A stretch of DNA of 64,000 bases from an uncultured Acidobacteriaceae bacterium. Its GTDB lineage: Bacteria > Acidobacteriota > Terriglobia > Terriglobales > Acidobacteriaceae. The translations under genes were made by a program, and so were the position numbers. Numbering within the stretch: position 1 is the first letter of the stretch; every line of letters begins with the position of its first letter. The notes beneath the pieces are model-generated. The model had not been told where the DNA came from, did no database searches, and saw nothing but the letters and a program-made list of their open reading frames with translations. The stretch spans positions 39,785 to 103,784 of the forward strand of contig CAVYWE010000006.1 of assembly GCA_963772195.1 (NCBI GenBank). Reading direction: 5' to 3'. Below, piece after piece: positions 1-64,000 of this stretch.

Positions 1-493
1 GTGGCAAACTGGCGACCGGGAAATTAACCTTATCTCCCCTAAACGTCGCATCATCGGGCTCACCACTCAATTCTTGAACAAAAGTGTGGTTAATGGCCTG
101 AATGGCTGGAGTAGTTCCACTGTTTTCAATGAATGGACTAAAAGACCACCAATGCAATGGGCCGGAATTCGGCGGGTTTACGAGCCTTGCAGCCTCAAAA
201 TGAGTGAAATAGATAAAGGCGCGTTGAACCGACTCCAGCGACTGGCGATTAATCCTGTTGGAATCACGCATCGCCGTCCATTGGCAATAGGCTACAACCG
301 CATAAGCCACAGTTGTTGCAGCAATGATCCCTGTGAAGACCACCAGAAACCTATTAGCTGGCGTCATGTTTCCCCACTTTTCTCGCAACTTTTGATACCA
401 ACGTTTATTGTCTTTGGGCTTCTTGGGATTACCTTGGGCGTTTTTTGGTTTCTGTTCGCTGTTCTGTTTGCCGATAGGCACCTGGGAATCCAT
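1..493 (-). CDS. hypothetical membrane-anchored protein (N-terminal part; ORF runs off the left edge)
   Basis: ATG at 493. The reverse frame stays open to the window edge (all phase-2 triplets checked, no TTA/CTA/TCA). Lys-rich N-terminus, then one TM helix (RFLVVFTGIIAATTVAYAVVAY). Preferred over the same-phase + ORF 74..574, whose composition looks unnatural. No family recognised. Confidence 0.4.
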   Translation of the reverse strand, partial: MDSQVPIGKQNSEQKPKNAQGNPKKPKDNKRWYQKLREKWGNMTPANRFLVVFTGIIAATTVAYAVVAYCQWTAMRDSNRINRQSLESVQRAFIYFTHFEAARLVNPPNSGPLHWWSFSPFIENSGTTPAIQAINHTFVQELSGEPDDATFRGDKVNFPVASLP

Positions 494-631
494 ATGATGT
501 GCTCTTTGATGGTGGTGCTCGGCTCTGCTTGCCTTTTTGCGCACGGCCTACAGCTGATTGCTGCCCGTTACTGAAATAGTGTAACACAAAAAGACTTGAC
601 AAGCTTATATTCTTGTAATACAGTAATAGGC

Positions 632-1459
632 ATGGCAAACGTACTCAATACCGACAAGAAAATCGCGGTCATCGGAGCACTGGCCGAAGGCTCTAGCATT
701 CGTTCGATTGAGCGGATTACTGGCGTTCACCGCGATACGATCATGCGGCTAGGCGTCAAGGTTGGGCAGGGATGCGCCACACTGCTAGATGCGAAGATGC
801 GCGATCTCCCATGTCGTCGTTTGGAATTTGATGAGATTTGGGGATTCATCGGGAAGAAAGCACGCCAGGTGCGCCCCGGTGACGATCCGCAGTTTGGCGA
901 CGTGTGGACATTCTGCGCGATTGACGCCGAAACTAAGCTGGTGCCGTCATTCAAAGTCGGCAAACGTGATCTAGCTACTGCCAAACTATTTGTCGGCGAC
1001 GTGGCAAGCCGAATGAGGAATCGGATACAGATTTCCTCTGACGCGCTAAGAGCTTACGTTGATGCTATCGAGCAGACATTTGGAAATGACGTTGATTTTG
1101 CACAGATCGTAAAGACGTATGAGCATGACGAGTCTCAGCATCCGGGCCGCAAGTATAGCGCCCCAGAGTTTGTATCCGTTGAGAAGCGAGCCGTCACGGG
1201 ACGCCCCGACATGGACCTTGTGTCCACCAGCTACATCGAGCGCCTGAACGCGACTACGCGGCTTCACATGCGCCGCCTGACCCGCCTGACGCTGGCATTC
1301 AGCAAGAAACTGGAAAACTTTGAGGCAGCGGTTGCGCTCCACTTCGCCTACTACAATCTGGTAAAACGTCATGGAACATTGCGCTGCACTCCCGCTATGG
1401 CAGCAGGAGTTGAGCGGGGCTTCTGGAGCGTTGGCGATCTAGTAGAGGCAGCATCGTGA
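632..1459 (+). CDS. IS1-family-like DDE transposase
   Basis: 275 aa from ATG 632 (the track ORF starts at TTG 596). N-terminal HTH (IRSIERITGVHRDTIMRL). Blocks DEIWGFIGKK and SYIERLNATTRLHMRRLTRLTLAFSKK match the hallmark InsB/IS1-type transposase motifs. Confidence 0.8.
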   Translation: MANVLNTDKKIAVIGALAEGSSIRSIERITGVHRDTIMRLGVKVGQGCATLLDAKMRDLPCRRLEFDEIWGFIGKKARQVRPGDDPQFGDVWTFCAIDAETKLVPSFKVGKRDLATAKLFVGDVASRMRNRIQISSDALRAYVDAIEQTFGNDVDFAQIVKTYEHDESQHPGRKYSAPEFVSVEKRAVTGRPDMDLVSTSYIERLNATTRLHMRRLTRLTLAFSKKLENFEAAVALHFAYYNLVKRHGTLRCTPAMAAGVERGFWSVGDLVEAAS

Positions 1460-1767
1460 CCTATTTGGAAGAACTGAGAGATGTGATCCGCAGATTGCAC
1501 GGCGCTGACGCTACGCACATTGAAAGCGTGCCCGTGAAAGAAACATTCCAAGGGCAAACGGTATGGGAAGGGATTGTCGAGGTCTTCGACTTGGAAGGCC
1601 ATCCCACGGCACACAGGGTTTATGCGTGGGCGCACGATACGAATGATCCCAAGAATCCGCGCCGTCATGTCGCAGTCCTACATACGCATCCGGTCAAGTC
1701 AGCCGAGGATGCTGTACGAGCCTTTATCATTCAGGAGTCGAGAATTGGCACAGCCGAAGAAAGCTAA
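1456..1767 (+). CDS. hypothetical protein, translationally coupled to the transposase
   Basis: 103-aa ORF whose ATG overlaps the transposase stop (GTGA at 1456-1459). No domain recognised. Confidence 0.5.
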   Translation: MTYLEELRDVIRRLHGADATHIESVPVKETFQGQTVWEGIVEVFDLEGHPTAHRVYAWAHDTNDPKNPRRHVAVLHTHPVKSAEDAVRAFIIQESRIGTAEES

Positions 1768-1768
1768 A

Positions 1769-1930
1769 GTGGGGCGTCCCAAGATGCCGAAGGGCGAAGC
1801 AAAGGGCAGAATCGTGCCTGTGCGCTTCACTGCCGACGATCTAAAGGCAATGGAGCAGGCAGCACGGGCTAACAAGGTTACGGTTTCAGAATGGATACGG
1901 AGCACGATTCATGCCAGTCTCGAAGCCTGA
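1769..1930 (+). CDS. small ribbon-helix-helix-like protein (CopG/MobC-like)
   Basis: GTG 1769 (or ATG 1784) lies directly after the previous stop. VPVRFTADDLKAMEQAARANKVTVSEWIRSTI has the beta-strand/helix/helix pattern of RHH proteins. The longer track ORF from 1574 overlaps the preceding gene and is rejected. Confidence 0.45.
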   Translation: MGRPKMPKGEAKGRIVPVRFTADDLKAMEQAARANKVTVSEWIRSTIHASLEA

Positions 1931-2029
1931 GAAGTTCAAATTAGGACACTACCACCGCTTTGACGCTCTGGAAATGCGCCTGCTAAACTGAATAATTGTC
2001 ATCCTACCTTTAAGCGAAGAAGGAAGCCT

Positions 2030-2755
2030 GTGCGCGCAGAAACCCGGCATCAACTGAAACAAGACCGCTTCAGCAAGGTCACATTCGAGGCGGCGGGAAA
2101 CGCCGCCCACTGGAGCGTTGAACACCAGTCGAAACTCATTGCCGCTGTGATTGCGGTTATCGTTATTGGCGCGATCGCGTTTGGCGGATGGTACTACGTC
2201 AACTCGCAGGACGAAAAGGCGAGCGCCGAGTTTTCGACGGCGGTCCGTACCTGGCAAACGCCGGTGCGTCCGGCGGGCGTGCCGCCACAACCCGGAACGG
2301 ACAGTTTCGCGTCGGCGCAGGAGCGTGCTACGGCGGCGCGCAAACAGTTCCAGGCCATCGTTGACAAGTATCCGCGCACCCACACGGCCGATATGGCGCG
2401 CTATTTTGTGGGCTTGGCCTCGGCACAGCTTGGCGACAACGCGGCTGCCGAGCGCAGTCTGCAGGAAGCAGCCCGCTCGTCGAACGCCGACCTGGCGGCC
2501 TTGGGCAAGTTCGCGCTGGCTAACGTTTACCGCGCCGAGCACAAAGACGCGCAGGCGATTGATCTCTATAAGCAGTTGATCGATAAGCCCACGCTCGTCG
2601 TCAGCAAAGCTACCGCCCAGCTTGAACTCGCCAGCTTCTACGAGTCGCGGCAGAAGCCGGATGAGGCCAAAAAACTTTACGACCAGGTGGCCAAAGAAAA
2701 TCCGTCCACCGAGGCGGCGTCGCTGGCGCAGCGGCGAGTTGCGGCCCTGAAGTAG
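2030..2755 (+). CDS. YfgM-like membrane-anchored tetratricopeptide-repeat protein
   Basis: N-terminal anchor (SKLIAAVIAVIVIGAIAFGGWYYV) followed by TPR-like helical repeats (ARYFVGLASAQLGDNAAAERSLQEA, LANVYRAEHKDAQAIDLYKQLI). GTG start. Confidence 0.7.
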   Translation: MRAETRHQLKQDRFSKVTFEAAGNAAHWSVEHQSKLIAAVIAVIVIGAIAFGGWYYVNSQDEKASAEFSTAVRTWQTPVRPAGVPPQPGTDSFASAQERATAARKQFQAIVDKYPRTHTADMARYFVGLASAQLGDNAAAERSLQEAARSSNADLAALGKFALANVYRAEHKDAQAIDLYKQLIDKPTLVVSKATAQLELASFYESRQKPDEAKKLYDQVAKENPSTEAASLAQRRVAALK

Positions 2756-2789
2756 AAGGGCAGTTCTTGCGGGAAGATCCACCGGTGCT

Positions 2790-3464
2790 TCATCGCTCCC
2801 GCGAGCCGATTGCCGGTGTAGCCCGTTCCCCGTTGCTTTTGGCGGCGTCTTCGACCACATCCCTCACGAGTTCGCGGCGTGCGCTTCCCGTGTCATTGCG
2901 GGGCTCGAGTGCCCGCGCGCGGCGGGCAGAGATATTCACGGAATGGAGGTAAAGAAGTTGACCGTTGTGGACCTGGACCTGAAAGCGGAACCAGTCGGTA
3001 CGGTACATGCGGCCGGCGGCATAAAAAGTTAGAGACACGGCGATCTGGCCTTCATAGTCGTCGCCGGTGCAGGCGAAGAAGCGCTTCCCGAGATCCTCGC
3101 TCCACGTGGTGCCGCCCACCAGCGGCTCGTTGAGGAAGTATCGCGATGACGGGACGGCCATCGACAACTTGCGCATTTGCACCATCTGCATCAGGACAGA
3201 GATTTTCGCGAGGTTCGTAGCAAAGATTCTTGCTTCGCGGGTGGACATCCGCTCCAGTTTGATGTGTAGCTCCGGCGCCCATTCGCGCTCGAACTGCTCG
3301 CGCGCGAGCGCCAGGCTCCGGTCGCTGGAGGCGGAGTAACGCAACGTGGCGCGTGCCAGGATGAGGCTGACGCAGGTGGTCACCACGGTCGCAATCAATG
3401 GAATGTAGGCCAGGATCAAGGTGAACGAGATGGCGTGCTGGTTGAACCATTGCAGCAAATTCAT
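2790..3464 (-). CDS. hypothetical membrane-anchored protein
   Basis: 224-aa ORF with one N-terminal TM helix (ISFTLILAYIPLIATVVTTCVSLIL). No family recognised. Overall architecture resembles the partial ORF at 1..493. Confidence 0.5.
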   Translation of the reverse strand: MNLLQWFNQHAISFTLILAYIPLIATVVTTCVSLILARATLRYSASSDRSLALAREQFEREWAPELHIKLERMSTREARIFATNLAKISVLMQMVQMRKLSMAVPSSRYFLNEPLVGGTTWSEDLGKRFFACTGDDYEGQIAVSLTFYAAGRMYRTDWFRFQVQVHNGQLLYLHSVNISARRARALEPRNDTGSARRELVRDVVEDAAKSNGERATPAIGSRER

Positions 3465-3624
3465 CGCAGGATGGCCCTCCGGAAACCGCGCGGTTGCGAC
3501 GGGAATGGACCACTCTAGCGAGGCTTGGCGCTGCCGGACAACTGCCGAAAGTGTCGTCCGCGCGTTCTAGACCTTAGGTTATCTCGCGACCCCCGCTTGC
3601 CCGAGGTTCTCCGAATTTGACAAC

Positions 3625-4785
3625 TTAGGCAGCAATGCGACGCAGGCATGCGATGAGCCGCTCGCCGTCCTCGACCGTGTTGTAGACATTGGGCGTCACT
3701 CGAATCGAACTTCCACGGACGCTGACAAATACTTTCTCTCTCGCCAGCATTTCGGGGAGTTCCTTCGGAATCGCCGCTTTCCTCCGCAGCGACAGATAGT
3801 GAGGCGCGCGCAATGGTTCCGAGGGTGCGGAGAATCCCAGGTCCGCCGCGGCTTCCGCCATATGACGATTGAGCGCTCCGGCTGTCTCGGAGATCTGAGA
3901 GACGTCCCACTCCAGCAATTGCTTCATGGCGCGGACGGCGGCGGGCAGCGACGCAAAGTTGGCGCGCTCTCCCATGTCGAAGCGCCGCGCGCCTGCGTCG
4001 TAGTCTTCTGTGTACAGGATCAGGGTTGAGAAATCCCGAGCGTTGGCGCGCTGAATCCAATTCTCTTCCAACGGTACTCCGCCCTGCCATTTTGGGGCGA
4101 CATAGAGAAGCCCGACGGAATAGGGCCCAAGCAGCCATTTGTAGCTGGCGGCGACGGCGAAATCCGGCTGCACACCATTCTGCAAATCATTCTTCAGACC
4201 GCCCACGCTGAAGGGCAGCGCGCCGAGCGACTGGGTGAGATCGAGAACGAGCGCGGTGCCGAGCATACGGCAAGCTTCTCCGATGCGGACGAGATCGAGC
4301 CTTCCACCGCTCGTCCACTGCACGTTCGGGAGGGCGGCGATGGCTACGTCGGGGGTCAGGGACTCGAGAACGGCCGCGGTCCAATCATTATCTGCGGGCC
4401 AGGCGACGATTTTCAGTGAAGCGCCGGTTCCTTCCGCCCGCCGCTGCCACGGATAGTAGTTGGACGGGAACTGCTCTTCGAGCACAAGAATGCTCTGGCC
4501 TTTTTTGAGCGGCAAATTTCGCGCGGCGGTTGCGATGCCGTAGCTGGCAGAGGGAACTATAGCAATACAATCGGCCGAGCAGTCGACCAACTGCGCGGCG
4601 GTCGCGCGAAACTCGTCCGCGCCCGTAAAAAATTGGTCGGGAGTTAGTTCCCACGGATGCGCTTTGCGGGCAAGGCCTGCGGTCCCGGCCTCCAGCGCCG
4701 GCTTCATCAGCGGTGACATGTAGGCGCAGTTGAGGTAGGCGACGTCGTCGGGAATGTCGAAGATATGGCGCTGGCAGGGAATCAT
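3625..4785 (-). CDS. class-V aminotransferase-fold PLP enzyme (cysteine desulfurase/epimerase-like)
   Basis: 386 aa. Typical class-V layout, with candidate PLP-lysine context AVAASYKWLLGPYSVGLLYV. Confidence 0.8.
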   Translation of the reverse strand: MIPCQRHIFDIPDDVAYLNCAYMSPLMKPALEAGTAGLARKAHPWELTPDQFFTGADEFRATAAQLVDCSADCIAIVPSASYGIATAARNLPLKKGQSILVLEEQFPSNYYPWQRRAEGTGASLKIVAWPADNDWTAAVLESLTPDVAIAALPNVQWTSGGRLDLVRIGEACRMLGTALVLDLTQSLGALPFSVGGLKNDLQNGVQPDFAVAASYKWLLGPYSVGLLYVAPKWQGGVPLEENWIQRANARDFSTLILYTEDYDAGARRFDMGERANFASLPAAVRAMKQLLEWDVSQISETAGALNRHMAEAAADLGFSAPSEPLRAPHYLSLRRKAAIPKELPEMLAREKVFVSVRGSSIRVTPNVYNTVEDGERLIACLRRIAA

Positions 4786-4795
4786 GGGCTAGTCT

Positions 4796-6010
4796 GTGGC
4801 TACCAGTGTATCGATGCGGAAAGGATTGTCGACGATGCGTCGGTTAAAGAGTCGGGTGGCATTGCGGGTTACATTCTTATTGCTGCTGGGCCTCGTGGTC
4901 TGCGGTGCGTGGGCGCAGACTGGTCACCCCGGTGGAAGTGGTTCTGTATACGCGCCCCCGCTGGTGTTCAGGCGGGCTGAAAGATTGAGGCGGGGGATCA
5001 ACGCCAGTGAGTGGTTCGCGCAAGTGTATGACAAGCGCGGCTACACGCCGGAACACTTTCAGGCTTGGACGACCGCCGACGACATCGCGCTGATTAAGTC
5101 GATGGGCTTCGATCACGCGCGATTGAGCGTGAATCCGCAGCCGATGTTTAACCTGCGCGAGCCGAATAAGATTCCGGCGGAGTATCTCGGGTCTCTGGAT
5201 GCGGCGGTGAAGATGATCCTCGACCACGGGCTGGCGGTTGTGATCGACCTGCATCCGGAAAGCGATCTCAAGGTGCGGCTGGCCAAGGACGATGAGTTTG
5301 TTGAGGAGTTTGCCGACTTCTGGCGGGCGCTGGCCCAGCATTATTCGACGTGGGATGCCGACCGCGTGTTTCTGGAAATTCTGAATGAGCCGGAGTTCAC
5401 CGACCGCTATCGGTGGCTGGGTGTGCAAGTGAAGCTGGCGGCGGCGATCCGGGAGGGCGCGCCCGGTCACACGATCATTGCCGCGGGGGCGCGGTGGTCA
5501 GATGACGATGAGCTGGTTTTTCAGGAACCACTCCACGATTCAAACATCATTTACAACTTTCATTTTTATGAGCCGCACATCTTCACGCATCAGGGCGCGA
5601 CCTGGGGAGCGTATTACTGGCATTGGCTGCGCGACTTGAAATATCCGTCGAGTCCGGAGTCGGCGGAGCGCGTGGCGGTGCTGGTGCCGGATGAAGTCGA
5701 CCGGTTGCAGGTGATCCGCTATGGGCGCGAGCACTGGGACGCCGCGCGTATTGAATCGGAGATGAAGCAGGCGGCGGAATGGGCGCGGCGGCGCGGGGTG
5801 CCGCTGGTGTGCAACGAGTTCGGCGTGTATCGGGATTATTCCGATCCGCAGGACCGGGCGGCGTGGTTGCACGATGTGCGGACGGCCCTCGAACACAACG
5901 GGATTGGCTGGACGATGTGGGACTACTCGGGATCGTTTGGCGTGGTCACGAAGAAAGATGGGAAGACGGTTGCGGATGACGGCGTGCTTCGGGCGCTGGG
6001 GATGAAGTAG
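4796..6010 (+). CDS. glycoside hydrolase family 5 (cellulase-type), secreted
   Basis: GH5 catalytic Glu contexts LEILNEPEF and VCNEFGV. Signal peptide MRRLKSRVALRVTFLLLLGLVVCGAWAQ suggests the real start is ATG 4835 (or 4814) rather than 4796. Confidence 0.85.
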   Translation: MATSVSMRKGLSTMRRLKSRVALRVTFLLLLGLVVCGAWAQTGHPGGSGSVYAPPLVFRRAERLRRGINASEWFAQVYDKRGYTPEHFQAWTTADDIALIKSMGFDHARLSVNPQPMFNLREPNKIPAEYLGSLDAAVKMILDHGLAVVIDLHPESDLKVRLAKDDEFVEEFADFWRALAQHYSTWDADRVFLEILNEPEFTDRYRWLGVQVKLAAAIREGAPGHTIIAAGARWSDDDELVFQEPLHDSNIIYNFHFYEPHIFTHQGATWGAYYWHWLRDLKYPSSPESAERVAVLVPDEVDRLQVIRYGREHWDAARIESEMKQAAEWARRRGVPLVCNEFGVYRDYSDPQDRAAWLHDVRTALEHNGIGWTMWDYSGSFGVVTKKDGKTVADDGVLRALGMK

Positions 6011-6080
6011 GCAATTGCTTGGACAGATCTGCCACGGACTCCAGGCAGGTCTTTCGCCGTTGGAATCTAAACGTTGGAAT

Positions 6081-7523
6081 CTAACTGTGACCGGCTTCGG
6101 GCTCGAGTTCCTGACGAAGTCGATGCCCCAGAGTGTTCGCCACCGAACTCAAGTCGTTGGCGATTGCGTGGCGCCATCTTTCCAGGGATAGTCTTGCGAG
6201 TTCCTCGAATTGTTGTGCGATCGAATGCGCGGCATCCTCCCCCTGGGTCTGCAGAGAACCAGAGAAGGAGTTTTCAATCCGGTTCTGGATGGTTCTCAAG
6301 TGGCCGCATATCTCATTGAGCCTGGTTTCGCCTTCATTCGCGCCCCGCCCTTGCAGGTCTTTGAGGGCCAGAGCGACAGCCGTCTCGAGTTGAGTCCGCG
6401 CTTCGGAGACGATTTCGCTGGCGACGGCTTCGAGGTGCGTGTCAAGGTCCGACTCCAGGCGGCGCACGGATTCGTTTAGCGCCGCGATCCGTCGGCCAAG
6501 ATCCGACACCTCCGACTGAAGTTGGGACGCTTTCGCAGTGGCATCAGCCTGGATCTGCTGGACTTCGTGGCGGTGAACATTGTGTGAGTCTGTAAGTTGT
6601 CCCTGCAAAGAACTCAGGAGCTTTTGTCCCTCGGCGTTGAGATGGGCTCCGGTTTCCAATGCATGGCGTTGCAGTTTCTCGACTCCGCCGCGGACGTGCT
6701 GTTGCGCGGTGGTGGTGAGTTCCTTAGACAAAACCTGTGCGCGTTGTTCGACGGCGTGCAACTCACCGGCAAGGCGGTGCCGAAACTCGGTCAGGGCCGC
6801 ACTGATCTTTTGCTCGATGGCCGTTTTCGCCGATCCGAGCATCTCAGCCGACTGCTCCTGCGTCTGCTGCAGAACGCGCGTCCCCAGGTCTTGCCGCAGG
6901 CGCTCCCACAGCTTCTCTTCCAACTCCGGAGGAATATATCCCAGCGATACTTCGAAGCGGTTGCGCTTGGCGTTGGCGGCCACCTTCTCGCGAAGTTCCG
7001 TGACTTCCGCCTGCAGGGGCCGAACGAGCGTGGCCAGCACGCCTCGCAAGCGGTCTTCGGAGAGTTGCTCTTCGAGTTTGTCGAGAAAGGCCTGCGGGGC
7101 CCGGGAAGGAGTTTGCGGTTTGGGCAGAACGGCGGAGCCGGCCGACAATTTCTTGGCAGGTTGTGAAGCGGCGGGCGCGGGCATCTCCAGCACTTGCCAG
7201 TCCTCGGGATAGGATTCCAGTCCCCAAAAGTTTTCCGGGCAGTCGAGGCGCGCACCCAGCCGGAAGCCTTGTCCGTCAGACCCCATGGGCTGGCAGAAAA
7301 CTACGTATGCCGTAGCCTGCCGACCTCCTCGGCTGTGCAGGCGCAGGGCACTGCCGGCGTCCACCTTCAGGGGGAAGCGGAGCGCACAACCGTGCGCACT
7401 GACCACTAGCGTCTCGCAGATCTCGGAGAACTGGGCATTGGGCTCCATGCTGGTGACGCGGATGGGAACTTTGATCGGTACTCTCGAACTGCGACGCACG
7501 GTGTGACCGTTGGAAGCGGGCAT
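6081..7523 (-). CDS. PilZ-domain protein with long C-terminal coiled-coil (apolipoprotein-like helices)
   Basis: N-terminal RRSSR (RxxxR) followed about 25 aa later by LVVSAHG (xxSxxG, with the usual D/N replaced). The remaining ~350 aa are Q/E/L/A-rich amphipathic helices. Confidence 0.7.
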   Translation of the reverse strand: MPASNGHTVRRSSRVPIKVPIRVTSMEPNAQFSEICETLVVSAHGCALRFPLKVDAGSALRLHSRGGRQATAYVVFCQPMGSDGQGFRLGARLDCPENFWGLESYPEDWQVLEMPAPAASQPAKKLSAGSAVLPKPQTPSRAPQAFLDKLEEQLSEDRLRGVLATLVRPLQAEVTELREKVAANAKRNRFEVSLGYIPPELEEKLWERLRQDLGTRVLQQTQEQSAEMLGSAKTAIEQKISAALTEFRHRLAGELHAVEQRAQVLSKELTTTAQQHVRGGVEKLQRHALETGAHLNAEGQKLLSSLQGQLTDSHNVHRHEVQQIQADATAKASQLQSEVSDLGRRIAALNESVRRLESDLDTHLEAVASEIVSEARTQLETAVALALKDLQGRGANEGETRLNEICGHLRTIQNRIENSFSGSLQTQGEDAAHSIAQQFEELARLSLERWRHAIANDLSSVANTLGHRLRQELEPEAGHS

Positions 7524-7729
7524 AGTGATCCTCTACTTGATGGTGAGGCTTGCGCAGCGGACAGCCCTTCGAGCCTCTGCATTAAAGTACCGCTAAAATG
7601 GTGGATATGACCTCTCTCAGAAGTGCCGCTTCGAAAACGTTCGGGCGAGTGCCAGACTGCCCGTTTGCCAGAACCGGGATGTACTTCGGACTGAATTCGG
7701 CTGGTACAACCGGACGGAGGTAGTTGGAC

Positions 7730-8080
7730 TCAGTCCAAACTCCCCTGCTCAATCACCACATTCTCCCGCACAATCAGCCTGTGCGCGGCCATCTCGCGCA
7801 GCTTGGGTAGAACGCGGTTGACGTGCTCGTCGGTATCGACGAACGAAATCACGACGGGCAATTCGCCTCCGGCTTCGACGAGATGGGCGGTATGGACTTT
7901 GCCTCGTCCGAGAAAGCCAGCTACGGCGTGGAAGGCGACGGCTCCGAACACATTCTCTTCGCGCAGATATTTCAGAATCTCAAGATGCAGCGGACGATGA
8001 TGCCAGGAGTCGCCTTCGGTGAGATAGATGGTGACTTGAACGGCCATAACCTTGAACGGCGCCACGATGCCGGCTGCCAT
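7730..8080 (-). CDS. DUF190 (UPF0166) protein, crcB-associated
   Basis: VTIYLTEGDSWHHRPLHLEILKYLREENVFGAVAFHAVAGF...VVISFVDTDEHV is the DUF190 pattern, directly downstream of crcB. The start may be ATG 8047. Confidence 0.8.
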   Translation of the reverse strand: MAAGIVAPFKVMAVQVTIYLTEGDSWHHRPLHLEILKYLREENVFGAVAFHAVAGFLGRGKVHTAHLVEAGGELPVVISFVDTDEHVNRVLPKLREMAAHRLIVRENVVIEQGSLD

Positions 8081-8081
8081 T

Positions 8082-8489
8082 TTACAACCCGCGGGCGAGT
8101 GCCGCGCCAGCGAGGACGGCGGCGAGGCAGAGGGCGTTGCTGGCCACGATGTTGATACCGGTCAGGAGCCATTGTCCCTGCTCCATGAGCGCGGAGCTTT
8201 CGAAGGCATAGCTCGAGAAAGTTGTGTACGAGCCGCAGAAGCCGATGGCGACCAGCAGGCGCCAGCGCGGGTCGAGCAGCGCGCGTTCGGTCGAAAAGAC
8301 GAGAAAGAATCCGAGGACAAGGCTGCCGGTGATGTTAATCAGCAGCGTGCCGTAGGGGAACGCGGATGAGAGATTGCGGGCGATGAGAGTGCTGAGGAAG
8401 TAGCGGGCGCTGGCTCCGACAACGGCGCCGAGCGCGATCCAGAGATAGTTTGCGAGATAGCTGGGGATAAAGTTTGCGTGATCTGTCAC
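8082..8489 (-). CDS. crcB: fluoride ion channel CrcB
   Basis: CrcB motifs GASARY, FPYGTLLINITGSLVLG, GFCGSYTTFS. Start reassigned to GTG 8489, preceded by AGGAGG. The track start at 8522 lies inside the riboswitch aptamer. Confidence 0.9.
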   Translation of the reverse strand: MTDHANFIPSYLANYLWIALGAVVGASARYFLSTLIARNLSSAFPYGTLLINITGSLVLGFFLVFSTERALLDPRWRLLVAIGFCGSYTTFSSYAFESSALMEQGQWLLTGINIVASNALCLAAVLAGAALARGL

Positions 8490-8509
8490 GACGGAGTCCT
8501 CCTGCAAAG

Positions 8510-8562
8510 TTGTAGGAGTCATCAGCCGAACGGGCGGTTAACGGCGAACTCCATCGCCAGGG
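8510..8562 (-). promoter_or_regulatory. fluoride riboswitch (crcB RNA motif)
   Basis: Reverse strand reads CCUGGCGAUGGAGUUCGCCGUUAACCGCCCGUUCGGCUGAUGACUCCUACAAC. P1 is GGCG/CGCC, the pseudoknot is GGAGU/ACUCC, and the conserved GCUGAUGA..CCUAC tail is present. It sits directly 5' of crcB. Confidence 0.85.
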
Positions 8563-8632
8563 CATAAGTATAGCGCAGAGTCCGAGCCATCGCGGAGATG
8601 ACTGCGGTGCGAAGTTGGACGCGAGTATGAGG

Positions 8633-9064
8633 TTAGAAAACACCCAGCCAGCGTACGGGGAAGCGGCTTCCGAGGGCGTTCACCAGGCGCTCGTCGGCGG
8701 TGATGAGTTCAGTCCCAGTGGCAACGGCCATCGCAACGTAAGTGCTGTCGTAAATGGTTCGATCAAAATCGGCGGCAATTTTAAATGCTTCCAGCAGAAA
8801 GGCTCGACTTGGCAACGTCGGAAAGTCGCGATTGAACATTGCTTCTAGCGCGCGCCGGGCCAATGGAGAAGTAATCGCGCCACGCTTTGCCGCTTTCCAG
8901 AGAAAGCTTCCGATCTCGAGCCAGAACAAGTCTGGAACGATCACTTTGATGGTTCCGTCCACATAAGCGCGAAGAAAGCGGTCCGCGCGATCAGCGAGAG
9001 GCTCGATGATCTCGGGCGACGCCCACTTCGCGCCGACGCTGGCATCCATTACGAACGTCTTCAC
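8633..9064 (-). CDS. vapC: PIN-domain toxin, VapC family
   Basis: 143 aa. FVMDASV at the N-terminus, IYDSTYVAMA and LITADERL acidic PIN residues. 4-bp overlap with the upstream antitoxin. Confidence 0.85.
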   Translation of the reverse strand: MKTFVMDASVGAKWASPEIIEPLADRADRFLRAYVDGTIKVIVPDLFWLEIGSFLWKAAKRGAITSPLARRALEAMFNRDFPTLPSRAFLLEAFKIAADFDRTIYDSTYVAMAVATGTELITADERLVNALGSRFPVRWLGVF

Positions 9065-9312
9065 CGCTCGCGGTCCTCACGGATCATCTCTTCTGCCGAA
9101 GGGAACGGCCCCTTGCCGGGAGGCTTGTGCGCTTGAATTTCCCTCAATTCGTCATAGAATTGCCGGCGTCGTTTTAGTTCAGCTGCGGTGGGCACGGTGT
9201 CTTTCAGCATCTCGATCACTTCGGCGGCGATGGAGCTACGGTTCTTTCGGGCGCGGGCGCGCAGGGCTTCATAGAGGTCTTTGGGCACGTTTTCCACGTA
9301 TAGGGTTGGCAT
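9061..9312 (-). CDS. ribbon-helix-helix antitoxin (FitA/VapB-like)
   Basis: MPTLYVENVPKDLYEALRARARKNRSSIAAEVIEML is a typical Arc/FitA-type RHH N-terminus. Overlaps the vapC start. Confidence 0.8.
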   Translation of the reverse strand: MPTLYVENVPKDLYEALRARARKNRSSIAAEVIEMLKDTVPTAAELKRRRQFYDELREIQAHKPPGKGPFPSAEEMIREDRER

Positions 9313-9358
9313 AGGGACAGTCTAGCATACCCCTAGACTACGATTGCCAGCCGCTCGC

Positions 9359-9387
9359 TTGACACCGCTATTTTTGGCCTTTATTGT
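9359..9387 (+). promoter_or_regulatory. sigma-70-type promoter candidate for yceD-rpmF-plsX-fabD
   Basis: TTGACA (9359-9364), a 17-nt spacer, then TATTGT (9382-9387), about 95 nt upstream of yceD. Confidence 0.4.
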
Positions 9388-9480
9388 TAGTAATTGCTCC
9401 CTGAGAGACTTTCGTCTCTGTGCGCACTTCCGCGGGCCTTTGCGGTAATTTAAGTGGGGGCGGCGGAGGTTCCAGTTTCA

Positions 9481-10032
9481 ATGCTCATCGAACTTGAGGA
9501 TCTGGAGATTCATCCGGTCGATTTCCGGGAGGAGTTCGGCCCGGGCGTGATTGATCTAGGTGCAGAGGTCCGGCAGCGGTCGCCGCTGCGCAGCGAAGGC
9601 CGGGCGGATCTGGTCGAAGAGCATCACGGCAAGCACAAGGTGGTGCAGGACATCCGGGTAAAGGGCAAGCTGGAGACGAGCCTGGAAGTGGCTTGTGCGC
9701 GATGTCTCGATCCGGTGGTGCACCAGGTCGAGCGCAGTTTCGATCTTCTGTACCGGCCGATCGGAACTGACTCCGGCCACGAAGAGCTTTCGGTCACTGA
9801 CGCCGAGGCCGAGATCGGGTACTACCAGGGCCAAGGGTTGTTGCTGGAAGACACGTTGCGCGAGCAGGTGCTGCTGGCGCTGCCATTGAAAACGCTTTGC
9901 CGCGAAGATTGCAGAGGCTTGTGTCCGCATTGTGGTAAGAACTTGAATGAAATTCAGTGCTCGTGCGTGGACGAGGTCGAGGATCCGCGATGGTCGGCGC
10001 TGAAAGAGATACGGGATAAGTTGAATCAATAA
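9481..10032 (+). CDS. yceD: YceD/DUF177 family protein (23S rRNA accumulation protein)
   Basis: Conserved position upstream of rpmF. C-terminal Cys cluster CREDCRGLCPHCGKNLN. ATG 9481 is preceded by GGAGG (the track starts at GTG 9454). Confidence 0.85.
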   Translation: MLIELEDLEIHPVDFREEFGPGVIDLGAEVRQRSPLRSEGRADLVEEHHGKHKVVQDIRVKGKLETSLEVACARCLDPVVHQVERSFDLLYRPIGTDSGHEELSVTDAEAEIGYYQGQGLLLEDTLREQVLLALPLKTLCREDCRGLCPHCGKNLNEIQCSCVDEVEDPRWSALKEIRDKLNQ

Positions 10033-10046
10033 AGGAACTAAGAAAA

Positions 10047-10232
10047 ATGCCGAATCCGAAACGCAGACATTCCCAGAAGCGCACCGCCACCCGGCGCGCG
10101 CACGACTCGCTCTCAAAGCACTCGCTGTCGGAGTGTCCAAACTGCCACGAACAGAAGATGCCACACCGCGCTTGCCCGAAGTGCGGAACCTACAAGGGCC
10201 GTGAAGTTATAGAGGTCGAAGAGAAGTCATAG
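10047..10232 (+). CDS. rpmF: 50S ribosomal protein L32
   Basis: MPNPKRRHSQKRTATRRAH plus zinc-ribbon CPNC...CPKCG. Confidence 0.95.
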   Translation: MPNPKRRHSQKRTATRRAHDSLSKHSLSECPNCHEQKMPHRACPKCGTYKGREVIEVEEKS

Positions 10233-10279
10233 TGCAGAAGTCGGTTTAGACATCGGTTTAGAAGTCCCAGTTTCCTTCC

Positions 10280-11293
10280 ATGCCTAGCGTAATCGCTCTG
10301 GACGCGATGGGGTCCGACAAAGCGCCGAAGCCGGAGATCGAAGGCGCATTGCAGGCGGCGCGCCATCACGGCGTCCGCGTGCTTCTGGTCGGCCCGGGAC
10401 CGCGGCTGAAGGCCGACCTGGCGCGCTATCCCGGGGCGCGGCGGCTGCCGGTTGAAGTGGTTCACGCCAGCGAAGTCATCACCATGGACGACAAAGTGGA
10501 GGCGATCCGCGGCAAGCGCGATTCGTCAATCCGCGTAGGACTGCGACTGGTGCGCGAGGGGCGCGCCGCGGGCTTCGTGACGGCGGGCAATACGGGCGCT
10601 GCCATGGCCACGGCCAAAGTGGTGCTGGGCGCGTTGCCCGGCGTGGATCGTCCGGCGCTGGCGGCGGCGTTTCCCACGGTCCTGAACACGGCGGCCATTC
10701 TGCTTGACGTCGGCGCGAACGTGGATTGCACTCCCGTTAACCTGGAGCAGTTCGCGGTGATGGGCGATATTTATTGCCGTTCGATATTCGGCATGAAGCA
10801 TCCGCGAGTGGGCCTGCTTTCGATCGGAGAAGAAGAAAGCAAAGGCAACGACCTGACCCGCGCCGCGTTTAAACTGCTCAAGCGGCTTCCGATCAACTTT
10901 ATTGGCAATGTGGAAGGCCGCGACTTATATAACGGCGATGTGGACGTGATCGTCGCCGACGGATTCGTCGGTAATGTTGCGTTAAAAACTTCTGAGGGCG
11001 TCGCAAGACTGGTGCGCGCCGTGCTGAAAGAAACCTTGAAGTCGACGATTACGCGGCAGGTCGGCGCGTATCTTTCGCGCAATGCGTTTTCCGATTTCAA
11101 AAAGCGCCTGGATCACACCGAGTATGGCGGCGCGCCGCTGTTGGGCATAAAAGGCGTCTGCATCATCACGCACGGATCGTCGAATACCAATGCCATCAAG
11201 AACGCGGTGCGAGTGGCGGCGGAATTTGCCGAAGGCAAAGTGAACCAAACCATCGAGCGGGAGCTGGCAGAACTGAGCGTGGCTGCGACCTAG
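10280..11293 (+). CDS. plsX: phosphate acyltransferase PlsX
   Basis: [32 protein letters not shown] and GAPLLGIKG are PlsX signature blocks. Confidence 0.95.
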
Positions 11294-11402
11294 GAAGTCA
11301 GAGGTCAGAGATCAGATTGCAGAGGTGAAAACCGCGCGATTGCCGATGGTGTTTGCGCGATGGCTTTGACCTCTGCAATCTGACCTCTAACCTCTGACCT
11401 CG
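11292..11402. repeat. intercistronic long hairpin built from tandem 7-nt units (NTCAGAG type)
   Basis: Left arm gaagtcagaggtcagagatcagattgcagaggtgaaa pairs with right arm tttgacctctgcaatctgacctctaacctctgacctc (about 38 bp, few mismatches). Fills the plsX-fabD gap. Confidence 0.75.
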
Positions 11403-11410
11403 TTCCTAAT

Positions 11411-12379
11411 ATGACAAATAGTTCTTCTCGAATCGCCTTCCTCTTTCCCGGCCAGGGCTCGCAAGCCGTTGGCATGGGCAAAGAGCTGGCCGCCAATTAT
11501 CCGGTTGCGCGCCGAACTTTTGAGGAAGCGGATGAGGCGCTTGGCTTCAAACTATCGCAGCTTTGCTTTGAAGGTCCGGAAGAAAAATTGAAGCTGACCG
11601 AGATCACGCAGCCCGCAATTCTGACAGCGTCGGTGGCGGCGTGGCGCGTGCTGCAGGAAAAAGCTCCGAAGCTAGACTTTATTGCCGGCTATGTTGCCGG
11701 GCACAGCCTGGGCGAATATTCGGCGCACGTGGCCGCGGGTACGCTGGCGTTTGCCGACGCGGTGCGGACGGTTCGTAGTCGCGGTAAGTATATGCAGGAA
11801 GCGGTGCCGGTGGGCGTGGGCGCCATGGCGGCGATTCTTGGAATGACGCTTGACCAGGTCACCGAGATTGCGACCGAAGCAGCGCGCGGAGAAGTTTGTC
11901 AGGCAGCCAATATCAATTCGCCCGAGCAAATCGTGATCTCGGGGCATGCCGGCGCTGTGGACCGCGCCATCAAATTAGCCACCGAACGCGGAGCGAAGAA
12001 GGCCGTGAGCCTGCCGGTCAGCGCTCCTTTCCATTGTTCGCTGATGCAACCGGCGCAGGATCGTCTGGCGGCAGACCTCGGCGCGCTGAATTTTCAGAAT
12101 CCGTCGTGCCCTGTGGTGTGCAACGTTGATGCCGCTGTTGTCGTTTCCGCAGAGGCTTCGCGCGACGCCTTGATTCGCCAGGTCACCGGCGCGGTGAGGT
12201 GGGAGCCGTCGGTGCGGCTGCTGATCGATAAGGGAGCCAGCCTGTTTATCGAAGTCGGCCCAGGAAAAGTTCTGTGGGGACTGATGCGGCAGATCGACCG
12301 CTCGAAGACCTGCGTGACGGTGGGAGATGAGGCGTCCCTGCGGAAGACATTGGCGCAGGTTGCGGCAACGGCAGCGTGA
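11411..12379 (+). CDS. fabD: malonyl-CoA:ACP transacylase
   Basis: FLFPGQGSQAVGMG and the active-site GHSLGEYSA motif. Confidence 0.95.
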   Translation: MTNSSSRIAFLFPGQGSQAVGMGKELAANYPVARRTFEEADEALGFKLSQLCFEGPEEKLKLTEITQPAILTASVAAWRVLQEKAPKLDFIAGYVAGHSLGEYSAHVAAGTLAFADAVRTVRSRGKYMQEAVPVGVGAMAAILGMTLDQVTEIATEAARGEVCQAANINSPEQIVISGHAGAVDRAIKLATERGAKKAVSLPVSAPFHCSLMQPAQDRLAADLGALNFQNPSCPVVCNVDAAVVVSAEASRDALIRQVTGAVRWEPSVRLLIDKGASLFIEVGPGKVLWGLMRQIDRSKTCVTVGDEASLRKTLAQVAATAA

Positions 12380-12387
12380 GATGGTCT

Positions 12388-13431
12388 TCAGTCGCCGAAC
12401 AGATGCTTCGCCATCGCATCTGCAATATCCCTGACCGGGGAATCCTCCTCATTCGACAAAACAATAATGACGACATGCTGATCAGGATAGCGTGCCTCGA
12501 AAGCTGCGAATCCAGGGTCCCCGCCTTCGTGATAAATCTTCCGACGTGGTGAGGTTTCAACAAACCAGCCATAGCCGTAGTTACCAGGTGGGTGTGCTGT
12601 GAACATTAACTCAAGCGCATGCGCGCTTAATAATCCCGGTGAATCTAGAGCCTTGTTCCAGCGGAGTAGATCTTCCGCGGTGGTATAGATTCCGCCGGCG
12701 CCAGTTTCCATACTACGGTCAAAATATTCCCGGTGGCGCAGAGTGCTAGCCTCACGTGAATATCCCTCTGACATTTGTGGCACGATGGCTGCCATCGTCG
12801 CAAACCCTGAATGAGTCATCTTCGAGGGTTCGAAAATATGATGGGCTAAATACGCGGCGTACGACTCTCCAGAAAGCTTCTCGATGACGAAGGCGAGCAG
12901 GTAGTATTCCGTGTTCCTGTATTTCCATGAGCTACCTGGCTGGAAGCCCAGGGGACGATCGCGAAAGGTCTTAATCTGTTCCTCTGTTGTGTAGGGCGTG
13001 CATCTACCTTTGTAGAAGTTTTCCCATTCGTTCTCGGGGAGCCCGGAGGTATGCGTCAGAAGGTGATGGATCGTCATACCCTTCCAGCTCGGAGGGCTCT
13101 CAGGGTAGTACTTGCTGACCGGATCCTCGACATTCAATTTGCCGTTGTCGGCTAGCTGCAGGATTGCAGCCGCGGTGAATTGCTTGGTCAACGACGCGAT
13201 CTCGAATTTCGTCTCCAAGGAGTTAGGGATCTGCCATTCTTCGACTGCCGCGCCATAGCTCTTCTCGACGAGCACTTGGCCATTCCGCTCGGCCGCAATA
13301 GTCCCACGAAAGTGTTTGGCAGGAGCGAGGCCCTTTACATATGCATCGGTCCATTCTCCCAAATCGTGGGACCAGGAGAGAGCCGCAAAGCTGAGGGCAC
13401 CCAACAGGACGAGAAACCATTTTCGACTCAT
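12388..13431 (-). CDS. serine hydrolase, class-C beta-lactamase/PBP4* family, secreted
   Basis: Signal peptide MSRKWFLVLLGALSFAALS, SxxK active site (ASLTKQF), YxN-like context. Start set to ATG 13431. The 529-aa track ORF extension overlaps the next gene. Confidence 0.85.
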   Translation of the reverse strand: MSRKWFLVLLGALSFAALSWSHDLGEWTDAYVKGLAPAKHFRGTIAAERNGQVLVEKSYGAAVEEWQIPNSLETKFEIASLTKQFTAAAILQLADNGKLNVEDPVSKYYPESPPSWKGMTIHHLLTHTSGLPENEWENFYKGRCTPYTTEEQIKTFRDRPLGFQPGSSWKYRNTEYYLLAFVIEKLSGESYAAYLAHHIFEPSKMTHSGFATMAAIVPQMSEGYSREASTLRHREYFDRSMETGAGGIYTTAEDLLRWNKALDSPGLLSAHALELMFTAHPPGNYGYGWFVETSPRRKIYHEGGDPGFAAFEARYPDQHVVIIVLSNEEDSPVRDIADAMAKHLFGD

Positions 13432-13520
13432 CGCGTTCAAGGCTCCGTTCCGAAATCCGTCATTTCTTGATTCCAGCAATGGCGGGTTGCTCTTGTAAGC
13501 CGGGCCCCGTCCCACACAAT

Positions 13521-13967
13521 CTAGTACGGATACACGGTCAGCGTTTTGTCTGATTTCTGCACGAACATGCGGGCGTGCTCGGCGCGCTCGTTGACAACGA
13601 CCTCGACTACGACCCCTCCGCTGCCAAAACCTTTTGTATTGGCCGATCCGTAGATTCTGTGGGACTTGACGAGACCCCACTCGCCGCCCGGTCCCCAATC
13701 GCGATAGAAGTCCGCGTAAGTGTACTGAGAATATTTCTGCTGATGCTTTTGCCATGTGGGATCGTTGAAATAAATGGCGTAGGCGGTTTCGTAATCCTGG
13801 CGCTGAAGCGCGGCGAAGAACTTGTCCACGCTGTGCTCCTCTGGCCAGTTGCGATACATCCAGGCCACTGCGGCCAGAGCGACTACGATCATCACCGTAA
13901 CCGTGATCTTGATCTTCCGCCGCCGCGCCTTCGCGGCGTCGTAGGGATGGGCGTCGAGCAGGGTCAT
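13521..13967 (-). CDS. hypothetical membrane-anchored protein
   Basis: 148 aa. N-terminal anchor KITVTVMIVVALAAVAWMY followed by a soluble domain. No family recognised. Confidence 0.6.
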   Translation of the reverse strand: MTLLDAHPYDAAKARRRKIKITVTVMIVVALAAVAWMYRNWPEEHSVDKFFAALQRQDYETAYAIYFNDPTWQKHQQKYSQYTYADFYRDWGPGGEWGLVKSHRIYGSANTKGFGSGGVVVEVVVNERAEHARMFVQKSDKTLTVYPY

Positions 13968-14020
13968 AAGTTTCCATTAAGGATAACGGATTCCCGCAGG
14001 ATACAGGTAGGAGAACGACC

Positions 14021-14047
14021 TAAAGCGCAGGATCGAACTGCCGATAT
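14021..14047 (+). promoter_or_regulatory. sigma-28 (FliA)-type promoter upstream of cheY
   Basis: TAAAGCGC, 11 nt, then GCCGATAT. Compare the consensus TAAAGTTT-N11-GCCGATAA. About 75 nt upstream of cheY. Confidence 0.55.
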
Positions 14048-14121
14048 ACATCCAGTGAGTCAGAAAATAGCGGCAGGCGATTTCGTGGTCTGCCCGTGCA
14101 AACCGCAGAGTGGTGGAACCC

Positions 14122-14508
14122 ATGGATAAGATACGAGCGCTCATTGTGGATGACTCCTCGGTGATGCGCAAAATAGTCGAGCGTTCGCTGCGCCAGGCGG
14201 GCATCGAACTGGAAAAGGTTGTGGAAGCCGCCAACGGGGCCGAAGCGCTGGCTGCGTTGCAGAGCAATGTTGTCGACCTCATCCTGTGCGATATCAACAT
14301 GCCGGTCATGGACGGGCTGGAATTTGTCCGTCAGGTCGCCACGGTAGAAACCGCCAAAGGTGTTCCGATCGTCATGATCACCACCGAAGGCAGCGAATCG
14401 CACGTAGTGCAGGCGCTCTCGGCCGGGGCTCGCGGATATATCCGCAAGCCCTTCACTCCCGATCAGGTGAAAGAGCATGTCTTGCCCTTGCTGGGGAAGA
14501 AACCATGA
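14122..14508 (+). CDS. cheY: CheY-like single-domain response regulator
   Basis: ALIVDDSSVMR, phospho-acceptor context LILCDINMPVMDG, ITTEGS, YIRKPF. Confidence 0.85.
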   Translation: MDKIRALIVDDSSVMRKIVERSLRQAGIELEKVVEAANGAEALAALQSNVVDLILCDINMPVMDGLEFVRQVATVETAKGVPIVMITTEGSESHVVQALSAGARGYIRKPFTPDQVKEHVLPLLGKKP

Positions 14509-14987
14509 GTGCCGATGGCGGATTGGCCAGGCGGTCTCACGAGGAGAACTGGCTGCCCATTCTCGAACTTGCGATCCAGGAAGTTTTCGAGATCATGCTG
14601 GGCTGCCAGGTGAAGCCGGTGGCGCCATCCGAGCACGCGGCGAATGCGGAATTCACCGCCATGGTCGGTTTGGCCGGGGCGTTGTGTGGAATTCTGACGG
14701 TCTGCTGCGACGCGAACACCGCCCGCCAGATTGCCACGCGCATGTTGGGGGACGCAGCCAGCTCCGAGGAACAGGCAGCGGATGCGCTCGGAGAGATCTG
14801 CAACATGATCACCGGAAACTTCAAGAACAAGCTGGCGGGCACGGATGAACAATGCATGTTGAGCGTGCCGAGCGTCATCAGCGGCGGGAAGTATAGTTTC
14901 CGCTCGCTGGCCGATGGGGTTTCCATAGAAACCGCCCTGCTGTTTGAGGGGGCGCCGATTTTCGTTCGTCTGCAACTGCACAGCTGA
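14505..14987 (+). CDS. cheX: CheX-like chemotaxis phosphatase (CheC/CheX family)
   Basis: ATG 14505 overlaps the cheY stop (ATGA). LELAIQEVFEIMLG and GEICNMITGNFKN resemble CheX blocks. The upstream part of track ORF 14286..14987 lies inside cheY and is rejected. Confidence 0.7.
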   Translation: MSADGGLARRSHEENWLPILELAIQEVFEIMLGCQVKPVAPSEHAANAEFTAMVGLAGALCGILTVCCDANTARQIATRMLGDAASSEEQAADALGEICNMITGNFKNKLAGTDEQCMLSVPSVISGGKYSFRSLADGVSIETALLFEGAPIFVRLQLHS

Positions 14988-15201
14988 TTCCAGCTAATCC
15001 CAAAAACTCCAAATCTCCTCCAGAAAAGTTTGCCGGGTTTCGCCGGGCAGAGTTTTCCTCGCCGTCAAACTCTAAGACGCTTCCAATGTTTCTACCCCCG
15101 CGGCCACTCCTAAGCGGTTCAGAACAAGGTCCTTTGTGAAAATGTTCCCCATCTCCGTCGTGGCGATTGGCTTGCTTCCTATCCAAGCACAAGGAGCCAA
15201 C

Positions 15202-15951
15202 GTGGACAGCGGATTTTATGCAGCGTGTGCGGGGTTACAAGCGCAAAGCCAGGCGCTTGAAGTGGTGGCGCACAACCTTGCCAATCTGAATACAGCCGGT
15301 TTTCATGGCGACCAGGCGACATTCCAGTCGCTGCTGGCGGTGTCGCGCCCGGCGCTTCCGAATGTCCTTAACCTGGCGACAAACAATTTCGGGGTACTCG
15401 AAGGCACGCATATGGATATGACTGCGGGCAATCTGGAAACGACTGGAAACCCGCTTGATGTGGGAATCGAAGGCGGCGGCTTTTTTGTCATTCAGACCGC
15501 GCGCGGCACACGCTACACCCGCAACGGAAGTTTCCAGGTGTCGAGCAGCGGGGTGCTGGTCACGACGGCGGGCGATCCCGTGTTCGGCGATCCTGCGCTC
15601 GGAGCTAAAGGTGTGATCAACATTCCGGTCGGTCCGGTCTCGATCGCTTCGGATGGGACGCTCTCAGTCAACGGCGCGGTCGCGGGCAGTATCCGGCTGG
15701 TGGAGTTCGCTCCGGGGACGAAGCTCACCCCGGAGGGTCAAACCCTGCTCGCCGCTCCCGAGGGCAGCGCGAAGCTGGCGCTGCAGCCGGCGCTCAGGCA
15801 GGGCGCGATCGAGACTTCGAACGTAAATTCCATCAGTTCGGTGGTGACGCTGATCGGAGTGCAGCGGCAGGCCGAAATGTTGCAGCGCGCCATGACGCTG
15901 TTTGACAACGAATTTAACCGCATTGCCAGCACCGACCTGGCAAAAGTTTAG
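15202..15951 (+). CDS. flgF: flagellar basal-body rod protein FlgF
   Basis: N-terminal rod motif VVAHNLANLNTAGF and C-terminal ETSNVNSISSVVTLIGVQRQAEM. GTG 15202 is preceded by AAGGAG. Confidence 0.85.
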   Translation: MDSGFYAACAGLQAQSQALEVVAHNLANLNTAGFHGDQATFQSLLAVSRPALPNVLNLATNNFGVLEGTHMDMTAGNLETTGNPLDVGIEGGGFFVIQTARGTRYTRNGSFQVSSSGVLVTTAGDPVFGDPALGAKGVINIPVGPVSIASDGTLSVNGAVAGSIRLVEFAPGTKLTPEGQTLLAAPEGSAKLALQPALRQGAIETSNVNSISSVVTLIGVQRQAEMLQRAMTLFDNEFNRIASTDLAKV

Positions 15952-15961
15952 GGAGGAAACC

Positions 15962-16753
15962 ATGTTTCGAGCACTGTACACCGCCGCCAGCGGAATGCAG
16001 GCGCAGCAAATGAATCTGGATACCATTGCCAATAACCTGTCCAACTCCAGCACCGCCGGCTTCCAGAGCCGCCGCATGCAGTTCCAGGATCTGATCTACC
16101 AAAGCATGGTGATGCCGGGTGCGGCCGCCTCCCAGCAAACCACGGTAGCAACAGGCCTGCAGATTGGACTGGGCACGCGCCCGGCCGCCTCCGAAATCAT
16201 TCAGTTGCAGGGCAACATCAATGCGACGGGTAACCCGCTCGATCTGGCCATCGAAGGGCAGGGATTATTTCAGGTGCTGTTGCCGACGGGCGAGACCGCC
16301 TACACGCGCACCGGCGCCTTCCACCAGGACGCGCAAGGCAATGTGGTTACCTCCGACGGGAATCCGCTGCAGCCGGCGGTGACGATACCGGCGGGGGCCA
16401 CTTCGATCACCATCTCACCGGATGGCACTTTGTCGGTCACGCTCGCCGGGCAAACCGCGGCGTAGCAGGTGGGCATCCTGCAACTTGCGCTCTTTCCGAA
16501 TCCCGGCGGATTAAACAGTGTCGGCAAGAATTTGTATCTTGCCACCACCGCTTCGGGAGATCCCGCCGTTGGCACGCCGGGCGGCACCGATGGTTTGGGA
16601 CAGATCGAGCAAGGGTATCTCGAACAGTCGAACGTCAGCGTGGTCGATGAGTTCATCAACATGATCGTGGCGCAGCGTTCCTACGAAGCCAGTTCACGGG
16701 TGGTGGATGCGGCCAATCAAATGTTTCAGCTGGTCAACACCATGGGCAAGTAG
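15962..16753 (+). pseudogene. flgG: flagellar distal rod protein FlgG interrupted by an in-frame TAG
   Basis: Track ORFs 15902..16465 and 16469..16753 are in the same frame and together give a full-length FlgG (IANNLSNSSTAGF ... QGYLEQSNVSVVDEFINMIVAQRSYEA). TAG at 16463-16465 splits it. Confidence 0.8.
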
Positions 16754-16763
16754 AGGGAGCCGA

Positions 16764-17438
16764 GTGATTACGCGATCCATTTTCGCCCGCTTCCTATACG
16801 CCTTCGGAATCCTATTGGGTTCGTTGCTCTTTGCCGGGTTATCGGCCGGACTCTCAGCCGAGGTCTCGGCCGAAGAGTCGCGCCCGCCGCCCGGCACGCC
16901 GCCTACTGCGGCAACCCGGCGGGAAGTGTGGCAGGCGGTGATGGCTGAACTCCAACGAGAAGGGCTGCCGGCACAGCGGTTGCCGCGGATCGAGGATCTC
17001 GAACTGCCGGCGGCTCTCCCGGCGCTTGCTGGACGGAGATTGCGCGTTTCGTCTGCCCGCTGGGACGAGGGGCCTCGACGGACTCAATTCCGCCTGGAAT
17101 GCGGCGAGCCGGGGCAGTGTCTGCCGTTCCTGGTTTACCTCCATGACGCCTATCTCCATAGCTATGTCCGTGACGATCAGAATACGAGCGCGCAAGCCGG
17201 AGCGTGCCGGCCGGCTTCGGAGCCGCGTCGGGCGCCGGAAACCTCGCCGAAACCCGTGTTGCGTGCCGGAGACTGGGCGACGGCGGTATTTCTCTCCAAC
17301 CGTTTGCGGATGACCGCCAGTGTGACTTGTCTGGAGCGAGGCCGCGAAGGCGAAGTCATTCGCGTGCGCAGCCAGGATGGACGCGTTTTCCGGGCGCGGA
17401 TTTCGGGTCCTGCCCGCCTGGAAGTTTTGCCGCAGTAA
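16764..17438 (+). CDS. flgA: flagellar P-ring assembly chaperone FlgA
   Basis: Signal-like N-terminus and C-terminal SAF-type block VLRAGDWATAVF...GREGEVIRVRSQDGRVFRARI. GTG 16764 follows GAGGGAG. Confidence 0.7.
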   Translation: MITRSIFARFLYAFGILLGSLLFAGLSAGLSAEVSAEESRPPPGTPPTAATRREVWQAVMAELQREGLPAQRLPRIEDLELPAALPALAGRRLRVSSARWDEGPRRTQFRLECGEPGQCLPFLVYLHDAYLHSYVRDDQNTSAQAGACRPASEPRRAPETSPKPVLRAGDWATAVFLSNRLRMTASVTCLERGREGEVIRVRSQDGRVFRARISGPARLEVLPQ

Positions 17439-17450
17439 TGAGCAAATGAG

Positions 17451-17516
17451 TAGAGACGGGGCTTGCCCCGTCTCAGGCAGCGCGGCACTGCCGAGACGCG
17501 GCAAGCCGCGTCTCTA
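17451..17516. repeat. GC-rich double hairpin repeat (GTAGAGAC family)
   Basis: tagagacggggcttgccccgtctc ... gagacgcggcaagccgcgtctcta. Two stem-loops whose outer ends also pair. Lies between flgA and flgH. Confidence 0.75.
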
Positions 17517-17572
17517 CCGATGAGAATTCTTGTGAGCATCTGTAGTTAGTAAGTCAACCGAGGAGGACGTAA

Positions 17573-18244
17573 GTGAAAACGGTGCTGTGTTGCCTGCTCC
17601 TGCTGACCGCGGGTTGGCTGAACGCGAAGAAGCGAGAGTCGCAGGACGACAGTCTGGCAAAATATCTTGCCCGTGTCCAGATGGCGCAACCACCCGCGCC
17701 CGCGCTCTCCCTCGGAAGCATTTGGGTGGATTCGGGACGGATGGCGTCTCTCAGCGCCGATTATAAGGCGATGACCACCGGAGACCTGATCACGGTCGTA
17801 GTGGTGCAGGGCGTGACCTCGTCGAATGCCGGCGCTGTGGGCACGGCGCGGACTTTCAACACCAGTTCGGGCATAGATTCGGTGCCCGTCATTGGAGTGG
17901 GAGCGGCCCAGAGCCTGCTGGGACTGCACTCGGCGGAGGCTTTGTCCGGCAAGGGCCAGGCATCTTCAGCTACGAGCCTGACCACAACGCTGGCGGGTCG
18001 AGTGGTCGCCGTTCTGCCGAGCGGCAACCTGGTGGTCGAGGCGGAGCGCATCATCAACATGAAGAAGCAGACCATTGTGTTGCGCGGCATCGTGCGCCGG
18101 GGCGATATCGGACCGAACAATACGGTCGCTTCGAATACCATCGGCGATCTCGAACTGGAGATCAAGGGCAAAGGCGTGATCTCGGACGGGGTGCGGCCGC
18201 CGCATCCGGTGCTGCGCGCCATCCCGCGCATTCTGAATTTTTAG
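17573..18244 (+). CDS. flgH: flagellar L-ring protein FlgH
   Basis: SLGSIWVD..., [43 protein letters not shown] and [12 protein letters not shown] match FlgH blocks. GTG start follows GAGGAGGA. Confidence 0.85.
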
Positions 18245-18257
18245 GAGCCTCATTCCT

Positions 18258-18668
18258 ATGCATATGAAATCCGCTTTCGCCGCCGGTCTTTTTCGGGCAC
18301 TCGTTCTGTTGCTCGTTTTAGCGTCCGCGTTTTCCGGAGCGCTCTCCGCAGCCGAACCGGTGGCGGTTAAAATCCGCGATCTCACCAGCATCGAAGGCGT
18401 GCGGGAAAATCCCCTGATCGGGTACGGCATGGTAGTTGGACTCACCCGTACCGGCGACAGTCAGCAGACCGTATTCACGACCCAGACCCTGGCCAACATT
18501 ATGCAGCGCATGGGCGCGCAGATTCCGGCGGCCACGGCGCGCGTCAACAATGTGGCGTCAGTGTTTGTGACCGCCAGCCTGCCGGCATTCGCGCGGCCCG
18601 GCACGAGCACCGGCGTGAGCAGCATGGCTTCAAAATCCCGCGCCGCCTTTTCAGCCGTAATGATTTGA
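18258..18668 (+). pseudogene. flgI: flagellar P-ring protein FlgI, 5' third only
   Basis: Signal peptide, then [30 protein letters not shown] and [17 protein letters not shown] match FlgI. Similarity ends near 18606 and the ORF stops at 136 aa (FlgI is normally about 365 aa). Confidence 0.75.
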
Positions 18669-18683
18669 GCCGTGATGCGTCAT
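18606..18683 (-). pseudogene. flgJ: inverted fragment resembling the FlgJ rod-binding N-terminus
   Basis: The reverse strand reads ...[19 protein letters not shown], close to the Rod_binding motif (AAxxFEAxFLxxML). An ATG at 18683 is one frame off. The fragment abuts the flgI breakpoint. Confidence 0.35.
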
Positions 18684-18709
18684 GCGGACAAGATGCCCCA
18701 TATTCCCAT

Positions 18710-18737
18710 TAAGGTTCTATTAGGAACCTGCCGATAA
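18710..18737 (+). promoter_or_regulatory. sigma-28 (FliA)-type promoter upstream of flgM
   Basis: TAAGGTTC, 12 nt, then GCCGATAA. About 30-40 nt upstream of the flgM start. Confidence 0.5.
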
Positions 18738-18763
18738 AAGAAGCAGGCGGGGGGAGGTGGCGA

Positions 18764-19093
18764 TTGGAGAAGTTTATGAGAGTCGATTTCACAACATCTG
18801 GAGTGGAACCACCGGAAAAAGGCACGACGGGCCGCGCTGGGCATGCCGAGCCCTCTGGGACTGCGACTGAGGCTGGTGCCGAAGCGAGCAGCATCTCGGG
18901 CGGGGACCAAACCCGCATCTCGTTCGATCAGACGCGGGTGCAGTCGCTCGAAGCACATGTTCTGGCACAGCCTGAAATTCGCGAGGCCAAGGTTCAATCG
19001 CTGCAGCAGGCAATTGGCAATGGCGAATATTCGGTTCCGGCCAGCCAGGTGGCCGAGGCATTGGTCAGCGAATTCGGCGGCGCTAAAGGTTAG
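18764..19093 (+). CDS. flgM: anti-sigma-28 factor FlgM
   Basis: C-terminal VQSLEAHVLAQPEIREAKVQSLQQAIGNGEYSVPASQVAEAL matches the FlgM sigma-28-binding region. Start is TTG 18764 or ATG 18776. Confidence 0.75.
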   Translation: MEKFMRVDFTTSGVEPPEKGTTGRAGHAEPSGTATEAGAEASSISGGDQTRISFDQTRVQSLEAHVLAQPEIREAKVQSLQQAIGNGEYSVPASQVAEALVSEFGGAKG

Positions 19094-19112
19094 CGGAAGT
19101 GAGCCATAGTGT

Positions 19113-19176
19113 GAACTCTGGAAAGAACTAGAGCGAACTATAGGGCGAACTAAAGGGGGAACTACAGAGCGAATTA
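19113..19176. repeat. tandem ~12-nt GAACT-containing repeat (6 units)
   Basis: GAACT recurs at 19113, 19125, 19135, 19147 and 19159, with GAATT at 19171 (gaactagagc gaactatagggc gaactaaagggg gaactacagagc). Confidence 0.6.
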
Positions 19177-19398
19177 TGGATCCGTTGATCACGAACGGGA
19201 TCGAACCGGTGATGCTGCGCGGGTTGGAGAAGCGGGCCGATGAGCGTGACCCGGTGCCCCGGGTGCAAGCGTCCGGCTGTTCGCATGAAAACGGTCGGAG
19301 CAGAGAAAGAATATAAAGAAGGGCCAGGACTCGACATTTCGCGGCACTAACTGGATAACCTGGCTTGATCGCAATAACGATCTAATCTGACGATCTGG

Positions 19399-19441
19399 TC
19401 TGAACTTTGGACACTGAGCTCTGAACTCTGAACTCTTGAAC
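19399..19441. repeat. TCTGAAC 7-nt tandem repeat
   Basis: tctgaac at 19399, then tctgaac tctgaac tcttgaac at 19420..19441, just upstream of the flgN remnant. Confidence 0.5.
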
Positions 19442-19458
19442 GAAGACGCGGTTCTTTT

Positions 19459-19632
19459 ATGGATAACATCGAGACATCGCTTCCCGAACTCAGCAAGCTC
19501 ATCGAGCAGCGGCTCGCGCTGTTGCGCAGCCTGGCGAAGAGTCTGGAGTTCAGCAGCCTGGCGCTGGTGCAAAACGATGCGGAAGCAATCGCGCGCGGCG
19601 CGGCGCATCAGGCAGAGCTCTGCCGGCAATGG
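19459..19632 (+). pseudogene. flgN: FlgN-like chaperone, N-terminal ~58 codons only
   Basis: LPELSKLIEQRLALLRSLAKSLEFSSLALVQNDAEAIARGAAHQAEL fits the FlgN N-terminal helix pattern. After about 19632 the frame reads nonsense over flgL sequence. Confidence 0.5.
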
Positions 19633-20261
19633 AGCCTTCCATTAGCCTTGGCGTCGAGGGCGGCAACGGCACGCTCTCCGCCACCGACCGGGCCTCAATC
19701 GTCAATGAACTGCAAGGCATTCAGGGCCAGCTTGTTTCCCTGGCCAACAGTTCGTACGAGGGCCGCTACGTGTTCGCCGGCACCAATACCAACACGCCGT
19801 CGTTCGTTCTCGACAATGCCGCCCCCTCGGGCGTCCGCTATGTCGGCAACACTGATGTCAATCAGGTATCGATCGGCAATGGAAACACGCTTGCCGTCAA
19901 CCAGCCCGGATCGCACATGTTTTCCGCTCCTGGCAACGACGTTTTTCTCGCCATCAACAACGTCATCCAGTCCGTGCAGTCCAACACCGGCGTTGCTGCC
20001 GCCGTCGTCGCATTAGGCGGAGCAAACAGCTATCTTTCGGCGCAGCGCGTGTTCTATGGCAACGCCCTGAACCAGGCGCAGTCGCAATCCACCTACCTCA
20101 ATGCCGCCAAACTTCAAATTGCCCAGCAGCAGAACACGCTTGGCGGCGCGGATCTCGCTACCGCCGCCACCGATCTCTCCCGATCCCAGATCGACACCCA
20201 AGCCACGCTGGCCACCATCAGCAAGCTCACGCAGAATAATCTCTTCAGTTACCTGAAGTAG
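19629..20261 (+). pseudogene. flgL: hook-filament junction protein FlgL lacking its N-terminal ~90 residues
   Basis: GNGTLSATDRASIVNELQGIQGQLVSLANSSYEGRYVFAGT and the C-terminal flagellin-like LSRSQIDTQATLATISKLTQNNLFSYL match FlgL. The conserved N-terminal helix is absent. Confidence 0.7.
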
Positions 20262-20436
20262 GGGAGAACGCCAGGCTGCCACTTCGCCAAAGCGTAATTT
20301 CACAGGCTGCGGGAAAGCTCAAACAGGATGCGATAAGGGGAAACTCGGGATTCTGCGGCCTGCGAAAAGAGTTGAGTGACACGCCGCGATGACCCACGGC
20401 GGCTACAATCTGCCGTGCTTGGCGGCCTGCCAGCCG

Positions 20437-20619
20437 TTACCGTCTGATCAGCGCCATTACCCATCCCGCTAGGAAAACTCCGCCTACGAACAAAGCGAAG
20501 CAGTAGAGACCATAGCGCAATTGCTCTATCGTCGAATTGCGTTGCGTGATGCCGAAGACCACCGAGGCGAATAGCGCGAATACCACCGCGGCCGAGAAGT
20601 GCGACAGGTTGATGGTCAT
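20437..20619 (-). CDS. small two-TM membrane protein
   Basis: 60 aa with two hydrophobic helices. The start overlaps the stop of the upstream gene by 4 bp, suggesting an operon with the peptidase gene. Confidence 0.45.
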   Translation of the reverse strand: MTINLSHFSAAVVFALFASVVFGITQRNSTIEQLRYGLYCFALFVGGVFLAGWVMALIRR

Positions 20620-21071
20620 GGCTTCTTCCCCAGCGCAATGTGATGCGCGTCCGCCGCCGCAATGAAGTTCAACAGGCCGGCCACAATCAGAAACGTCTTG
20701 CCATAATCCGCCGCTGCATTCGCCGCCATCACGTTGCCCCAGTCCATGATGCGCGCCAGAAAATAGAGCGCTCCCGAGCCCACGTCGCCAACAAAGCCGA
20801 GTATATCGAGGATGTCTCCGCCGTTCGGCTTGTAAATCCGTCCCTGCATGCCGAGGCCAATCAGAAACATCGCGACCACCGACACCAACAGCAGAATGCC
20901 GCGCCCGTAGCGCTTCAGCAGGATGTGTCCGCCACCCGGAATCAGCCAGCCCACAAGCGGCGCGACCACGGCCATGGTCGTGAGCGGGTACTCCGGCTCG
21001 CTCACCGCCATTGCATTCTTTGATTTATCTGTTCTTTTATCTGTCGTTTTGTCTGTCGTCGGCTTGGCCAT
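20616..21071 (-). CDS. membrane protein (TM2/DUF6677-like)
   Basis: 151 aa. A Thr/Asp/Lys repeat N-terminus (TTDKTTDKRTDK) followed by three or four TM helices. Starts one base after the peptidase stop. Confidence 0.55.
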   Translation of the reverse strand: MAKPTTDKTTDKRTDKSKNAMAVSEPEYPLTTMAVVAPLVGWLIPGGGHILLKRYGRGILLLVSVVAMFLIGLGMQGRIYKPNGGDILDILGFVGDVGSGALYFLARIMDWGNVMAANAAADYGKTFLIVAGLLNFIAAADAHHIALGKKP

Positions 21072-22256
21072 TCAGATGGTCACGATCTCTCGTTGGATTT
21101 TACCAGTCACCTCGGCGCTTCCCGGTCGCACCAGCACATCCACTTCCAGGCGTACGCCGAACTCGGGCAGGTAGATCCCGGGCTCGATCGAGAACAAGGA
21201 ATTGGGCAGAATGCGCCGCTCGTCGTGAATCTCCAAATCATCCATATTCGCGCCATTCGAATGCACCTCGGTGGCAATCGAGTGGCCGGTGCGGTGGATG
21301 AAGTAATCTCCGTATTTCGCCTTCTTGATGTGAGAGCGTACCGCTTGATCCACTTCCCATCCCGCGATCGGGTTCGCGGCCGAGGTCGGAGAAGCGACGG
21401 CATCCTGCACGGTCTTCACCCCGATGTCGCGCGCCTCGCTCACAATCTTGAAAATCTCGCGCTGCCGGTCCGACGGAGCCTTGCCCACAAATCCCACCCA
21501 CGTGATGTCGTAGAAAACCGCGCCCGGCGTATTCTTCTTCGCCCACACGTCCAGCAGAACAAAATCGCCTTCCCGAATCGGCACCGGCCGGCTGGCACTC
21601 GGCTCGTAGTGCGGGTTGCCGCTGTTGGCGTTCACGGCGACGATCGGCGCATCGTCGGTCACCAGGTTCTCGCGCTGGAAGGCTTCCATGAACCATTGCT
21701 GAATTTCATGCTCGTGCGTGCCGCCGCCCCGCACGCGCCGTCCAATCTCCTTGAAAGCCTCGGCGGTAAGTGCGTCAATCACATCGCGCGCCGCAAAGTG
21801 CGACTTGATCTGTTCGTCCGTCAGGGTCGCTTCAAACTGGGCGATCAAGTCCGCCGCGCTGACAATGTTCTTGCCCAGCCCGCGGATCATGTCCGCCGTT
21901 CCAGCGTCCACCATCGAAATCGTGAACACAAAGTTGTTGGGCGAGTACTGCATCGCCACATTGCGAAACGGCGCCAGCATCTGCTTCAGGCCGGAGAACA
22001 GTTCCTGCCATCCAGCATACTGTTTCTTCGAGCCGGGCAAGCTATCGAGGTGTCCCGACTCGATCTTATGAACCAGCTTGACGGGCTCGCCTTTGGCAGG
22101 GATCAGGTAATACCAGCGCCGCGTGACCATGAGGCCATCCGGCAACCCGAGAACGCGGTAAGCAATCGGGTCGCGATGGTGATGATCGTAGAAAAGCCAG
22201 GCGTCGATATTGCGCTCGCGCAAGGCTTGCTGGATGGCGGACAGGTCCATATACAA
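21072..22256 (-). CDS. M24-family metallopeptidase (Xaa-Pro aminopeptidase-like)
   Basis: Pita-bread-fold metal ligand contexts DFVLLDVWA, HRTGHSIATEVH, FSIEPGIY and VRLEVDVLV. Confidence 0.9.
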   Translation of the reverse strand: MYMDLSAIQQALRERNIDAWLFYDHHHRDPIAYRVLGLPDGLMVTRRWYYLIPAKGEPVKLVHKIESGHLDSLPGSKKQYAGWQELFSGLKQMLAPFRNVAMQYSPNNFVFTISMVDAGTADMIRGLGKNIVSAADLIAQFEATLTDEQIKSHFAARDVIDALTAEAFKEIGRRVRGGGTHEHEIQQWFMEAFQRENLVTDDAPIVAVNANSGNPHYEPSASRPVPIREGDFVLLDVWAKKNTPGAVFYDITWVGFVGKAPSDRQREIFKIVSEARDIGVKTVQDAVASPTSAANPIAGWEVDQAVRSHIKKAKYGDYFIHRTGHSIATEVHSNGANMDDLEIHDERRILPNSLFSIEPGIYLPEFGVRLEVDVLVRPGSAEVTGKIQREIVTI

Positions 22257-22301
22257 ACGCTAATTCTACACGACCGCCGCTGCCGGCTGGATTGGGCCCG
22301 C

Positions 22302-22350
22302 GTAGAGACGGGGCTTGCCCCGTCTTGCCTGCCCCGTCACGCGCGGTGAC
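22302..22350. repeat. GC-rich hairpin repeat (GTAGAGAC family)
   Basis: gtagagacggggcttgccccgtct followed by gtcacgcgcggtgac. The first hairpin is identical to the one at 17451. Confidence 0.7.
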
Positions 22351-22352
22351 GA

Positions 22353-22763
22353 CTAGTTCTTAAACGGGTTGAAGGTCCGGACGTCGAGTTGCGTAAAGTC
22401 CCGTTCATTCCTGGTCGCAACAATCAGACGATGGACCCTTGCTGTCGCGGCGATCATGGCGTCTTGCAGCAACTCAGGGGGCTTCTTGTCCATAATGCGG
22501 CCCCATTCCCGGAAGCACGCCGTATCCATGGGGAGCACCTGATAGGACGCGGGCAACCGATCAATCCAACGCTCGATCTCGCTCGCTTTCGCCGGATCTT
22601 GACGTCTTGCCCGCTCGATGCCCGCCTGCAGTTCTCCTAATGTGACCGCGGAGAGTACCAACCTCCCCTCTTCCATGGCGCTGATCCAGGCGACCACCGC
22701 TCCGTGGGGGCGCGTTTTCCGCAGTTCCGAGATTACGTTCGTATCGAGCAGGTATTGATTCAC
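22353..22763 (-). CDS. vapC: PIN-domain toxin, VapC/FitB-like
   Basis: YLLDTNVISELRK N-terminus, LSAVTLGELQAGI, DAMIAATARVHRLIVATRNERDF. 4-bp overlap with the antitoxin. Confidence 0.85.
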   Translation of the reverse strand: MNQYLLDTNVISELRKTRPHGAVVAWISAMEEGRLVLSAVTLGELQAGIERARRQDPAKASEIERWIDRLPASYQVLPMDTACFREWGRIMDKKPPELLQDAMIAATARVHRLIVATRNERDFTQLDVRTFNPFKN

Positions 22764-23017
22764 TCAAACTCCACCACGGGACGGCTGCGCAACTTGCGCC
22801 TTTCCAAGATCAGGTCGTCAAAGCGAGGCTCGGGTGCGAGCAACCATTCCTTGAGACTAGGCCTGGCCGCCTTTTGGAGCCTCTCCCATTCTTCGATCGG
22901 CACCAGAACGGCGGTCTTAACTCCGCGTCGGGTCACAACTTGCGGACCCTTCTTGATGGCCGCGTCCAGTAATTCACTAAAGCGCGCTTTTGCGTCTTGC
23001 ACCTGCCAGGAAGCCAA
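22760..23017 (-). CDS. Phd/YefM-family antitoxin
   Basis: WQVQDAKARFSELLDAAIKKGPQVVTRRGVKTAVLVPIEEWERL is the Phd/YefM N-terminal fold signature. Confidence 0.85.
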   Translation of the reverse strand: MASWQVQDAKARFSELLDAAIKKGPQVVTRRGVKTAVLVPIEEWERLQKAARPSLKEWLLAPEPRFDDLILERRKLRSRPVVEFE

Positions 23018-23043
23018 TTTTCACCTCGATCATCTCACGACTA

Positions 23044-23073
23044 ATTGTACTGACTAGTCATATGACTAGTCAA
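23044..23073 (-). promoter_or_regulatory. TA promoter with perfect 22-bp palindromic operator
   Basis: Reverse strand: TTGACT, 18 nt, TACAAT. The spacer and -35 are covered by the perfect palindrome TGACTAGTCATATGACTAGTCA (23051..23072), 34 nt upstream of the antitoxin ATG. Confidence 0.55.
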
Positions 23074-23106
23074 GCTGATTGGCGGAGGCCCGCTACGTCA
23101 TTTAGG

Positions 23107-23174
23107 AGATGGGCCTTGCCCGTCTTGCCAGCGCCTATTACGCGCCGCGGTGCGAGACGCGGCGAGCCGCGTCA
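23107..23174. repeat. GC-rich hairpin repeats (GTAGAGAC family, degenerate)
   Basis: gatgggccttgcccgtc and gacgcggcgagccgcgtc stem-loops in the divergent intergenic region. Confidence 0.55.
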
Positions 23175-23263
23175 CTAGAGTAAATGTGATAAAAAATACT
23201 GTAATGTCTCGTAATACTGATGACAGCCTCTGGCAGCCTTAACCCGCAAAAATCAGGTGCAAC

Positions 23264-24190
23264 GTGCTGAGGGCAACGTTTATTGCGCTGTCCGAGAGCC
23301 GGTGGCTGCGTGCAGTCGCCGAGCGGTCCCACCTGGGCCAGCGCACTTCCGCCCGTTTCGTAGCCGGCAAAGAAGTTGCCGACGCAATTCGCGCCGCCGC
23401 CGCCGTGAATCGATTTGGCGCGGGCGTCTCCATCGACAATTTGGGCGAGAACGTCACCAATGCCGACGAAGCCCGCGCCAGCGCCCAGCTGTATCACAAC
23501 CTGCTCGACGAAATCGCCGCCCGCAAGCTGAACGCGAATGTCAGCCTGAAGCTAACCCACATGGGCCTCGACGTAGACGAGAACATTGCCTACGAAATTG
23601 TCCGGGGGTTGGTGGCCAAGGCAGCGAGCATGTCACCGAAGAATTTTGTTCGCGTCGATATGGAAGGATCGCCCTACACGCAGCGTACGCTCGACTTCGT
23701 TCACGAACTCCACCGGGTTCCAGGGAATGAGGGGTGCGTGGGCGCGGTGATCCAGTCATACATGCGGCGCGCCGAGGCCGACATCGAGAAGTTGCTCTCC
23801 GAGCGCATCCGCATACGGCTCTGCAAAGGCGCCTACAAGGAGCCCGAAGATATCGCCTTCCAGAAAAAGTCCGAGGTTGACGCCAGCTACGTGAAGCTGA
23901 TGAAGATTCTGATGAAAAGCGGCGTCTATCATGGACTAGCTACCCACGACGAGGCGATTATTCGAGAGGCCAAGGCCTTTGCCACGCGTGAGAACGTTCC
24001 GCGCAACGCTTTTGAGTTCCAAATGCTATACGGCATCCGGCGCGACCTGCAGCAGTCCCTGGTGAAAGACGGCTGGGGCGTGCGAGTCTACATCCCGTTC
24101 GGCACCGAGTGGTATCCGTACTTCATGCGGCGGCTGGCGGAGCGCCCGGCGAATGTACTGTTTCTGGCCAAAAACCTTCTTCGTCGGTAA
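23264..24190 (+). CDS. monofunctional proline dehydrogenase
   Basis: SIDNLGENV, VSLKLTHMGLD, RIRLCKGAYKEP and EFQMLYGIRRDLQ...VRVYIPFG match PutA-type PRODH barrel motifs. GTG start. Confidence 0.9.
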   Translation: MLRATFIALSESRWLRAVAERSHLGQRTSARFVAGKEVADAIRAAAAVNRFGAGVSIDNLGENVTNADEARASAQLYHNLLDEIAARKLNANVSLKLTHMGLDVDENIAYEIVRGLVAKAASMSPKNFVRVDMEGSPYTQRTLDFVHELHRVPGNEGCVGAVIQSYMRRAEADIEKLLSERIRIRLCKGAYKEPEDIAFQKKSEVDASYVKLMKILMKSGVYHGLATHDEAIIREAKAFATRENVPRNAFEFQMLYGIRRDLQQSLVKDGWGVRVYIPFGTEWYPYFMRRLAERPANVLFLAKNLLRR

Positions 24191-24432
24191 GTCATTTGAC
24201 GTCAATAGAATGGGGTAATTAAGCAGGTGGCGCAGGCGTTCGAGGTTACAAAACTTTACATTTTTCTTCACGGCGCGAAGGGAATTGACGGGCATTCTCG
24301 TTTTATGAGATGGAAGCCAACTTGGCTTGGATTCACAGCCAGCCCCCTCGGCGATGTGCTTGCGTCCAACTGGGTCCTAGGGTCCGTGGCTCGCGACGAT
24401 CTTGCATCGAGACTCCGGTTTCCATTTCAAAT

Positions 24433-24478
24433 CCTCTGCGTCGTTACGGGGAAGGACGACGCGGAGGTTTTTTGTTTT
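24433..24478 (+). terminator. rho-independent terminator with no obvious upstream gene
   Basis: cctctgcgtcgt / loop tacggggaagg / acgacgcggagg (12-bp stem, one G-U pair), followed by ttttttgtttt. Lies 243 nt downstream of the proline dehydrogenase stop. Confidence 0.6.
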
Positions 24479-24608
24479 GCGGGTCTCGGCGAAAAGCGCT
24501 GCCCCTCCCAACCTTCAGAGCAGGTTCCTGGAACAAATTTGCGTCATCCCGCGTACCATCTTACGGGAAGAGTGTATTCCACTCCCGGAATTCGTGAGGA
24601 GAGATCTC

Positions 24609-25175
24609 ATGCGCAGTCCAGTCAAAGCAGTTTGCATTCTGGCAATACTTACACTTGGAGCCGCCAGCGCCCTGGCGAAAACTGGCGCTGAGCCTGCCAA
24701 CGACCATGGATCGATCGTAATCGTCTTCAAAGACGGACACCGGCAAAGTCTTCTCGTTGCGGATATCGCACGCATCGAATTCAAGACACCGGTGATCATC
24801 GTTTTCAAAAGTGGACGCGAGCAAAACCTTCCCGCCACAGACATCGCTCGCATCGAATTCGAACCCGCTGGCAGCGCTTCACTGCCCAGCCGCAACCACT
24901 TCGTAGGCAAGTGGGAAGTGGGTGACGGCATGGGAAGCAATTTCTATATCACGCTGGAAGCGGACGGCGAGGCAAAAAAAACGATTGGCGCGAGCCACGG
25001 CACTTGGACCGTGGTTGATGGGGAGGCACGCATCAGTTGGGACGACGGCTGGCATGACGCCATCCGGAAAGTTGGCGCAAAGCACGAGAAGGTCGCCTAT
25101 GAACCCGGCAAATCGTTCACCGATAGCCCGTCCAATGTGACCGCCGCCAGGAATACAGAACCTCAGCCCATTTAA
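24609..25175 (+). CDS. secreted hypothetical protein with internal duplication
   Basis: ATG 24609 follows GAGGAG. Signal peptide MRSPVKAVCILAILTLGAASALA. Two ~24-aa repeats (IVIVFKDGHRQSLLVADIARIEFK / VIIVFKSGREQNLPATDIARIEFE). The upstream part of the track ORF is rejected. Confidence 0.65.
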   Translation: MRSPVKAVCILAILTLGAASALAKTGAEPANDHGSIVIVFKDGHRQSLLVADIARIEFKTPVIIVFKSGREQNLPATDIARIEFEPAGSASLPSRNHFVGKWEVGDGMGSNFYITLEADGEAKKTIGASHGTWTVVDGEARISWDDGWHDAIRKVGAKHEKVAYEPGKSFTDSPSNVTAARNTEPQPI

Positions 25176-25218
25176 CCGTCTTCAGGGGATTTCGCTGAGA
25201 GTTGCGTCCCTATTTCCC

Positions 25219-25270
25219 GTAGAGACGCGGCTTGCCGCGTCTCCCCCCGCGAAGACGGAAGCACCGTCTC
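25219..25270. repeat. GC-rich hairpin repeat (GTAGAGAC family)
   Basis: gtagagacgcggcttgccgcgtctc followed by agacggaagcaccgtct, between convergent genes. Confidence 0.7.
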
Positions 25271-25288
25271 CGCCTCTTTCTCTTTATC

Positions 25289-26260
25289 TTATCCTTCCCA
25301 AACAAACGCGTCGAACACTCTCGTAGATTCATAGCCGATGCGTTTATAGAGCGCAATAGCGCGGTCGTTGGCTTCCGTCACCGTCAGCGAGATGAAATGG
25401 AATCCCCTGTCCCGGAGATTTCTGGTCGAAGCCGCCAGCATGGCTTCGCCAAGCCCGGCGGAGCGGTGTTCGGGCAGCACGCAGACCTGAGTGATGTGGC
25501 CTACATCGGGACGCACCCGCGAGCAGAGGATCAGGCCGGTCAGGGTTTGAGTGCGGCGCTCCAGAACAACAAAGGATGCCTGGGGATCGAAGGTGCCGCA
25601 TCCGGGGAAGCGCACGATGTTGTTCAAGAAACGCAGCGAGCCGGTGAGGGTGCGGTACTGATCGTTAATTTCGGAATCGACGTGTCCACGGTACGCGGCG
25701 GTGATCAAGGCAGCGGCGGACTGGTATTCCTGCTCCGACCAGGGACGAATTTCAAACTGGGGTGGAAGCGTCGGTAGCGAAGTCTGCGGATGCTTGCCAA
25801 TATCGAAATTCATGAAGACACGGGAATGGCGGCTGAAGCCCTGTTGCAGAAAGGGGCGCGAGACTTCTCCAGTGTGGTGCGCCAGCAACTGCGCCTCCAC
25901 GCGATGGATTCCAGGCGACTGCTGCAGGGTTTCGATGACGTGGGTGAGCAGGCGTTCTTCGACCTCGTGCCGGTCGGGACCACGGGCTCCGTCGCGGGCT
26001 CCGTCGCGGACCGAGTCGCGGACGAAGAGGTCGCCGATGACGCCCTTATTCTGCTCGTACACAAAAAAGGAGTAGCCGAAAATGCTGCCGCGCTCGATGG
26101 CGGCATAACCGGGGAGAATTTTCGCGTCCATGTAGCGCAGGATCATCTCGGCGGAGGTGGCGTAGTCCCAGGAAAGCGCGCGGCCCCACATGGAGATCTC
26201 ATCTTCCAGCAACGGTCGAAGGTCGGCGGAAGAGAAGTGTCGAAGATCGAGAATTTCCAT
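25289..26260 (-). CDS. GNAT-family N-acetyltransferase (two-lobed)
   Basis: C-terminal acetyl-CoA site context VCVLPEHRSAGLGEAMLAAS...LTVTEANDRAIALYKRIGY. The N-terminal half is also GNAT-like. Confidence 0.8.
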   Translation of the reverse strand: MEILDLRHFSSADLRPLLEDEISMWGRALSWDYATSAEMILRYMDAKILPGYAAIERGSIFGYSFFVYEQNKGVIGDLFVRDSVRDGARDGARGPDRHEVEERLLTHVIETLQQSPGIHRVEAQLLAHHTGEVSRPFLQQGFSRHSRVFMNFDIGKHPQTSLPTLPPQFEIRPWSEQEYQSAAALITAAYRGHVDSEINDQYRTLTGSLRFLNNIVRFPGCGTFDPQASFVVLERRTQTLTGLILCSRVRPDVGHITQVCVLPEHRSAGLGEAMLAASTRNLRDRGFHFISLTVTEANDRAIALYKRIGYESTRVFDAFVWEG

Positions 26261-26266
26261 AAAAGA

Positions 26267-26374
26267 AGGTCTTAGGTCTTAGGTCTCAGGAAAAATCCGA
26301 GCGCAAATTCTACTACCAGTTTTAGAGTCTGGCGTCTGGCGCCTGAGACCTGCGACCTGACACCTGAGACCTTT
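26267..26374. repeat. intercistronic long hairpin built from 7-nt units (TCTYAGG type)
   Basis: Left arm aaggtcttaggtcttaggtctcagg. Right arm cctgagacctgcgacctgacacctgagacctt. Lies between the GT39 stop and the GNAT start. Confidence 0.7.
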
Positions 26375-26375
26375 C

Positions 26376-28013
26376 TTATCTTCCCACCCAGTACAACTCC
26401 AACTTCTGTGCCGGAATGCTGGTTAAGTATGACACTCGGCGCCCGGGAACCAGCCGGGCGACTTGGGATTGCGTCCCTTGTGCGGCAACCAGTACATGAT
26501 CTGCAGCCGGGATATTCCCTTCCTCGTATTTTTCTGCCGGACGATTGAGGTAAAACTCCAGACCGTATTCCTGCACACGATTTACGTGGAAGAGGGCGAT
26601 GGGGACCGGTTCGCGCGAAAACGCCTGAATGCTTTCGGCAATGGGGCGCGCGGATTGGGTAGCGTCGATGATGGGCGCGGCGAAACGAATGATGGCGGCT
26701 ACGCTTACGACGACGGCGAACATGGTGACGCGGCTCAGCAAGCGAAGTCCAGCGCGGGACAGGACCGCAGCGGTGACGCCGATCGCAAATACGGCGGCAA
26801 AGACGGCGGCGGAGTAGGTTCTGATTCCCCAGGAAAAGTGGCGATTTATTGCGATGGAAGCGGCGGAAAGAGAAGCGGAAAGAGCGGTAAAAATCAGCAG
26901 TCCGCAGAGAACTCCATGAGCGGCGGCGAACAGAGGCGAAAGCTTTTTGTCGTCACCGCGGCCGGCTTCATTGCGGCGAGCAGAGAGATATTCGACGACC
27001 AGGAGCGCTGCGGCCGGGATGGAAGGCAGAATATAGCCGGGCAGCTTGGATTGCGATGCGCTGAAAAACAGGACGGGCACAAGCATCCAGATGAAAAGAA
27101 ATAACGGCCATGAATCTTCCGGACTGGAGAAAGCCTGTTTGCCTTCTGACCAGATCAGGCGAGCGCGTTCGACCATGGCGAAGATGAGCACGATCGTCCA
27201 TGGCATCATGGCCAGCAAGAACACGGGCAGGTAGAACCAGAAAGGCTGGCGGTGGTGATACAGGTCCTGCGAGAAGCGCGCAAGATTATGTTCGAGGATG
27301 AAGACACGGAAGAATTCCGGGTTGCGCAGTTGGACGGCGATGTACCAGGGCAACATCACGGCGAGGTAGAGGACGATGCCGGGGATCCAGAGAGTGCGCG
27401 GAATGGCACGCCAGTCACGCTTTACAGCGACAAAGAGAAAAATGATGACAGCGGCGAGCGCGGGCGCGACCGGGCCTTTAGCTAAGGTTCCGAGCGCAAG
27501 AAAAATATAGAAAGCGGCGAGATAGACCCGCGTGCGACTTTCGTACCACGCGTACCAGCCGACCAATGCCATGGCGAAAGTGGCGGCGAGCGGCATGTCG
27601 GTCGCAGCGGCACGCGCAAATCCAATGACGGCCGCGCAACTGGCCGTGATGAGGGCGCCGTCGAGTTCGCTGCCTGGTCGAAACCGGCGGAGGAAGAAGT
27701 AGATCGCAGCGATGAGCATGGCGGCATCGAACGCGGCGGGCAGTCGGGCGGCCTGGTCGGTGATGCCGAAGGCACGGAACGCCAGCATCGCCTGCCAGTA
27801 ATAGAGCACCGGCTTTTCAAGCCACGGTTTGCCTTGCAGGGTTGGCGTAACCCAATCCGAGCGGTCCAGCATTTCGCGCGCCACTTGCGCGTAGCGGGGT
27901 TCATCGGCGCCGACCAGGCCGAAGGCCCCGAGGCCATAGAAAAAAAGGAATCCGCAGAACGCCGCGAGCAGCAACAGGTCGGTGCGGGTGCGTGGATTTG
28001 TTCCTTGAGTCAT
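26376..28013 (-). CDS. glycosyltransferase family 39 (ArnT/PMT-like) membrane protein
   Basis: GADEPRYAQVAREMLDRSDWVTPTLQGKPWLEKPVLYYW is the ArnT/PMT_2 N-terminal loop motif. At least 10 TM helices. Confidence 0.85.
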   Translation of the reverse strand: MTQGTNPRTRTDLLLLAAFCGFLFFYGLGAFGLVGADEPRYAQVAREMLDRSDWVTPTLQGKPWLEKPVLYYWQAMLAFRAFGITDQAARLPAAFDAAMLIAAIYFFLRRFRPGSELDGALITASCAAVIGFARAAATDMPLAATFAMALVGWYAWYESRTRVYLAAFYIFLALGTLAKGPVAPALAAVIIFLFVAVKRDWRAIPRTLWIPGIVLYLAVMLPWYIAVQLRNPEFFRVFILEHNLARFSQDLYHHRQPFWFYLPVFLLAMMPWTIVLIFAMVERARLIWSEGKQAFSSPEDSWPLFLFIWMLVPVLFFSASQSKLPGYILPSIPAAALLVVEYLSARRNEAGRGDDKKLSPLFAAAHGVLCGLLIFTALSASLSAASIAINRHFSWGIRTYSAAVFAAVFAIGVTAAVLSRAGLRLLSRVTMFAVVVSVAAIIRFAAPIIDATQSARPIAESIQAFSREPVPIALFHVNRVQEYGLEFYLNRPAEKYEEGNIPAADHVLVAAQGTQSQVARLVPGRRVSYLTSIPAQKLELYWVGR

Positions 28014-28016
28014 TTG

Positions 28017-28097
28017 CCGTTAGTTGGTCGCCAGGACTGCATGCTCGTTTCAGCTTCGCGAACAACTATCGACCAACGACTAACGACCAACGACTGG
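28017..28097. repeat. hairpin with 7-nt tandem units (CGACYAA type)
   Basis: Right arm cgaccaa cgactaa cgaccaa cgactgg. Left arm ccgttagttggtcg pairs with part of it. Lies between the nrnA stop and the GT39 start. Confidence 0.5.
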
Positions 28098-28118
28098 TTG
28101 ATCAGTTCGCGTTCAAGA

Positions 28119-29060
28119 CTACAGGTGCAGCCGATCCACAATCCGCGACACGGCGACGTCTAGAGGTCCTTCGAGCGAGCAGCCGCTAGCGCATTTGTGA
28201 CCGCCGCCGCCGAAATGCTCGGCCACGGCCGAGACATTCACTTCTCCTTTGCTGCGGAGACTGACGCGGCAGCGCTGATCGGGAAGTTCACGAAAGAAGA
28301 TGGCGACCTGCACGTCGGCTATGGAGAGCGCGTAGTTGACCAAGCCCTCGCAATCTTCTTCACGAGCGCCGAAGCGCTGCATCTGTTCCTGCGTGACCCA
28401 GATCCAGGCCAGCGGACCTTCGCGATGCAGGTTGGAGAGCGCTGCGCCAAGCAGCCGAAGTTTGGCCGTGGAATGTCCGAAATAAATGTGACGCGCACAG
28501 TGCGCGGGGTCAGCCCCGGCAAGCACGAGTTCGCGCGCGACGGTGAAAGTGTGCTCGTTGGTCCCTTCGAACATGAAGGAGCCAGTATCAGTCATGAGCG
28601 CGGTGTAGAGGCAGGTGGCAATGTCGCGATCGACCGGAACGCAGGCGAGCCGGGCCAAACGATAAACCAGCTCGGCGGTGGCCATCACCGTGGAATCGAT
28701 CCAGTTAATGTGGGCGAAATTGCGGCCGCTCACGTGATGGTCAATATTGATGAGAAAACATTCTTCGAGCCCCTCGAGCAGCGTGCGCCTGATGCTGTCG
28801 CATTCGAGCAGGATGACGGCGCCGTCCCCGGGGAAGTCCGCGGGGACCGTGTCGGACTGAATGACGCGATCGGCGAAAGGAAGGTTTTGGTAGATACGAG
28901 GAACGCCATCGTGCATGACGACTTCGGCGTCCTTGCCCATGATGCGCAGAATCTGGCCACAAGCCAGGGCAGAGCCGATGCCATCCCCGTCGGGCCGGGC
29001 GTGCGAGGTCACCACGAAGCGGTGACGCGCGCGAATTTCTTGTAGAACCCGTTCTAGCAT
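28119..29060 (-). CDS. nrnA: DHH/DHHA1 phosphoesterase NrnA (oligoribonuclease/pAp phosphatase)
   Basis: HARPDGDGIGSALA (DHH motif I/II), NIDHH, and the DHHA1 GGGGHKCASG. Confidence 0.85.
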   Translation of the reverse strand: MLERVLQEIRARHRFVVTSHARPDGDGIGSALACGQILRIMGKDAEVVMHDGVPRIYQNLPFADRVIQSDTVPADFPGDGAVILLECDSIRRTLLEGLEECFLINIDHHVSGRNFAHINWIDSTVMATAELVYRLARLACVPVDRDIATCLYTALMTDTGSFMFEGTNEHTFTVARELVLAGADPAHCARHIYFGHSTAKLRLLGAALSNLHREGPLAWIWVTQEQMQRFGAREEDCEGLVNYALSIADVQVAIFFRELPDQRCRVSLRSKGEVNVSAVAEHFGGGGHKCASGCSLEGPLDVAVSRIVDRLHL

Positions 29061-29076
29061 GAGGTGCTCTGCTCTC

Positions 29077-29156
29077 GAGTTCTCAGTTCCGGTTCTCAGT
29101 TCTCAGTCAAGAACGCCAAGCACTTACTGAGAACTGAGAACCGAGAACTGAGAACT
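29077..29156. repeat. intercistronic long hairpin built from 7-nt units (CTGAGAA type)
   Basis: gagttctcagttccggttctcagttctcagt / 18-nt loop / actgagaactgagaaccgagaactgagaact. Lies between the rbfA stop and the nrnA start. Confidence 0.8.
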
Positions 29157-29160
29157 ATTT

Positions 29161-29544
29161 TTATGGGCTCGGCTCAGCATCCTTCCGTTTACGTTTTTTG
29201 GCGCGGCCAAGAAGCTCGTCCACCCGGCTCTCCAATTCATCGGCACGATCAATCTGGAAATAAAGTTCCGGAGGCCGCCGCAAACGCAGCCGTTCCGCGA
29301 GTTCATGCCGGACATAGTTCTTGGCCGCGGAAAGCCCTTCGAGCGTCCGCTCCGCCTCGGCCTCATCGCCGGCAACGCTAACCATGATGCGGGCAGAACG
29401 CGCGTCCTGCGCCATAAGCACGGCGCTGACACTGGCCAAGCCAATGCGGGGATCCCGGAGTTCCCCTTCGAGGATAGTTTCAATCTCTTCGCGGATGGCC
29501 TCGCTCAGCCGTCCGCGATGATATTTCTGGCCACGATGCTCCAC
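29161..29544 (-). CDS. rbfA: ribosome-binding factor A
   Basis: RLSEAIREEIETILEGELRDPRIG...VSAVLMAQDARSARIMV...LRLRRPPELYFQID is the RbfA KH-like signature. GTG start. Confidence 0.9.
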   Translation of the reverse strand: MEHRGQKYHRGRLSEAIREEIETILEGELRDPRIGLASVSAVLMAQDARSARIMVSVAGDEAEAERTLEGLSAAKNYVRHELAERLRLRRPPELYFQIDRADELESRVDELLGRAKKRKRKDAEPSP

Positions 29545-29634
29545 GGCGCACCTCGAATGGAGGAAAACTCGTAAGGATATCAGAAAGAAAGGTTCGAGGA
29601 ACTGGCTCGTAGCTCGCAGCCTACTTATTCGCCT

Positions 29635-29922
29635 TCACAGGAACTCCACGAACGAGTCCGTGACTTCGGCGCCGGCGTTGTTGGCGATGCGTGTAGCAGC
29701 GCGTTCTACGTTTTTCATCAGCCCGTCAAGGTAGTCGCGCGAGTGCGAGACGCTCACCACGCCAATCGTCGCCTGATTCCAAAGAAGACTAGGATCTAGT
29801 TCGGCGACAGCGACATTGAACGACGAGCGGAGGCGATCTTTGAGACTACGTGTAACCTGACGCTTGTCCTTGAGTGAGTGCGCCGCTTCGATCCGGAGTT
29901 CGAGAGTAAGGAAAGCAATCAT
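29635..29922 (-). CDS. DUF503 (YlxP-like) protein
   Basis: LTLELRIEAAHSLKDKRQVTRSLKDRLRSSFNVAVAEL matches DUF503. Usual position upstream of rbfA. Start is probably ATG 29922 (the track start is 29949). Confidence 0.8.
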   Translation of the reverse strand: MIAFLTLELRIEAAHSLKDKRQVTRSLKDRLRSSFNVAVAELDPSLLWNQATIGVVSVSHSRDYLDGLMKNVERAATRIANNAGAEVTDSFVEFL

Positions 29923-29974
29923 GGGAATATATACGGTAGCCCAAAACAAGTTGTGTCAGAGCAGCAAGTCACGC

Positions 29975-30018
29975 GTAGGGACAGCCGCCCCCGGCAGTCC
30001 AGCCGAGCACAGCTCGGC
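29975..30018. repeat. GC-rich hairpin repeat (GTAGGGAC variant)
   Basis: gtagggacagccgcccccggcagtcc followed by gccgagcacagctcggc. The second stem is nearly identical to the one at 60790. Confidence 0.6.
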
Positions 30019-30265
30019 GCCCCGCAGGAATGCAGCCCGGGAACCGACCTCAACTCATTGATCCACAATGACTTATCGGATGCCGCCAAGCCGCTCATCG
30101 CCTCTGCACGAAATTTAGAGCATTTTCCCCGCTCCTCGTGCTACACTAGAAGTCGCTAAGTTTGACTCACAAGCAGTTGAAGGTCGGTATCGCCAACCAG
30201 CGTCACCCCCTCTACAGCAGCGAATCTTCTCAGCACATTTCAAGAAACAAGAAAAAGGAACATCA

Positions 30266-30469
30266 ATGGCAGAACAAGGAACAGTGAAGTGGTTTAACGA
30301 CGCCAAAGGCTATGGTTTCATCAGCCGTCAAAATGGCGAAGACGTTTTCGTGCATTTCTCCGCTATTCAAGCTGGCGGCTTCAAGAGCCTGCAAGAAGGC
30401 CAAACCGTGCAGTTCGACGTGACCAAGGGCCCAAAAGGCTGGCAAGCGGAGAACGTTACTGCTGTCTAG
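30266..30469 (+). CDS. cspA: cold-shock protein (CspA family)
   Basis: [15 protein letters not shown] (RNP1) and VFVHFSAI (RNP2). 67 aa. Confidence 0.95.
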
Positions 30470-30501
30470 GGTACGCTCTTAGCGATAACTGATAACTAAG
30501 G

Positions 30502-30535
30502 TGCCTGGGATTCGAAAGAATCCCGGGCATTTTTA
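30502..30535 (+). terminator. rho-independent terminator of cspA
   Basis: tgcctgggattc gaaa gaatcccgggca followed by ttttt. Confidence 0.75.
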
Positions 30536-30651
30536 CGTGCTGTGCAATGCTCCGCTTCGCACCCAGGTTTCCCCCGTGCTCTTTCCCTGTGTACCTCCGT
30601 GCCCCCTGTGGTTCGCTCTTTTTCTCGTCTTCCGCAACCCTCCAGGTACCC

Positions 30652-30688
30652 AAAATAAAAAACGGGAACCCGATGCCCCGGATTCCCG
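30652..30688 (-). terminator. rho-independent terminator of the NHL-repeat gene
   Basis: Reverse strand cgggaatccggggcatcgggttcccg (9-bp stem), followed by ttttttatttt, 23 nt after the stop. Confidence 0.65.
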
Positions 30689-30710
30689 CCCCTCTCAACC
30701 AGAGAACGAT

Positions 30711-33700
30711 TTATGTCCCGTTGCCGGTGACGTTTACCAGTTGCGGACTCCCGCCTCCGTTATCGAAGACGTTGAGTACCGCCTTCTGTCCAGTGCCCAC
30801 CGCTGCCGGCGCGTACTGGACGGTCAGCGTGCAATTTAATCCCGGACCAACCGAGCTACAGGTGTTAGCGGTCACGCTGTAGACCGAGGCGTAAGTGCCC
30901 GTGAACGAGGTTCCGCTCACGGTCAAGGTATTCGACGCGCTGACGTTTTTGACCGTCAGATTCAGCGACTTCGTGTTGCCATGAACCACGTTGCCGAAGC
31001 TCAGACTGGCCGGGCTGAACACTACTTCCGTGCCGACGCCCGTCAGCGGCAACACCAGCGTGCTGTTGTTAGGATCGCCCGTGAAGCTCGCCGTAACCGT
31101 ACCGGGGACCGTGTTAATTGCCGTCGGCGTGAACACCACGTTGAAACTGCAGCTTCCGCCGGCGGCTAACACCGTATTGCCGGTCAGGTTGCAGGGTCCA
31201 GTAACTCCGGTGGTATTTAGACTGTAACTCGCCGATGCCGCCAGGTTGGTTAACGTAAGCGAACCGGTGCCCGAGTATTTGAAGGTAACCTTCGCCGCCT
31301 TGCTGTTGGTATTGAGCAAGGTCGCACCGAAGGTGACCGTCGCGGGCGTGAACGATTCAAAGCTGCTGCCCGTGCCGCTATAGCCCAGCAACAAAGGACT
31401 TGCCGCGTCGTTGCTCTTCACCACCAACGTGCCTTTCTTGACGCCCGGGCTGTGCGGCGTGAAAGTCACGACGATGGTGCACTTCGCCTTGCTGGCCAGC
31501 GCTCCGCCCGTCAGCGGACAGGTGCTGGTGTTGCTGAAGGCATAGTCGGTGGTTTGCGTGAGTGTGATGCCGGAGATGGTCACCGACGCAGATCCCGCGT
31601 TCGTTAAGGTAACCGACTTCGTGGACGAGGTATTCAGCGGTACCGAGCCAAACGCCAGCGTGCCGGTGATCGAAAGCCCCGCGCCCTTGCCTTCCAGCGC
31701 TATCGAACTCACCGTGCCGAAGTAGCCGTTGCTGTTGATGGTCAGCGTGCCGGTGCGGAGCCCGCTGGCCGTGGGTGTGAAGTACACATACACGGTGCAG
31801 TTGGAGCCGTTGGGCAGGCTGCCACTACAGTTGTCGATTTCGCTGAAGTCGCCGGTGGCGGTAATGCTCGAAATCGCCGCCGGTCCAACGCCGCTCAGCG
31901 TAACCGCTTGCGGAGTAGCGGTAGTGCCCACCGGGGAGAGGCCAAAGGCCAGGCTCCCGGTCGAGCGCCCGATTGCGGCAAACGCGTTGACCTCACGCAC
32001 GCGGAAGTTGTATGTGTCCGTGATGAACAGGTTCCCAGTGCCATCGACATATACGCCAAGCGGATAGTACAAGCTGGCGCTGATGGCGGGGCCGCCATCG
32101 CCCGCAAATGCTGGTGTGCCGTTGCCGGCTACCGTAGTCATGGTTCCGCCACCGTCCACCATGCGGATGCGATGGTTGTATTGATCGGCGAAGAACAGGT
32201 TGTCATTCGCGTCAAGCCAGATGCCCCCCGGGTAGTAGACGGAGTTCTGGGTAGCGATGCCATCTCCCGAGAACCCGCCCGCGCCATTGCCGGCCACGGT
32301 AGTGATGTTGCCGGACGCGGCGCTGACTTTGCGAATGCGCTGATTGTTGTAGTCGGCGATGTAGATGTTCCCCGCTGAATCGACCTTCATATCCTGGGGA
32401 GAAGTCAGTTTGGCGCTGGTGGCTGGGCCGCCGTCGCCGCTGTAGCCGGGAGTTTGCGGAGTGCCCGCCACCGTGGTGATGGTGCCGCCACTCACCTTGC
32501 GGATGATGTGGTTGTAGTTGTCGGCAATGTAGAGGTTGTTGCTGGAATCTACCGCCACACCTGCTGGGTAGTAGAGGTTCGCGCTGGTAGCCGGACCGCC
32601 ATCGCCGCCATAGGTACAACTGGAAGGTATTCCCGCCACGGTGCCGATGTTGCCCGCAGTGTCCACCTTGCGGATGATGCAGTTGTACGGGTCCGCGATG
32701 TAGACGTTTCCCGCACTGTCGCGAGCAACGCCTTCCGGGTTGTTGAGTTCCGCCGTGTTGGCGGGGATGCCGTCGCCGTTGTAGCCTCCAGTACCGGTTC
32801 CGGCGAAGATGTTCACCAAGCTGGAGGAGATCACGAGTTCCTGAACCGCGTTATCGCTCTGATTCGCAACGAACATGTTTCCGGAAGGATCTCCGACAAT
32901 GCCCCACGGATAGTTGAGCGTGATGCCGGTGGAAGTGCCGTTGACCAGGGTCGTCTGGTTGGTGCTGCCGTTCCCCGCAACAGTGTTGATGGTCTGGGTG
33001 CTGTCCACCTTGCGCACGCGCTGGTTGTAGGAATCGGCAATGTAGAGGTTGCCCGCCGAGTCCACCGCCGGCGAGACCGGGGCATACAAATAAGCATTGA
33101 TGGCAGGGCAGCCATCGCCAATGCTGTCGGTCTGCCCGGCGCAGCCCCCTCCGCCGCCAGCCACGGTATGGATGCTGCCGCCCACGGTGAACTCGCGGAT
33201 GTAGCCATAGTAGTAGCCGCCATTGTAGCCATCTGCCACCCACACGCTCGTCCCGGCCGAATTTACCGCCACGCCCAAAGGGTTGTACAGCGTCGCGCTG
33301 GTCGCAGGGCCGCCATCGCCGGTGTCCCCAGGAGTGCCGAGGGTTCCCGCGACGGTTTTTACTTTGTCCGTTGCGGCTACTACCTCACGAATAATGAAGT
33401 CGTATGTGTCGGAGATGAAGAGGTCGCCGCTGCTATCCACGGCGATCCCGTTCGGTAGATAAAAACCGCAACTCGTGGCCAGAACTCCGTTGGCGCAGGC
33501 GGTGGCAGTACCGTCTCCCGCTACCGTGGAGATACTGTCGGAGGAGATCACCAGCTTGCGGATGCGGTAGTTGGAGGCGTCCGCGATGAACAGATTCCCG
33601 CTGGAATCGAGCGTGATCTGATTTGGTTGGCAAAGGCTGTGCTGAGTCGCGGGTTTTCCATCACCACCGGCGCCGGTCGTATCGCCGTCGTAGGTACAGG

Positions 33701-34127
33701 AACCCGTACCCGCAATGGTGCTGATAATTCCGCTGGAATTCACCATGCGGATTACCTGGTTGCCGAAATCGGCAATGTATACGTTGCCGGAGCCATCCAC
33801 CGCCACCCCCTCTGGGTTGTAGAGGGTGGCCTGCGTGGCCGGCCCGTTATCGCCGGAATACCCCTGCAGCCCGTTGCCGGCGACGACAGTCAGCGTGCCG
33901 GAAGCGTTCACCTTGAAAACGCGTTGGCTCGTGTAGGGGGCGGAAAAATAGTAGTTGCCCGCGTTGTCGAAGGCCACAAACTGTGGGCCATTGATATCGG
34001 CGTCGAGTGCCGGGACGTTGTTCGGTCCGCCACCGATCAAGGTAGAGATAAAATTTTGCTGGGCCGCCGCCGCGAGGGTCAGGGCCAACACGGTAGAAAT
34101 CAAAAGCAAATTTCGCGAAGCGCGCAT
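30711..34127 (-). CDS. secreted NHL-repeat beta-propeller protein with C-terminal Ig-like (choice-of-anchor-D/ASH-type) domains
   Basis: Signal peptide. About a dozen NHL units (LYNPxGVAVDSxGNLYIADxxNxxIRKV). Then 4-5 repeats of LxFGxV...VTLTNxG...C(T/S)xxVxFxPT. Confidence 0.85.
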   Translation of the reverse strand: MRASRNLLLISTVLALTLAAAAQQNFISTLIGGGPNNVPALDADINGPQFVAFDNAGNYYFSAPYTSQRVFKVNASGTLTVVAGNGLQGYSGDNGPATQATLYNPEGVAVDGSGNVYIADFGNQVIRMVNSSGIISTIAGTGSCTYDGDTTGAGGDGKPATQHSLCQPNQITLDSSGNLFIADASNYRIRKLVISSDSISTVAGDGTATACANGVLATSCGFYLPNGIAVDSSGDLFISDTYDFIIREVVAATDKVKTVAGTLGTPGDTGDGGPATSATLYNPLGVAVNSAGTSVWVADGYNGGYYYGYIREFTVGGSIHTVAGGGGGCAGQTDSIGDGCPAINAYLYAPVSPAVDSAGNLYIADSYNQRVRKVDSTQTINTVAGNGSTNQTTLVNGTSTGITLNYPWGIVGDPSGNMFVANQSDNAVQELVISSSLVNIFAGTGTGGYNGDGIPANTAELNNPEGVARDSAGNVYIADPYNCIIRKVDTAGNIGTVAGIPSSCTYGGDGGPATSANLYYPAGVAVDSSNNLYIADNYNHIIRKVSGGTITTVAGTPQTPGYSGDGGPATSAKLTSPQDMKVDSAGNIYIADYNNQRIRKVSAASGNITTVAGNGAGGFSGDGIATQNSVYYPGGIWLDANDNLFFADQYNHRIRMVDGGGTMTTVAGNGTPAFAGDGGPAISASLYYPLGVYVDGTGNLFITDTYNFRVREVNAFAAIGRSTGSLAFGLSPVGTTATPQAVTLSGVGPAAISSITATGDFSEIDNCSGSLPNGSNCTVYVYFTPTASGLRTGTLTINSNGYFGTVSSIALEGKGAGLSITGTLAFGSVPLNTSSTKSVTLTNAGSASVTISGITLTQTTDYAFSNTSTCPLTGGALASKAKCTIVVTFTPHSPGVKKGTLVVKSNDAASPLLLGYSGTGSSFESFTPATVTFGATLLNTNSKAAKVTFKYSGTGSLTLTNLAASASYSLNTTGVTGPCNLTGNTVLAAGGSCSFNVVFTPTAINTVPGTVTASFTGDPNNSTLVLPLTGVGTEVVFSPASLSFGNVVHGNTKSLNLTVKNVSASNTLTVSGTSFTGTYASVYSVTANTCSSVGPGLNCTLTVQYAPAAVGTGQKAVLNVFDNGGGSPQLVNVTGNGT

Positions 34128-34160
34128 AAGTACTCTCTCCTGGAAGATTGGTCCACCATT

Positions 34161-34234
34161 AGTTCTCGGTTCTCAGTTCTCAGTAAAAGGCTCACGAGTT
34201 CAAACTGAGAACTGAGAACCGGGAACTGAGAACT
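34161..34234. repeat. intercistronic long hairpin built from 7-nt units (CTGAGAA type)
   Basis: agttctcggttctcagttctcagt / loop / actgagaactgagaaccgggaactgagaact. The right arm is 30/31 identical to the element at 29126..29156. Confidence 0.8.
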
Positions 34235-34241
34235 GCCCTAG

Positions 34242-34712
34242 CTAGTTCACCGACTCGGGCAATGCGGGACGGCGGGAGATCTGCACTCCGCGCTCGACCA
34301 CGCCACCGCTGCTGTCGCGGAAGAGCACGACGACTCGAGGGCCGCGGCCACGCATCTCCCACTGCTTGAACTCTTCTTTGGACACGGTGAATTGCTGGTG
34401 AAGAATGACGTCTCGGCCGGCTTTCAGTTGCTTCGGCACCGGGAACGATCCGATGGGCGCGGTGTTAGCCGGCCCCGAGTTCATGAGCGCCACGACCGGG
34501 CTCTGGAGGTCGCCGGCGGAGAAGTTGGAGAGTTGAACCGACATGCGAAGTTGAACTTTGTCGCCCAGATCGGCGACGTTGCTGAGGGCGTAAAAGCCCG
34601 CGAAATCGCGGCCGTCCACGGCAAACGAGGGCAGCGCAAGCGCGAGCACAAGCACGAAGACCGGCAGCAGCAGCAAACCGGTCCGGTGCGAAAAAGCGGG
34701 GATCATAGGCAT
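34242..34712 (-). CDS. small secreted hypothetical protein
   Basis: ATG 34712 is preceded by AAGGAG. Signal peptide MPMIPAFSHRTGLLLLPVFVLVLALALPSFA. 156 aa, no family recognised. The track ORF extension to 34901 (TTG start) reads through the tandem array. Confidence 0.6.
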   Translation of the reverse strand: MPMIPAFSHRTGLLLLPVFVLVLALALPSFAVDGRDFAGFYALSNVADLGDKVQLRMSVQLSNFSAGDLQSPVVALMNSGPANTAPIGSFPVPKQLKAGRDVILHQQFTVSKEEFKQWEMRGRGPRVVVLFRDSSGGVVERGVQISRRPALPESVN

Positions 34713-34723
34713 AACCTCTCCTT

Positions 34724-34911
34724 GAGCGTGCAAAGTGAAACGTAGAGCGTGCAAAGTGAAACGTAGAGCGTGCAAAGTGAAACGTAGAGCGTGCAAAGTG
34801 AAACGCAGAGCGTGCAAAGTGAAACGTGGAGCGTGCAAAGTGAAACGTGGAGCGTGCAAAGTGAAACGTGGAGCGTGCAAAGTGAAACGTAGAGCGTGCA
34901 AGTGAAATGTG
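34724..34911. repeat. 21-bp tandem repeat, 8 full copies plus 1 degenerate copy
   Basis: Unit gagcgtgcaaagtgaaacgta at 34724, 34745, 34766, 34787, 34808, 34829, 34850 and 34871. Variants occur only in the last 3 nt (gta/gca/gtg). A decayed ninth copy starts at 34892. Confidence 0.95.
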
Positions 34912-35498
34912 AAAAATATTGCGACCGCCAGAGCCCCATACCGCTCTGGCTTTCGAGGGGGACCTTAACTTAACAGAACGACAACGGAAGGTAAAGCCCT
35001 TCTCTATTTTTACTATTTGCTCTCGCTAACTCCGTGGAAGGCGCTCGGTATTGCAGGGTGCTGATTCGGAGCAATCTTTCCGGCAGAAATGCGTTCAGGA
35101 AAAGTAACAGGACTGCCAAATCACTTTCAATGGCACAAAAGGTGTAAGGGCGAGAGAAAACTCGGGGAGTCCCCGGATTTGTCCCCGTCATACTTTTTTC
35201 ACGAGTAACACTTGACAAGCCGTCTTATAATAAGAAGTAATAGCAAAATACAGTCGAGACGCGCGCCCTACCCGTCACTTATAACCCCGCGCCAGCCTTG
35301 ACCTATCCGGCAGAGAAGGATACGATCCCACCAACCCATGAAGAATCAAGACTTTAGTTATAACTCTCGTTCTTTCAAGACTTTGCCGCCAGCGCGAACG
35401 CTAAGTCTATGATTCTAATATACCGGTCGATAGGGGGTACCCCACCAAGATTGGTCAGCGAGTAGATCGGCGGGTGGCCGCATACCTAAGAGCCGCCC

Positions 35499-36686
35499 CT
35501 AAACCGGCGTCCTGCCCTTGAACAGCCAGATCAAATCAATGATCAAAATAACCACCACCATCAACTCCAGCACAAACGCCCGGCTCTGATGAAATTGCTC
35601 GACCATGAAGCGGTAGAGCTCTTCGGCAGTGTGGACTTTCTGGTTGACCAGGTTTTTGTAGTCGGTGACGCCGATCTTGGACGCAGCAACTTTGTAGAGA
35701 CGCGCCGAGAACATGTCGCTTAGGAATTTGATGGCGTTGTCGGCGCGCTCGGTCAGTTCGTCCACATCGAGCAGGACGGTGTGCAGGCGGGTGGCGCGTT
35801 TCGCAGTGCGCCAGCGCGCGAGGATGCCGGTCGAACCGCTGTCCATAAAATCGTAGACGCTTTTCAGTTCGCGCGTCAGCAGTTCGTCGTAGTGCCGGAA
35901 TTCGAGGAGCTGCGAGTTGGCGTATTCGAGCAATTGAATGACGGTTTCCGCGCCGGCCGCGGAGTCATAGAGAAACGCTCCGTTCCAGCTGATCACGGCC
36001 AGGTCGTTCGGATAGTACGAGATTCTCGACTGCATGATTTCCTGCTGCTCGCCGTCGGAGAGCGGAACGTTTTCGCCACGCACGATCTGGGCGATGCGTC
36101 CACCCTGGGTCGAGAGCAGTTCAGCCGCCGTCGGATTGCCGGCGATATCGCGCACGTGGAAGACGAAATAATCTTCATGCAGCCAACTGTCGTAAAGCTT
36201 GACCAGCGCGGGCCGGGCGCGCTCGATCTTCTGTTTGACGATCTTCTGGGCGAAGCTGGTGAAATCGGTATCCCAAACCCAGCGGCTGGCAAGACGGACA
36301 AGCGTGTCCCAGTCGCCGGAAAACGGCAGCTCGAAGACCACGCTCAGCACGCCGTAATCGTAGTACTTGATCTGGACGTCAAGCCGTTCGCCGCTTTCAA
36401 GGATCAACGGCTCGACCGGTTCGACGACAGGTGCGCGTTCAAAACGGACGTATCCCGGAGCAGGGTGCTTGAAGCTGGCCTCCTGCCGCCGAGCTCCAAA
36501 GATGTCGCGCAGGGCATCGAGGTTGATCTCCTCGCAGACATCGAACTGGATCAGCACCAGAACCGAGCCCTGCAGCGATTTGTTCTGGGCGATGGCTGCG
36601 GACTGGGCTGACGTTGGGGCTGGAACGGGGACTGGGGTTGATACGACTGGGGTTGATAGTATGACGGTTGAGTTTGCGGTTTCCAT
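35499..36686 (-). CDS. hypothetical protein with C-terminal TM helix, possibly RMD1/DUF155-like
   Basis: 395 aa. The C-terminal pattern NQKVHTAEELYRFMVEQFHQSRAFVLELMVVVILIIDLIW resembles the DUF155/RMD1 tail. The family assignment is from memory only. Confidence 0.45.
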   Translation of the reverse strand: METANSTVILSTPVVSTPVPVPAPTSAQSAAIAQNKSLQGSVLVLIQFDVCEEINLDALRDIFGARRQEASFKHPAPGYVRFERAPVVEPVEPLILESGERLDVQIKYYDYGVLSVVFELPFSGDWDTLVRLASRWVWDTDFTSFAQKIVKQKIERARPALVKLYDSWLHEDYFVFHVRDIAGNPTAAELLSTQGGRIAQIVRGENVPLSDGEQQEIMQSRISYYPNDLAVISWNGAFLYDSAAGAETVIQLLEYANSQLLEFRHYDELLTRELKSVYDFMDSGSTGILARWRTAKRATRLHTVLLDVDELTERADNAIKFLSDMFSARLYKVAASKIGVTDYKNLVNQKVHTAEELYRFMVEQFHQSRAFVLELMVVVILIIDLIWLFKGRTPV

Positions 36687-36878
36687 AGAGTCAGCTTTCT
36701 GCTCTTCTGAACTTGCGCGGCGCGATCGTAGTGCGACGGGGACCGCAACCGCTACGGTGAGGCCAAGTGTCTATGTCTATTGTCCCAGAAAGCGGGCCGG
36801 ATGGGGAGTAGGCCAGTAAGTCTATATTTGTCAATAGATTGCGGGAGAACTATCCCCGGCTCGTGTTGGGGCGGGCGT

Positions 36879-36922
36879 GTGGGGACGGGCGCCTCGCCCG
36901 TCCAAGTTGAGCGAAGCTCAAC
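36879..36922. repeat. GC-rich hairpin repeat (GTGGGGAC variant)
   Basis: gtggggacgggcgcctcgcccgtcc followed by gttgagcgaagctcaac. Confidence 0.6.
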
Positions 36923-36944
36923 AGCGCCGCCGGCGCCGCACAAC

Positions 36945-39900
36945 CTAGCGTCTGCGAGCGAGCGCGAACAAAAGCGCCGCTCCAGTTGCGATGCCAGCCA
37001 CGGCGAGACCAGTTCGCTTCATGTTCTTTTCGATGGCTGCCCGGTGCGGCCGCACCCAGGCGTCTTCGGGATAGTGCTGCGGCGCGGGGTCGAACATCGG
37101 GAAGCCTTCCGGCGTTTCGGTGGCCTCGCGCAAAGCCATCTGGAGAACTTCGGCGAGGTGAAGCGCGTGGCGATCGGTTTCCTGCGCGATCTGCTCGCGG
37201 CAACTGAAACCGTCGGCGACGATGAGCCAGTCGGTGGGAGCCTGACGGACGGCGGGCAGAAGTTCGAGTTCGCCAATGGCTTTCGAAATCTCGTATTTGT
37301 CCTTCTCGAAGCCGAACGCTCCGGCCATGCCGCAGCATCCGGGAGCGGGAGCGGTAAAATTGACGCCCATGCGCTTGAGGACCGACTCTTCGGCAGTCAT
37401 CTTCATGATGGCCTTGTGATGGCAATGCCCGTGGATAAGCGCCCGGCGCGGCAGTTTGGGCAGCGGGAAATTCTTTGCGCGCTGTTCGAGAAATTCGCTG
37501 AGCAGAAAGACTTGCTTCGAGAGGGCTTGCGCACGTTCGTCCTTGGGGAAAAGGTTAGTGAGTTCGTCGCGAAAAACGGCGGCGCAACTGGGTTCCAGAA
37601 CAACGATGGGCGTTGCGGGTCCAATTTCGGGGAGAAGCTCGTCCATGATCTGGAGGAGCAAGCTTTTGGCGCGGTCAAGCATGCCAACGTCATAAAGCGG
37701 ACGACCGCAGCAGAGGTGAGCGCGCGGGACGGTGACGTCGAAGCCCGCGGCCTCGAGGACTTCGACGGCAGCCTTGGCGGTCGAGGGGAGGAAGTGGTTA
37801 TTGAAAGTGTCAGCCAAAAGCAGCACGGAGTTGCCACGACTAACGTGGGGACGGCCGCCCTCGGCTGTCCCGCGAAGCGAAGCTCCGCGGCGCTCCCACC
37901 ACTGTTTAAATGTCTGCGGCGCAAACGCCGGAATGCGCCGCTGGGCGGGGATTCTCGCGGCTATCTTCGCGAGGTCGCGCAGCCCTGGCAGTTGGGTCGT
38001 AAGATTCACGAGCCCCGGCGCATGCGAAGCCGCTCTCGCCCACAAATCAATATTCGAAAAGGCCAGCGCATTCAGCGGACGCCGATTCATCTCGTAGTAG
38101 TGCGACAGAAATTCCGCCTTGTAGGTCGCGACATCGACGCCCACAGGGCAATCGCTTTTGCAGCCTTTGCAGGCGAGGCACAGGTCGAGCGATTCTTTCA
38201 CGGCTTCGTTCTGCCACCCGTCTTTGATGACGTCGCCTTTCGTCATCTCCCAGAGCAGATGGGCGCGGCCGCGGGTCGAGTGCTCTTCGTCGCGCGTGAC
38301 GCGGAAGCTCGGACACATGACTCCGCCTTCGTCGCGGCGGCACTTGCCCACTCCGACGCAGCGCAGCGTAGCAGCGGCCAGGCTGCCGTGGTCGTCGGGA
38401 AATTTGAAATGCGTCTCGGGCTGCCAGGGATCGTAGCCGGGACCAAGGCGCAGATTTTCATCGAGGCGATAAGGCTCGATAAGCTTGCCCGGGTTCATTT
38501 TCCAATCGGGATCCCAGAGCGATTTGAACTCGCGGAAGGCCTGCATAATCTCAGGCCCAAACATTTTGGGAAGAAGCTCGGCGCGGGCCTGGCCGTCTCC
38601 ATGTTCGCCGGAGAGCGAGCCACCGTAGCGGACCACGAGATCGGCGGCCTCCTCCATGAACTGGCGAAACTTGCGGACGCCCTCGGTGGATTCGAGATCG
38701 TAGTCCATGCGGGTGTGCACGCAGGCGTGGCCGAAGTGGCCGTAGAACGAACCTTCGTAATGGAAAGCTTGCATCAGCCGGCGCAGATCGCGCAGATAAG
38801 CACCGAGTTTTTCGGGCGCGACCGCGGAATCTTCGAAGCCTTCCCAGCGCAGCGGTTCGCCGGGAACGTGCGAAGTTACGCCCAGACTGGACTCGCGGAC
38901 GTCCCAGATGCGCCGGGCTTGTTTCTGGTCGGTGAACAGCCGCAGGTTGGGAGGGGCCGCGGAGCGATCAAGCGCCTCCATCAGATTGCGCGCCTGCGAT
39001 TCGGCTTCAGCGGCGGTTTTGGCTCCGAACTCCGCCATCAGCCAGCCACCGCCTTCCGGCAGCAGGGCGAGACCTTCGAGGTTCACGCCTTTGCGGCGGC
39101 TCGCGTCGACCATAATGTCGTCAAAACCTTCGAGGCCGATGGGGTGGTGCTCCATGATCTGCGGGACGTGGTCGGCGCAAAGATAAATATCGGGCCATCC
39201 GATAACGAGCAACACCCGCGACGGCGGGCTCTCGACAAGGCGGCAGGTGGCTTCGAGAACCGTGACGCAAGTACCTTCGGACCCAACCAGCGCGCGCGCC
39301 ACGTGAAAGCCGCTTTCGGGGAGCAGGTGGTTGAGGTTATATCCGGAAACGCGGCGCGGAATGTTCGGGAATTGGCGGCGAACCTGCTCACCGTAGCGGT
39401 CGGCGATGGACTTGAGCCCGGTGTAAATTTCGGCGCGGCGTCCGCCTTCGCGAATGAAGCGGTCGAAATCGTCCGCGCTGGTCGCCCCGACGTGCAGTCG
39501 CTGGCCGCCGTAGGTGAGGACCTCAAGCGACTCGATATTGTCGTCCGTCTTGCCGGCCATGATCGAGTGCACACCGCAGGAGTTGTTGCCGATCATGCCT
39601 CCGAGCGTGCAGCGGTCGTGGGTAGCGGGATCGGGCGCGAAGGTAAGGTGGTGCTTCTCGGCCGCCGCGCGAAGCCTGTCGAGGACGACGCCGGGTTCAA
39701 CGCGCGCGATGCGGCGCGCGGGATCGATCTCGAGGATGCCCGCCATGTACTTCGAAAAGTCGAGGATGACCGCAGCGTTGCAACATTGTCCAGCGAGTGA
39801 CGTGCCTCCGCCGCGTGCGAGGAGCGGAGCGCGGTGGTCGCGGCAGAGGGCAACCGTGGCGAGAACGTCTTCTTTATCGCGTGGAACTACGACTCCGATA

Positions 39901-40058
39901 GGAACTTGGCGGTAATTGGAGCCATCGGTTGCATAGAGAGCCCGGCTGCCCGAGTCGAAGCGGACTTCTCCGCGAAGGTGACGGTAGAGAGAGGCTTCAA
40001 GAGCCGAGGCGTCGAGTTGCGCGGAATGGGCCGGGGGTGGGGCGATGTCTTGCGGCAT
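36945..40058 (-). CDS. FAD-linked oxidase fused to an Fe-S/CCG-domain module (YdiJ-like, D-2-hydroxyacid dehydrogenase type)
   Basis: N-terminal FAD_binding_4 (VVPRDKEDV...RGGGTSLAGQ). Middle 2x[4Fe-4S] motifs (CVGVGKCR, CLACKGCKSDCP). C-terminal CCG repeats (CCGRP, CCGMAG). C-terminal TM anchor. Start set to ATG 40058. Confidence 0.85.
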   Translation of the reverse strand: MPQDIAPPPAHSAQLDASALEASLYRHLRGEVRFDSGSRALYATDGSNYRQVPIGVVVPRDKEDVLATVALCRDHRAPLLARGGGTSLAGQCCNAAVILDFSKYMAGILEIDPARRIARVEPGVVLDRLRAAAEKHHLTFAPDPATHDRCTLGGMIGNNSCGVHSIMAGKTDDNIESLEVLTYGGQRLHVGATSADDFDRFIREGGRRAEIYTGLKSIADRYGEQVRRQFPNIPRRVSGYNLNHLLPESGFHVARALVGSEGTCVTVLEATCRLVESPPSRVLLVIGWPDIYLCADHVPQIMEHHPIGLEGFDDIMVDASRRKGVNLEGLALLPEGGGWLMAEFGAKTAAEAESQARNLMEALDRSAAPPNLRLFTDQKQARRIWDVRESSLGVTSHVPGEPLRWEGFEDSAVAPEKLGAYLRDLRRLMQAFHYEGSFYGHFGHACVHTRMDYDLESTEGVRKFRQFMEEAADLVVRYGGSLSGEHGDGQARAELLPKMFGPEIMQAFREFKSLWDPDWKMNPGKLIEPYRLDENLRLGPGYDPWQPETHFKFPDDHGSLAAATLRCVGVGKCRRDEGGVMCPSFRVTRDEEHSTRGRAHLLWEMTKGDVIKDGWQNEAVKESLDLCLACKGCKSDCPVGVDVATYKAEFLSHYYEMNRRPLNALAFSNIDLWARAASHAPGLVNLTTQLPGLRDLAKIAARIPAQRRIPAFAPQTFKQWWERRGASLRGTAEGGRPHVSRGNSVLLLADTFNNHFLPSTAKAAVEVLEAAGFDVTVPRAHLCCGRPLYDVGMLDRAKSLLLQIMDELLPEIGPATPIVVLEPSCAAVFRDELTNLFPKDERAQALSKQVFLLSEFLEQRAKNFPLPKLPRRALIHGHCHHKAIMKMTAEESVLKRMGVNFTAPAPGCCGMAGAFGFEKDKYEISKAIGELELLPAVRQAPTDWLIVADGFSCREQIAQETDRHALHLAEVLQMALREATETPEGFPMFDPAPQHYPEDAWVRPHRAAIEKNMKRTGLAVAGIATGAALLFALARRR

Positions 40059-40123
40059 AGGGTACGAAACATCTTCGAGGATGCGGGCGTTGGGCGCAAG
40101 GGCGTATCTTGTGTGACGTCGAT

Positions 40124-40204
40124 CTTTCCCCTGTGGCCCTCTGTGTCCCCGGTGGTAAAGACTTTTTCCAACCACCGAGAACACAGAGGGCCACAGGGGG
40201 AAAG
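40124..40204. repeat. intercistronic long hairpin (CACAGRGG type)
   Basis: ctttcccctgtggccctctgtgtccccggtgg / 16-nt loop / ccaccgagaacacagagggccacagggggaaag. About a 30-bp stem. Lies between the cox subunit IV stop and the oxidase start. Confidence 0.8.
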
Positions 40205-40220
40205 CCACACCGAGATGCGA

Positions 40221-40520
40221 TTACCGCCAGGAACGAGTCATGTAGTCCGCCAGCGACAGTATGAGCAGAATTGCGAGAAAGAAGAAGCCGGAGACAACGA
40301 CGGCCCCGGTCAGCTTTTCGCTCGCGCCTTTGACGTGCATGAAGAAAAGGATGACCAGCGTCGCTTTGATGGTGGCGATGAGGAGCGCGACAACCGGGTT
40401 GAAGGGACCGAGGTTCACAAAGGCGACCGCGGCCGTCGTGATAGTCAGGACGAGCAGGGTAATACCGATCGCTATGTAAAAGCCTTGCGAGTGACCAGTG
40501 TGTTCTTCGTGTTCCGACAT
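40221..40520 (-). CDS. ctaF: cytochrome c oxidase subunit IV (prokaryotic CtaF/COX4_pro type)
   Basis: 99 aa with three TM helices. IATIKATLVILFFMHV motif. Last gene of the oxidase operon. Confidence 0.8.
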   Translation of the reverse strand: MSEHEEHTGHSQGFYIAIGITLLVLTITTAAVAFVNLGPFNPVVALLIATIKATLVILFFMHVKGASEKLTGAVVVSGFFFLAILLILSLADYMTRSWR

Positions 40521-40528
40521 AACAGTCC

Positions 40529-41212
40529 TTAAGAGTGCCTGCTAATCAGGTACAACAACGGGAACAGATAAATCCAGATGATATCGACCAAGTGCCAGTA
40601 CAAGCCGGCATTTTCTATGGGCGTGAAGTAACCGGGCGTGTAATGTCCTTTCCATGCCAGGACAGTCAGAACGCTGAACAGGCCGCATCCAATGATCATG
40701 TGCAGGGCGTGCATACCGGTCATGACGAAATAGAGGGAGAAAAAAAGCTCAGCTTCCTTCGGGTTGACCGGGATTTGCTTGCCGTTGTCGTCGAACTTAT
40801 CCGTGAAGTTGAACGTGGCGCCGGGTACGTGATGCTTCTCGAATTTTTCCTTGTACTCGAAACCCTTGATGACGAGGAAGGTCATGCCGAGCAGCACCGT
40901 AACCACGAGGTAGCCGACCAGCACTTTGCGTTTGCCCGCTTCCGCCGCTTTCACCGCCAATACAACCGTAACCGAACTAACGATCAGGACGCCGGTGTTA
41001 GTGGCTCCGAGCCAGATATTGAGCTGCTGGCTTCCGGCCGCGAAGGCGTTGAAGTGGGCGAGGCGATAGATGAGGTAGGCGCAGAACATGCCGCCGAAGA
41101 ACATGATTTCAGTCACCAGGAACAGCCACATGCCAAGCGAGGCGGCGTTCTTCTGTTGCTGAGCGTCGGCGAAGTGGTGGAGCAGCGCCGGATTGTGCGC
41201 TTCGTGTTCCAT
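40529..41212 (-). CDS. ctaE: cytochrome c oxidase subunit III
   Basis: GMWLFLVTEIMFFGGMF and FFSLYFVMTGMHALHMIIG...YWHLVDIIWIYLFPLLY. Start set to ATG 41212, downstream of the ctaD stop. Confidence 0.9.
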   Translation of the reverse strand: MEHEAHNPALLHHFADAQQQKNAASLGMWLFLVTEIMFFGGMFCAYLIYRLAHFNAFAAGSQQLNIWLGATNTGVLIVSSVTVVLAVKAAEAGKRKVLVGYLVVTVLLGMTFLVIKGFEYKEKFEKHHVPGATFNFTDKFDDNGKQIPVNPKEAELFFSLYFVMTGMHALHMIIGCGLFSVLTVLAWKGHYTPGYFTPIENAGLYWHLVDIIWIYLFPLLYLISRHS

Positions 41213-41249
41213 GACCGTAGCTTGGGTCGTGACTTGGGTCGTCACTTGG

Positions 41250-42908
41250 CTATCCTGCAACGGGAGCCTCCAGTTCCTTGGGTGGAATCTCGTCGTAGTT
41301 ATAGGCTTCCCAGGTGACGACCGGCGTCTCGTCAAAATTAAATGTAGGCGGCGGCGACGTGGTTTGCCACTCCAGGCCAGCGGCGCCCCAGGGATTTGCC
41401 TCGGCGATGGGCCCGTAGCGCAGCGACCAGAGCAAGTAGATCATCGGCAGCAGATAGCCGACTGCGAGGATGCTGGCGCCAGCTGTCGAGAGCACGTTCA
41501 GCACCTGAAACTCGGGCGGATACTGCCAGTAGCGGCGCGGCATGCCGACGTAGCCAAGGATGAATTGCGGGAAGAACGTCAGGTTGAAGCCGACGAAAAC
41601 GAACAGCGCCGAAAGTTTGGCCCAACCTTCCGGATACATGCGCCCGCTGATCTTCGGCCACCAGAAATGCAGCCCTCCCAGATATCCCATAAGTACGCCG
41701 CCGACCATGACGTAGTGGAAGTGGGCGATGACGAAGTAGGTGTCGGTGACGTGAACGTCGATGCCGATGGTGGCCAGTATGAGTCCGGTTAATCCGCCGA
41801 TGGTGAACAGTCCGATAAAACCAAAGGCATAGAGCATCGGCGTGGCGTACGAGATCGAACCCTTGTAAAGCGTGGCTGTCCAGTTGAAGACTTTGACGGC
41901 GGAGGGCACGCCCACGAGGAAGCTCAGGAGGGAAAAGACCAATGCGGCATAGAGCGATATGCCGGCGACGAACAAGTGATGCGCCCACACCAGGAATCCG
42001 AAGACGGCGATGGCGACGCTCGACATAGCGACAAACTTGTAGCCGAACACGCGTTTACGCGCGAAGCAGGCAACGAGCTCGCTGATCACTCCCATCGAAG
42101 GCAGGATCATGATGTAGACGGCAGGATGGGAGTAAAACCAGAACAGGTGCTGGAACAAGACCGGGTCTCCGCCCAGACTGGGATCGAAGATGCCGAGGTG
42201 GAAGAGGCGCTCGACCGTCACAAGTACCATTGTGATGGCAATCACCGGCGTACCGAGAATCATGATCAAGCTGGTGGCGTAGTTAGCCCAGATGAAGAGC
42301 GGGAGGCGGTCCCACGTAAGGCCGGGCGCGCGCATGCGATGAACGGTGACGATGAAATTGAGTCCAGTAAAGATGGACGAAAACCCCGCGATGAAGATGG
42401 CGAGTCCGGCTTCGACGACGTTGGTGTTGCTGCCAGCCGTGCTGTATGGAGTATAAAAAGTCCATCCGGTATCGACGCCGCCGGTCAACATGCAGTGCAG
42501 GAAGAGCACGCCGCCTATGACGTAGAGATACCAGCTCAGCAGGTTGATACGAGGAAAAGCGAGATCCTTGGCCCCGATCATGAGGGGCACCAGGAAGTTG
42601 CCGAGTATAGCAGGTACGACCGGGATCAGGAAGAAGAACACCATGACTATGCCGTGCATGGTGAATACCTTGTTATAGGTGTCAGCCTGCAGAAGGTCGC
42701 CCTGCGGAGTAAGCAGTTCAAGCCGGATGAGCATGGCAAAGAAGCCACCGAGCATAAAGAAGGCAGTAACCGAGATCAGATAAAGAATCGCGATCCGCTT
42801 GTGGTCGGTAGTCAGCAGCCAGGACTTGAGGCTGCTCCCGTTGTTGAGATAGTTCAGCTTCGGAGGCTGATTCGCCGGGATTGCTGTGCTCGCTGCTTTG
42901 CTCGCCAT
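41250..42908 (-). CDS. ctaD: cytochrome c oxidase subunit I (heme-copper oxidase A-type)
   Basis: [34 protein letters not shown] heme/CuB ligand contexts. Confidence 0.95.
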
Positions 42909-42910
42909 GA

Positions 42911-43909
42911 CTATTGCACCTGCGTCTTCTGGGGTTGTGCCGGGGAAGGGGCAGGCTGGTCTTGCAGCCCGGCGGTTCCCGTGGGTGGCTGGCTTAACGA
43001 TTTGACATAGGCCACCAGCGCGTTCAACTGTTCGTCGCTAATGATGCCCTGGAAAGTTGGCATCACAGGTTTGAAACCCTTCACGATCTTTGCGGTGGGA
43101 TCGAGGATGGACTCACGAACATAGTTCTCATCGGCGATCACCGTGCGTCCATCTTCGAGCAGAACCGGTTTGTTGTAGACACCGATCAGATTGGGGCCGC
43201 GCCCTTGGACGTCGGAACGATGGCAGGTAACGCATCCGAGCGAAGCGAACAACTGCTTGCCGGTTTCCTGCAAGGGGGCGGACGGTCCGCCGGACATCCA
43301 CTGCGCGTAATCCTGCGGCGCCATGACGATGATATCGCCGCCCATTCCAGAGTGCTGGGTTCCGCAATACTCGGCGCAGAATAAATGATAGCGGCCGGGC
43401 TTGGTGGCATTGAACCAGAGCGTGGTGTAGCGGCCCGGCAGCACGTCCTGCTTGATGCGGAATGCGGGGATGAAGAAGCTGTGAATCACGTCCTGCGAGG
43501 TCATGATGAGCTTAACGTTCTGGCCGGTGGGGACGTGGAGCTCGTTGATTTCACGCTGCCCCTCCATGTGCTCGATCTTCCACATCCATTGTTTAGCAAC
43601 GACATAGACTTCGGTCGCGTTTGCGGGAGGAGTGCGCTCCTCGAAAAATATGACTGCGCCCCAGATGAAGAAAGTCAGCATCACAAAGAAGGGAATGACG
43701 GACCAACTGATTTCAAGGACGGTGGAGCCTTCGATCGGATGGGCATCGCGGCCGGGCACGCGACGATACTTAATCGCCAGTACCGCGACCGAAATAAAGA
43801 TGAGCGCGGTCATGAGGCCTGAAACCAGCAGCAGATAGATGTAGAGCGCATCCACCTGGCTTGCCATGGTCGAGGCCTGATCGGGCCACAAAGGTAGAAA
43901 TTTCGACAT
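42911..43909 (-). CDS. ctaC: cytochrome c oxidase subunit II with fused C-terminal cytochrome c (caa3 type)
   Basis: CuA site HSFFIP...[12 protein letters not shown] and C-terminal heme-c site CVTCH. Confidence 0.9.
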
Positions 43910-43911
43910 AA

Positions 43912-44823
43912 TTAAGTAACTCGCCCCAATTCGCGGTCCGCGCGCTGATCGGCAAGTCGAGCAAAACGACGATCGGCGCGGAACATAACGAACATAAATG
44001 TTCCCAGAATGAGCATGGTAGCCAGCCCCGCCAGCTTCAGGATATTGCTGATGATAGCGCCGTATTTCCCAGTCCTGGGATCGTAGTGATAGCAGTAAAG
44101 AAGTACCTGGTCGCCGATGTTACCAATCCGGTTTTGCGAGGCCTGCACCAATCCCAGGCGCAGATCCTTGGGAGGGAACTCGACTCCATAAAAGTATCCC
44201 GAAATGTGGTGGTCGGGTGTGAGCATAACGATCGCGGCGGCGTGGGCGTATTGCTCAGTTTTCGGATCGAACTGATATTCGAAGCCGACCGATTTGGTGA
44301 GCGCATTGATCTGGTCAGCCTTGCCAGTGAGGAAGTGCCAACCTTGATCGGCGTTCGCGCGGCCATAGCGCTTGATGATGTCCCGCTTTTTTGCGGCAGC
44401 CATTTCCGTGGTCTCACGCGGGTCGAAGCTCACGGTGACGACGTCGAAATCCTTGCCGAGATCGAAGGTCAACGCCTTCATCGAACCGACCAAGCCTTGC
44501 AGAAGTTCGCTGCAGAGCATAGGACACTGGTAGTAACCCAGGTTCAGAATGACGGGGCGTCCGTGGCCGAAGTAGTCGGCGAGTTTGACCGGATTGCCGA
44601 GTTCGTCGCGGAATTCCAGATCGGCGGGAACTTGGGCATTGAGATGTTGCTCGATGCCGACGAATTGGAGTCCCGGGGGCCGCTGGCTGGCAGGCGGAGT
44701 CATGATGCCGCCCATCATAGGACCGCGAGCGCCCTGTGCTGAGACAAGCACCGGGGCGACCGAGAGCATGAGCAGCAAAATTGCCACGGTTGTCGAATTG
44801 GCGAAACTGCGTTTACTTCGCAC
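43912..44823 (-). CDS. SCO1/SenC-family copper chaperone
   Basis: Thioredoxin-fold CxxxC (YYQCPMLCSE) and a conserved His region. N-terminal signal/anchor plus a C-terminal TM helix. Confidence 0.85.
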   Translation of the reverse strand: MRSKRSFANSTTVAILLLMLSVAPVLVSAQGARGPMMGGIMTPPASQRPPGLQFVGIEQHLNAQVPADLEFRDELGNPVKLADYFGHGRPVILNLGYYQCPMLCSELLQGLVGSMKALTFDLGKDFDVVTVSFDPRETTEMAAAKKRDIIKRYGRANADQGWHFLTGKADQINALTKSVGFEYQFDPKTEQYAHAAAIVMLTPDHHISGYFYGVEFPPKDLRLGLVQASQNRIGNIGDQVLLYCYHYDPRTGKYGAIISNILKLAGLATMLILGTFMFVMFRADRRFARLADQRADRELGRVT

Positions 44824-45349
44824 TGCCTTTTCCCTTTCCAGCGGACTTCACGACGGCCGCTTTGCTTTCCGTCGCATTTGCATCCACGCCGCTTTGCGGA
44901 TACACGGGCAATCCGCGCTGGACGGTCAACTCCATGGCGCGCTCAATCGGAATGTGCGCCACGCCAGCTTTTTCGTCGACCCAGCCGTAGCTGTTGAGTT
45001 GGCCTTCCTGATCCATCAGGAAGTCGCGAAACTGGCCGCGCTCATTGGTTTCGAGCATGGGCGCGCCGTTTTCCTTGAACAGTTTGTCGACGTCGTCCTG
45101 CGTCATCACACGCTCCATCGCACCTGACGACGAAACCAACGGACTTGCGGTAGTCATCTGCGACCGCTCGTATTTATCGAGGAACGAATACATGCCGACG
45201 ATGATGAAATAGATGACGACGCCACTGACCACGAGCCCAATCATGAAGGCGAAGATGCCACGCGTGCCCAGGTCTTCATGTTCGAACTCGGTTTCGTGGG
45301 CGGGGTGGCCTTGATTCAAGGGACCACTGTTCATCATATCGTCACTCAT
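44813..45349 (-). CDS. hypothetical single-TM protein between ACIII and SCO genes (ActG-position)
   Basis: 178 aa. One TM helix (IFAFMIGLVVSGVVIYFIIVGMY), then a soluble domain. Overlaps the SCO start by 11 bp. No family recognised. Confidence 0.55.
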   Translation of the reverse strand: MSDDMMNSGPLNQGHPAHETEFEHEDLGTRGIFAFMIGLVVSGVVIYFIIVGMYSFLDKYERSQMTTASPLVSSSGAMERVMTQDDVDKLFKENGAPMLETNERGQFRDFLMDQEGQLNSYGWVDEKAGVAHIPIERAMELTVQRGLPVYPQSGVDANATESKAAVVKSAGKGKGSAK

Positions 45350-45355
45350 ATCTCG

Positions 45356-46564
45356 TCACTCATGCGACCGCTCCAGAAGTCTCAGCGTCTGCGGTGCGTT
45401 GACGGGCAGCAGCGGACGCGATCTCAGGTTGTAAAAGAAGTAGGCCATCCAAAGACCGCCGATGCCGGCGATGATCGTGAAATGCAGCCAGCTGAGGTGA
45501 AACGTGGGATGCGCCGACGGTTCGATATGCCAAAAGATATCGACGATGCGCATGAAGATGAGCCATGAAGCGATCCGAACCAGAGTGCGCGCTTTACGCT
45601 TCAACTGGCGCGAGAGCAACAGCGCGAACGGCACGGCGAAGTGGAACACCACAAGGAACAGCCCAACCGTCTCCCATCCGCCATGCAGGCGGCGCACGTA
45701 CCACGGAATTTCCTCGGGCAGGTTGCCGGCCCAAATAATGAGCCACTGCGAGAAATTGAAGTAAGCCCAGACCATGACAAAGGCGAGCATGAGCTTGCCG
45801 TGATCGTGGACTTCGGTATCCGTGAGGTACTCGGACATCGGCTTGCGCTTGCCGAGGATGCTCTCGATCACCACGACAAAGCAGAAGGCGGAAAGCGCTT
45901 CACCTGCGACAAAGAGCAGGCCGTAGATAGTCGAGATCCAGCGCGCTTGCAACGACATCACCCAGTCGATCACAGCGAACGAAATCGTCAGCGAGTAGAT
46001 GACAAGTCCGATGGAGCTCATGGCGCGGAAACGCAGCGTACTCTGGCCCGCAATCGAGTCCTGCTCGGTGGACCACCGATTCAGGAAGTATGCCATCCCA
46101 AACCAGATGGCGAAGTAGAGAATGTAGCGCAGCAGGATGCCGTTGAAGTTCAGGTAGCTGTGCGCGATCTCCAGTATCTTTGGGTCGGTCTTTGGATCGG
46201 CTAGTACTTCGGGGCGAGCCCAGAAATAGAGCCTGGGGAGGTGCAGCAAAATCGGGATAAAGAGGACGAACATGAGGGGCAGCGTCATCATGCCCGACTC
46301 CAGTATGCGGCGAATTACGGTGCCCCAGGCGCCGCCGACCAGGTGGTAAAGCATCAGGATGGCCATGCATCCAAGCGAAAGGCCGAGCCAGAACATGAAG
46401 CCAATGAGGTAGGCGGAATAAAAACTGCCGGGAGCAAGGAAAGCGCCGGCGACGGAAACAACGGCAGCGATCGCGCCAATGACAAGCGACCGCTGTTGGA
46501 TGGTCTGGGCCACGGGCGGCGCCATCAGGTCTGACTTATTCACCTTCACTGTGGCCGTGGTCAT
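45356..46564 (-). CDS. actF: alternative complex III subunit ActF (NrfD-like membrane subunit 2)
   Basis: Polytopic membrane protein following ActE. ATG 46564 overlaps the ActE stop (ATGA). The track ORF extension to 46735 lies inside actE and is rejected. Confidence 0.8.
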   Translation of the reverse strand: MTTATVKVNKSDLMAPPVAQTIQQRSLVIGAIAAVVSVAGAFLAPGSFYSAYLIGFMFWLGLSLGCMAILMLYHLVGGAWGTVIRRILESGMMTLPLMFVLFIPILLHLPRLYFWARPEVLADPKTDPKILEIAHSYLNFNGILLRYILYFAIWFGMAYFLNRWSTEQDSIAGQSTLRFRAMSSIGLVIYSLTISFAVIDWVMSLQARWISTIYGLLFVAGEALSAFCFVVVIESILGKRKPMSEYLTDTEVHDHGKLMLAFVMVWAYFNFSQWLIIWAGNLPEEIPWYVRRLHGGWETVGLFLVVFHFAVPFALLLSRQLKRKARTLVRIASWLIFMRIVDIFWHIEPSAHPTFHLSWLHFTIIAGIGGLWMAYFFYNLRSRPLLPVNAPQTLRLLERSHE

Positions 46565-47223
46565 TTGGGCTCCCCTCCGGCTTCGGTGGCAGGCGGCGCG
46601 ATTTCGGGCAGCGTTGCTCCATTGCCAATGTCGCGGAACTGCGGCGGGGGTGACGGAACTTTTTGTCCCGCAGGAATTTCGGCCGACGTTGCATTCTGGC
46701 TCAGTTGCAGCGCGCGGATGTAGGCGGCGATGCACCAGCGATCGCGCGGCGCGACTTGCGCGGCGTAGTCGGGCATAACGCCGAAGCCATTAGTGTCGAC
46801 GTCGAAGAGATAGCCGATCGGTGCTTTGCGCAGGCGGTCGATGTGAAACGACGGGGGCTGGCGGAAGCCTCGCGTGGGGATGAAGCCCTTGCCATCGCCA
46901 ACGCGTCCGTGGCAAGGCGTGCAAGTGATGTTGTAACGCTCGCGTCCGCGTGCAAGAACTTCGGCGGTCACCGGGAACGGCATGTAGTCGCCGGGATTGC
47001 CGCCGATTTTCCCGGTGTAGAAGTAGGTGTCCTCGCGGAGATCGCCGCGTGCGACCGTGCCCTCGACCGGCAAACGGGCAGAGCGGTCGTCAGCGAAAAA
47101 CTCGCTCTTCGCCAGCGGCCGGTAATACGGCTGGATGTGCATGTCGATCCGGCATCCCGCGGTAATGGCGATCAGCGCCAGAAGTGCGGGCAGAACTTTT
47201 CGGAGGTTTAGCGCAGTACCCAT
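46561..47223 (-). CDS. actE: alternative complex III monoheme cytochrome c ActE (lipoprotein)
   Basis: Lipobox LIAITAGC and a single CTPCH heme site, with a downstream Met (GFGVMPDY). Confidence 0.8.
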   Translation of the reverse strand: MGTALNLRKVLPALLALIAITAGCRIDMHIQPYYRPLAKSEFFADDRSARLPVEGTVARGDLREDTYFYTGKIGGNPGDYMPFPVTAEVLARGRERYNITCTPCHGRVGDGKGFIPTRGFRQPPSFHIDRLRKAPIGYLFDVDTNGFGVMPDYAAQVAPRDRWCIAAYIRALQLSQNATSAEIPAGQKVPSPPPQFRDIGNGATLPEIAPPATEAGGEPK

Positions 47224-47225
47224 GG

Positions 47226-47792
47226 CTAGCTTGGCACCTCCGCGATCATGCGTGGAGCCAGGCCCGTGAGAAACGAGCGCGTGCGGGCGGCGTCATATTT
47301 CGGGTCGCTCGAAAACACGATCAGGAAGAATTTATTGTCAGATGCTTTGGCGAACTCGGGCACGTTGAACACCGGGTGATACGGCATGGGAAGGCCGTTC
47401 AGGGCAAGCATGCCGATAACGGCGGAAAGTCCGCCGAACAGAATCGTTAGCTCGAAGGTCACGATGATAAACGATGGCCAGGAGTGAAATGGGCGTCCGC
47501 CAACATTGGTTGGATAGGTGATCGCCGCCACCCAATACTGAAGAGAATATGCCGATATCCCACCAATGAGCGCGCCAATGAGGACAACAAGGGGCACGCG
47601 GTTCTTATGAAAGCCGATGGCTTCGGCAAGGCCCTCGATCGGGAACGGGCTGTAGGCGTCGATCTTCTGGTAGCCCGCTTCGTGAGTCTTGTGAGCGGCG
47701 GCGACCAGTTCTTGCGCCGAATCGAATTCGGCCATCAAGCCGTAGATCGAAGCATCGCGGACGGGAGATTCATAGGTGGAAGAATCGCTCAT
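47226..47792 (-). CDS. actD: alternative complex III subunit ActD (DUF3341)
   Basis: IYGLMAEFDSAQELVAAAHKTHEAGYQKIDAYSPFPIEGL, then two TM helices. Overlaps the actC stop. Confidence 0.8.
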   Translation of the reverse strand: MSDSSTYESPVRDASIYGLMAEFDSAQELVAAAHKTHEAGYQKIDAYSPFPIEGLAEAIGFHKNRVPLVVLIGALIGGISAYSLQYWVAAITYPTNVGGRPFHSWPSFIIVTFELTILFGGLSAVIGMLALNGLPMPYHPVFNVPEFAKASDNKFFLIVFSSDPKYDAARTRSFLTGLAPRMIAEVPS

Positions 47793-49180
47793 TGCTTCAC
47801 CTCCGTCGCCTCATGCACCTGCGCTTCCGGCAGCAAGGTGCGCAATTCGTAGATGGAGATCATGGGCAGCACGCGTACGAATAACCACATGAAAGTCAGG
47901 AACATGCCGATGGTGCCGAAGAACGTCATCCAGTCCCACTTCGTTGGGTAGTACATGCCCCACGAAGAAGTCACGAAGTCGCGAGTCAAACTGACGATGA
48001 CGATAATGAAGCGCTCCAGCCACATTCCGACGAGCACCACGAACGAGATGAGCCAGAGCCAACCGGTGGAAACGCGGAATTTCCTCAGCCAGAGAACCTG
48101 CGGGATAAAAATGTTGGAGGCGAGCAATGCCATGTACCACCATCGATACGGGCCGTGAAGCCGGTTCCAGAGCAGGAACGAATCAAACTGGTTGCCGCTG
48201 TACCAGCCCATGAATGCTTCCATGCCATAGCCGTAAGCGACGATGAGGCCCGTGGCGAGCATGACCTTAGCCGCGTTCTCCAGGTGCCGCATGGTGATGA
48301 AGTCCTGCAGTCCGTAGATAGCGCGGATCGGAATCGCGAGGCAAAGAACCATGGCGAAACCGGAATAGATGGCGCCCGCGACAAAGTACGGGGGGAAAAT
48401 CGTGGTATGCCATCCGGGGACGAGGCTAACGGCGAAATCGAAGCTCACGACCGTGTGCACGGAGAGCACCAGCGGTGTCGCGAGTCCGGCGAGAAGCAAG
48501 TAGGCCGTCTCATAACGGTGCCAGTGCCGCGCTGAACCGCGCCATCCCATGGCGAGGAGTCCGTAAATACGCTGGAGCCAGGGATTCTCGGCGCGATCGC
48601 GCAAGGTGGCGAGATCGGGAATCAATCCCATAAACCAGAACACCAGCGAAATGGTGAGGTAGGTCGAAACCGCGAAAACGTCCCACACCAGCGGACTGCG
48701 GAAGTTCGGCCAGTAGTTCATGGTGTTCGGATACGGAAAGAGCCAGTACGCGAGCCACGGGCGTCCGGTGTGAACCAGCGGGAAGATGCCGGCGCAAGCC
48801 ACCGCAAACAGCGTCATCGCTTCGGCGAAGCGGTTGATCGAGTTGCGCCAAGTCTGGCGGAGCAGAGCTAGAATCGCCGAGATCAGCGTGCCGGCGTGGC
48901 CGATACCGATCCACCACACGAAGTTGACGATGGCGAATCCCCAACCGATGGGAATGTTGATGCCCCAGATCCCCGTACCTTTAATGAACAGATACCCGAG
49001 GGCCATCATCAGCATGTTCATCATCCCGAATACGATCAGGAAGCCGAGGATCCATCCCAGCGAGATGGGACGCTTCAGCACGATGCTGCTGATCTTGTCG
49101 GTGATGGTGGAGAAGGTGTGGCCCGGTGCCATCACCGGCACTCGCCTATCTGCCACGGGTATTGGCGTGTTGGTAGTCAT
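47789..49180 (-). CDS. actC: alternative complex III quinol-interacting subunit ActC (NrfD/PsrC family)
   Basis: 463 aa with about 10 TM helices. NrfD-type motifs (WGINIPIGWGFAIVNFVWWIGIGHAGT). Confidence 0.9.
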   Translation of the reverse strand: MTTNTPIPVADRRVPVMAPGHTFSTITDKISSIVLKRPISLGWILGFLIVFGMMNMLMMALGYLFIKGTGIWGINIPIGWGFAIVNFVWWIGIGHAGTLISAILALLRQTWRNSINRFAEAMTLFAVACAGIFPLVHTGRPWLAYWLFPYPNTMNYWPNFRSPLVWDVFAVSTYLTISLVFWFMGLIPDLATLRDRAENPWLQRIYGLLAMGWRGSARHWHRYETAYLLLAGLATPLVLSVHTVVSFDFAVSLVPGWHTTIFPPYFVAGAIYSGFAMVLCLAIPIRAIYGLQDFITMRHLENAAKVMLATGLIVAYGYGMEAFMGWYSGNQFDSFLLWNRLHGPYRWWYMALLASNIFIPQVLWLRKFRVSTGWLWLISFVVLVGMWLERFIIVIVSLTRDFVTSSWGMYYPTKWDWMTFFGTIGMFLTFMWLFVRVLPMISIYELRTLLPEAQVHEATEVKQ

Positions 49181-49198
49181 TCCTTACGTGCGCTCCAC

Positions 49199-52100
49199 TT
49201 ATGCTTTTGACTCTTCTAACTTAGTTTCTAACTCTGGGTTAGGATTCCGAACCTCCGCGAGATACGTTGTGCGCGGCCGCGTATTCAATTCACCCAGCAG
49301 GGAATAGTTTCTCGCCTGCGCTTTCCACTTATTGACTTGACTGTTCGGATCGTTGAGATTGCCAAAGACGATGGCGTTCGCCGGGCAGGACTGCTGGCAA
49401 GCCGTCTGCAGATCGCCATCTTTGATGGTGGAGTCGGCGCGCTCGGCATCAATGCGATGCTCGCTGATGCGTTGGACGCAGTAGGTGCATTTTTCCATGA
49501 CGCCGCGGCTGCGGATCGTTACATCGGGATTGCGCATGAGCTTGAACTGCGGTGTCTCCCAGTCCTGGAAAAGCAGGAAGTTAAATCGCCGCACTTTGTA
49601 CGGGCAGTTATTGGAGCAGTAACGTGTGCCGACGCAGCGGTTGTAGACCATATCGTTCAGGCCTTCACTGCTGTGGATGGTCGCCTGTACCGGACAGACC
49701 AATTCGCAGGGCGCATTCTCGCACTGCATGCAGGGCACGGGCTGGAAAAATCCTTTCGGATTGTCGCGCGGGCCGTTGTAGTAAGCGTCGACGCGGAGCC
49801 AGTGCATGTGGCGGCCTTTGAGGGTCTGTTCTTTGCCGACCACGGCAATGTTGTTTTCCGACTGGCAGGCGACGATGCAGTTATTGCATCCAACGCATGA
49901 ATTCAAATCGATCGCCATACCCCAGGAGTAAGTTTCCTTCGAATAATCGAAGGGCTTGTACAGCGTGAGATCCTGCGGAGGCTCGCCTTCCTTCGCGAAG
50001 TTCGGCTCTTTCTTGTACTCCTCAAGGCTGCGCTCCTGCACCAGCGGACGCTCGCCAACAGGAGTTTCCATCGTCTGATAGCCCTGCGTGCTGGCGAGCT
50101 GATACACATCGCCAGTAGCGCGAAGTTGCGCCCCGTCCGCAAACCACGGAGTCTGACTGGTTCGCAGCGGATAAACGTCAAAGCCCGTACCGGTGCCGAT
50201 GCGGCCGGCGCGGGTTCGCCCGTAGCCGAGGAAGACAGTGATCGAGTTGTCAGGATGGCCAGCCTGAATCCAGACTGCGCCTTTTACTTTCTTTCCGTTG
50301 AATTCGAGCTCGGCGACGTCTTTGAAATTCAGCTTCAGCCGCTCGGCCATCGCGGGACCGATCATGATCGGATTATCCCAAGTCAACTTGGTAAGCGGTT
50401 TTGGAAGTTCCTGCAACCATCCATTATTCGAGAAACGACCGTCATAGATCGAGGGATCGCGGCGGAAGTTGATCTCGTAGGCGGTGCCTGGCGCTGATTG
50501 CGATGCCGGGAAGCTAGCGGCTTTCAACGCGACACTCTTCGGCGCGTAAGCTGTGCCTGCGACCCAGCCATCGTGCAGCGACTTGCGCCAGAAAGCATCG
50601 AAGTCAGCGCCAGCGTGCTGCTTCTGCCAGTAGCCCTGAATGAGATCGTGCCCAGTAATGCCGGACTGCCCCGCGAGAATGGTGATGATCTCGTGCGCGG
50701 TCTTGCCGCCGTACAGCGGCTCGATGAGCGGCTGAATGATGCTGACCGTTCCATCGTAGGCGCGGGCATCGCTCCAGGACTCGAGATAGTGCGCTTCGGG
50801 CACGTGCCACTGGCAAAGTTCAGCCGTCTCGTTGCGATGCGAACCGAGAAACAGTTTCAGATTGACTGCATTCGATTTCAAGGCCGAAGCGAATTCGAGT
50901 TCAGCGGGCGCATCGTAAGCAGGATTTCCGCCTAGAATCAGCAGCAGGTCAACCTTGCCAGCGCGTATGTCTTCCACAAGCAAGTGCAACGACTCGTTAC
51001 GATTCACCGTGTTGGCATCGACCGGGTCGGTATAGAGGACTGTGCTTCCAACATTTCCCAGCTTCTGATTGATGGCGTGCGCGAGCGCGTGGACTACCGG
51101 AGGTTGATGATCGCCGGCGACGACAAGACTGGAACCCCGATGCGCTTGCATGTCCCGAGACACGCTGGCCACGAAATCTCTATGCTTGTCGACTTCCAGA
51201 TTGACCTTCCCTATATCAACGGACCGCTCAACGCTCTGTGGATTGCGGACGCCTGCGTCAATCCCAAACGATGCGGCAAGACTCCGAGTAAACCACTCGA
51301 CATCCGCCGCCCGCAGCGGCAGCCGATGATCGGCCTTCATTCCAGTCGACGAAGGCGTGCTCTCGACCACGTACAGCCGGTTCATGTTCGCATCAGGATT
51401 GCGCCGCGCCGCAAAATCGCGCGTGTAGCGCGCCGAGCCCGGGAATCCCGCATACAGAAAGTCGGCATCGAGCGAAACAATCACATCAGCCTTCGACAGG
51501 TCATAGCGCGTTTCGACTGGCTCGCCGAAAGCGAGCTTCGCGCCTTCGACCACATTGTCGCGGCTGATCGGCTCGTAAACGTGCCACTTGGCCTGCGGAT
51601 TCGCTTCGAGATAACTGCGAATCTGCGCCGCAAGCGCTGGCGAGGACACGGTCTGCGTCAGAATGCGGACGCCTCCGCCCGCCAAGCTCTTCTGCACATT
51701 CATGGGGCCACGGACAGATTCCATGAAACCATTCCACGAACGGGTGTCACCCATGTAAGTGATGTTCTGCGCCCGGTCGGGATCGTAGAGATCGAGAATA
51801 GAAGCCTGCGCGTAAACGTCCGTGCCGCCAAGACTGGCGGGGTGCTCCGGATTGCCTTCGACCTTCGTCGGACGGAACATATGGCTCTCGACCAGAATCG
51901 GCGACGCGTAACCGCCGAGCGTGAACGCGGTCGCGTAGAACTTGGGGCGGCCGGGAACGACGTTTTCCGGCTGCTTCACATAGGGCACGATCTCGGTGAT
52001 CGGCATCCGCGTGCAACCGGTCAACCCTGCGAGCGCCAGCGACGCGCCCATGGTCTTCAGGAAGCCGCGGCGCGAGAAATCGTCGAGCCACTCCGAAGCG

Positions 52101-52303
52101 CCTTTCGGGAACTCGCGGTGGAGCATCTCCTGAAACTCGTCGCTGCCGGCCAGTTCTTCGAGGCTGCGCCAGTACTCGGGACCAGTCGTGTCCTCGATCT
52201 GCTCCTTGACTGTCGCGAGGTCAAGCTGCTTTCGCTTGCTCGGGCAGACGTCGGCTCCAACTTTGCTTCCGGCGGGTGTCGTTTTGTGCTCGTCCATACT
52301 CAT
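49199..52303 (-). CDS. actB: alternative complex III subunit ActB (molybdopterin-oxidoreductase-like plus 4Fe-4S ferredoxin domains)
   Basis: Tat signal SRRGFLKTMGASLALAG. MopB-like body. C-terminal Fe-S clusters (CVGCNNCIVACQSEN, CMQCENAPCELVCP, CVGTRYCSNNCPY, CTYC). Confidence 0.9.
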   Translation of the reverse strand: MSMDEHKTTPAGSKVGADVCPSKRKQLDLATVKEQIEDTTGPEYWRSLEELAGSDEFQEMLHREFPKGASEWLDDFSRRGFLKTMGASLALAGLTGCTRMPITEIVPYVKQPENVVPGRPKFYATAFTLGGYASPILVESHMFRPTKVEGNPEHPASLGGTDVYAQASILDLYDPDRAQNITYMGDTRSWNGFMESVRGPMNVQKSLAGGGVRILTQTVSSPALAAQIRSYLEANPQAKWHVYEPISRDNVVEGAKLAFGEPVETRYDLSKADVIVSLDADFLYAGFPGSARYTRDFAARRNPDANMNRLYVVESTPSSTGMKADHRLPLRAADVEWFTRSLAASFGIDAGVRNPQSVERSVDIGKVNLEVDKHRDFVASVSRDMQAHRGSSLVVAGDHQPPVVHALAHAINQKLGNVGSTVLYTDPVDANTVNRNESLHLLVEDIRAGKVDLLLILGGNPAYDAPAELEFASALKSNAVNLKLFLGSHRNETAELCQWHVPEAHYLESWSDARAYDGTVSIIQPLIEPLYGGKTAHEIITILAGQSGITGHDLIQGYWQKQHAGADFDAFWRKSLHDGWVAGTAYAPKSVALKAASFPASQSAPGTAYEINFRRDPSIYDGRFSNNGWLQELPKPLTKLTWDNPIMIGPAMAERLKLNFKDVAELEFNGKKVKGAVWIQAGHPDNSITVFLGYGRTRAGRIGTGTGFDVYPLRTSQTPWFADGAQLRATGDVYQLASTQGYQTMETPVGERPLVQERSLEEYKKEPNFAKEGEPPQDLTLYKPFDYSKETYSWGMAIDLNSCVGCNNCIVACQSENNIAVVGKEQTLKGRHMHWLRVDAYYNGPRDNPKGFFQPVPCMQCENAPCELVCPVQATIHSSEGLNDMVYNRCVGTRYCSNNCPYKVRRFNFLLFQDWETPQFKLMRNPDVTIRSRGVMEKCTYCVQRISEHRIDAERADSTIKDGDLQTACQQSCPANAIVFGNLNDPNSQVNKWKAQARNYSLLGELNTRPRTTYLAEVRNPNPELETKLEESKA

Positions 52304-52364
52304 CGTCGATCTTCAGATCTCATCATCATCCCGGATCCCGGCGCATCGCGATTTCCGCCCGCCG

Positions 52365-53060
52365 TTACCGATGGCAGGTGTTGCAACTGGTGATGTCTTT
52401 CACCGAACGCACTTTGTATTCCTGTTTCAAAGCGTTCCCAAGCGTTTCCTGATCGGAGTATGCCGTTCCCTTCACAATGACGGGCTCGCCAGTGGAAGGC
52501 CGCTCATAGCGCATGTTGAAAACTTGTTCACGCGGGCGCAGATATTTCTCGGTATTGCGGTGGCAATCGAGGCAGAATTCCATCTGCAGCGACGCGTACT
52601 GATACATCAACGGCATCTGATCAACCGGACCGTGGCAGGTATTGCAGCCCACACCCTTATTAATGTGAATACTGTGATTGAAATATACGTAATTGGGCAA
52701 CTGGTTGACGCGCGTCCATTCTAGTGAGCGGCCAGTGCGGAAACTTTCGCGGACCGGCTCGAGATACGCTGCGTTGGTCCAAATCTGCGCATGGCAATTC
52801 ATGCAGGTCTTGGTGGGCGGGATGCCGGCGAAACTCGACTGTTCGACGGAGGTGTGGCAGTAGCGGCAGTCGATGCCGAGCCCGGTCACGTGGTGCTGGT
52901 GGCTGAACGGGACCGGCTGAGACTTCCTGACTCCGGCCATGGTGATGTACGGAGTGCGCTCCAGTTGCGCCAGGACCCAGAATAGCCCGCCCACGGCGAG
53001 AACCACCAGGACCAGAGAGGCCCGAGCGATGGCATTGCTGCTGCGTGGAAAGATCTGCAT
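52365..53060 (-). CDS. actA: alternative complex III pentaheme cytochrome c ActA
   Basis: N-terminal anchor and five CxxCH sites (CRYCH, CMNCH, CNTCH, CLDCH, CNTCH). Confidence 0.9.
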   Translation of the reverse strand: MQIFPRSSNAIARASLVLVVLAVGGLFWVLAQLERTPYITMAGVRKSQPVPFSHQHHVTGLGIDCRYCHTSVEQSSFAGIPPTKTCMNCHAQIWTNAAYLEPVRESFRTGRSLEWTRVNQLPNYVYFNHSIHINKGVGCNTCHGPVDQMPLMYQYASLQMEFCLDCHRNTEKYLRPREQVFNMRYERPSTGEPVIVKGTAYSDQETLGNALKQEYKVRSVKDITSCNTCHR

Positions 53061-53144
53061 TGAATGTGAAGTCTTTATATATTACGGGGTTGGCTCTCGC
53101 CGCTCCCGGCTGACCGCATTCGTATGAATTTGCGTACGTTCTAT

Positions 53145-53160
53145 TGTGACGCACGTCACT
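53145..53160. promoter_or_regulatory. CRP/FNR-family-type binding site candidate upstream of actA
   Basis: TGTGA-CGCACG-TCACT matches 9/10 positions of TGTGA-N6-TCACA. Centred about 92 nt upstream of the actA ATG, in a low-GC promoter region. Confidence 0.35.
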
Positions 53161-53372
53161 GAAACAGGTGAGTATAACAGTTGATTGGCGAAATGGGATA
53201 GGTCGCGCAGCTTTTCTTTGTGCCAACTTGAGTGCCAATTTGGGGTTTCATTTTGCAAAATTAAATCTTGAAGGAAAGCCGCAAGTATTTCGCGGCCCCC
53301 AGACCGGCCTTTTAGAATTTCAGGTTGGCGCATTGTAAATTCGTTTCTGAAAATTTAGCCGCGAACGAATCT

Positions 53373-54818
53373 TCAACGCAGGTTCATGACGAGCAATTTT
53401 GGTTCCGTCATTTCCTGAATCGCGTCGCGCAAGCCCTCGCGGCCAAGTCCGGAATCTTTCACGCCGCCGTACGGCATGTGGTCGATGCGGAAAGTGGGAA
53501 CGTCGCCCGCGATCAAGCCTCCAACTTCGAGTTCGTCATAGGCCTGAAAGATGAGTTTGGCGTCGCGGGTGAAAAGTCCGGCCTGCAGACCGTATGCGGA
53601 ATTGTTGAGCTGTTTCAGCGCGGACGCGAAATCGTTGTAGGGCTCGACGGTCACGACCGGCGCAAAAATTTCCTGGCAATTCACTTTCATGTTGGGCTTG
53701 GTGCCGGTAAGCACGGTCGGCTCGAACAGGGAGCCTTTGCGATTCCCGCCGCAGAGCAGGCGTGCACCACCACGAACCGCCTCCTGCACCCAGTCGGCGG
53801 CGCGGATGGCATCGCTCTCGCGAATGAGCGGGCCGAGGTCACTCGACTCGTCGAGCGGATCTCCGACTTTAAGTTTGCTGGCTCCCGCCAGCAACAGTTC
53901 GGTGAACTTTCCGTAGATGGAGTGCTCGACCAGAATGCGCTGCACGGAAATGCAGGACTGTCCGGCGTAAGCAAAACCTCCGGTGACGCAGCGGTCGGCG
54001 GCGTAAGCGAGGTCCGTATCGCTGTGGACGATGACGCCCGAATTTCCTCCCAGTTCGAGAACGACTTTTTTCTTCCCCGCGTTGTTCTTGATGGCCCAGC
54101 CGACGGCGGCGCTGCCCGTGAAGCTGATGAGCCTGATGCGTTCATCGCTGACGAGCAGGCCCGAATCTTCGTTGGAGAGCAAAACCGCATTGAATCCGCC
54201 ATCCGGCCATCCCGCTTGCTGGATAACTTCTGCCAAGAGAAGCGCGGTGAGCGGCGTCTTGGGAGCGGGCTTGAGCACCATGGAACAGCCCGCGGCGATG
54301 GCCGGGGCCACTTTGTGGGCGACCAGGTTCAAAGGGAAATTAAAGGGCGTGATGCCGGCGATGGGGCCGAGGGGAAAACGTTTGACGATACCCCAACGCC
54401 CGGCAGTCGACTGCTGCCAATCCAGCGGCAAATATTCGCCGTAGCCGCGAACCGTCTCTTCGGCGGCGATATTGAAAATAAAGACAGCGCGGTCAACTTC
54501 GGTGCGAGCGCTCTTGATTGGCTTGCCTGCTTCCAGCGCAATCGTGCGGGAAAATTCTTCTTTGCGATCGTGAATGCCGGTCGCAATCTGGCGCAGAACT
54601 CGCTGGCGTTCGAAGGCGGGCAGTCGCCGCGTGGTTCCGAAGGCCTTGACGGCGGCGGCAATGGCGGCGTCTGCGTGTTCGCGGCGTCCCTGATACACGT
54701 GCGCGATGAGGGCGCCGTCGTAAGGGGCGCGAACATCGACGATGTCCCCCTCTTCCAGCCACTTCCCGTCTAGGAAGAAACCATGGGTTGCAACTGGAAT
54801 CACCGTCATCTCGGCCAT
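53373..54818 (-). CDS. NAD(P)-dependent aldehyde dehydrogenase
   Basis: Catalytic Glu context VLELGGNSG and catalytic Cys context YAGQSCISVQR. 481 aa. Confidence 0.9.
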   Translation of the reverse strand: MAEMTVIPVATHGFFLDGKWLEEGDIVDVRAPYDGALIAHVYQGRREHADAAIAAAVKAFGTTRRLPAFERQRVLRQIATGIHDRKEEFSRTIALEAGKPIKSARTEVDRAVFIFNIAAEETVRGYGEYLPLDWQQSTAGRWGIVKRFPLGPIAGITPFNFPLNLVAHKVAPAIAAGCSMVLKPAPKTPLTALLLAEVIQQAGWPDGGFNAVLLSNEDSGLLVSDERIRLISFTGSAAVGWAIKNNAGKKKVVLELGGNSGVIVHSDTDLAYAADRCVTGGFAYAGQSCISVQRILVEHSIYGKFTELLLAGASKLKVGDPLDESSDLGPLIRESDAIRAADWVQEAVRGGARLLCGGNRKGSLFEPTVLTGTKPNMKVNCQEIFAPVVTVEPYNDFASALKQLNNSAYGLQAGLFTRDAKLIFQAYDELEVGGLIAGDVPTFRIDHMPYGGVKDSGLGREGLRDAIQEMTEPKLLVMNLR

Positions 54819-54942
54819 GCCTTACCTCTTTCGATCGCGCTCGTGATTCGCGTCTGACGATTCGCGCCTTGATCCGTCTCTGTCTTGATTCGCCTTTAAC
54901 GATTATAGAACTTCGCGAGGAGCGCGTTGTCGGTTCGTATCA

Positions 54943-54997
54943 GGGCATGCCTTCAGGCATGCCGCAAGTGCCGTCACGAGAGCGCCTTCAGGCGCTG
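54943..54997. repeat. GC-rich TTCA-loop hairpins
   Basis: ggcatgcc ttca ggcatgcc and agcgcc ttca ggcgct. Two stem-loops 17 nt apart. Confidence 0.6.
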
Positions 54998-55029
54998 CGC
55001 TTGTTGAGTGGAGTGCCGCGCCACAAAAA

Positions 55030-55437
55030 TTATTTGCCAGTTTGCGGTTTGAAGCGCTCGTCGACCTCCACCTGATATCCGGCGACCAGCCGATTAGTTT
55101 CGTTCGCCATGCCAACCACGGACATCAACTCTTTGAACTGCGCGTCGGTCATGCCTTTATTTATCGCCGAGGCGGTGTGCGAAGCGATGCAGTATTCACA
55201 CTGGTTCGTGACCGAGACGGCGACATAGATCATTTCTTTGGTGAGCGGGTCGAGCGCTCCAGGAGCCATGATCTGCTTGATGTCTTCCCAAGTCCGCTTG
55301 AGCATGACCGGATCGTGCGCGATTGCCTTCCAGAAATTGTTGATCCAGTCGGTCTTGCGCGTGGCCATGATGTCGTCGTAGATGGCGCGGACTTCGGCGC
55401 TGGCGTCGTCGTATTCGATTAGGCCAAAGATAGACAT
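55030..55437 (-). CDS. carboxymuconolactone decarboxylase (AhpD-like) family protein
   Basis: CMD-domain motif VAVSVTNQCEYCIASHT. Confidence 0.85.
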   Translation of the reverse strand: MSIFGLIEYDDASAEVRAIYDDIMATRKTDWINNFWKAIAHDPVMLKRTWEDIKQIMAPGALDPLTKEMIYVAVSVTNQCEYCIASHTASAINKGMTDAQFKELMSVVGMANETNRLVAGYQVEVDERFKPQTGK

Positions 55438-55456
55438 TCGATTCTCCGGGAAAAAG

Positions 55457-55533
55457 GGTTTCAGGTGTCAGGTCTCAGGTGTCAGGAAAACCAAAGACGG
55501 CTCCTTTGTTCCTGACACGCGGGACCTGAGACC
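55457..55533. repeat. intercistronic long hairpin built from 7-nt units (TNTCAGG type)
   Basis: ggtttcaggtgtcaggtctcaggtgtcagg / loop / cctgacacgcgggacctgagacc. Lies between the FAD-oxidoreductase stop and the CMD-gene start. Confidence 0.75.
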
Positions 55534-55541
55534 AGCTTCTC

Positions 55542-56834
55542 TCACGATACCCAGTCTAGAACTTTGTAGTACGCCCCGGCGAACGGCAGAAACCATGGCT
55601 TGCCGTTATACAGCCCGAGCGGCGCGCCGGGGAATGAAATCTCCGTGAATGGGTTATCGGTCTTCCCCCCCGCGATCCACTCCGCCATCTTCAGCCCCTG
55701 CCAGCTCGCCATGGCAACGCCGTGTCCGGCGTATCCGAGCGCGAAATAGATGCCGTCGATCTGTCCCGCGTGCGGCATGATGTCGAAGCAGAAATCGAGC
55801 GTACCGCCCCAAACGTATTCGACTCTGGTATCGCGTAGTTGTGGATAGACGTCGATCATTCCCAGACGTAAAATTTCGGCACTCTTGCGGATAGTCTGAT
55901 CGGTCTCTGGGAAGAACGCGGCGCGCCCGCCGAACAACATGCGGTGGTCGGGGGTGAGGCGATAGTAATAAAGATAGTTCTTGGAATCGTAGATCTGACG
56001 ATTGCGCGGGCTCAATTCTCGAGCCAGCGCTTCGGGAAGAACTTCGGTGGTAATGATAAACGACCCGATAGGAATAATTTTCTTCCGCAGCGCGGGAGTG
56101 GCCGCGCCGGTGTAGCCGCTGGTTCCGACCAGCACATTGCGTGCCCACATCGCGCCACGAGAACTGTTAAGCCTGAAACCCGGCGCACCGTCCCGTGATT
56201 CGCGCTGGATGTTCTGCAGCCGCGTGCGTTCGCAGATCTGAGCGCCGGCGCGCATGGCGGCAGCGCCAAGTCCGGCAACGTAGCGCGCGGGATTGAGGCT
56301 TGCTGAGATTTCGTCGACTATGCCGCCATAATAAATGTCGGAACCGATTTCGCCGCGGAGTTGGTCGCGGGGCACGACGCGCAACTGGTGGTTGAATTCG
56401 CGGGAGATCACTTCAACCTGGCGGGCGTAGTCATCGAAATGGGCCTGCTTGCAAGCGACTTCGAGATGCCCGGTGCGGACGAAATCGCAGGCAATGCTTT
56501 CTTCTTTCACGACGCGCTCGACCGCGTCGATGGTCTCAAGCGAAGCGGCATACATGCGTCGCGTCAGCTCGCGGCCATACTTCGAGATGAGTTGGTTGAC
56601 GCCGAGCTTCAGTCCAGTGAGCACCATGCCGCCGTTGCGCGAACTCGCACCCCATCCGATGGTTTCCGATTCGAGCACGACGACTTTCGCACCACGTTTG
56701 GCGAGTGAGAGCGCCGCGGAGAGTCCCGTGAATCCAGCGCCGATGATGGCAACGTCAGCGCTTTCCGGCAAGGGCTGCGCGGGTGGAGAGGGCATCTGGA
56801 CGGTGGTGAGCCAGTAGTTGAGTTCCTGGGGCAT
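55542..56834 (-). CDS. FAD-dependent oxidoreductase (DAO family, PuuB/OrdL-like amine oxidase)
   Basis: ADVAIIGAGFTGLSAALSLAKRGAKVVVLE dinucleotide fold, then IGWGASSRNGG. Start set to ATG 56834. The track start at 56978 reads through a repeat. Confidence 0.85.
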   Translation of the reverse strand: MPQELNYWLTTVQMPSPPAQPLPESADVAIIGAGFTGLSAALSLAKRGAKVVVLESETIGWGASSRNGGMVLTGLKLGVNQLISKYGRELTRRMYAASLETIDAVERVVKEESIACDFVRTGHLEVACKQAHFDDYARQVEVISREFNHQLRVVPRDQLRGEIGSDIYYGGIVDEISASLNPARYVAGLGAAAMRAGAQICERTRLQNIQRESRDGAPGFRLNSSRGAMWARNVLVGTSGYTGAATPALRKKIIPIGSFIITTEVLPEALARELSPRNRQIYDSKNYLYYYRLTPDHRMLFGGRAAFFPETDQTIRKSAEILRLGMIDVYPQLRDTRVEYVWGGTLDFCFDIMPHAGQIDGIYFALGYAGHGVAMASWQGLKMAEWIAGGKTDNPFTEISFPGAPLGLYNGKPWFLPFAGAYYKVLDWVS

Positions 56835-56846
56835 GTCGTTTGCAAG

Positions 56847-56961
56847 AACCTTGACCACAGGGAGCACAGGGGTACACAGGGGTACACAAGGGAACACAGA
56901 GGAATTCCTAGGTGTCCTCTGTGCGCCTCTGTGTTCCTCTGCGTCCCCTGTGGTTAGGGTT
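56847..56961. repeat. intercistronic long hairpin built from ~10-nt units (CACAGGGGTA type)
   Basis: ccacagggagcacaggggtacacaggggtacacaagggaacacagagg pairs with cctctgtgcgcctctgtgttcctctgcgtcccctgtgg around a gaattcctagg centre. Confidence 0.8.
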
Positions 56962-57010
56962 CTTTTCCGCGCGGCCATGATAAATGATTCGGTTGCTAAT
57001 CGTGCCGCGG

Positions 57011-58189
57011 CTACAGCACTGCTGTTTCGTGAATCATCCGCCCCTCAGCAAAGCGCGAGAAGTTCAGCAACGATGCGTCGATCAGATCGGTCTTCCCGGT
57101 CAGAATCAGGTCGCTAAGAATTTTTCCGGTTGCGGGCGCGTGCATCACGCCGTGTCCGCTGAAGCCGTTGGCAAAGAAGAAGCCGGGGACTTCGGAAGAT
57201 TCGCCGAGAATCGGGTGATGGTCCGGCGTCATTTCATAGAGTCCGGCCCAAGCTCGCTTGGGATTAATCGCAACATTTTCGAAGACGGGCACGCGATCCG
57301 CGGCGCGGGTCAGGATCTTCTCGATGAAGCTCGCATCGAAATCAGTTTTGTAGCCGGGCGTTTCTTCAGGATCGTTCCAGGCCAGCAGGAATCCGCGGCC
57401 CTCGGGGCGGAAGTGGAAGCCGGTGGACATGTCGATGATCATGGGCGCGGTATGCGGAAATTGGTCAAACGGTTCCGTCGGAACCAGCATGCGGCGCAAA
57501 GGTTCGACGGGGAGATCGATACCAACCATCTTCGCAATCGGCGCCGCCCACGCTCCAGCGCAGTTGACGACCGTGCGCGTGGAAACCGTGTCGCGCGTGG
57601 TCGCAACTTCGAAGGTCGCATCGTCATGAGTAGCATTGCCAGTAACGTTGCGCGTGATTCCAGTGACGCTCGCGTTCTTCCAGAACGCGGCACCGTGATC
57701 GCTGGCCCAGGTCATGAATCCGATCATGGCGCTGTAGGGATCGACGAAGCCGTCGGTGGAGCAGAAACTGCCGCCCACGATGTCATCGCCGCGGAGTTGC
57801 GGGAACTGGCTGCGGATTTCGTCGCCGGCAACAAGGCGCACGTTCTTCAATCCCATGGCAACCTGCTTTTCGTAGTTGGCACGCAGATAGGCCATGTGCT
57901 CTTCGTTGGTCGCGCAAAAAAGGTAACCCTGGGGACGGTAGTCGCACGGGTAGCCTAGACGTTCTTCGAAGCTCGCATAGAACGGGATCGAGTAAAGCGA
58001 CATCTGGATGTTGACCGGCGTAGAAAACTGGGCACGTACGCCACCCATGCTCTTGCCCGTGGATCCCTTGCCCTGCGCGGTCTCGCGCTCAATTACGAGA
58101 ACGTTCTTGCAGCCGGCAGCGACGAGGTGGTAGGCGATGCTGGAGCCGACAATCCCTCCGCCGATGAGAACGACGTCTGCGGTGTGCAT
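57011..58189 (-). CDS. FAD-dependent oxidoreductase (DAO family, sarcosine-oxidase-beta-like)
   Basis: ADVVLIGGGIVGSSIAYHL dinucleotide fold and C-terminal GFSGHGVMHAPATG. ATG 58189 is preferred (the track start 58237 overlaps the upstream gene). Confidence 0.85.
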   Translation of the reverse strand: MHTADVVLIGGGIVGSSIAYHLVAAGCKNVLVIERETAQGKGSTGKSMGGVRAQFSTPVNIQMSLYSIPFYASFEERLGYPCDYRPQGYLFCATNEEHMAYLRANYEKQVAMGLKNVRLVAGDEIRSQFPQLRGDDIVGGSFCSTDGFVDPYSAMIGFMTWASDHGAAFWKNASVTGITRNVTGNATHDDATFEVATTRDTVSTRTVVNCAGAWAAPIAKMVGIDLPVEPLRRMLVPTEPFDQFPHTAPMIIDMSTGFHFRPEGRGFLLAWNDPEETPGYKTDFDASFIEKILTRAADRVPVFENVAINPKRAWAGLYEMTPDHHPILGESSEVPGFFFANGFSGHGVMHAPATGKILSDLILTGKTDLIDASLLNFSRFAEGRMIHETAVL

Positions 58190-58205
58190 TGGGCTTCGTG
58201 GCGCG

Positions 58206-58985
58206 TCAGGAAAATGCCGCAGTGAAGCCAACGCCAATTAGCACCACCACCGCGAACCAGCCGAACACCACGGCAAATGCCGTACCGGTTTTGACTTTGC
58301 TGATGCAAGTAATCCCGATCGCGGTCAAGACCATGGTCCAGATAGCAAACACGTCAAACGGCGACAATAGGCTGTACAGAACTGGATTCGCAGCCGGATC
58401 GACGAAGTACCCGGGATTGGTGGCAACGGGATTCTGAAATGTGAAGGCGTCGCCGGCAACTCCGGCCACAAGCGACACGATCGCCAGGATCGCTTTCAAA
58501 ATGCCAGGCAGACTTGAATAGATGACCAGAGCAAAGACCGTTTTAAATTTCACGTCGGCGCTCATGCCAAACTTTAGCGTTGCGAGCAGGACCGCTGCCA
58601 CGATGACGTACCAGAGCAAAATCAAAAGAAAGAACCCGTACGAGATTGCCTTAGTGACGACGGTCCGCCCCTGCATGTTTTTCTCGCGCTGATCGGCCGG
58701 CAGCCGCTCGACCTGATCGGCCTGCTTGGGCTGAGCTCGAAGCTGATTCTCCGCGATCTTGCGAAAACCAATTTTCTGGTCGGCCACGTACACAAAAGCA
58801 AGGGAAACGATGGCGGAGATCAGAAATGGCGCCCACCAACTGGCGTTTCTCCGGAGGTCAGTAAATGTCTTGCTGGGCGCGAAGAAAACATTGATCAGGC
58901 GCTGCCCTTCTGACAGGGGCGCTGGTCCCTGAGTTAGCGGCAGAGGCTGCGATGGCTGCGATGGTACGGAAGGATTGGTGGCCAT
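58206..58985 (-). CDS. Yip1-family membrane protein
   Basis: Pro/Ser-rich N-terminus, then five TM helices. INVFFAPSKTFTDLRRNASWWAPFLI resembles the Yip1/DUF1282 N-terminal block. Confidence 0.65.
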   Translation of the reverse strand: MATNPSVPSQPSQPLPLTQGPAPLSEGQRLINVFFAPSKTFTDLRRNASWWAPFLISAIVSLAFVYVADQKIGFRKIAENQLRAQPKQADQVERLPADQREKNMQGRTVVTKAISYGFFLLILLWYVIVAAVLLATLKFGMSADVKFKTVFALVIYSSLPGILKAILAIVSLVAGVAGDAFTFQNPVATNPGYFVDPAANPVLYSLLSPFDVFAIWTMVLTAIGITCISKVKTGTAFAVVFGWFAVVVLIGVGFTAAFS

Positions 58986-59056
58986 ATCTTCTCCCTGAAC
59001 AGGAGGAGATTGTAGTTTCCTTCCAGCGGAAGAACAACAGGAAGCAACAAAAATAC

Positions 59057-59897
<841 letters not shown>

Positions 59898-59908
<11 letters not shown>

Positions 59909-60743
59909 TCATCGGCACAGCCGCCAGCGCCGCGACCATGCCGATGGTCCGGGCGCGGCTGAAGTGCTCGTGTAGAAAAATGCGAGCAAGCAAAACGGTG
60001 ACGGCGGGATAGAGCGAACTGAGCACGACCGCATCGTCCAAACGTCCGATTTGAGCGGCGCGGATGAAGACGGCGCTGCCGGTGATGTCGAGGATTCCGG
60101 CAACCATGGCAATTCCCAGCACCGGCGCGGGCACCGTGCGCAGGTATCTTCCGAATAAAACGATAGCTGCCGTGACCAACAGCGCACCGACGCGCGAGCA
60201 GGCCGAGGCCCACAATGCCGAGGCGTTGCCCGCCTGGTGAATGCAAAGATAAAAACCAGCAAAGCCGATTCCGGCCAGCACAGCCATGCCCAAACCTTCG
60301 GGACGCCCAGTATCACCTTCGACGCGTGAGATGAGCCAGACACCGATTCCAGCGACAACAAAACCGAGCGCGTGCCGATAGCCCGGAAAGCCCTCCGTAA
60401 AAGCGGTTACGATGGTTGGTATCGCGGCGCCCACAACGGCAGCCACGGGCGCGACCAGTCCCATATTTCCGCTGGCCAATGAACGATAGAATAAAGCCAA
60501 AGCCATGCCCCCGACCGACCCGGCGATCAGCGACCAAACCAGGCTGGCGTTTCCCGGAAATGGCGCGTGGGTTATCAGCGCAAGCGTGCCCATCAGGGCC
60601 AGGCCGCTGATGTGCACGATGGCGGTGAACAGAAACGCGTTCGCGCGGCGTGCGCCCACTCCACCCAGGAAATCACTCGCTCCCCAGACACCGACTGCGG
60701 TCAGGCTATAAGCAGCAGGAATGTATTGGGCTGCGACGGACAT
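59898..60743 (-). CDS. EamA/DMT-family transporter
   Basis: 281 aa with 10 predicted TM helices and the internal two-fold EamA pattern. Confidence 0.8.
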
Positions 60744-60780
60744 GGGAGTTTGAGATTAGCACGCAGTGAGCGCGTTACAC

Positions 60781-60808
60781 GTGAGGACAGCCGAGCGCAG
60801 CTCGGCAG
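60781..60808. repeat. GC-rich hairpin repeat (GTGAGGAC variant)
   Basis: gtgaggaca gccgagc gca gctcggc, immediately after the aconitase stop. Confidence 0.6.
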
Positions 60809-63619
60809 TTACGCGGAAACCGCCTCCGGTTGCGCTTTCCCCGCCAGCAATTGCCGCAGCACGTACTGGAGTATGCCTCCGTTGGCATAATAGAGAGCTT
60901 CCTGTGGGGTGTCGATGCGAACCACCGCCTGAAATTCCTTCCCGCCCTTCACGCGCACAGTAATTTTGCGGCCGGAAGAGAATTTCTCCACAACATCGCG
61001 AATCCCCGCAATCTCGAACACTTCTTCGCCAGTCAGCTTCAGCGTCTCGGCATTTTCTCCCGGCAGAAACTGCAGTGGCAGAATGCCCATGCCGACGAGG
61101 TTGGAGCGGTGAATGCGTTCGTAGCTTTCCGCAATCACAGCGCGGACGCCAAGCAGGCGGGGTCCCTTGGCCGCCCAGTCACGCGAGGATCCGGAGCCGT
61201 ATTCCTTGCCCGCCAGAATCACGAGCGGCACTTTTTCGGCATTGTACTTTTCGGACGCATCGAAGATCGACATCTCGGTGCCATCGGGCAGGTGGCGGGT
61301 GAATCCGCCTTCGGTGTTCACCATTTTATTGCGCAAGCGGACGTTCGCGAACGTGCCGCGCACCATGACTTCGTGATTGCCGCGACGCGATCCGTAGGAA
61401 TTGAAATCCGCCGGTTGCACGCCGTGGGCAATCAGGTATTTGCCGGCGGGTCCATCTCTTTTAATCGATCCCGCGGGAGAAATGTGGTCGGTGGTGACGC
61501 TGTCGCCGAGCACGGCCAGCACGCGCGCGCCCTTGATGTCCTCTATGGCAGACGGTTTGAGCGCCATGTCATCGAAGTAAGGCGCCTGCCGAATGTAGGT
61601 GGAATTATTTTCCCACGCGTAAGTCTCACCCTTCGGAACGGGCAGCCCGCGCCAGCGCTCGTCTCCCGAGTACACCTGGGCATAGCTCTTGCGGAACATC
61701 TCGGATGTGATCGCGCTCGCCATCGCCTGTTCGACTTCCTGCTGCGAGGGCCAGATGTCGGCGAGGTAGACGGGCTTGCCGTCTTTGCCTTTTCCAACGG
61801 GATCTTTGCGAAGGTCAACATCGATGCGCCCGGCAAGAGCGAAGGCCACCACCAGCGGCGGCGACATCAGATAGTTGGCGCGAACTTCAGAATTGATACG
61901 GCCCTCAAAGTTGCGATTGCCCGAGAGCACAGAGACGACAACCAGATTTTTCTCGTCGATTTCTTTCGAGACTTCAACCGGCAGTGGGCCGGAGTTTCCG
62001 ATGCACGTGGTGCAGCCGTAGCCGACGATATGGAACTTCAGCTTCTCCAAATACGGCATCAGGCCGGCCTTTTCGAGATAATCGAGGACGACTTTCGATC
62101 CAGGAGCGAGCGAAGTCTTGACCGTAGCGGGGACTTCGAGACCGCGATCCACCGCCCTCTTTGCCAGCAGTCCCGCGGCCAGCATCACGGATGGGTTTGA
62201 TGTGTTCGTGCAACTGGTGATTGCCGCAATCACCACACTGCCGTGCTGCAGCGCAACATTGCCATTCGTCGGAATGTGTTCGCGGACGTTCGGATCCTCG
62301 ACCCCAACGGCCGTCGGACTTCCACCCTCCTGTTCCCAGCGACTGACTTGCTTGAGTTCGTTCTGCTTCGCGGCGACGGCGGCGTCGGACGGAGCCGCAG
62401 CAGCGGCCTTCGGCTTGATCAAGGATGGCAGCGCCTGCGCAAACGACTCGCGTGCCTGCGACAGCACGACTCGGTCCTGCGGGCGCTTCGGTCCGGCGAG
62501 ACTTGATTCGACGGTAGCAAGATCAAGACTCAGCAGCTCGGAGTATTCGGCCTCGGGCGTGTCGGCATCATGAAAAAGTCCTTGCTCGCGGGCGTAAGCC
62601 TCGACCAGCGCGATCTGCTCGTCACTGCGGCCGGTGAGTTTCAGATAGCGCAGGCTTTCTTTGTCAATCGGGAAGATGCCGCAGGTGGCGCCGTACTCGG
62701 GAGCCATGTTCGCAATTGTCGCGCGATCGGCGAGTGGCAGGTCCTGCAGTCCGGGGCCAAAGTACTCGACGAACTTGCCGACCACTCCGTGCTTGCGCAG
62801 CATCTCGGTGATGGTAAGAACAAGGTCGGTTGCCGTGGCACCTTCACGCAGGCGTCCGGTAAGCTTCACGCCGACCACGAGCGGGATCAGCATGGAGACG
62901 GGTTGTCCGAGCATAGCGGCCTCGGCTTCGATGCCGCCCACGCCCCAGCCCAGCACGCCCAGTCCGTTGACCATGGTGGTGTGCGAGTCGGTGCCGACGA
63001 GCGTGTCGGGATAGGCGATGCGCTTTCCGCCTTCTTCATGTACGAAAACCACGCGCGCGAGGTACTCGAGATTGACCTGGTGGACGATGCCGGTATCCGG
63101 CGGCACGATGGCGAGATTGCGGAAACCGGTCTGTCCCCAGCGCAGAAACGCGTAGCGTTCTTTGTTGCGTTGGAACTCAAGCAGCGCGTTCACATCAAAC
63201 GCTTTGGACGAACCGAATTCGTCCACCTGCACCGAGTGGTCAATGACCAGTTCGGCGGGCTGCAGCGGATTGATGAGTTTAGGGTCGCCGCCCAGGCGCT
63301 TCATGGCGTCGCGCATGGCGGCAAGATCCACAACCGCGGGGACGCCAGTGAAATCCTGCAGCAGCACGCGGCTGGGCGTGAAAGCGATTTCTTTTTCCGG
63401 CTTCGAATTCTTGTTCCACGCCGCGAGTGCGCGAATCTCCTCCTTAGTCACGTTGCGCCCGTCTTCGGTGCGCAGCAGGTTCTCCAGCAGAATGCGCAGC
63501 GAAAACGGTAAGTGCCGGGTAGATATGCCTTGCTTGTCGAGAGCGTCGAGACGGTAGAGTTCGTATTCTTTGTTGCCGACTTTGAAAGTTGCGCGGGCGC
63601 CAAAACTATTCGATGACAT
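60809..63619 (-). CDS. acnA: aconitate hydratase A
   Basis: 936 aa. Fe-S ligand contexts ([24 protein letters not shown]), DSHTTM, and [10 protein letters not shown] in the swivel domain. Confidence 0.95.
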
Positions 63620-63707
63620 GATGGCCTTCCTTCAGCAGGTCCGGCACAGGACCGGAACTCAAATGAGGACTCGGAACTATATAGTGTAATCGTTTCGTGG
63701 GCTCATG

Positions 63708-63731
63708 GAGGGACGGGCGTCCCGCCCGTCC
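63708..63731. repeat. GC-rich hairpin repeat (GGAGGGAC variant)
   Basis: ggagggacgggcg tcc cgcccgtcc. Same stem as the element at 36881. Confidence 0.6.
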
Positions 63732-63771
63732 ATGCCGAACGCCGCTCCGATTAAGTTAAAGTTAACCAGCC

Positions 63772-64000
63772 ATGAAGCAGACCCTAGGCCATGTCGCGCT
63801 GGTCGTGCACGAATACGATGAAGCGATCGCATTCTTCACTCGCACGCTTAACTTCAAGTTGATCGAAGATACTCGTCTAAGCGAAGAGAAGCGCTGGGTG
63901 CTGATCGCTCCGCCGGGTTCTCAAGGCACAAGCTTGCTTTTGGCCCGGGCAGCAACGCCCGAGCAAGCAAGTCGTATCGGCAATCAGACCGGTGGACGAG
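63772..64000 (+). CDS. VOC-family (glyoxalase/bleomycin-resistance fold) protein, 5' part
   Basis: LGHVALVVHEYDEAIAFFTRTLNFKLIED is the VOC beta-alpha-beta-beta-beta start. The ORF continues past the window end. Confidence 0.75.
   Translation, partial: MKQTLGHVALVVHEYDEAIAFFTRTLNFKLIEDTRLSEEKRWVLIAPPGSQGTSLLLARAATPEQASRIGNQTGGR

Follow-up and report, generated by a model that had tools for sequence, protein, structure and literature searches.

Hairpins with tandem-repeat arms in the gene spacers of an Acidobacteriaceae genome: possible REP-like palindromic microsatellites

The window analysed here, a stretch of 64,000 nucleotides from an uncultured Acidobacteriaceae bacterium, raises the question of why short gaps between its genes repeatedly hold long hairpins whose arms are built of short tandem units. 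The initial annotation had listed eight such loci, each an array followed by a loop and an inverted array. All eight are present at the coordinates claimed, as seen by reading the sequence, with an inverted-repeat finder and with TRF, and their units are those listed, while a detector of tandem repeats with an inverted partner found nothing when the window was simulated 10 times with a Markov model. Compared with shuffles, the sense-strand RNA folds of hairpins 1 to 8 have z = −11.2, −3.8, −1.0, −8.9, −4.2, −10.2, −2.3 and −6.8, and the DNA folds z = −9.6, −4.1, −1.0, −9.3, −6.7, −8.7, −3.9 and −5.1. By these scores seven of the eight lie far beyond chance, and only locus 3 is weak, as RNA and as DNA alike.

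Pfam confirmed that every one of the eight is flanked by co-directional genes, and in five the 5′ arm is of the form NNN+TCAG and the 3′ arm CTGA+NNN. Hairpin 1 (11294..11401), between the plus-strand genes plsX and fabD, pairs (AGGTCAG/AGATCAG)n with (CCTCTGA/CCTCTAA)n over ∼45 bp counting the inner stem; the base of its stem takes in the plsX stop codon and it ends 3–10 nt before the fabD ATG. A hairpin with the same unit occurs at the related locus L012. The others lie between minus-strand genes. Hairpin 2 (26267..26372), between a PMT_2 glycosyltransferase and a GNAT acetyltransferase, is built of GGTCTCA/GGTGTCA units (equivalent to GTSTCAG), and its stem base, like that of hairpin 1, covers the stop codon and borders on the ATG; its loop holds a recent 7-nt duplication (CGCCAGA twice, 26327–26345) that is missing in a near-identical strain. 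Hairpin 3 (28017..28097), between the DHH phosphoesterase and PMT_2 genes, is a decayed, mostly one-armed CGACYAA array (sense GTCGTTR, five copies) with a short complementary partner and a unit number that differs from strain to strain. Hairpin 4 (29073..29156), in the rbfA-to-DHH gap, is the canonical TTCTCAG form, with TTCTCAG, TTCTCGG, TTCTCAG and TTCTCAG before the loop and CTGAGAA, CTGAGAA, CCGGAA and CTGAGAA after it. Hairpin 5 (34161..34235), between a hypothetical gene and that of an NHL-repeat protein, belongs to the same family, with the variant second unit TTCCCGG; it has 31 nt in common with hairpin 4, with one mismatch, and a loop unrelated to that of hairpin 4.

The 3′ arm of hairpin 6 (40125..40202), between the COX4 and FAD-oxidase genes, consists on the plus strand of ∼10-nt units of the CACAGRGGNN family, and a relative of this hairpin is found at L006:839, in a related locus. 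Hairpin 7 (55457..55533), in the DAO-to-CMD gap, belongs with its GGTGTCA/GGTCTCA units to the family of hairpin 2 and is unchanged in four strains having an identical CMD protein. Hairpin 8 (56844..56964), between two DAO genes, carries five 10-nt units, CACAGGGGTA/CACAGAGGNN, and a complementary arm; it is one 10-nt unit and many paired substitutions apart from its counterparts in strains with an identical CMD protein. A further heptamer array (TCTGAAC, six copies, 19399..19441) has no convincing inverted partner, the partner score of 20 lying below the null maximum of 23, and is probably a product of the same repeat-generating process without a hairpin. The suspicion that the hairpins create false N-terminal extensions proved right at hairpins 6 and 8: ORF 36945–40208(−) runs through the former, encoding ...YHRGHRGPQGK..., and ORF 55542–56978(−) through the latter, and the true starts are likely 40058 and 56834, respectively.

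The same architecture recurs throughout the lineage. In counts that all include orthologous, non-independent copies, 80 syntenic loci of related MAGs (1.40 Mb) yielded 127 hairpins, and 847 kb of contigs from soil and peat yielded 211. In Acidobacteriaceae/Terriglobales relatives such a hairpin occurs roughly every 10 kb. Units of 7 nt predominate (80 hairpins, with 14 of period 14 nt, 27 of 8 nt, 7 of 9 nt and 5 of 10 nt), and the period is 7 or 14 in 94 of 135 hairpins. The TTCTCAG pattern matches at least 120 contigs, and the 121 matches listed span at least 78 flanking-protein contexts; 75 of these 121 have a 5′ arm of four units, the second from outside being usually the variant TTCCC[AG]G. 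Between contexts, the arms of this family are 85% identical and the loops 46%, as against 41% for shuffled loops. Direct repeats of 2–6 nt flanking 120 elements, as a target-site duplication would leave, were not above the permutation null, and the flanks outside the arms hold no conserved tetranucleotide or foot. Chirality is fixed, with 70 hairpins reading 5′-TCAG...CTGA-3′ and none reversed. The TCAG core is retained through a network of unit variants.

The initial annotation had further stressed that no copy lies in a divergent or convergent gap. This is true of the window but uninformative: co-directional gaps number 52 there, against 6 convergent and 7 divergent ones (Fisher p = 0.34), and in relatives both of the latter kinds of gap do hold tandem-arm hairpins. 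Outside the conserved cluster, 60 hairpins lie in co-directional, 6 in convergent and 2 in divergent gaps, against 48.8, 9.9 and 9.3 expected; the positional rule survives as a modest enrichment only (84–88% co-directional versus 72% expected), and the bias is, for the most part, the base rate.

Comparison of orthologous gaps for presence and absence bore out the expected polymorphism: a given gap may or may not hold a hairpin, and the units differ among species. The rbfA-to-DHH gap ranges from 6 nt, with no element, to ∼400 nt and accommodates at least ten different hairpin units, while the units of the PMT_2-to-GNAT gap are, depending on the species, AGGTSTC 7-mers or GGTTTCAA 8-mers, with a hairpin in most of the closer relatives. 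Sites that hold hairpins in some species are bare gaps of 6–30 nt in others, and one-armed remnants and nested insertions are seen at orthologous gaps, including one-armed (GCCAAGA)n arrays that visibly derive from local sequence beside the DHH ribosome-binding region. Even strains with a 100% identical RbfA or CMD protein differ by 7- or 10-nt indels, that is, by single units gained or lost. At the rbfA-to-DHH hairpin the loop itself is inverted between strains, reading AAGTGCCTGGCGGTCTTC in some and GAAGAGCGCCAGGCACTT, its reverse complement save one mismatch, in others; a hairpin in L209 has collapsed. A compensatory change of the arms is also found among strains, TTCTGAG/CTCAGAA replacing TTCTCAG/CTGAGAA, and conservation of pairing holds across nine orthologous hairpins, whose 31-bp helix is 97.1% paired with 2 double-sided changes. 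Turnover at the DNA level is fast, by slippage, new 7-nt duplications, loop flips, deletion of the centre and loss of an arm, and the arms remain complementary despite it, through paired changes.

Of the roles initially proposed, the REP/BIME-like one comes closest, in that these are dispersed, multi-copy families of extragenic palindromes, whereas a terminator or attenuator finds no support. Intrinsic (Rho-independent) terminators have a short G+C-rich stem, a loop of 3–8 nt and a U-tract directly after it; the hairpins here, with stems of 25–45 bp and loops of 12–36 nt, were rejected as such, five or more T among the 9 nt that follow the stem being present in no more than 18 of 122 and 2 of 89 hairpins, not above the A-runs upstream, and a terminator scan of 25000–41000 flagged none of hairpins 2–6. 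At the gathering threshold, the only Rfam match in the window is a fluoride riboswitch, with no family for any hairpin, and in E-value mode the hairpins matched, on both strands, nothing but eukaryotic miRNA-precursor models, with scores far below threshold. An RNA role in stability, processing or coupling is nonetheless possible, given that the hairpins lie within operons. They could be selected cis-elements that protect the upstream cistron from 3′ exonucleases, present RNase III sites, attenuate read-through or couple translation between stop and start codons, the tandem arms being a mere mutational route to long stems; such proposals have been made for cyanobacterial STRR hairpins such as that of hupS-hupL (PMC2670836). 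The location in apparent operons with no space for a promoter (median distances of 3 nt from the stop codon and 9.5 nt to the start codon), the stop codon and ATG at the stem bases of loci 1 and 2, the double changes that preserve pairing, the co-directional enrichment and a weak T-over-A polarity of the loops on the sense strand (55 versus 26 in the TTCTCAG family, p = 0.02) are all consistent with this. We nevertheless consider it unlikely: neither fold stability (67 sense versus 54 antisense, p = 0.12) nor G-U pairs (363 versus 334) are asymmetric between the strands, loops are inverted between strains, gaps are bare in relatives and one-armed remnants frequent alongside collapse, U-tracts are absent, copies also lie in convergent and divergent gaps, and a position near the stop codon is expected of any insert into a spacer of 10–30 nt.

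The dispersal of one arm over so many contexts might instead point to non-autonomous mobile elements, copied to new sites without target duplication by a dedicated HuH-Y1 enzyme (RAYT or class 3 TnpA-Y1), or by another enzyme acting on single-stranded DNA, for which the hairpin and a motif of CnGA/CTGA type would be the recognition signals. The conserved ∼30-nt arm, the absolute chirality with its TCAG/CTGA core, the missing target-site duplication, as expected of HuH single-strand transposition, and the presence of RAYT-like ORFs in related loci all fit such a mechanism, which we still regard as quite improbable. A transposed unit should bring its loop, but the loop of one copy bears no relation to that of another; outside the arms no foot is conserved; the examined part of the window contains no gene for such an enzyme; and the only two HuH...Y ORFs found in 2.3 Mb are both flanked by classical GTGG/GTAG REPs rather than tandem-arm hairpins. 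No class 3 HuH-Y1 gene was found in the DNA scanned. The atypical structures associated with class 3 flank the enzyme gene and bear a 5′ CnGA foot (Quentin et al., 2018), to which the CTGA core here bears a mere resemblance, and they are described as weak, unlike these stems.

At the other extreme, each hairpin could be a purely local microsatellite that arose independently in its gap by slippage and inverted duplication, with similarity between loci by convergence. The recent duplication of an arbitrary 7 nt of loop at locus 2, the (GCCAAGA)n-type arrays, the polymorphism of unit number between strains and the over-representation of heptamers among bacterial simple repeats (PMC4692102) speak for such a process, yet as a full account it is very unlikely, as dozens of unrelated contexts hold an identical four-unit arm with its variant second unit, 31 nt are common to loci 4 and 5 but for one mismatch, and a chirality of 70 to 0 would hardly result from independent origins.

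On balance, we lean towards the view that the hairpins are small repeats distributed across the Acidobacteriaceae/Terriglobales, REP- or STRR-like, shaped by slippage and arm-to-arm template switching at the DNA level, with any RNA effects secondary. We propose the name "palindromic microsatellites" for them: two inverted arrays of 7-nt, less often 8–10-nt, units around a short unique loop. Their families, each recognised by an arm of ∼30 nt, have members in dozens of gene contexts unrelated to one another, with unrelated loops and without target-site duplication. The arms would be kept complementary not by selection on RNA but by template switching within a strand or by recombination of one arm with the other, and the elements would survive where they are harmless, in short operon spacers from after the stop codon to just before the ribosome-binding region, and be depleted from promoter-bearing divergent gaps. 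Operon transcription would inevitably form RNA hairpins of 25–45 bp, which could stand in the way of 3′ exonucleases, recruit RNase III or link a stop codon to the next start, effects we regard as by-products. Most likely, then, the class behaves in soil Acidobacteria as REP-like "junk or selfish" DNA and not as a dedicated RNA regulator.

Several observations run counter to this preferred reading. That arms, including a specific variant unit, are conserved around random loops could reflect purifying selection at the sequence level rather than neutrality, and therefore a function such as a putative binding site; the hairpin kept by most closer relatives at PMT_2-to-GNAT could likewise reflect selection for structure there, not descent alone. 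The retention of the TCAG core across unit variants and the T-richness of TTCTCAG-family loops on the sense strand also sit uneasily with it. No intermediate of arm dispersal was seen among the copies examined. It is conceivable, if doubtful, that the NNN-TCAG hairpins form a superfamily spread by a mechanism that copies the arms and not the loop, for which ectopic template switching between dispersed heptamer arrays would be one candidate and an unrecognised hairpin- or heptamer-specific enzyme, for instance one of the little-understood class 3 HuH-Y1 proteins of Acidobacteria and Planctomycetes, another; the TCAG core would then be the recognition or cleavage motif of such an enzyme. If true, short repeats would here proliferate in a new way, different from the transposition of REPINs and MITEs.

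Acidobacteriaceae are dominant bacteria of soil and peat that are known mainly through MAGs, and a repeat every ∼10 kb has consequences for their gene calling, where it gives false N-terminal extensions and alters stop codons, as well as for operon prediction and short-read assembly. As unit number and loop orientation vary despite identical flanking proteins, the hairpins offer hypervariable markers for strain typing, and they provide a natural system for studying how complementarity is maintained in inverted tandem arrays and how short repeats disperse while leaving no recognisable mark of transposition. Should an RNA-level effect exist, a 25–45 bp intercistronic hairpin in hundreds of operons per genome would amount to a large layer of post-transcriptional control.

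Among known systems, MITEs, which depend on a DDE transposase and have terminal inverted repeats and a target-site duplication, were rejected because the flanking direct repeats do not exceed the null. Integron attC sites, imperfect hairpins after each cassette ORF that start with RYYYAAC and end with GTTRRRY and require an integron integrase, were rejected as well: the ends here, 5′-GTTCTCA...TGAGAAC-3′, run in the reverse order and have pyrimidines at the positions that demand RRR, and the neighbours are housekeeping genes whose synteny is conserved. In chloroplast non-coding DNA, small inversions of a loop flanked by short inverted repeats recur among close lineages; the loop flip at the rbfA-to-DHH hairpin resembles these, although the chloroplast repeats are ordinary inverted repeats of organelle DNA and not dispersed tandem-repeat families.

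Heptamer repeats with hairpins offer closer parallels. Intergenic tandem 7-nt units paired with an inverted array place our hairpins among the heptamer SSR-hairpins, which are an architectural class and not a homologous family. The STRR of filamentous cyanobacteria are tandem 7-bp intergenic units of unknown function, proposed to act in transcript stability or translational coupling (PMC2670836; PMC4692102), and, with the hupS-hupL hairpin, they share with ours an array and its inverted array forming a hairpin between co-transcribed genes. They belong to another phylum, and their units differ so far as compared; the hairpins here are further marked by the network of unit families around a TCAG core, the fixed chirality and the fixed four-unit arm of one family in at least 78 contexts; homology is unlikely. 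The GGGAATC heptamers of Xanthomonas, 70–75 per genome as closely spaced inverted pairs capable of forming stem-loops (PMC4692102, Rehm et al., 2015), lie mainly between co-oriented ORFs very near the stop codon, vary in length by species while keeping their type, and are transcribed without a clear role (PMC4692102). Inverted heptamer pairs near a stop codon between co-oriented genes are common to both, but the Xanthomonas unit is a single, G-rich and quadruplex-forming one, whereas the units here are diverse and mostly not G-tracts and so would not be expected to form quadruplexes; a possible exception is the CACAGGGG 10-mers of loci 6 and 8, where alone G3–4 runs occur. G-quadruplex heptamers of the Xanthomonas/Nostoc type, with at least four G3+ runs on one strand, were accordingly rejected for TTCTCAG, GTSTCAG, AGGTCAG and CGACYAA, which have no G3 runs.

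REP/REPIN sequences and BIMEs comprise several short extragenic palindromic families per genome, are rare in divergent gaps and include classic intercistronic examples (PMC3116915). A REP arm is an imperfect palindrome with a 5′ GT[AG]G foot, whereas the arms here are direct heptamer repeats without one, and in the 2.3 Mb scanned no cognate RAYT was found beside the hairpins; classical GTAG/GTGG REPs form a separate system in the same genomes, with GTAG REPs also in the window. What the two have in common is the organisation as inverted doublets, whose long hairpin encloses a spacer of lower conservation, and the dispersal typical of REPs, which the TTCTCAG family displays across its contigs and contexts with conserved arms and variable loops.

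Each of the eight intergenic structures reported in the window by the initial annotation is indeed an inverted tandem repeat, as every interval read contains a run of direct repeats, a unique spacer and a run of the complementary unit. Seven of the eight were recovered by an inverted-repeat finder, with arms of 18-50 nt and 76-100% complementarity (locus 3 is absent among the 25 pairs that it listed), and at all loci but locus 6 TRF detected arrays of period 7 or 10 in one or both arms. Folded as RNA in the sense of the flanking genes and scored against dinucleotide shuffles, loci 1-8 gave, in order, z-scores of -11.2, -3.8, -1.0, -8.9, -4.2, -10.2, -2.3 and -6.8, so that seven loci (-2.3 to -11.2) fold far better than the shuffles; the corresponding DNA folds gave -9.6, -4.1, -1.0, -9.3, -6.7, -8.7, -3.9 and -5.1. 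The exception is locus 3 (28017-28097, between the DHH and PMT_2 genes), where a five-unit GTCGTTR array on the sense strand faces a merely short partner. A detector combining TRF arrays with local alignment to an inverted partner scored 26-55 at six of the eight loci, and ten Markov-simulated versions of the window, whose G+C content is 58.5%, gave no score above 23.

Other repeats were also seen in the window. An unusually long, 535-nt co-directional gap (19094-19628) carries a one-armed heptamer array, TCTGAAC ×6 (19399-19441), and a 12-nt unit in four copies, TAGAGCGAACTA (19129-19177). A 21-nt unit (21 = 3 × 7), GAGCGTGCAAAGTGAAACGTA, is repeated 8.8 times at 34724-34907, immediately before the Shine-Dalgarno sequence and the ATG start of gene 34242-34712(-); as both a near-identical strain (L202) and a relative (L001) have a single copy, the array has expanded in this strain specifically, within a 5' leader or promoter.

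A protein search with DHH collected 80 syntenic loci at 71-93% identity; the MAGs that carry them come from soil, bog and peat and bear the labels Acidobacteriaceae or Terriglobales. In the 1.40 Mb of these loci the same detector found 127 tandem-arm hairpins, about 1 per 11 kb, a density like that of the window, and it found 211 more in another 847 kb of contigs from soil. The median total length is 88 nt, and the unit period is mostly 7 nt (n = 80), followed by 8 (n = 27), 14 (n = 14), 9 (n = 7) and 10 nt (n = 5). Their recurrence in numerous assemblies made independently from short or long reads rules out an assembly artefact.

Pfam assignments agree with the initial annotation in placing same-strand genes on both sides of all eight hairpins (plsX/fabD, rbfA/DHH, DHH/PMT_2, PMT_2/GNAT, hypothetical/NHL protein, COX4/FAD oxidase, DAO/DAO and DAO/CMD), and the false N-terminal extensions of open reading frames that the annotation pointed out are real. 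The stricter claim that such hairpins lie in co-directional gaps only stands as a modest enrichment over a base rate of 72%, but not as an absolute rule. With genes called by a self-trained dicodon model (start positions are approximate), 122 of the 130 classifiable hairpins are co-directional, 6 convergent, 2 divergent and none intragenic. In related loci, leaving out the four conserved gaps, the counts are 60, 6 and 2 against expected values of 48.8, 9.9 and 9.3 (p = 0.007), and for the TTCTCAG family, among the metagenome matches listed, 89, 5 and 12 against 76.7, 13.4 and 15.9 (p = 0.016), both p values counting orthologous copies as independent. We consider the enrichment modest on these counts and because, in the window alone, hairpins in 8 of 52 co-directional and 0 of 13 other gaps give p = 0.34.

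Within their gaps, the elements are closely packed against the genes. The 5' foot lies a median of 3 nt past the stop codon of the preceding gene (-2 to 18 nt between the 10th and 90th percentiles) and the 3' foot a median of 9.5 nt ahead of the predicted start, the larger start-side distance being consistent with preservation of the ribosome-binding region. In relatives devoid of the element, the gaps measure just 6-30 nt, and therefore any insert there would abut stop and start codons. Often the element itself furnishes the stop (TAG TTCTCAG...): TAG stands upstream of 69 of 122 hairpins, an enrichment over its 37% background among all called genes of the window and loci, where it is the commonest stop, followed by TGA (36%) and TAA (26%).

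The same arms recur in unrelated gaps. Hairpins 4 and 5, both with (TTCTCAG)n 5' and (CTGAGAA)n 3' arms, have 31 nt of arm in common apart from a single mismatch, and this stretch includes a variant second unit; their loops are unrelated to each other. Scanning metagenomes for two perfect TTCTCAG units, an 8-38 nt spacer and two CTGAGAA units matched at least 120 contigs, and the 121 matches listed are flanked by at least 78 different pairs of protein clusters. Among these, 75 have a 5' arm of exactly four units, the commonest being TTCTCAG TTCCCAG TTCTCAG TTCTCAG (n = 18), followed by versions with TTCCCGG (n = 17) and TTCTCGG (n = 7); 3'-arm variants in the family are CTGGGAA, CCGGGAA and CCGAGAA. 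Between contexts, arms in the matches listed are 85% identical, which is in part forced by the search pattern, and loops 46%, compared with 41% when shuffled and 62% within a context. Neither a target-site duplication nor a conserved flank was found around the listed elements, and the lack of the former rules out MITEs; attC sites and G-quadruplex repeats were likewise rejected.

Several contexts were also found for the GTSTCAG, CGACYAA and CACAGRGG families, and the units are linked as a network of single-base variants of the form NNN+TCAG. Among 225 hairpins, 70 combine a TCAG-type 5' arm with a CTGA 3' arm and none shows the reverse. Since inverting an element leaves this chirality unchanged, it points away from an orientation-dependent function and towards descent from a common source or a shared generating mechanism. 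All three frames of both strands contain stop codons in 47 of the 225 3' halves versus 17 of the 5' halves, an excess that is a by-product of CTGA units recurring at period 7 or 8.

At orthologous positions, the elements turn over rapidly in unit type. The DUF503-rbfA-DHH-PMT_2-GNAT synteny is kept in all loci, and the rbfA-to-DHH gap carries units of TTCTCAG, CTGTCAG, CCATCAG, CTATCAG, TCGTCAG, TCTTCAG, TCATCAG, GTCGTTR and others across relatives, and is bare in many genomes. In close relatives, the PMT_2-to-GNAT gap holds either AGGTSTC 7-mers or GGTTTCAA 8-mers, and with either unit the two arms match one another; only the 3' arm is left in L002, L022, L024 and L040. In L003, L013 and L016, the loop at this gap contains a nested structured element of about 130 nt (...GGGTCCCTCAGGGGCTAAAGCCC...GGCACGGCTGAAGCCGTGCC...), and a second repeat family appears to use tandem-arm hairpin loops as landing sites. 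Local sequence adjoining the DHH start has visibly expanded into one-armed arrays, such as (GCCAAGA)4. A small hairpin family, GGCATCGCTAAAGCGATGCC, directly follows the rbfA stop in L001, L003, L005, L007, L009, L013 and L026, and is itself followed by one-armed heptamer arrays.

Changes on a shorter timescale were traced by comparing the window with contigs of near-identical strains that encode its exact RbfA (L201-L210) or CMD (L211-L214). Strains differ by whole 7-nt units at loci 2, 3 and 4 and by a 10-nt unit at locus 8, the window has a 7-nt duplication in the locus 2 loop that is not found in L201, and locus 7 is invariant. In the rbfA-to-DHH hairpin (locus 4), some strains have the loop AAGTGCCTGGCGGTCTTC and others GAAGAGCGCCAGGCACTT and, as these are reverse complements bar one mismatch, the loop has flipped between the arms. 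The centre of this hairpin is lost in L209, leaving TAGTTCTCAGTTCTGGGAACTGAGAACT. L201 and L208 carry a paired change, TTCTGAG/CTCAGAA instead of TTCTCAG/CTGAGAA. The arms of locus 8 have diverged at many positions with complementarity kept (GGACACCGAGGTACACAG with CTGTGTACCTCGGTGTCC). Nine orthologous rbfA-to-DHH hairpins share a helix of 31 bp in which pairing reaches 97.1% and two pairs are altered on both sides, with a covariation score reached by only 4 of 500 shuffles; in the paralogous TTCTCAG copies the arms are equal in unit number in only 46 of the 121 matches listed, and a variant-unit covariation test is therefore not clean. Such covariation could be read as selection on an RNA structure, but the strain differences are DNA-level events, namely slippage, palindrome-stimulated deletion, and inversion or template switching between arms, and these would explain arm complementarity without it.

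The RNA folds show no asymmetry between strands: the sense strand folds better in 67 cases and the antisense strand in 54 (p = 0.12, Wilcoxon test), and G-U pairs number 363 versus 334. A loop polarity among the TTCTCAG matches listed, with sense-strand T>A in 55 versus 26 (p = 0.02), is weak. Intrinsic terminators are rejected, as the hairpins generally have no U-tract and their geometry is unsuitable, and a terminator scan of 25000-41000 made no call on hairpins 2-6. Nor do they belong to any Rfam family, with no match at gathering thresholds; in E-value mode they hit eukaryotic miRNA-precursor models, far below threshold and on both strands, as generic long hairpins do. The only Rfam match in the window at gathering thresholds is an unrelated fluoride riboswitch (RF01734, 8506-8567(-), 61.8 bits), whose 3' end runs into ORF 8082-8507(-) at its predicted start. 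The cspA thermoregulator 5' UTR model gave a sub-threshold match (30156-30532(+), 57.3 bits versus a gathering threshold of 78, E = 1.7e-12) that overlaps a small cold-shock-domain gene (30266-30469(+)), the homologue of which is called CSD in related contigs. Being located in operon spacers, the hairpins will nevertheless be transcribed, and RNA effects are possible: stems of 25-45 bp would serve as exonuclease barriers, form double-stranded RNA of a length cleaved by RNase III, and bring the stop codon beside the start codon.

The window and its relatives also contain classical REPs of the GTAG and GTGG types. The window has a REPIN-like, GTAG-footed doublet, GTAGAGACGGGGCTTGCCCCGTCTC ... 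GAGACGCGGCAAGCCGCGTCTCTAC, at 17450-17517, and three single cores, GACGSGGC..GCCSCGTC, at about 22290-22325, 23156 and 25224; the same GTAG family occurs in gaps of L006, L018, L023 and L009. Two RAYT-like ORFs, in L023 (6783-7277(-)) and L059 (18101-18499(+)), have GTGG-type REPs on their flanks, not tandem-arm hairpins. REPINs are inverted REP doublets that form a hairpin with a less conserved spacer and are moved by RAYTs (PMC3116915), and in Acidobacteria GTAG repeats occur with tyrosine transposases (PMC3733652), and class 3 HuH-Y1 genes are flanked by high-copy "atypical structures with a CnGA foot" (PMC6006769).

Our literature search found no description of such hairpins in Acidobacteria. 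Bacterial simple repeats include an excess of heptamers, and 70-75 of the GGGAATC arrays per Xanthomonas genome are inverted pairs, mostly between co-oriented ORFs and close to the stop codon, with lengths varying between species (PMC4692102). The 7-bp STRR repeats of filamentous cyanobacteria form hairpins, such as the one between hupS and hupL, with a proposed role in transcript stability or translational coupling (PMC2670836). The best-supported reading of the tandem-arm hairpins is as REP- or STRR-like palindromic microsatellites, in which slippage and arm-to-arm correction at the DNA level would determine the form, and which are dispersed between sites and would be tolerated directly downstream of stop codons. 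What is new relative to these systems is the lineage, the organisation into several NNN-TCAG families of fixed chirality, the combination of common arms with unrelated loops, and the documented flipping of a loop.

Follow-up and report, generated by a model that had tools for sequence, protein, structure and literature searches.

Flagellar genes are known to turn into pseudogenes in bacteria that have recently become non-motile, such as Shigella, Yersinia pestis, Burkholderia mallei, Bordetella pertussis, and Salmonella Gallinarum/Pullorum, and template switching during replication (microhomology-mediated, of the fork-stalling type) is known to produce complex rearrangements. In experimentally evolved Campylobacter jejuni, motility loss was driven by deletions (PMC7677240). 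The locus described here (positions 14021–20261 of the window, that is, the whole 64-kb stretch of DNA analysed, taken from a metagenome-derived 125.8-kb contig) resembles the non-motile lineages in that a few independent deletions and nonsense point mutations have knocked out an otherwise recognisable, syntenic cluster, with the flagellar genes next to them remaining open, and in that the lesions vary between close strains. It differs from them in that its host is a free-living uncultured acidobacterium of soil/peat (order Terriglobales, an uncultured Terriglobales/Acidobacteriaceae lineage) and not a host-restricted pathogen or laboratory line, in that no IS element lies at the junctions, and in that one lesion combines inversion with deletion and retains an inverted scrap. 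Several genes are truncated or interrupted relative to the full-length orthologs of close relatives, and we consider it highly probable that the cluster from flgF to flgL, with cheY and cheX upstream, has been caught early in pseudogenisation.

The genes follow the order cheY-cheX-flgF-flgG-flgA-flgH-flgI'-[inverted flgJ scrap]-flgM-flgN'-flgL', and the order and list of lesions given in a first-pass annotation of this DNA were matched nearly to the single base by Pfam searches and comparison with relatives. A genome scan for orthologous loci yielded 73 related loci, and the intact cluster was present in about 70 related Terriglobales/Acidobacteriaceae genomes, with which the window is collinear and in conserved synteny. 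In the intact relatives (e.g., L002, DATFVD010000301, and L004, PKUV01000158), the order is cheY-cheX-flgF-G-A-H-I-J-M-N-K-L, as in the window, with identical flanking genes and sigma-28-type promoter positions at 85–89% nucleotide identity, whereas the window is without flgI codons 117–375, flgJ, the distal flgM promoter, the 3′ end of flgN, flgK, and the 5′ end of flgL, and carries a TAG in flgG and a two-codon deletion in flgH. Matches to the FlgF/G, FlgA, FlgH, FlgI, FlgM, and FlgL families exceeded the Pfam gathering thresholds, with the one exception of Flagellin_N in the truncated FlgL (22.7 bits vs a cutoff of 26.6). When the intact L002 proteins were used as tblastn queries against the 64-kb window, the missing segments were found nowhere else in it; coverage was 26% for FlgI, 52% for FlgN, and 71% for FlgL, and FlgJ and FlgK gave zero matches, in line with the reported absence of flgK. 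The window thus holds no complete gene set for the rod, the P/L rings, and the hook-filament junction.

Genes, remnants, and promoters lie on the plus strand unless stated otherwise. The assignment of cheY, cheX, flgF, flgA, flgH, and flgM as full length holds by Pfam, although flgH, while open, is two codons short. Thus, cheY (14122–14508; 128 aa; Response_reg, E 8e-31) covers 100% of its L002 ortholog at 96% identity with zero private changes at conserved sites, cheX (14505–14987; 160 aa; CheX, E 5e-23) encodes a protein found as an identical copy on 6 contigs of other samples, and flgF (15202–15951; GTG start; rod-protein domains) encodes 249 aa, the most frequent length in relatives; flgA (16764–17438; 224 aa; ChapFlgA) and flgM (18776–19093; 105 aa; FlgM, E 1e-12) each cover 100% of the L002 ortholog. 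The genes flgBCDE are indeed absent 5′ of flgF, but this layout is conserved in all relatives and ancestral, and does not count as a lesion as had been assumed. In flgH (17573–18244; 223 aa), two codons are deleted after 18062, and this deletion and an E>K change fall in the motif INMN[NH]EKQ, with L218P as a further change. Both deleted residues are kept in 41/41 other sequences, the deletion being unique among the 42, and the changes arose within the lineage of the window. The deletion, which is confirmed by Logan contig L001 (ERR12036779; 100% identity over 17490–18413), is a newly found, strain-private lesion in an invariant motif, absent from the earlier list. Between flgA and flgH, the GC-rich hairpin noted previously was located at 17450–17517 (dG −61.3 kcal/mol; z −5.3); in this compound hairpin, a dispersed REP-like palindromic repeat is present twice, and its 22-nt palindrome recurs at 22305, 23154, and 25222, giving 5 sites in the window against 0 expected.

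Motifs resembling TAAA-N15-GCCGATAA occur at conserved positions upstream of late flagellar/chemotaxis genes, and the two near-consensus sigma-28-type promoters claimed earlier are both present and conserved in relatives. The one upstream of cheY (14021–14047) reads TAAA-N15-GCCGATAT, and an equivalent site lies about 101 nt 5′ of cheY in 48/53 related loci. The one proximal to flgM (18710–18737) reads TAAG-N16-GCCGATAA, with an exact GCCGATAA; a site upstream of flgM is found in 60/60 relatives, two tandem sites being present in 47 of the 60. In the window and in contig L078, only the proximal flgM site is left, and the loss of one of two conserved sigma-28-type promoters of flgM is a new point. 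No sigma-28-type site was found upstream of flgF, flgH, flgN, or flgK, and no fliA gene in the 64-kb window.

As had been reported, flgG (15962–16753) contains an in-frame TAG at 16463–16465, which is codon 168 of 263, with both halves in the same frame. This codon is CAG in 48, CAA in 10, and TCG in 2 relatives (Gln in 58/60), and the TAG is a C>T change of the conserved CAG (Q168 to stop). Since flgM and flgL of the same locus themselves terminate with TAG, as read from the sequence, TAG is an ordinary stop here. Two further private nonsynonymous changes, S117T and S172I, lie near the TAG, so that 3/3 window-derived flgG changes, all within 165 bp, are nonsynonymous or nonsense. The TAG is carried by one contig/assembly only, and split flgG ORFs are on record solely from the window's own 125.8-kb contig. 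Because the sister contigs L078 and L079 have both deletions with the CAG kept and flgG intact, the TAG either arose very recently, as the last of the lesions, or, with lower probability, is a base error.

The homology of flgI to all relatives stops at 18605, leaving codons 1–116 of 375 (18258–18605), so that the last 69% of the gene is missing, as expected from the earlier remark that flgI ends after about a third of its length. Its ORF extends to 18668 through antisense flgJ DNA, and the Pfam match of this ORF (18258–18668) covers profile positions 1–88 of 343 only. The inverted flgJ scrap was recovered by blastn as a 50-bp piece, window 18604–18653 corresponding to L002 12004–11955 reversed, with 92–98% identity to several relatives; 16 protein letters of this rod-binding protein gene are encoded on the minus strand (18606–18653). 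The left junction has a 2-nt CG microhomology. At the right junction, delimited by alignment with L075 and L002, there is a filler at 18654–18663, namely GCCGTAAT (18654–18661) plus two more bases, lying inside 18649–18663, which near-duplicates the adjoining 18664–18677 (18649–18677 in Tandem Repeats Finder; period 15, 1.9 copies). Stretches of 924 bp and 230 bp are deleted on either side of the 50-bp piece, and the same deletion took the −35 part of the distal sigma-28-type site upstream of flgM. This corrects the reading as a simple truncation: inversion and deletion are combined here in a complex rearrangement. The resulting 136-aa FlgI' with its junction-encoded tail exists as eight distinct variants in public data, with changes in conserved residues.

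The second deletion left the first 59 of about 158 flgN codons (19459–19636), after which the frame runs across flgL to a stop at 20016 (ORF 19459–20016); a cut at about 58 codons had been noted, and homology ends at about 19636. Of the 52% tblastn coverage of FlgN, only the first 59 codons are truly homologous. Alignment of each flank with 10–15 relatives placed the junction at 19637–19640, where a GAGCC microhomology is followed by a TTCC filler. The missing block is 1.9 kb and comprises the flgN 3′ end, flgK, and the flgL 5′ end. The flgL remnant (19641–20261) encodes residues 85–295 of 295, and a fortuitous ATG at 19629 starts an ORF of 210 aa (19629–20261), in which Pfam finds Flagellin_N positions 93–139 only and Flagellin_C; the exact 210-aa product is present on 3 other contigs.

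A deletion of 1.9 kb by illegitimate recombination joined flgN codon 59 to flgL codon 85 with removal of flgK, and a rearrangement, presumably of the replication type, destroyed flgJ and flgI from codon 117 on. Junctions with 2–5 nt of microhomology, a small inverted piece retained between two deleted stretches, and a short filler near-duplicating adjacent sequence are common to this locus and template-switch rearrangements, and it is this anatomy that suggests template switching. The simplest history of the flgI/flgJ lesion, however, would be an inversion between flgI and flgJ followed by deletion, and such a two-step history fits as well as template switching. It is hinted at by contig L094, which shares the left junction of the window but retains 263 bp or more of inverted flgJ and flgI 3′ DNA and thus, as newly seen here, looks like an inversion-only intermediate. 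On contig L075, the flgN–flgL deletion occurs together with an undamaged flgJ, within a tract that differs from the window by about 7%. L075 and L094 are the basis for the order of events; both are short metagenome contigs, either could be an assembly chimera, and the regions of both display clear recombination or strain mosaicism.

That the lesions are assembly or base-calling artefacts of a truly intact cluster might be supposed from the metagenomic origin of the 125.8-kb contig, from the inverted 50-bp piece, a structure that graph assemblers can make, and from the TAG on a single contig with three private flgG changes within 165 bp. Both deletion junctions, however, recur base for base at about 96–100% identity in independently assembled contigs of other samples and projects (JGI 3300006893, 3300077816, and 3300078045; ENA ERZ27245849; Logan ERR10755940). 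The flgN–flgL junction sequence is identical in L075, L076, L077, L078, and L079, L076, L078, and L079 read across the flgI/flgJ junction, and L077 begins exactly there. Because the junctions recur identically in independent metagenome assemblies, both deletions are real alleles; the eight FlgI' variants likewise contradict an artefact, which survives as an explanation for the single TAG base only and overall is hardly credible. Moreover, the window has 0 mismatches to Logan contigs L001, L077, and L081 over 4.7 kb of overlap, the longest ORFs (936–1138 aa) are unbroken, and the other genes tested match Pfam families, so that the lesions are confined to the flagellar locus. A reversible site-specific inversion switch for flagellar phase variation, for which the inversion of the 50-bp segment relative to all relatives and the longer inverted segment on L094 could be cited, has a practically negligible probability: the 924 bp and 230 bp beside the retained piece have been deleted irreversibly, the junctions have only 2-nt microhomology with no inverted repeats at the breakpoints, and the neighbouring ORFs scanned encode housekeeping functions, none of their Pfam matches being to a recombinase family.

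By analogy with flgI, flgJ, flgK, and flgL mutants of model organisms, flagellar function would have been lost. Judging from Salmonella/E. coli genetics, a complete hook-basal body and filament could not be assembled without the P-ring protein FlgI, the rod cap FlgJ, the hook-filament junction proteins FlgK and FlgL, and the chaperone FlgN. In that case FlgM, the anti-sigma factor, which is intact, would be retained in the cell and hold sigma-28 inactive, so that the remaining genes behind sigma-28-type promoters would be poorly expressed, unseen by selection, and free to decay. The proposal of a recent loss through several independent inactivating lesions is supported by the ~70 intact loci and by the near-identical contigs sharing the junctions. 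The decay is recent because the surviving genes are without clear excess of damaging changes, dN/dS and private-change rates of the intact genes being within the range of relatives, albeit with small counts. In the deleted group, dN/dS is slightly raised (~0.4 vs ~0.25) in an underpowered comparison. Relaxed selection may show in the flgL remnant, where private changes occupy 7/56 conserved sites, in excess of the highest value found in 51 relatives (0.108), and in the conserved-residue changes of FlgI'.

The surviving genes (cheY, cheX, flgF, flgA, flgH, and flgM) might instead be retained by selection because they serve something other than motility, for example signalling, secretion, or an envelope structure, in a locus remodelled rather than decaying. 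In every member of the deleted group these genes are still open, private changes at their conserved sites are not in excess, and the sigma-28-type promoters are intact; all this would agree with such a role, but divergence within the group is only about 1–4%, leaving so little time since the deletions that open ORFs are expected even without selection. Furthermore, the window strain already has the flgG nonsense codon and the flgH deletion in an invariant motif, and each of the three changes that flgG acquired in the window affects the protein sequence; we regard remodelling as very improbable. It is also unlikely that the organism is still flagellated through a second complete flg cluster supplying FlgI, FlgJ, FlgK, FlgL, and FlgN. 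Such duplicate clusters may occur in the family, since the MAG CAVPUZ01 has two flgH loci (L032 and L059; 72% and 53% identity to the query), but these are the only same-MAG pair noticed among the 73 loci, in no systematic check, and could reflect bin contamination. The missing genes were not found in the 64-kb window, and a paralogous set in use would give no reason for the present copy to be otherwise intact and syntenic.

Collectively, early pseudogenisation remains the preferred reading of the locus, and the bacterium is apparently losing its flagellum, an ordinary and well-documented kind of event. A further reading, which we put forward tentatively and at low probability, is that one soil acidobacterial population contains both flagellate and non-flagellate genotypes, which exchange DNA, as a standing motility polymorphism. 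Hints of this are L075, described above, L076, where the flgI tract beside the flgI/flgJ junction is the same as in an intact strain, and the inversion-only-like allele on L094; the break of Logan contig L077 at precisely the junction is what the presence of both alleles in one sample would produce. If so, the flgN-K-L deletion, the flgI/flgJ inversion, the later deletion, and the flgG nonsense mutation would segregate semi-independently through homologous recombination, and the polymorphism would be kept by a trade-off (cost, phage or predator pressure) rather than reflecting one-way decay.

The ORF listing and Pfam scan placed cheY (14122-14508), cheX (14505-14987), flgF (15202-15951), flgG (15962-16753, with a TAG at 16463-16465), flgA (16764-17438), flgH (17573-18244), and flgM (18776-19093) on the forward strand, together with fragments, on the same strand, of flgI (18258-18668, covering only positions 1-88 of the 343 of its Pfam profile), flgN (from 19459), and flgL (19629-20261, without most of Flagellin_N). 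A FlgH scan of species-representative genomes yielded 73 loci, nearly all from Terriglobales/Acidobacteriaceae MAGs of peat and soil origin, the best match being 88% identical. The closest relative (L002; DATFVD010000301) carries intact flgH (226 aa), flgI (375), flgJ for the rod-binding protein (104), flgM (109), flgN (158), flgK (455), and flgL (295), and tblastn with its proteins as queries found the order cheY-cheX-flgF-G-A-H-I-J-M-N-K-L essentially full-length in the relatives. The segments missing from the window were thus defined by blastn and tblastn against intact orthologous loci, and the lesion positions of the first-pass annotation (16463, 18606, and 19632) proved right to within a few bases; none of the missing flg parts was found elsewhere in the 64-kb window by tblastn with the L002 proteins. 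The absence of flgBCDE upstream of flgF, which had been counted among the lesions, was common to every relative in the tblastn comparison and is therefore the ancestral layout, so that this item was struck out. Apart from flgBCDE, and with the TAG rated as probable, the observation of the locus as a whole is confirmed and its interpretation as flagellar genes in decay is supported.

Two rearrangements account for the fragments in the blastn alignment with L002. Window 14020-18605 is collinear with L002 6419-11030, 18604-18653 matches 12004-11955 in inverted orientation, 18662-19639 is again collinear with 12235-13134, and collinearity resumes from 19641 onward with 15074 onward. Lesion 1, the flgI/flgJ rearrangement, takes out flgI codons 117-375 (924 bp), leaving the gene cut to about a third as annotated, together with flgJ, of which only 50 bp remain, inverted (18604-18653), and ~230 bp to their right; these 50 bp are the short inverted scrap already recognized. 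Its left junction has 2 nt (CG) in common, and its right junction contains the filler GCCGTAAT, owing to which 18649-18663 (TTTCAGCCGTAATGA) is a near-duplicate of 18664-18677. Lesion 2 is the loss of one 1939-bp block comprising the flgN 3' end, flgK, and flgL codons 1-84, so that the cut flgN, the absent flgK, and the missing flgL 5' end all belong to a single deletion; its junction shows GAGCC microhomology followed by TTCC. By their anatomy, neither lesion's junctions involve an IS element, and both lesions bear the signatures of putative illegitimate or template-switch events.

Whether the two deletions are artefacts of assembly was decided by near-identical contigs from unrelated samples, which were retrieved by exact-protein look-ups and a DNA scan. 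Both lesions are present in two contigs spanning the locus, L078 (JGI 3300006893; 9.0 kb, 97.8% identity) and L079 (ENA ERZ27245849; 98.9%), and both junctions are spanned by L076 (JGI 3300077816; 99.0%, no gaps); L077 (Logan ERR10755940; 100%) begins exactly at 18605 and covers lesion 2, which is also present in L075 (JGI 3300078045). At the lesion-2 junction the five contigs have one and the same sequence, and the lesion is found in 6/6 sequences covering the site; lesion 1 is found in the window, L076, L078, and L079. Moreover, the 136-aa truncated FlgI product (FlgI') occurs as eight distinct variants in the protein collection, all with a junction-encoded tail ending in [SF]RAAFSAVMI. Because the same junctions recur in unrelated samples and FlgI' has diversified into these variants, both deletions are natural alleles of a lineage widespread in soil metagenomes. 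A metagenome scan with the 30-mer just left of the lesion-1 junction returned 15 contigs, of which 13 run on into intact flgI with flanks 84-93% identical to the window and 2 carry the junction.

The in-frame TAG of flgG is indeed present at 16463-16465, at a codon that is CAG in 48, CAA in 10, and TCG in 2 of 60 relatives, and FlgG is 263 aa long in 54/54 relatives checked. L078 and L079, which have both deletions, carry CAG at this site and encode an intact FlgG of 263 aa. A 25-mer of the TAG allele was not found in the scan of JGI metagenome contigs, and the two pieces of the broken ORF (167 and 94 aa) are on record from no contig but the window's own, of 125,801 bp. As for the accuracy of that contig, the window has 0 mismatches over a 4.7-kb overlap with three Logan contigs (L001, L077, and L081), its longest ORFs (936-1138 aa) run without interruption, and the other ORFs scanned match Pfam families. 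Recoding of TAG was rejected because flgM and flgL of this locus end in the same codon. The flgG TAG, although seen on the window's own contig only, is probably real and the youngest of the lesions. In the window FlgH, two residues are also missing from the motif INMN[NH]EKQ, and an E>K change lies beside the gap; both residues are kept in 41/41 other sequences, and across the deletion site the window agrees at 100% identity with the Logan contig L001 (ERR12036779). With outgroups used for polarisation, S117T, Q168*, and S172I were assigned to the window lineage in flgG, none being synonymous, as was L218P in FlgH. A 6-bp difference at 17690, considered as a second FlgH deletion, is instead an insertion in L078/L079 within a variable linker.

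The order of events in the two lesions is proposed as a hypothesis from L075 and L094, both short metagenome contigs. L075 has flgJ and the flgI 3' end intact, within a tract ~7% diverged from the window (18673-19160). L094 (JGI Ga0209733_1024931; 1612 bp, corresponding to window 17192-18653) has a left junction identical to that of the window and a flgI' 99.2% identical to that of L078, and its inverted segment continues for at least 263 bp, passing the flgJ start and reaching the stop codon of flgI. Such a structure is expected of an inversion-only precursor, in which case lesion 1 would have arisen by inversion and then deletion; a chimera formed in the assembly graph at the shared 50-bp node would explain it equally well. 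Tracts 6-7% diverged abut the lesions in L075 (675-1170; window 18673-19160) and L076 (1-250; window 18322-18560), the latter tract matching the intact strain L092 exactly, and outside them both contigs are ~99.8% identical to the window, which suggests either that deleted and intact lineages often recombine homologously or that the assemblies are mosaics of strains. L079 departs from the window at 20033, inside the flgL remnant, and its remainder (8178-8475) is unrelated DNA encoding MSEVISTDRISAHTAS..., with no match in the window; that strain may have undergone another rearrangement here, or the end of the contig may be chimeric. Two relatives, L004 (PKUV01000158; 1730-6594) and L058 (1245-5961), have ~4.8 kb of extra DNA between a conserved 148-aa gene and cheY, which was dropped as a further window deletion since it is absent from most relatives and L003, another related locus, is collinear.

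The two sigma-28-type sites reported in the locus are real and conserved in relatives. No match to the exact sigma-28 consensus was obtained, the sites being given by one-mismatch and relaxed searches; a cheY site at position -101 is shared by 48 of 53 loci, and flgM has at least one site in 60/60 loci and two in 47. Only the proximal flgM site is left in the window and L078, and the -35 part of the distal one (TAAAG-N15-GCCGATCT), located just 3' of flgJ in relatives, was removed by lesion 1. Relaxed motif searches found no such site 5' of flgF, flgH, flgN, or flgK. The GC-rich hairpin noted between flgA and flgH has a very stable fold (17450-17517) and consists of two copies (17453-17474 and 17493-17514) of a 22-nt GC-rich palindrome (GAGACGCGGCAAGCCGCGTCTC and variants) that recurs at 22305-22326, 23154-23175, and 25222-25243, giving within the window 8 strand-matches at 5 sites versus 0 expected by chance; it is a REP-like intergenic repeat family, unrelated to decay. 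The long flgM-flgN spacer contains a tandem array of TAGAGCGAACTA (x4.1; 19129-19177), most of which falls in a stretch (19081-19170) with no blastn alignment to L002, and a small array of TCTGAAC (x6; 19399-19441).

The lesions are younger than the split from relatives at ~84-93% identity and older than the 1-4% diversification of the deleted group, that is, the window plus the sister contigs sharing the deletions, which bears out a recent rather than ancient loss. The genes still open have ordinary dN/dS values (0.05-0.5, pairwise against L002, L004, and L008), and at positions with 95% conservation or more their rate of private substitution is inside the range of relatives; neither measure clearly showed relaxed selection on them. 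The divergence since the deletions is small, and SNPs are clustered in apparent recombination tracts. The flgL remnant has private changes at 7/56 conserved sites, above all 51 relatives, and conserved residues are altered in some FlgI' variants. In the flagellar genes of the deleted group, ~10 nonsynonymous versus 8 synonymous post-split changes (omega ~0.4, underpowered) are suggestive of relaxed selection.

Elsewhere in the window, an ORF at 596-1456, near its start, matches an IS1-type transposase only in part, over positions 85-121 of the 131 in the profile, and is likely an IS remnant. Two toxin-antitoxin-like pairs lie at 8633-9312 and 22353-23017, one comprising a PIN-domain ORF with a small overlapping ORF after it, and the other, just downstream of the flagellar locus, a PIN-domain gene and a Phd/YefM antitoxin gene. 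A respiratory block (40221-53060) encodes cytochrome c oxidase subunits IV, III, I, and II, SCO1/SenC, and Alternative Complex III-like proteins (ActD, NrfD-like, Fe-S protein, and multihaem cytochrome), and no in-frame interruptions were seen in its scanned ORFs, unlike in the flagellar locus.

By analogy with Salmonella and E. coli genetics, a cell without FlgI, FlgJ, FlgK, FlgL, and FlgN would not complete the rod, P ring, and hook-filament junction; FlgM would then not be exported and sigma-28 would stay inhibited, so that the remaining genes behind sigma-28-type promoters would probably be silent and drifting. A second flg cluster may exist outside the window; one related MAG (CAVPUZ01, MFD00008.bin.2.117) gave two different flgH-containing clusters (L032 and L059), whose FlgH proteins are 72% and 53% identical to that of the window, either because some Acidobacteriaceae truly possess two flagellar systems or because the bin is contaminated.

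That flagella are lost by pseudogenisation is well documented, mostly in host-adapted pathogens and laboratory lines, and the present locus is a fresh example of this process; literature searches brought up no specific account of flagellar decay in Acidobacteria. Here the setting is an abundant, uncultured soil or peat lineage of Terriglobales, and the steps of decay are visible in public metagenomes, from intact relatives (~84-93% flanking identity) through a possible inversion intermediate and deleted alleles in many samples to a single strain with added flgG and flgH hits. The presence of flg genes alone is hence insufficient to score motility in such MAGs, and the locus offers a small natural time series of how the genes of a large machine decay after a key part is lost.

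Follow-up and report, generated by a model that had tools for sequence, protein, structure and literature searches.

What is a tandem array of eight nearly identical 21-bp units doing directly ahead of the start codon of a gene for a small secreted protein, and does the number of its units matter for that gene or for the larger gene that follows it? The array lies in a stretch of 64,000 nucleotides (64 kb) from an uncultured Terriglobales bacterium, which was analysed as a whole and which we call the window. An earlier note, made from the letters of this DNA, had offered three functional readings, namely an iterated regulator-binding site, a copy-number (phase/VNTR) switch, and a repetitive 5' UTR that titrates an RNA-binding protein. 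The second of these, in its VNTR part, is the only one for which we found direct evidence. To place the array in an evolutionary context, we used relatives of the locus that were retrieved via the small protein and via one metagenome scan with the degenerate unit.

The array and its gene neighborhood

The array comprises eight contiguous 21-bp units, arranged head-to-tail at 34724-34891, with the forward-strand unit GAGCGTGCAAAGTGAAACGTA (Table 1). Read from the sequence, variation is limited to the last three nucleotides of this unit, as the earlier note had it (GTA in four units, GCA in one and GTG in three); on the sense strand the variants run TAC, CAC, CAC, CAC, TGC, TAC, TAC, TAC from the distal to the proximal end. 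The description of a perfect array of 8.5 copies was apt as regards the eight units and a ninth copy behind them, but "perfect" is slightly generous given one substitution in four of the eight units. TRF delimits the array at 34724-34907 (period 21, 8.8 copies, 96% matches, score 333) and ranks it as the strongest repeat in the 64 kb, with the runner-up scoring 61 and no other row reaching one fifth of 333. A 21-mer search with up to three mismatches recovered exactly eight sites in the window and none in 100 dinucleotide-preserving shuffles. The units are directly contiguous, without the unique spacers that separate the repeats of a CRISPR array, which bears out the note's exclusion of CRISPR. 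Each unit holds two similar heptads, GTTTCAC and TTTGCAC, and, as previously observed, the unit lacks a stop codon in all sense frames.

Proximally the array ends at 34724, 12 nt 5' of the start codon's A (ATG at 34712), in agreement with the position first reported. The 11 nt between the array and the ATG, AAGGAGAGGTT, consist of a Shine-Dalgarno sequence and a 2-nt spacer (TT); the Shine-Dalgarno is kept in relatives as AAGGAG or AAGGAA.

Table 1. Features of the array locus in the window (positions count from the first letter of the window; "-" is the minus strand).
Feature	Position	Strand	Description
NHL-repeat / ASH-Ig protein gene, 1138 aa	30711..34127	-	Conserved downstream partner of the small gene
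Intercistronic hairpin, inverted heptamer arrays GTTCTCA / TGAGAAC	34150..34245	-	-48 kcal/mol; conserved in L001 and L002
Small secreted-protein gene, 156 aa	34242..34712	-	No Pfam match; predicted Ig-like beta-sandwich; DGRDFAGFY motif conserved after the signal peptide
Shine-Dalgarno sequence AAGGAGAGG	34715..34723	-	Read from the sequence; directly against the proximal unit
Minisatellite, eight 21-bp units	34724..34891	-	Sense unit YRCGTTTCACTTTGCACGCTC
Ninth copy, ancestral template	34892..34911	-	Sense cacatttcacttgcacgctc, 20 nt; sole copy in array-less relatives
Leader hairpin CCAGAGC-loop-GCTCTGG	34928..34949	-	Just 5' of the ancestral copy; conserved in L002, L007, L021, L035 and L036
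Conserved leader block	34912..35140	-	Homology to relatives with other upstream genes starts at about 35140
Weak promoter candidate	TTGAAA 35130-35125, 18-nt spacer, TACTTT 35106-35101	-	Putative

The small gene downstream of the array is real, as is indicated by its 16 homologues, its signal-peptide-like N-terminus and a predicted beta-sandwich. All 16 homologues in the protein collection begin at the equivalent ATG, and the DGRDFAGFY motif just past the signal peptide is common to them. A Pfam search with the 156-aa protein returned no match. Its AlphaFold model is a beta-sandwich with a pLDDT of 79.7, for which Foldseek found generic Ig-like or FnIII-like matches only (TM-score up to 0.41).

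The order of the small gene followed by the NHL/ASH gene is found in all 39 loci recovered from GTDB genomes. Acidobacteriota account for 38 of these (Terriglobales, Bryobacterales, Acidobacteriaceae and Ca. Sulfotelmatobacter), the exception being a Candidatus Binatus MAG; the nearest genome representative is a Terriglobales MAG (L036) at 88% amino-acid identity. The array sits where the earlier note had placed it, upstream of the NHL gene and within the leader that precedes the small secreted-protein gene. Co-transcription of the two genes is plausible but not certain because a hairpin of -48 kcal/mol separates them. The NHL gene is itself disrupted in some relatives: L010 and L076 share a 1-nt deletion that shifts its frame, and in L001 an in-frame stop interrupts it. 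Relaxed constraint at the locus and adaptive variation explain such disruption equally well. The wider context is chromosomal, near cytochrome oxidase and FAD-oxidase genes, in a genome where intergenic repeats, both tandem and inverted, are generally abundant.

Origin and turnover of the array

Several relatives have no array at the equivalent position, namely L002, L003, L004, L006, L007 (whose small gene shows 91-92% nucleotide identity) and L036. In its place they carry a single segment, which reads ...cttcacattccaactgcactctcAAGGAAAAGTCATG in L002 and ...gcattccacttgcacgctcAAGGAGAAGTCATG in L007 and is homologous to the ninth copy of the window. Because the array-less relatives carry only this segment, the ninth copy is the ancestral template from which the array grew. 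The earlier note had correctly recognized a further copy at 34892-34911 but had taken it for a decayed one; it is instead the counterpart of the ancestral single-copy segment. Judged from these alleles, the array arose by tandem amplification of the ~20-nt spacer between the leader hairpin and the Shine-Dalgarno.

The relatives that do carry the array fall into several alleles. The window has eight units of 21 bp each; L034 and L077 share an allele of seven units, with the variant order of the window minus one TAC; and L078 has six, lacking one CAC and one TAC relative to the window. The L010/L075 and L076 alleles again have eight units, but in a different variant order and with one unit bearing a GCACACTC substitution. 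All of these (the window, L034/L077, L078, L010/L075 and L076) encode an identical 156-aa protein behind 6, 7 or 8 units, and L010 is 98.15% identical to the window across 13.9 kb. Among the remaining array-bearing relatives, L021 has four units (21, 21, 22 and 22 bp), L035 has six 21-bp units of the TTAGCAC / TTATCAC type, and L001 has at least four (20, 20, 20 and 21 bp), with its contig stopping within the array. The units are homogenized within arrays and divergent between lineages, a pattern of concerted evolution that yields lineage-specific forms: a 21-bp unit with TTTGCAC, a 20-bp unit with TTGACTTGCAC, a 22-bp unit with CACCTTTG and a 21-bp unit with TTAGCAC.

When the small gene is used to build a neighbor-joining tree, the array alleles fall into one clade together with the single-copy L007; L002-L006 are its sister group and L036 lies outside. 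The simplest history is one amplification, followed by ongoing expansion, contraction and homogenization, with at least one collapse to a single copy. To judge by the differences between close relatives in unit number (1, 4, 6, 7, 8), unit length (20, 21, 22 bp), sequence and variant order, the array is still turning over, and slipped-strand mispairing or unequal recombination would be the probable means.

Most of these copy numbers rest on metagenomes assembled from short reads, a procedure in which tandem repeats can collapse. The array itself is reproduced by five independent assemblies from different samples, and the recurrence of the same array at the same place in the other-sample assemblies L010, L034, L076 and L078 speaks against an assembly artefact. 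The locus combines spacer-less units of at least ~10 bp with a copy number that differs, in these mostly short-read assemblies, at one and the same place, which is what defines a VNTR. Taken together, the array is almost certainly a locus-specific, hypervariable, non-coding minisatellite of an uncultured Terriglobales bacterium. Of the copy-number switch proposed earlier, the VNTR half is therefore upheld by alleles of 6, 7 and 8 units with an identical protein and of 4, 6, at least 4 and 1 in further relatives; an ON/OFF phase switch, however, is unlikely, given that the array lies outside the coding sequence and that we found no promoter that has the array as its -35/-10 spacer. By the same two features, and by its 20-22-nt unit, the array falls outside the simple-sequence contingency loci, whose units measure 1-9 nt.

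A repeated, independent evolution of leader arrays was considered and rejected. Among the leaders of distant homologues a single clear case was found, L063, with 5.5 copies of an unrelated 17-bp unit, and the frequency of tandem repeats across the 39 GTDB loci does not clearly exceed the expectation for non-coding DNA.

The array in the predicted leader RNA

Because the array touches the Shine-Dalgarno, a promoter for the small gene must either consist of the units or precede the array. The array abuts the ribosome-binding site and its units yield no sigma-70-like promoter (see below); for these reasons it most probably forms part of a long 5' UTR. From this position and promoter geometry we consider it likely that the array is transcribed within the 5' UTR. 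The location "leader/promoter" given in the earlier note can accordingly be kept in its first half, but the second is doubtful, since the array touches the Shine-Dalgarno and any promoter not made of units has to lie farther upstream. The block of leader homology begins ~215 nt upstream of the ancestral Shine-Dalgarno, with a terminator-like hairpin (35175-35163) just upstream of its start. The predicted 5' UTR would thus span ~215 nt in array-less alleles and ~380 nt in the window. The weak promoter candidate TTGAAA-N18-TACTTT near the start of the block failed a consensus scan and agrees with the -10 hexamer at 3 of 6 positions.

As RNA, the sense array is set apart by its composition. No other stretch of 168 nt in the 64 kb, whichever strand is read, is as extreme as the array in this respect (C/G ratio 2.36, 71% pyrimidine), apart from those that overlap it. 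It is also poorly structured: its minimum free energy is -34.2 kcal/mol as against -42.4 +/- 4.4 kcal/mol for shuffled sequences (z = +1.88; 198 of 200 shuffles fold at least as well), and the 411-nt leader as a whole has a folding z of +3.17. A reading of the array as a structured RNA was rejected, as it folds worse than shuffled sequence. An Rfam search of the region 34650-35520 gave no match, whether the gathering threshold or E <= 10 was applied.

A consensus fold of the array-stripped leaders of seven alleles pointed to a possible pairing of an anti-Shine-Dalgarno (ACCUUCC) with the Shine-Dalgarno, with compensatory changes in 0 of 33 pairs; we place no weight on it. The idea that the array acts as a spacer that frees the Shine-Dalgarno from this leader element was modelled with partition functions for 0-8 units and rejected for want of any trend: under equilibrium folding, the opening energy of the Shine-Dalgarno stays within ~1.5 kcal/mol from 0 to 8 units in three leader models.

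Long unstructured tracts of untranslated RNA in which C exceeds G form rut sites, which load the termination factor Rho, and pyrimidine-rich single-stranded leaders serve as platforms for ribosomal protein S1 and for ribosome standby. The array has the composition of a rut site, which calls for 70-80 nt or more of RNA free of structure and with C above G (C/G 2.36 and folding z +1.88 for the array). Binding of cold-shock-domain proteins to pyrimidine-rich leaders has been discussed for heptamer repeats (PMC4679880). Such a composition may arise without selection, as it follows directly from repeating one 21-mer.

Comparison with known repeat systems

Strain-variable tandem repeats in bacterial leaders are a known class, to which the array belongs, and nothing that we found suggests a categorically new mechanism. 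The minisatellites used in mycobacterial MIRU-VNTR typing and in MLVA are intergenic and strain-variable, have units of tens of bp, change by slippage or recombination, and serve for strain typing; the MIRUs among them form a dispersed family of ~40 loci with 40-100-bp units. The array resembles these as an intergenic, strain-variable minisatellite but differs in that its unit is confined to one locus: within the 64-kb window and the metagenome matches it does not form a dispersed family of the MIRU or REP type. Plasmid iterons and centromere-like arrays likewise consist of direct repeats of ~20 bp in 4 to 8 copies; the present array, however, has neither rep or par genes nor origin features in its vicinity, its period varies, and it abuts a ribosome-binding site.

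The closest counterpart is the 8-bp VNTR of clbR on the colibactin (pks) island of Escherichia coli, which lies in the 5' UTR downstream of a mapped transcription start, ranges from 2 to 20 copies among strains, and changes expression ~2-fold between 5 and 19-20 copies (PMC7364221). Both are spacer-less repeats ahead of the start codon of the first gene, and both vary between strains (2-20 copies there, 1 and 4-8 here). The clbR unit is 8 bp as opposed to 20-22 bp here, and its transcription start and expression effect were measured, as compared with a predicted start and a putative effect here. The settings also differ, with a regulator gene of a host-associated enterobacterium on one side and secreted- or surface-protein genes of an uncultured soil Acidobacterium on the other. 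A second counterpart, as cited in PMC4679880, is the AGAT repeat in the 5' UTR of the surface-protein gene uspA2 of Moraxella catarrhalis, with 6-23 copies and an expression that follows copy number. Going by that citation, the likeness lies in a strain-variable leader repeat of a surface-protein gene, and the difference in the 1-7-nt units of uspA2 and of the simple-sequence contingency loci, many of which switch ON and OFF via the reading frame or the -35/-10 spacing, unlike the present array.

Finally, TAACTGA heptamer repeats of Beggiatoaceae and Cyanobacteria occur just upstream of start codons at at least 169 loci, where they often replace the Shine-Dalgarno, and they were proposed to act on translation via S1 or cold-shock-domain proteins on the pyrimidine-rich heptamers (PMC4679880). 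The present 21-mer can be read as three pyrimidine-rich heptads and likewise stands directly before a start codon. The TAACTGA units, however, are 7 nt long and genome-wide in distribution, whereas the array has 21-nt units at a single locus and retains a strong Shine-Dalgarno.

Functional readings of the array

The best explanation that our analysis offers is a hypervariable non-coding minisatellite of the 5' leader whose copy number would quantitatively shift expression at the RNA level, and we consider the arguments for and against it evenly balanced. That the array has a real effect on expression may well be true, though we lean very slightly to the other side. Once transcribed within a long 5' UTR, the array would form an unstructured tract rich in pyrimidines, with far more C than G, and a change of copy number would then bring about a quantitative change, again at the RNA level, in the expression of the downstream gene or genes. 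Candidate routes are the loading of Rho, which the rut-like composition suggests, binding of S1 or of ribosomes on standby, and an altered stability of the mRNA. The Rho, S1/standby and cold-shock-domain routes predict opposite signs of the effect, and we make no choice between them. In its mode such an effect would be like those of the clbR and uspA2 5'-UTR repeats and unlike a helically phased array of bound protein or an ON/OFF switch. The third reading of the earlier note, titration of an RNA-binding protein, may also apply. What speaks against tuning is that the gene evidently works without the array, because the single-copy L007 sits inside the array clade and the single-copy lineages form its sister group.

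A stronger version would make the array a selected rheostat, a minisatellite-scale contingency locus of a free-living soil bacterium, in which the number of units sets the loading of Rho, S1 or a cold-shock-domain protein on the C-rich leader and hence the amounts of the small and NHL/ASH proteins; we regard this as unlikely. Under it, the frequent growth and shrinkage of the array, along with the repeated loss of an intact NHL gene, would be signs of a fluctuating selection on properties of the cell surface.

The close rival of the tuning reading is a neutral minisatellite, i.e., a tolerated by-product of slippage or unequal recombination in a spacer that is indifferent to length, of use as a strain marker only. 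We give it appreciable weight, short of thinking it probable. It would account for the drift of period, unit sequence and copy number alike, for the single-copy alleles both as the sister group of the array clade and inside it, and for the ancestral segment being conserved no better than the remaining leader. The independence of the modelled Shine-Dalgarno accessibility from copy number, the disruption of the NHL partner in two array-bearing lineages and the general abundance of intergenic tandem and inverted repeats in the source genome point the same way. Against neutrality, however, the array persists, with homogenization, in lineages whose small genes differ by up to ~8% and whose aligned surrounding DNA is as little as 83.5% identical. 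Moreover, it places 84-168 nt of unstructured C-rich RNA at a ribosome-binding site, and the comparable cases that have been tested were all measurably affected (PMC7364221; for uspA2, as cited in PMC4679880).

If the array instead acted as DNA, each unit could bind a transcription factor, with all of them aligned on one helix face as a roadblock or an activator platform. Direct repeats of ~21 bp do resemble site arrays of the iteron or response-regulator type, and the two similar heptads within each unit would suit such an operator. The helical phasing that the earlier note had read into a 21-bp period (two turns) is not kept, however, as homologous arrays have units of 20 bp (L001) and 22 bp (L021). 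Nor is the unit reused elsewhere. Apart from the array, the window holds no copy of it, and a search of the window with the 14-nt core gave three weak matches, where chance alone would give 5.1. The 19-mer has no match in GTDB genomes and the degenerate 20-mer none in viral contigs. In the metagenome scan every multi-copy match is this same locus, and the single matches come from ~10 independent loci, a number of the magnitude that chance would produce; one of these comprises 13 contigs with one homologous CDS that happens to hold the L001-type 20-mer. A dispersed element or regulon motif was rejected on these grounds, and the earlier note's remark that no described element has this unit agrees with the empty Rfam result and with the lack of a copy in GTDB genomes and viral contigs. 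Further, no regulator gene is a conserved neighbor, L002 and L036 preserve the ancestral copy only poorly, and the site would lie downstream of any plausible promoter, touching the Shine-Dalgarno. The array thus shows neither a cognate gene nearby, nor motif reuse, nor conserved phasing, as iterons and regulator arrays do. With its unit and core confined to one locus, its ancestral copy no better conserved than the leader and no regulator gene adjacent, the iterated regulator-binding site of the earlier note has little left in its favor, and we consider it improbable.

The units could alternatively multiply a promoter, acting as stacked start sites with a very short leader. TACGTT fits the TAnnnT pattern of a -10 element, so that the last unit would place a start ~20 nt before the ATG, and the units of L001 contain TTGACT, with 5 of 6 positions of the -35 consensus. 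No -35-like hexamer, however, is found 16-18 nt 5' of any TACGTT in the sequence, where the spacings at hand are 4, 11 and 25 nt; the consensus promoter scan found nothing inside the array; and half of the units have CACGTT or TGCGTT instead and so lack the TA of the -10 element. In-unit promoters of the sigma-70, extended -10, sigma-54 and ECF-sigma types were all rejected for lack of a workable hexamer spacing, the sigma-54 and ECF geometries having been checked by eye. We accordingly think a promoter made of units very improbable.

Lastly, a coding heptapeptide repeat, (LHALRFT)n, that extends the N-terminus from a TTG at 34901 would draw on an open reading frame (34242-34901, minus strand) in frame with the small gene and on units without a stop in any sense frame, but this reading, together with mis-assembly, is effectively refuted and retains a negligible probability, as the 20- and 22-bp units of L001 and L021 break the frame, a strong Shine-Dalgarno and ATG follow the array and serve as the start in 16 of 16 homologues, a repeat ahead of a signal peptide would be senseless, and five independent assemblies from different samples have the same array.

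Implications

What is new about the array is its unit, for which our searches turned up no earlier description, its host, an uncultured Terriglobales bacterium, and its unit length of 20-22 nt as compared with 1-8 nt in the tuning repeats that have been studied. To our knowledge, repeat-mediated variation of expression has been studied almost only in host-adapted pathogens and with units of 1-8 nt. If the array tunes expression, this mode of variation would extend to units of 20-22 nt and to the abundant uncultured Terriglobales of soil, and the conserved small-protein and NHL-ASH pair would stand out as a target of fluctuating selection. A neutral array would be just one more bacterial minisatellite. 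The array is also a spot at which short-read assemblies break or collapse, as illustrated by the L001 contig that ends inside it, and with 6, 7 or 8 copies among strains that have an identical small protein it offers a ready strain marker.

Integrity of the NHL/ASH gene in array-bearing strains

In several of the strains that carry the 21-bp array or its 20-bp version in the leader of the gene for the small secreted protein (hereafter the small gene), the downstream NHL/ASH gene is rearranged or disrupted. A 1-nt deletion (GGGCGTGG -> GGGC-TGG) is common to L010 and L076, which derive from two independent samples; it lies at ~2650-2680 in L075 (listed with L010 as one 8-unit allele) and L076, equivalent to window ~33290. 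The L001 copy of the gene has an in-frame stop at L001 2546-2548. In L034 (from position 1254 onward) the gene encodes a version of 675 aa, whose DNA is not similar to the window beyond ~370 nt of the NHL/ASH gene. These changes suggest relaxed or diversifying selection, with a chimeric assembly as the alternative in the case of L034.

Heptamer-array hairpins and other features of the window

Several long intergenic hairpins in the window form a family: in each, a tandem heptamer array lies opposite its own inverted array, e.g., (AGTTCTC)n ... (GAGAACT)n, and the near-perfect structures have folding energies of -48 to -72 kcal/mol. The heptamer GTTCTCA is common to two sites, 29073-29156 and 34161-34235. 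The hairpin that separates the small gene from the NHL gene is conserved in the relatives L001 and L002 and is not conserved in L005 and L036. A single base separates the hairpin unit GAACTGA from TAACTGA, the heptamer repeated in Beggiatoaceae and Cyanobacteria (PMC4679880). The hairpins may act as terminators of a REP-like or STRR-like kind, or may stabilise mRNAs. An inverted tandem-array hairpin with units of ~10 bp is also present at 56856-56941, immediately upstream of an ORF starting at 56984; its arms comprise (CACAGGGGNA) x5 opposite (CCTCTGTGCG) x2.6.

Hairpins and other annotated features of the window
Feature	Position	Strand	Remark
Heptamer-array hairpin	11290-11410		
Heptamer-array hairpin	26260-26380		
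Heptamer-array hairpin	29065-29165		
Heptamer-array hairpin	34150-34245		Between small gene and NHL gene
Further heptamer-array hairpins	19399-19441, 28061-28095, 55457-55486		
Fluoride riboswitch (crcB motif, RF01734)	8506-8567	-	Rfam, 61.8 bits, E = 1e-14
Cold-shock-domain protein gene	30266-30469	+	PF00313, E = 7e-30

Leader and coding-region variation among relatives

In the single-copy allele L007, the leader of the small gene is intact only as far upstream as 'agaaaggactttacc', ~130 nt from the ATG; beyond this point a truncated IS110-family transposase fragment (1-480; MEASGHARWFERVL... KTDRRDAELILKLM) takes its place. The leader of a distant small-gene homologue (36% identity) in an Acidobacteriaceae MAG (L063, OY970281.1) carries at 2809-2899 a 17-bp x 5.5 tandem array (TTCAGACCCCAAGTAGT) unrelated to the one in the window. 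About 20 nt separate the start of this 17-bp array from a TATACT -10-like hexamer on its upstream side, and its end lies ~100 nt short of the ATG; it may be a leader minisatellite that arose independently in the same gene cassette. In the more distant alleles L036 (~2795-2815) and L005 (~1620-1645), the leader carries the same perfect palindrome, TCACCCGTTCGGGTGA, ~170 nt upstream of the ATG. The leader in the window lacks this candidate operator.

Within the small-protein coding region itself, 12-bp tandem repeats occur in one Bryobacterales MAG and one Acidobacteriaceae MAG (L057 3046-3080, L070 3053-3109). They map to the loop that directly follows the DGRDFAGFY motif, a site of insertions in other homologues.

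The L001-type 20-mer GCACGCTCTACGTTTGACTT also has an exact copy on the opposite strand of a homologous CDS (MSMEDSLIDAALRGWKSNVERADKLF...) common to 13 metagenome contigs (L009, L011, L013, L015, L016, L019, L020, L023, L024, L026, L029, L031 and L033), which were tallied as a single event. We judge this match to be a coincidence because there were ~10 independent single matches overall.

Additional elements

The fluoride riboswitch is the sole Rfam match in the window. At 35213-35231 (+), perfect TTGACA and TATAAT hexamers are separated by just 8 nt, within an AT-rich intergenic patch that is not conserved in L002. The cold-shock-domain gene is convergent with the NHL gene, ~240 nt past the end of the latter, and is also a neighbour in L005.
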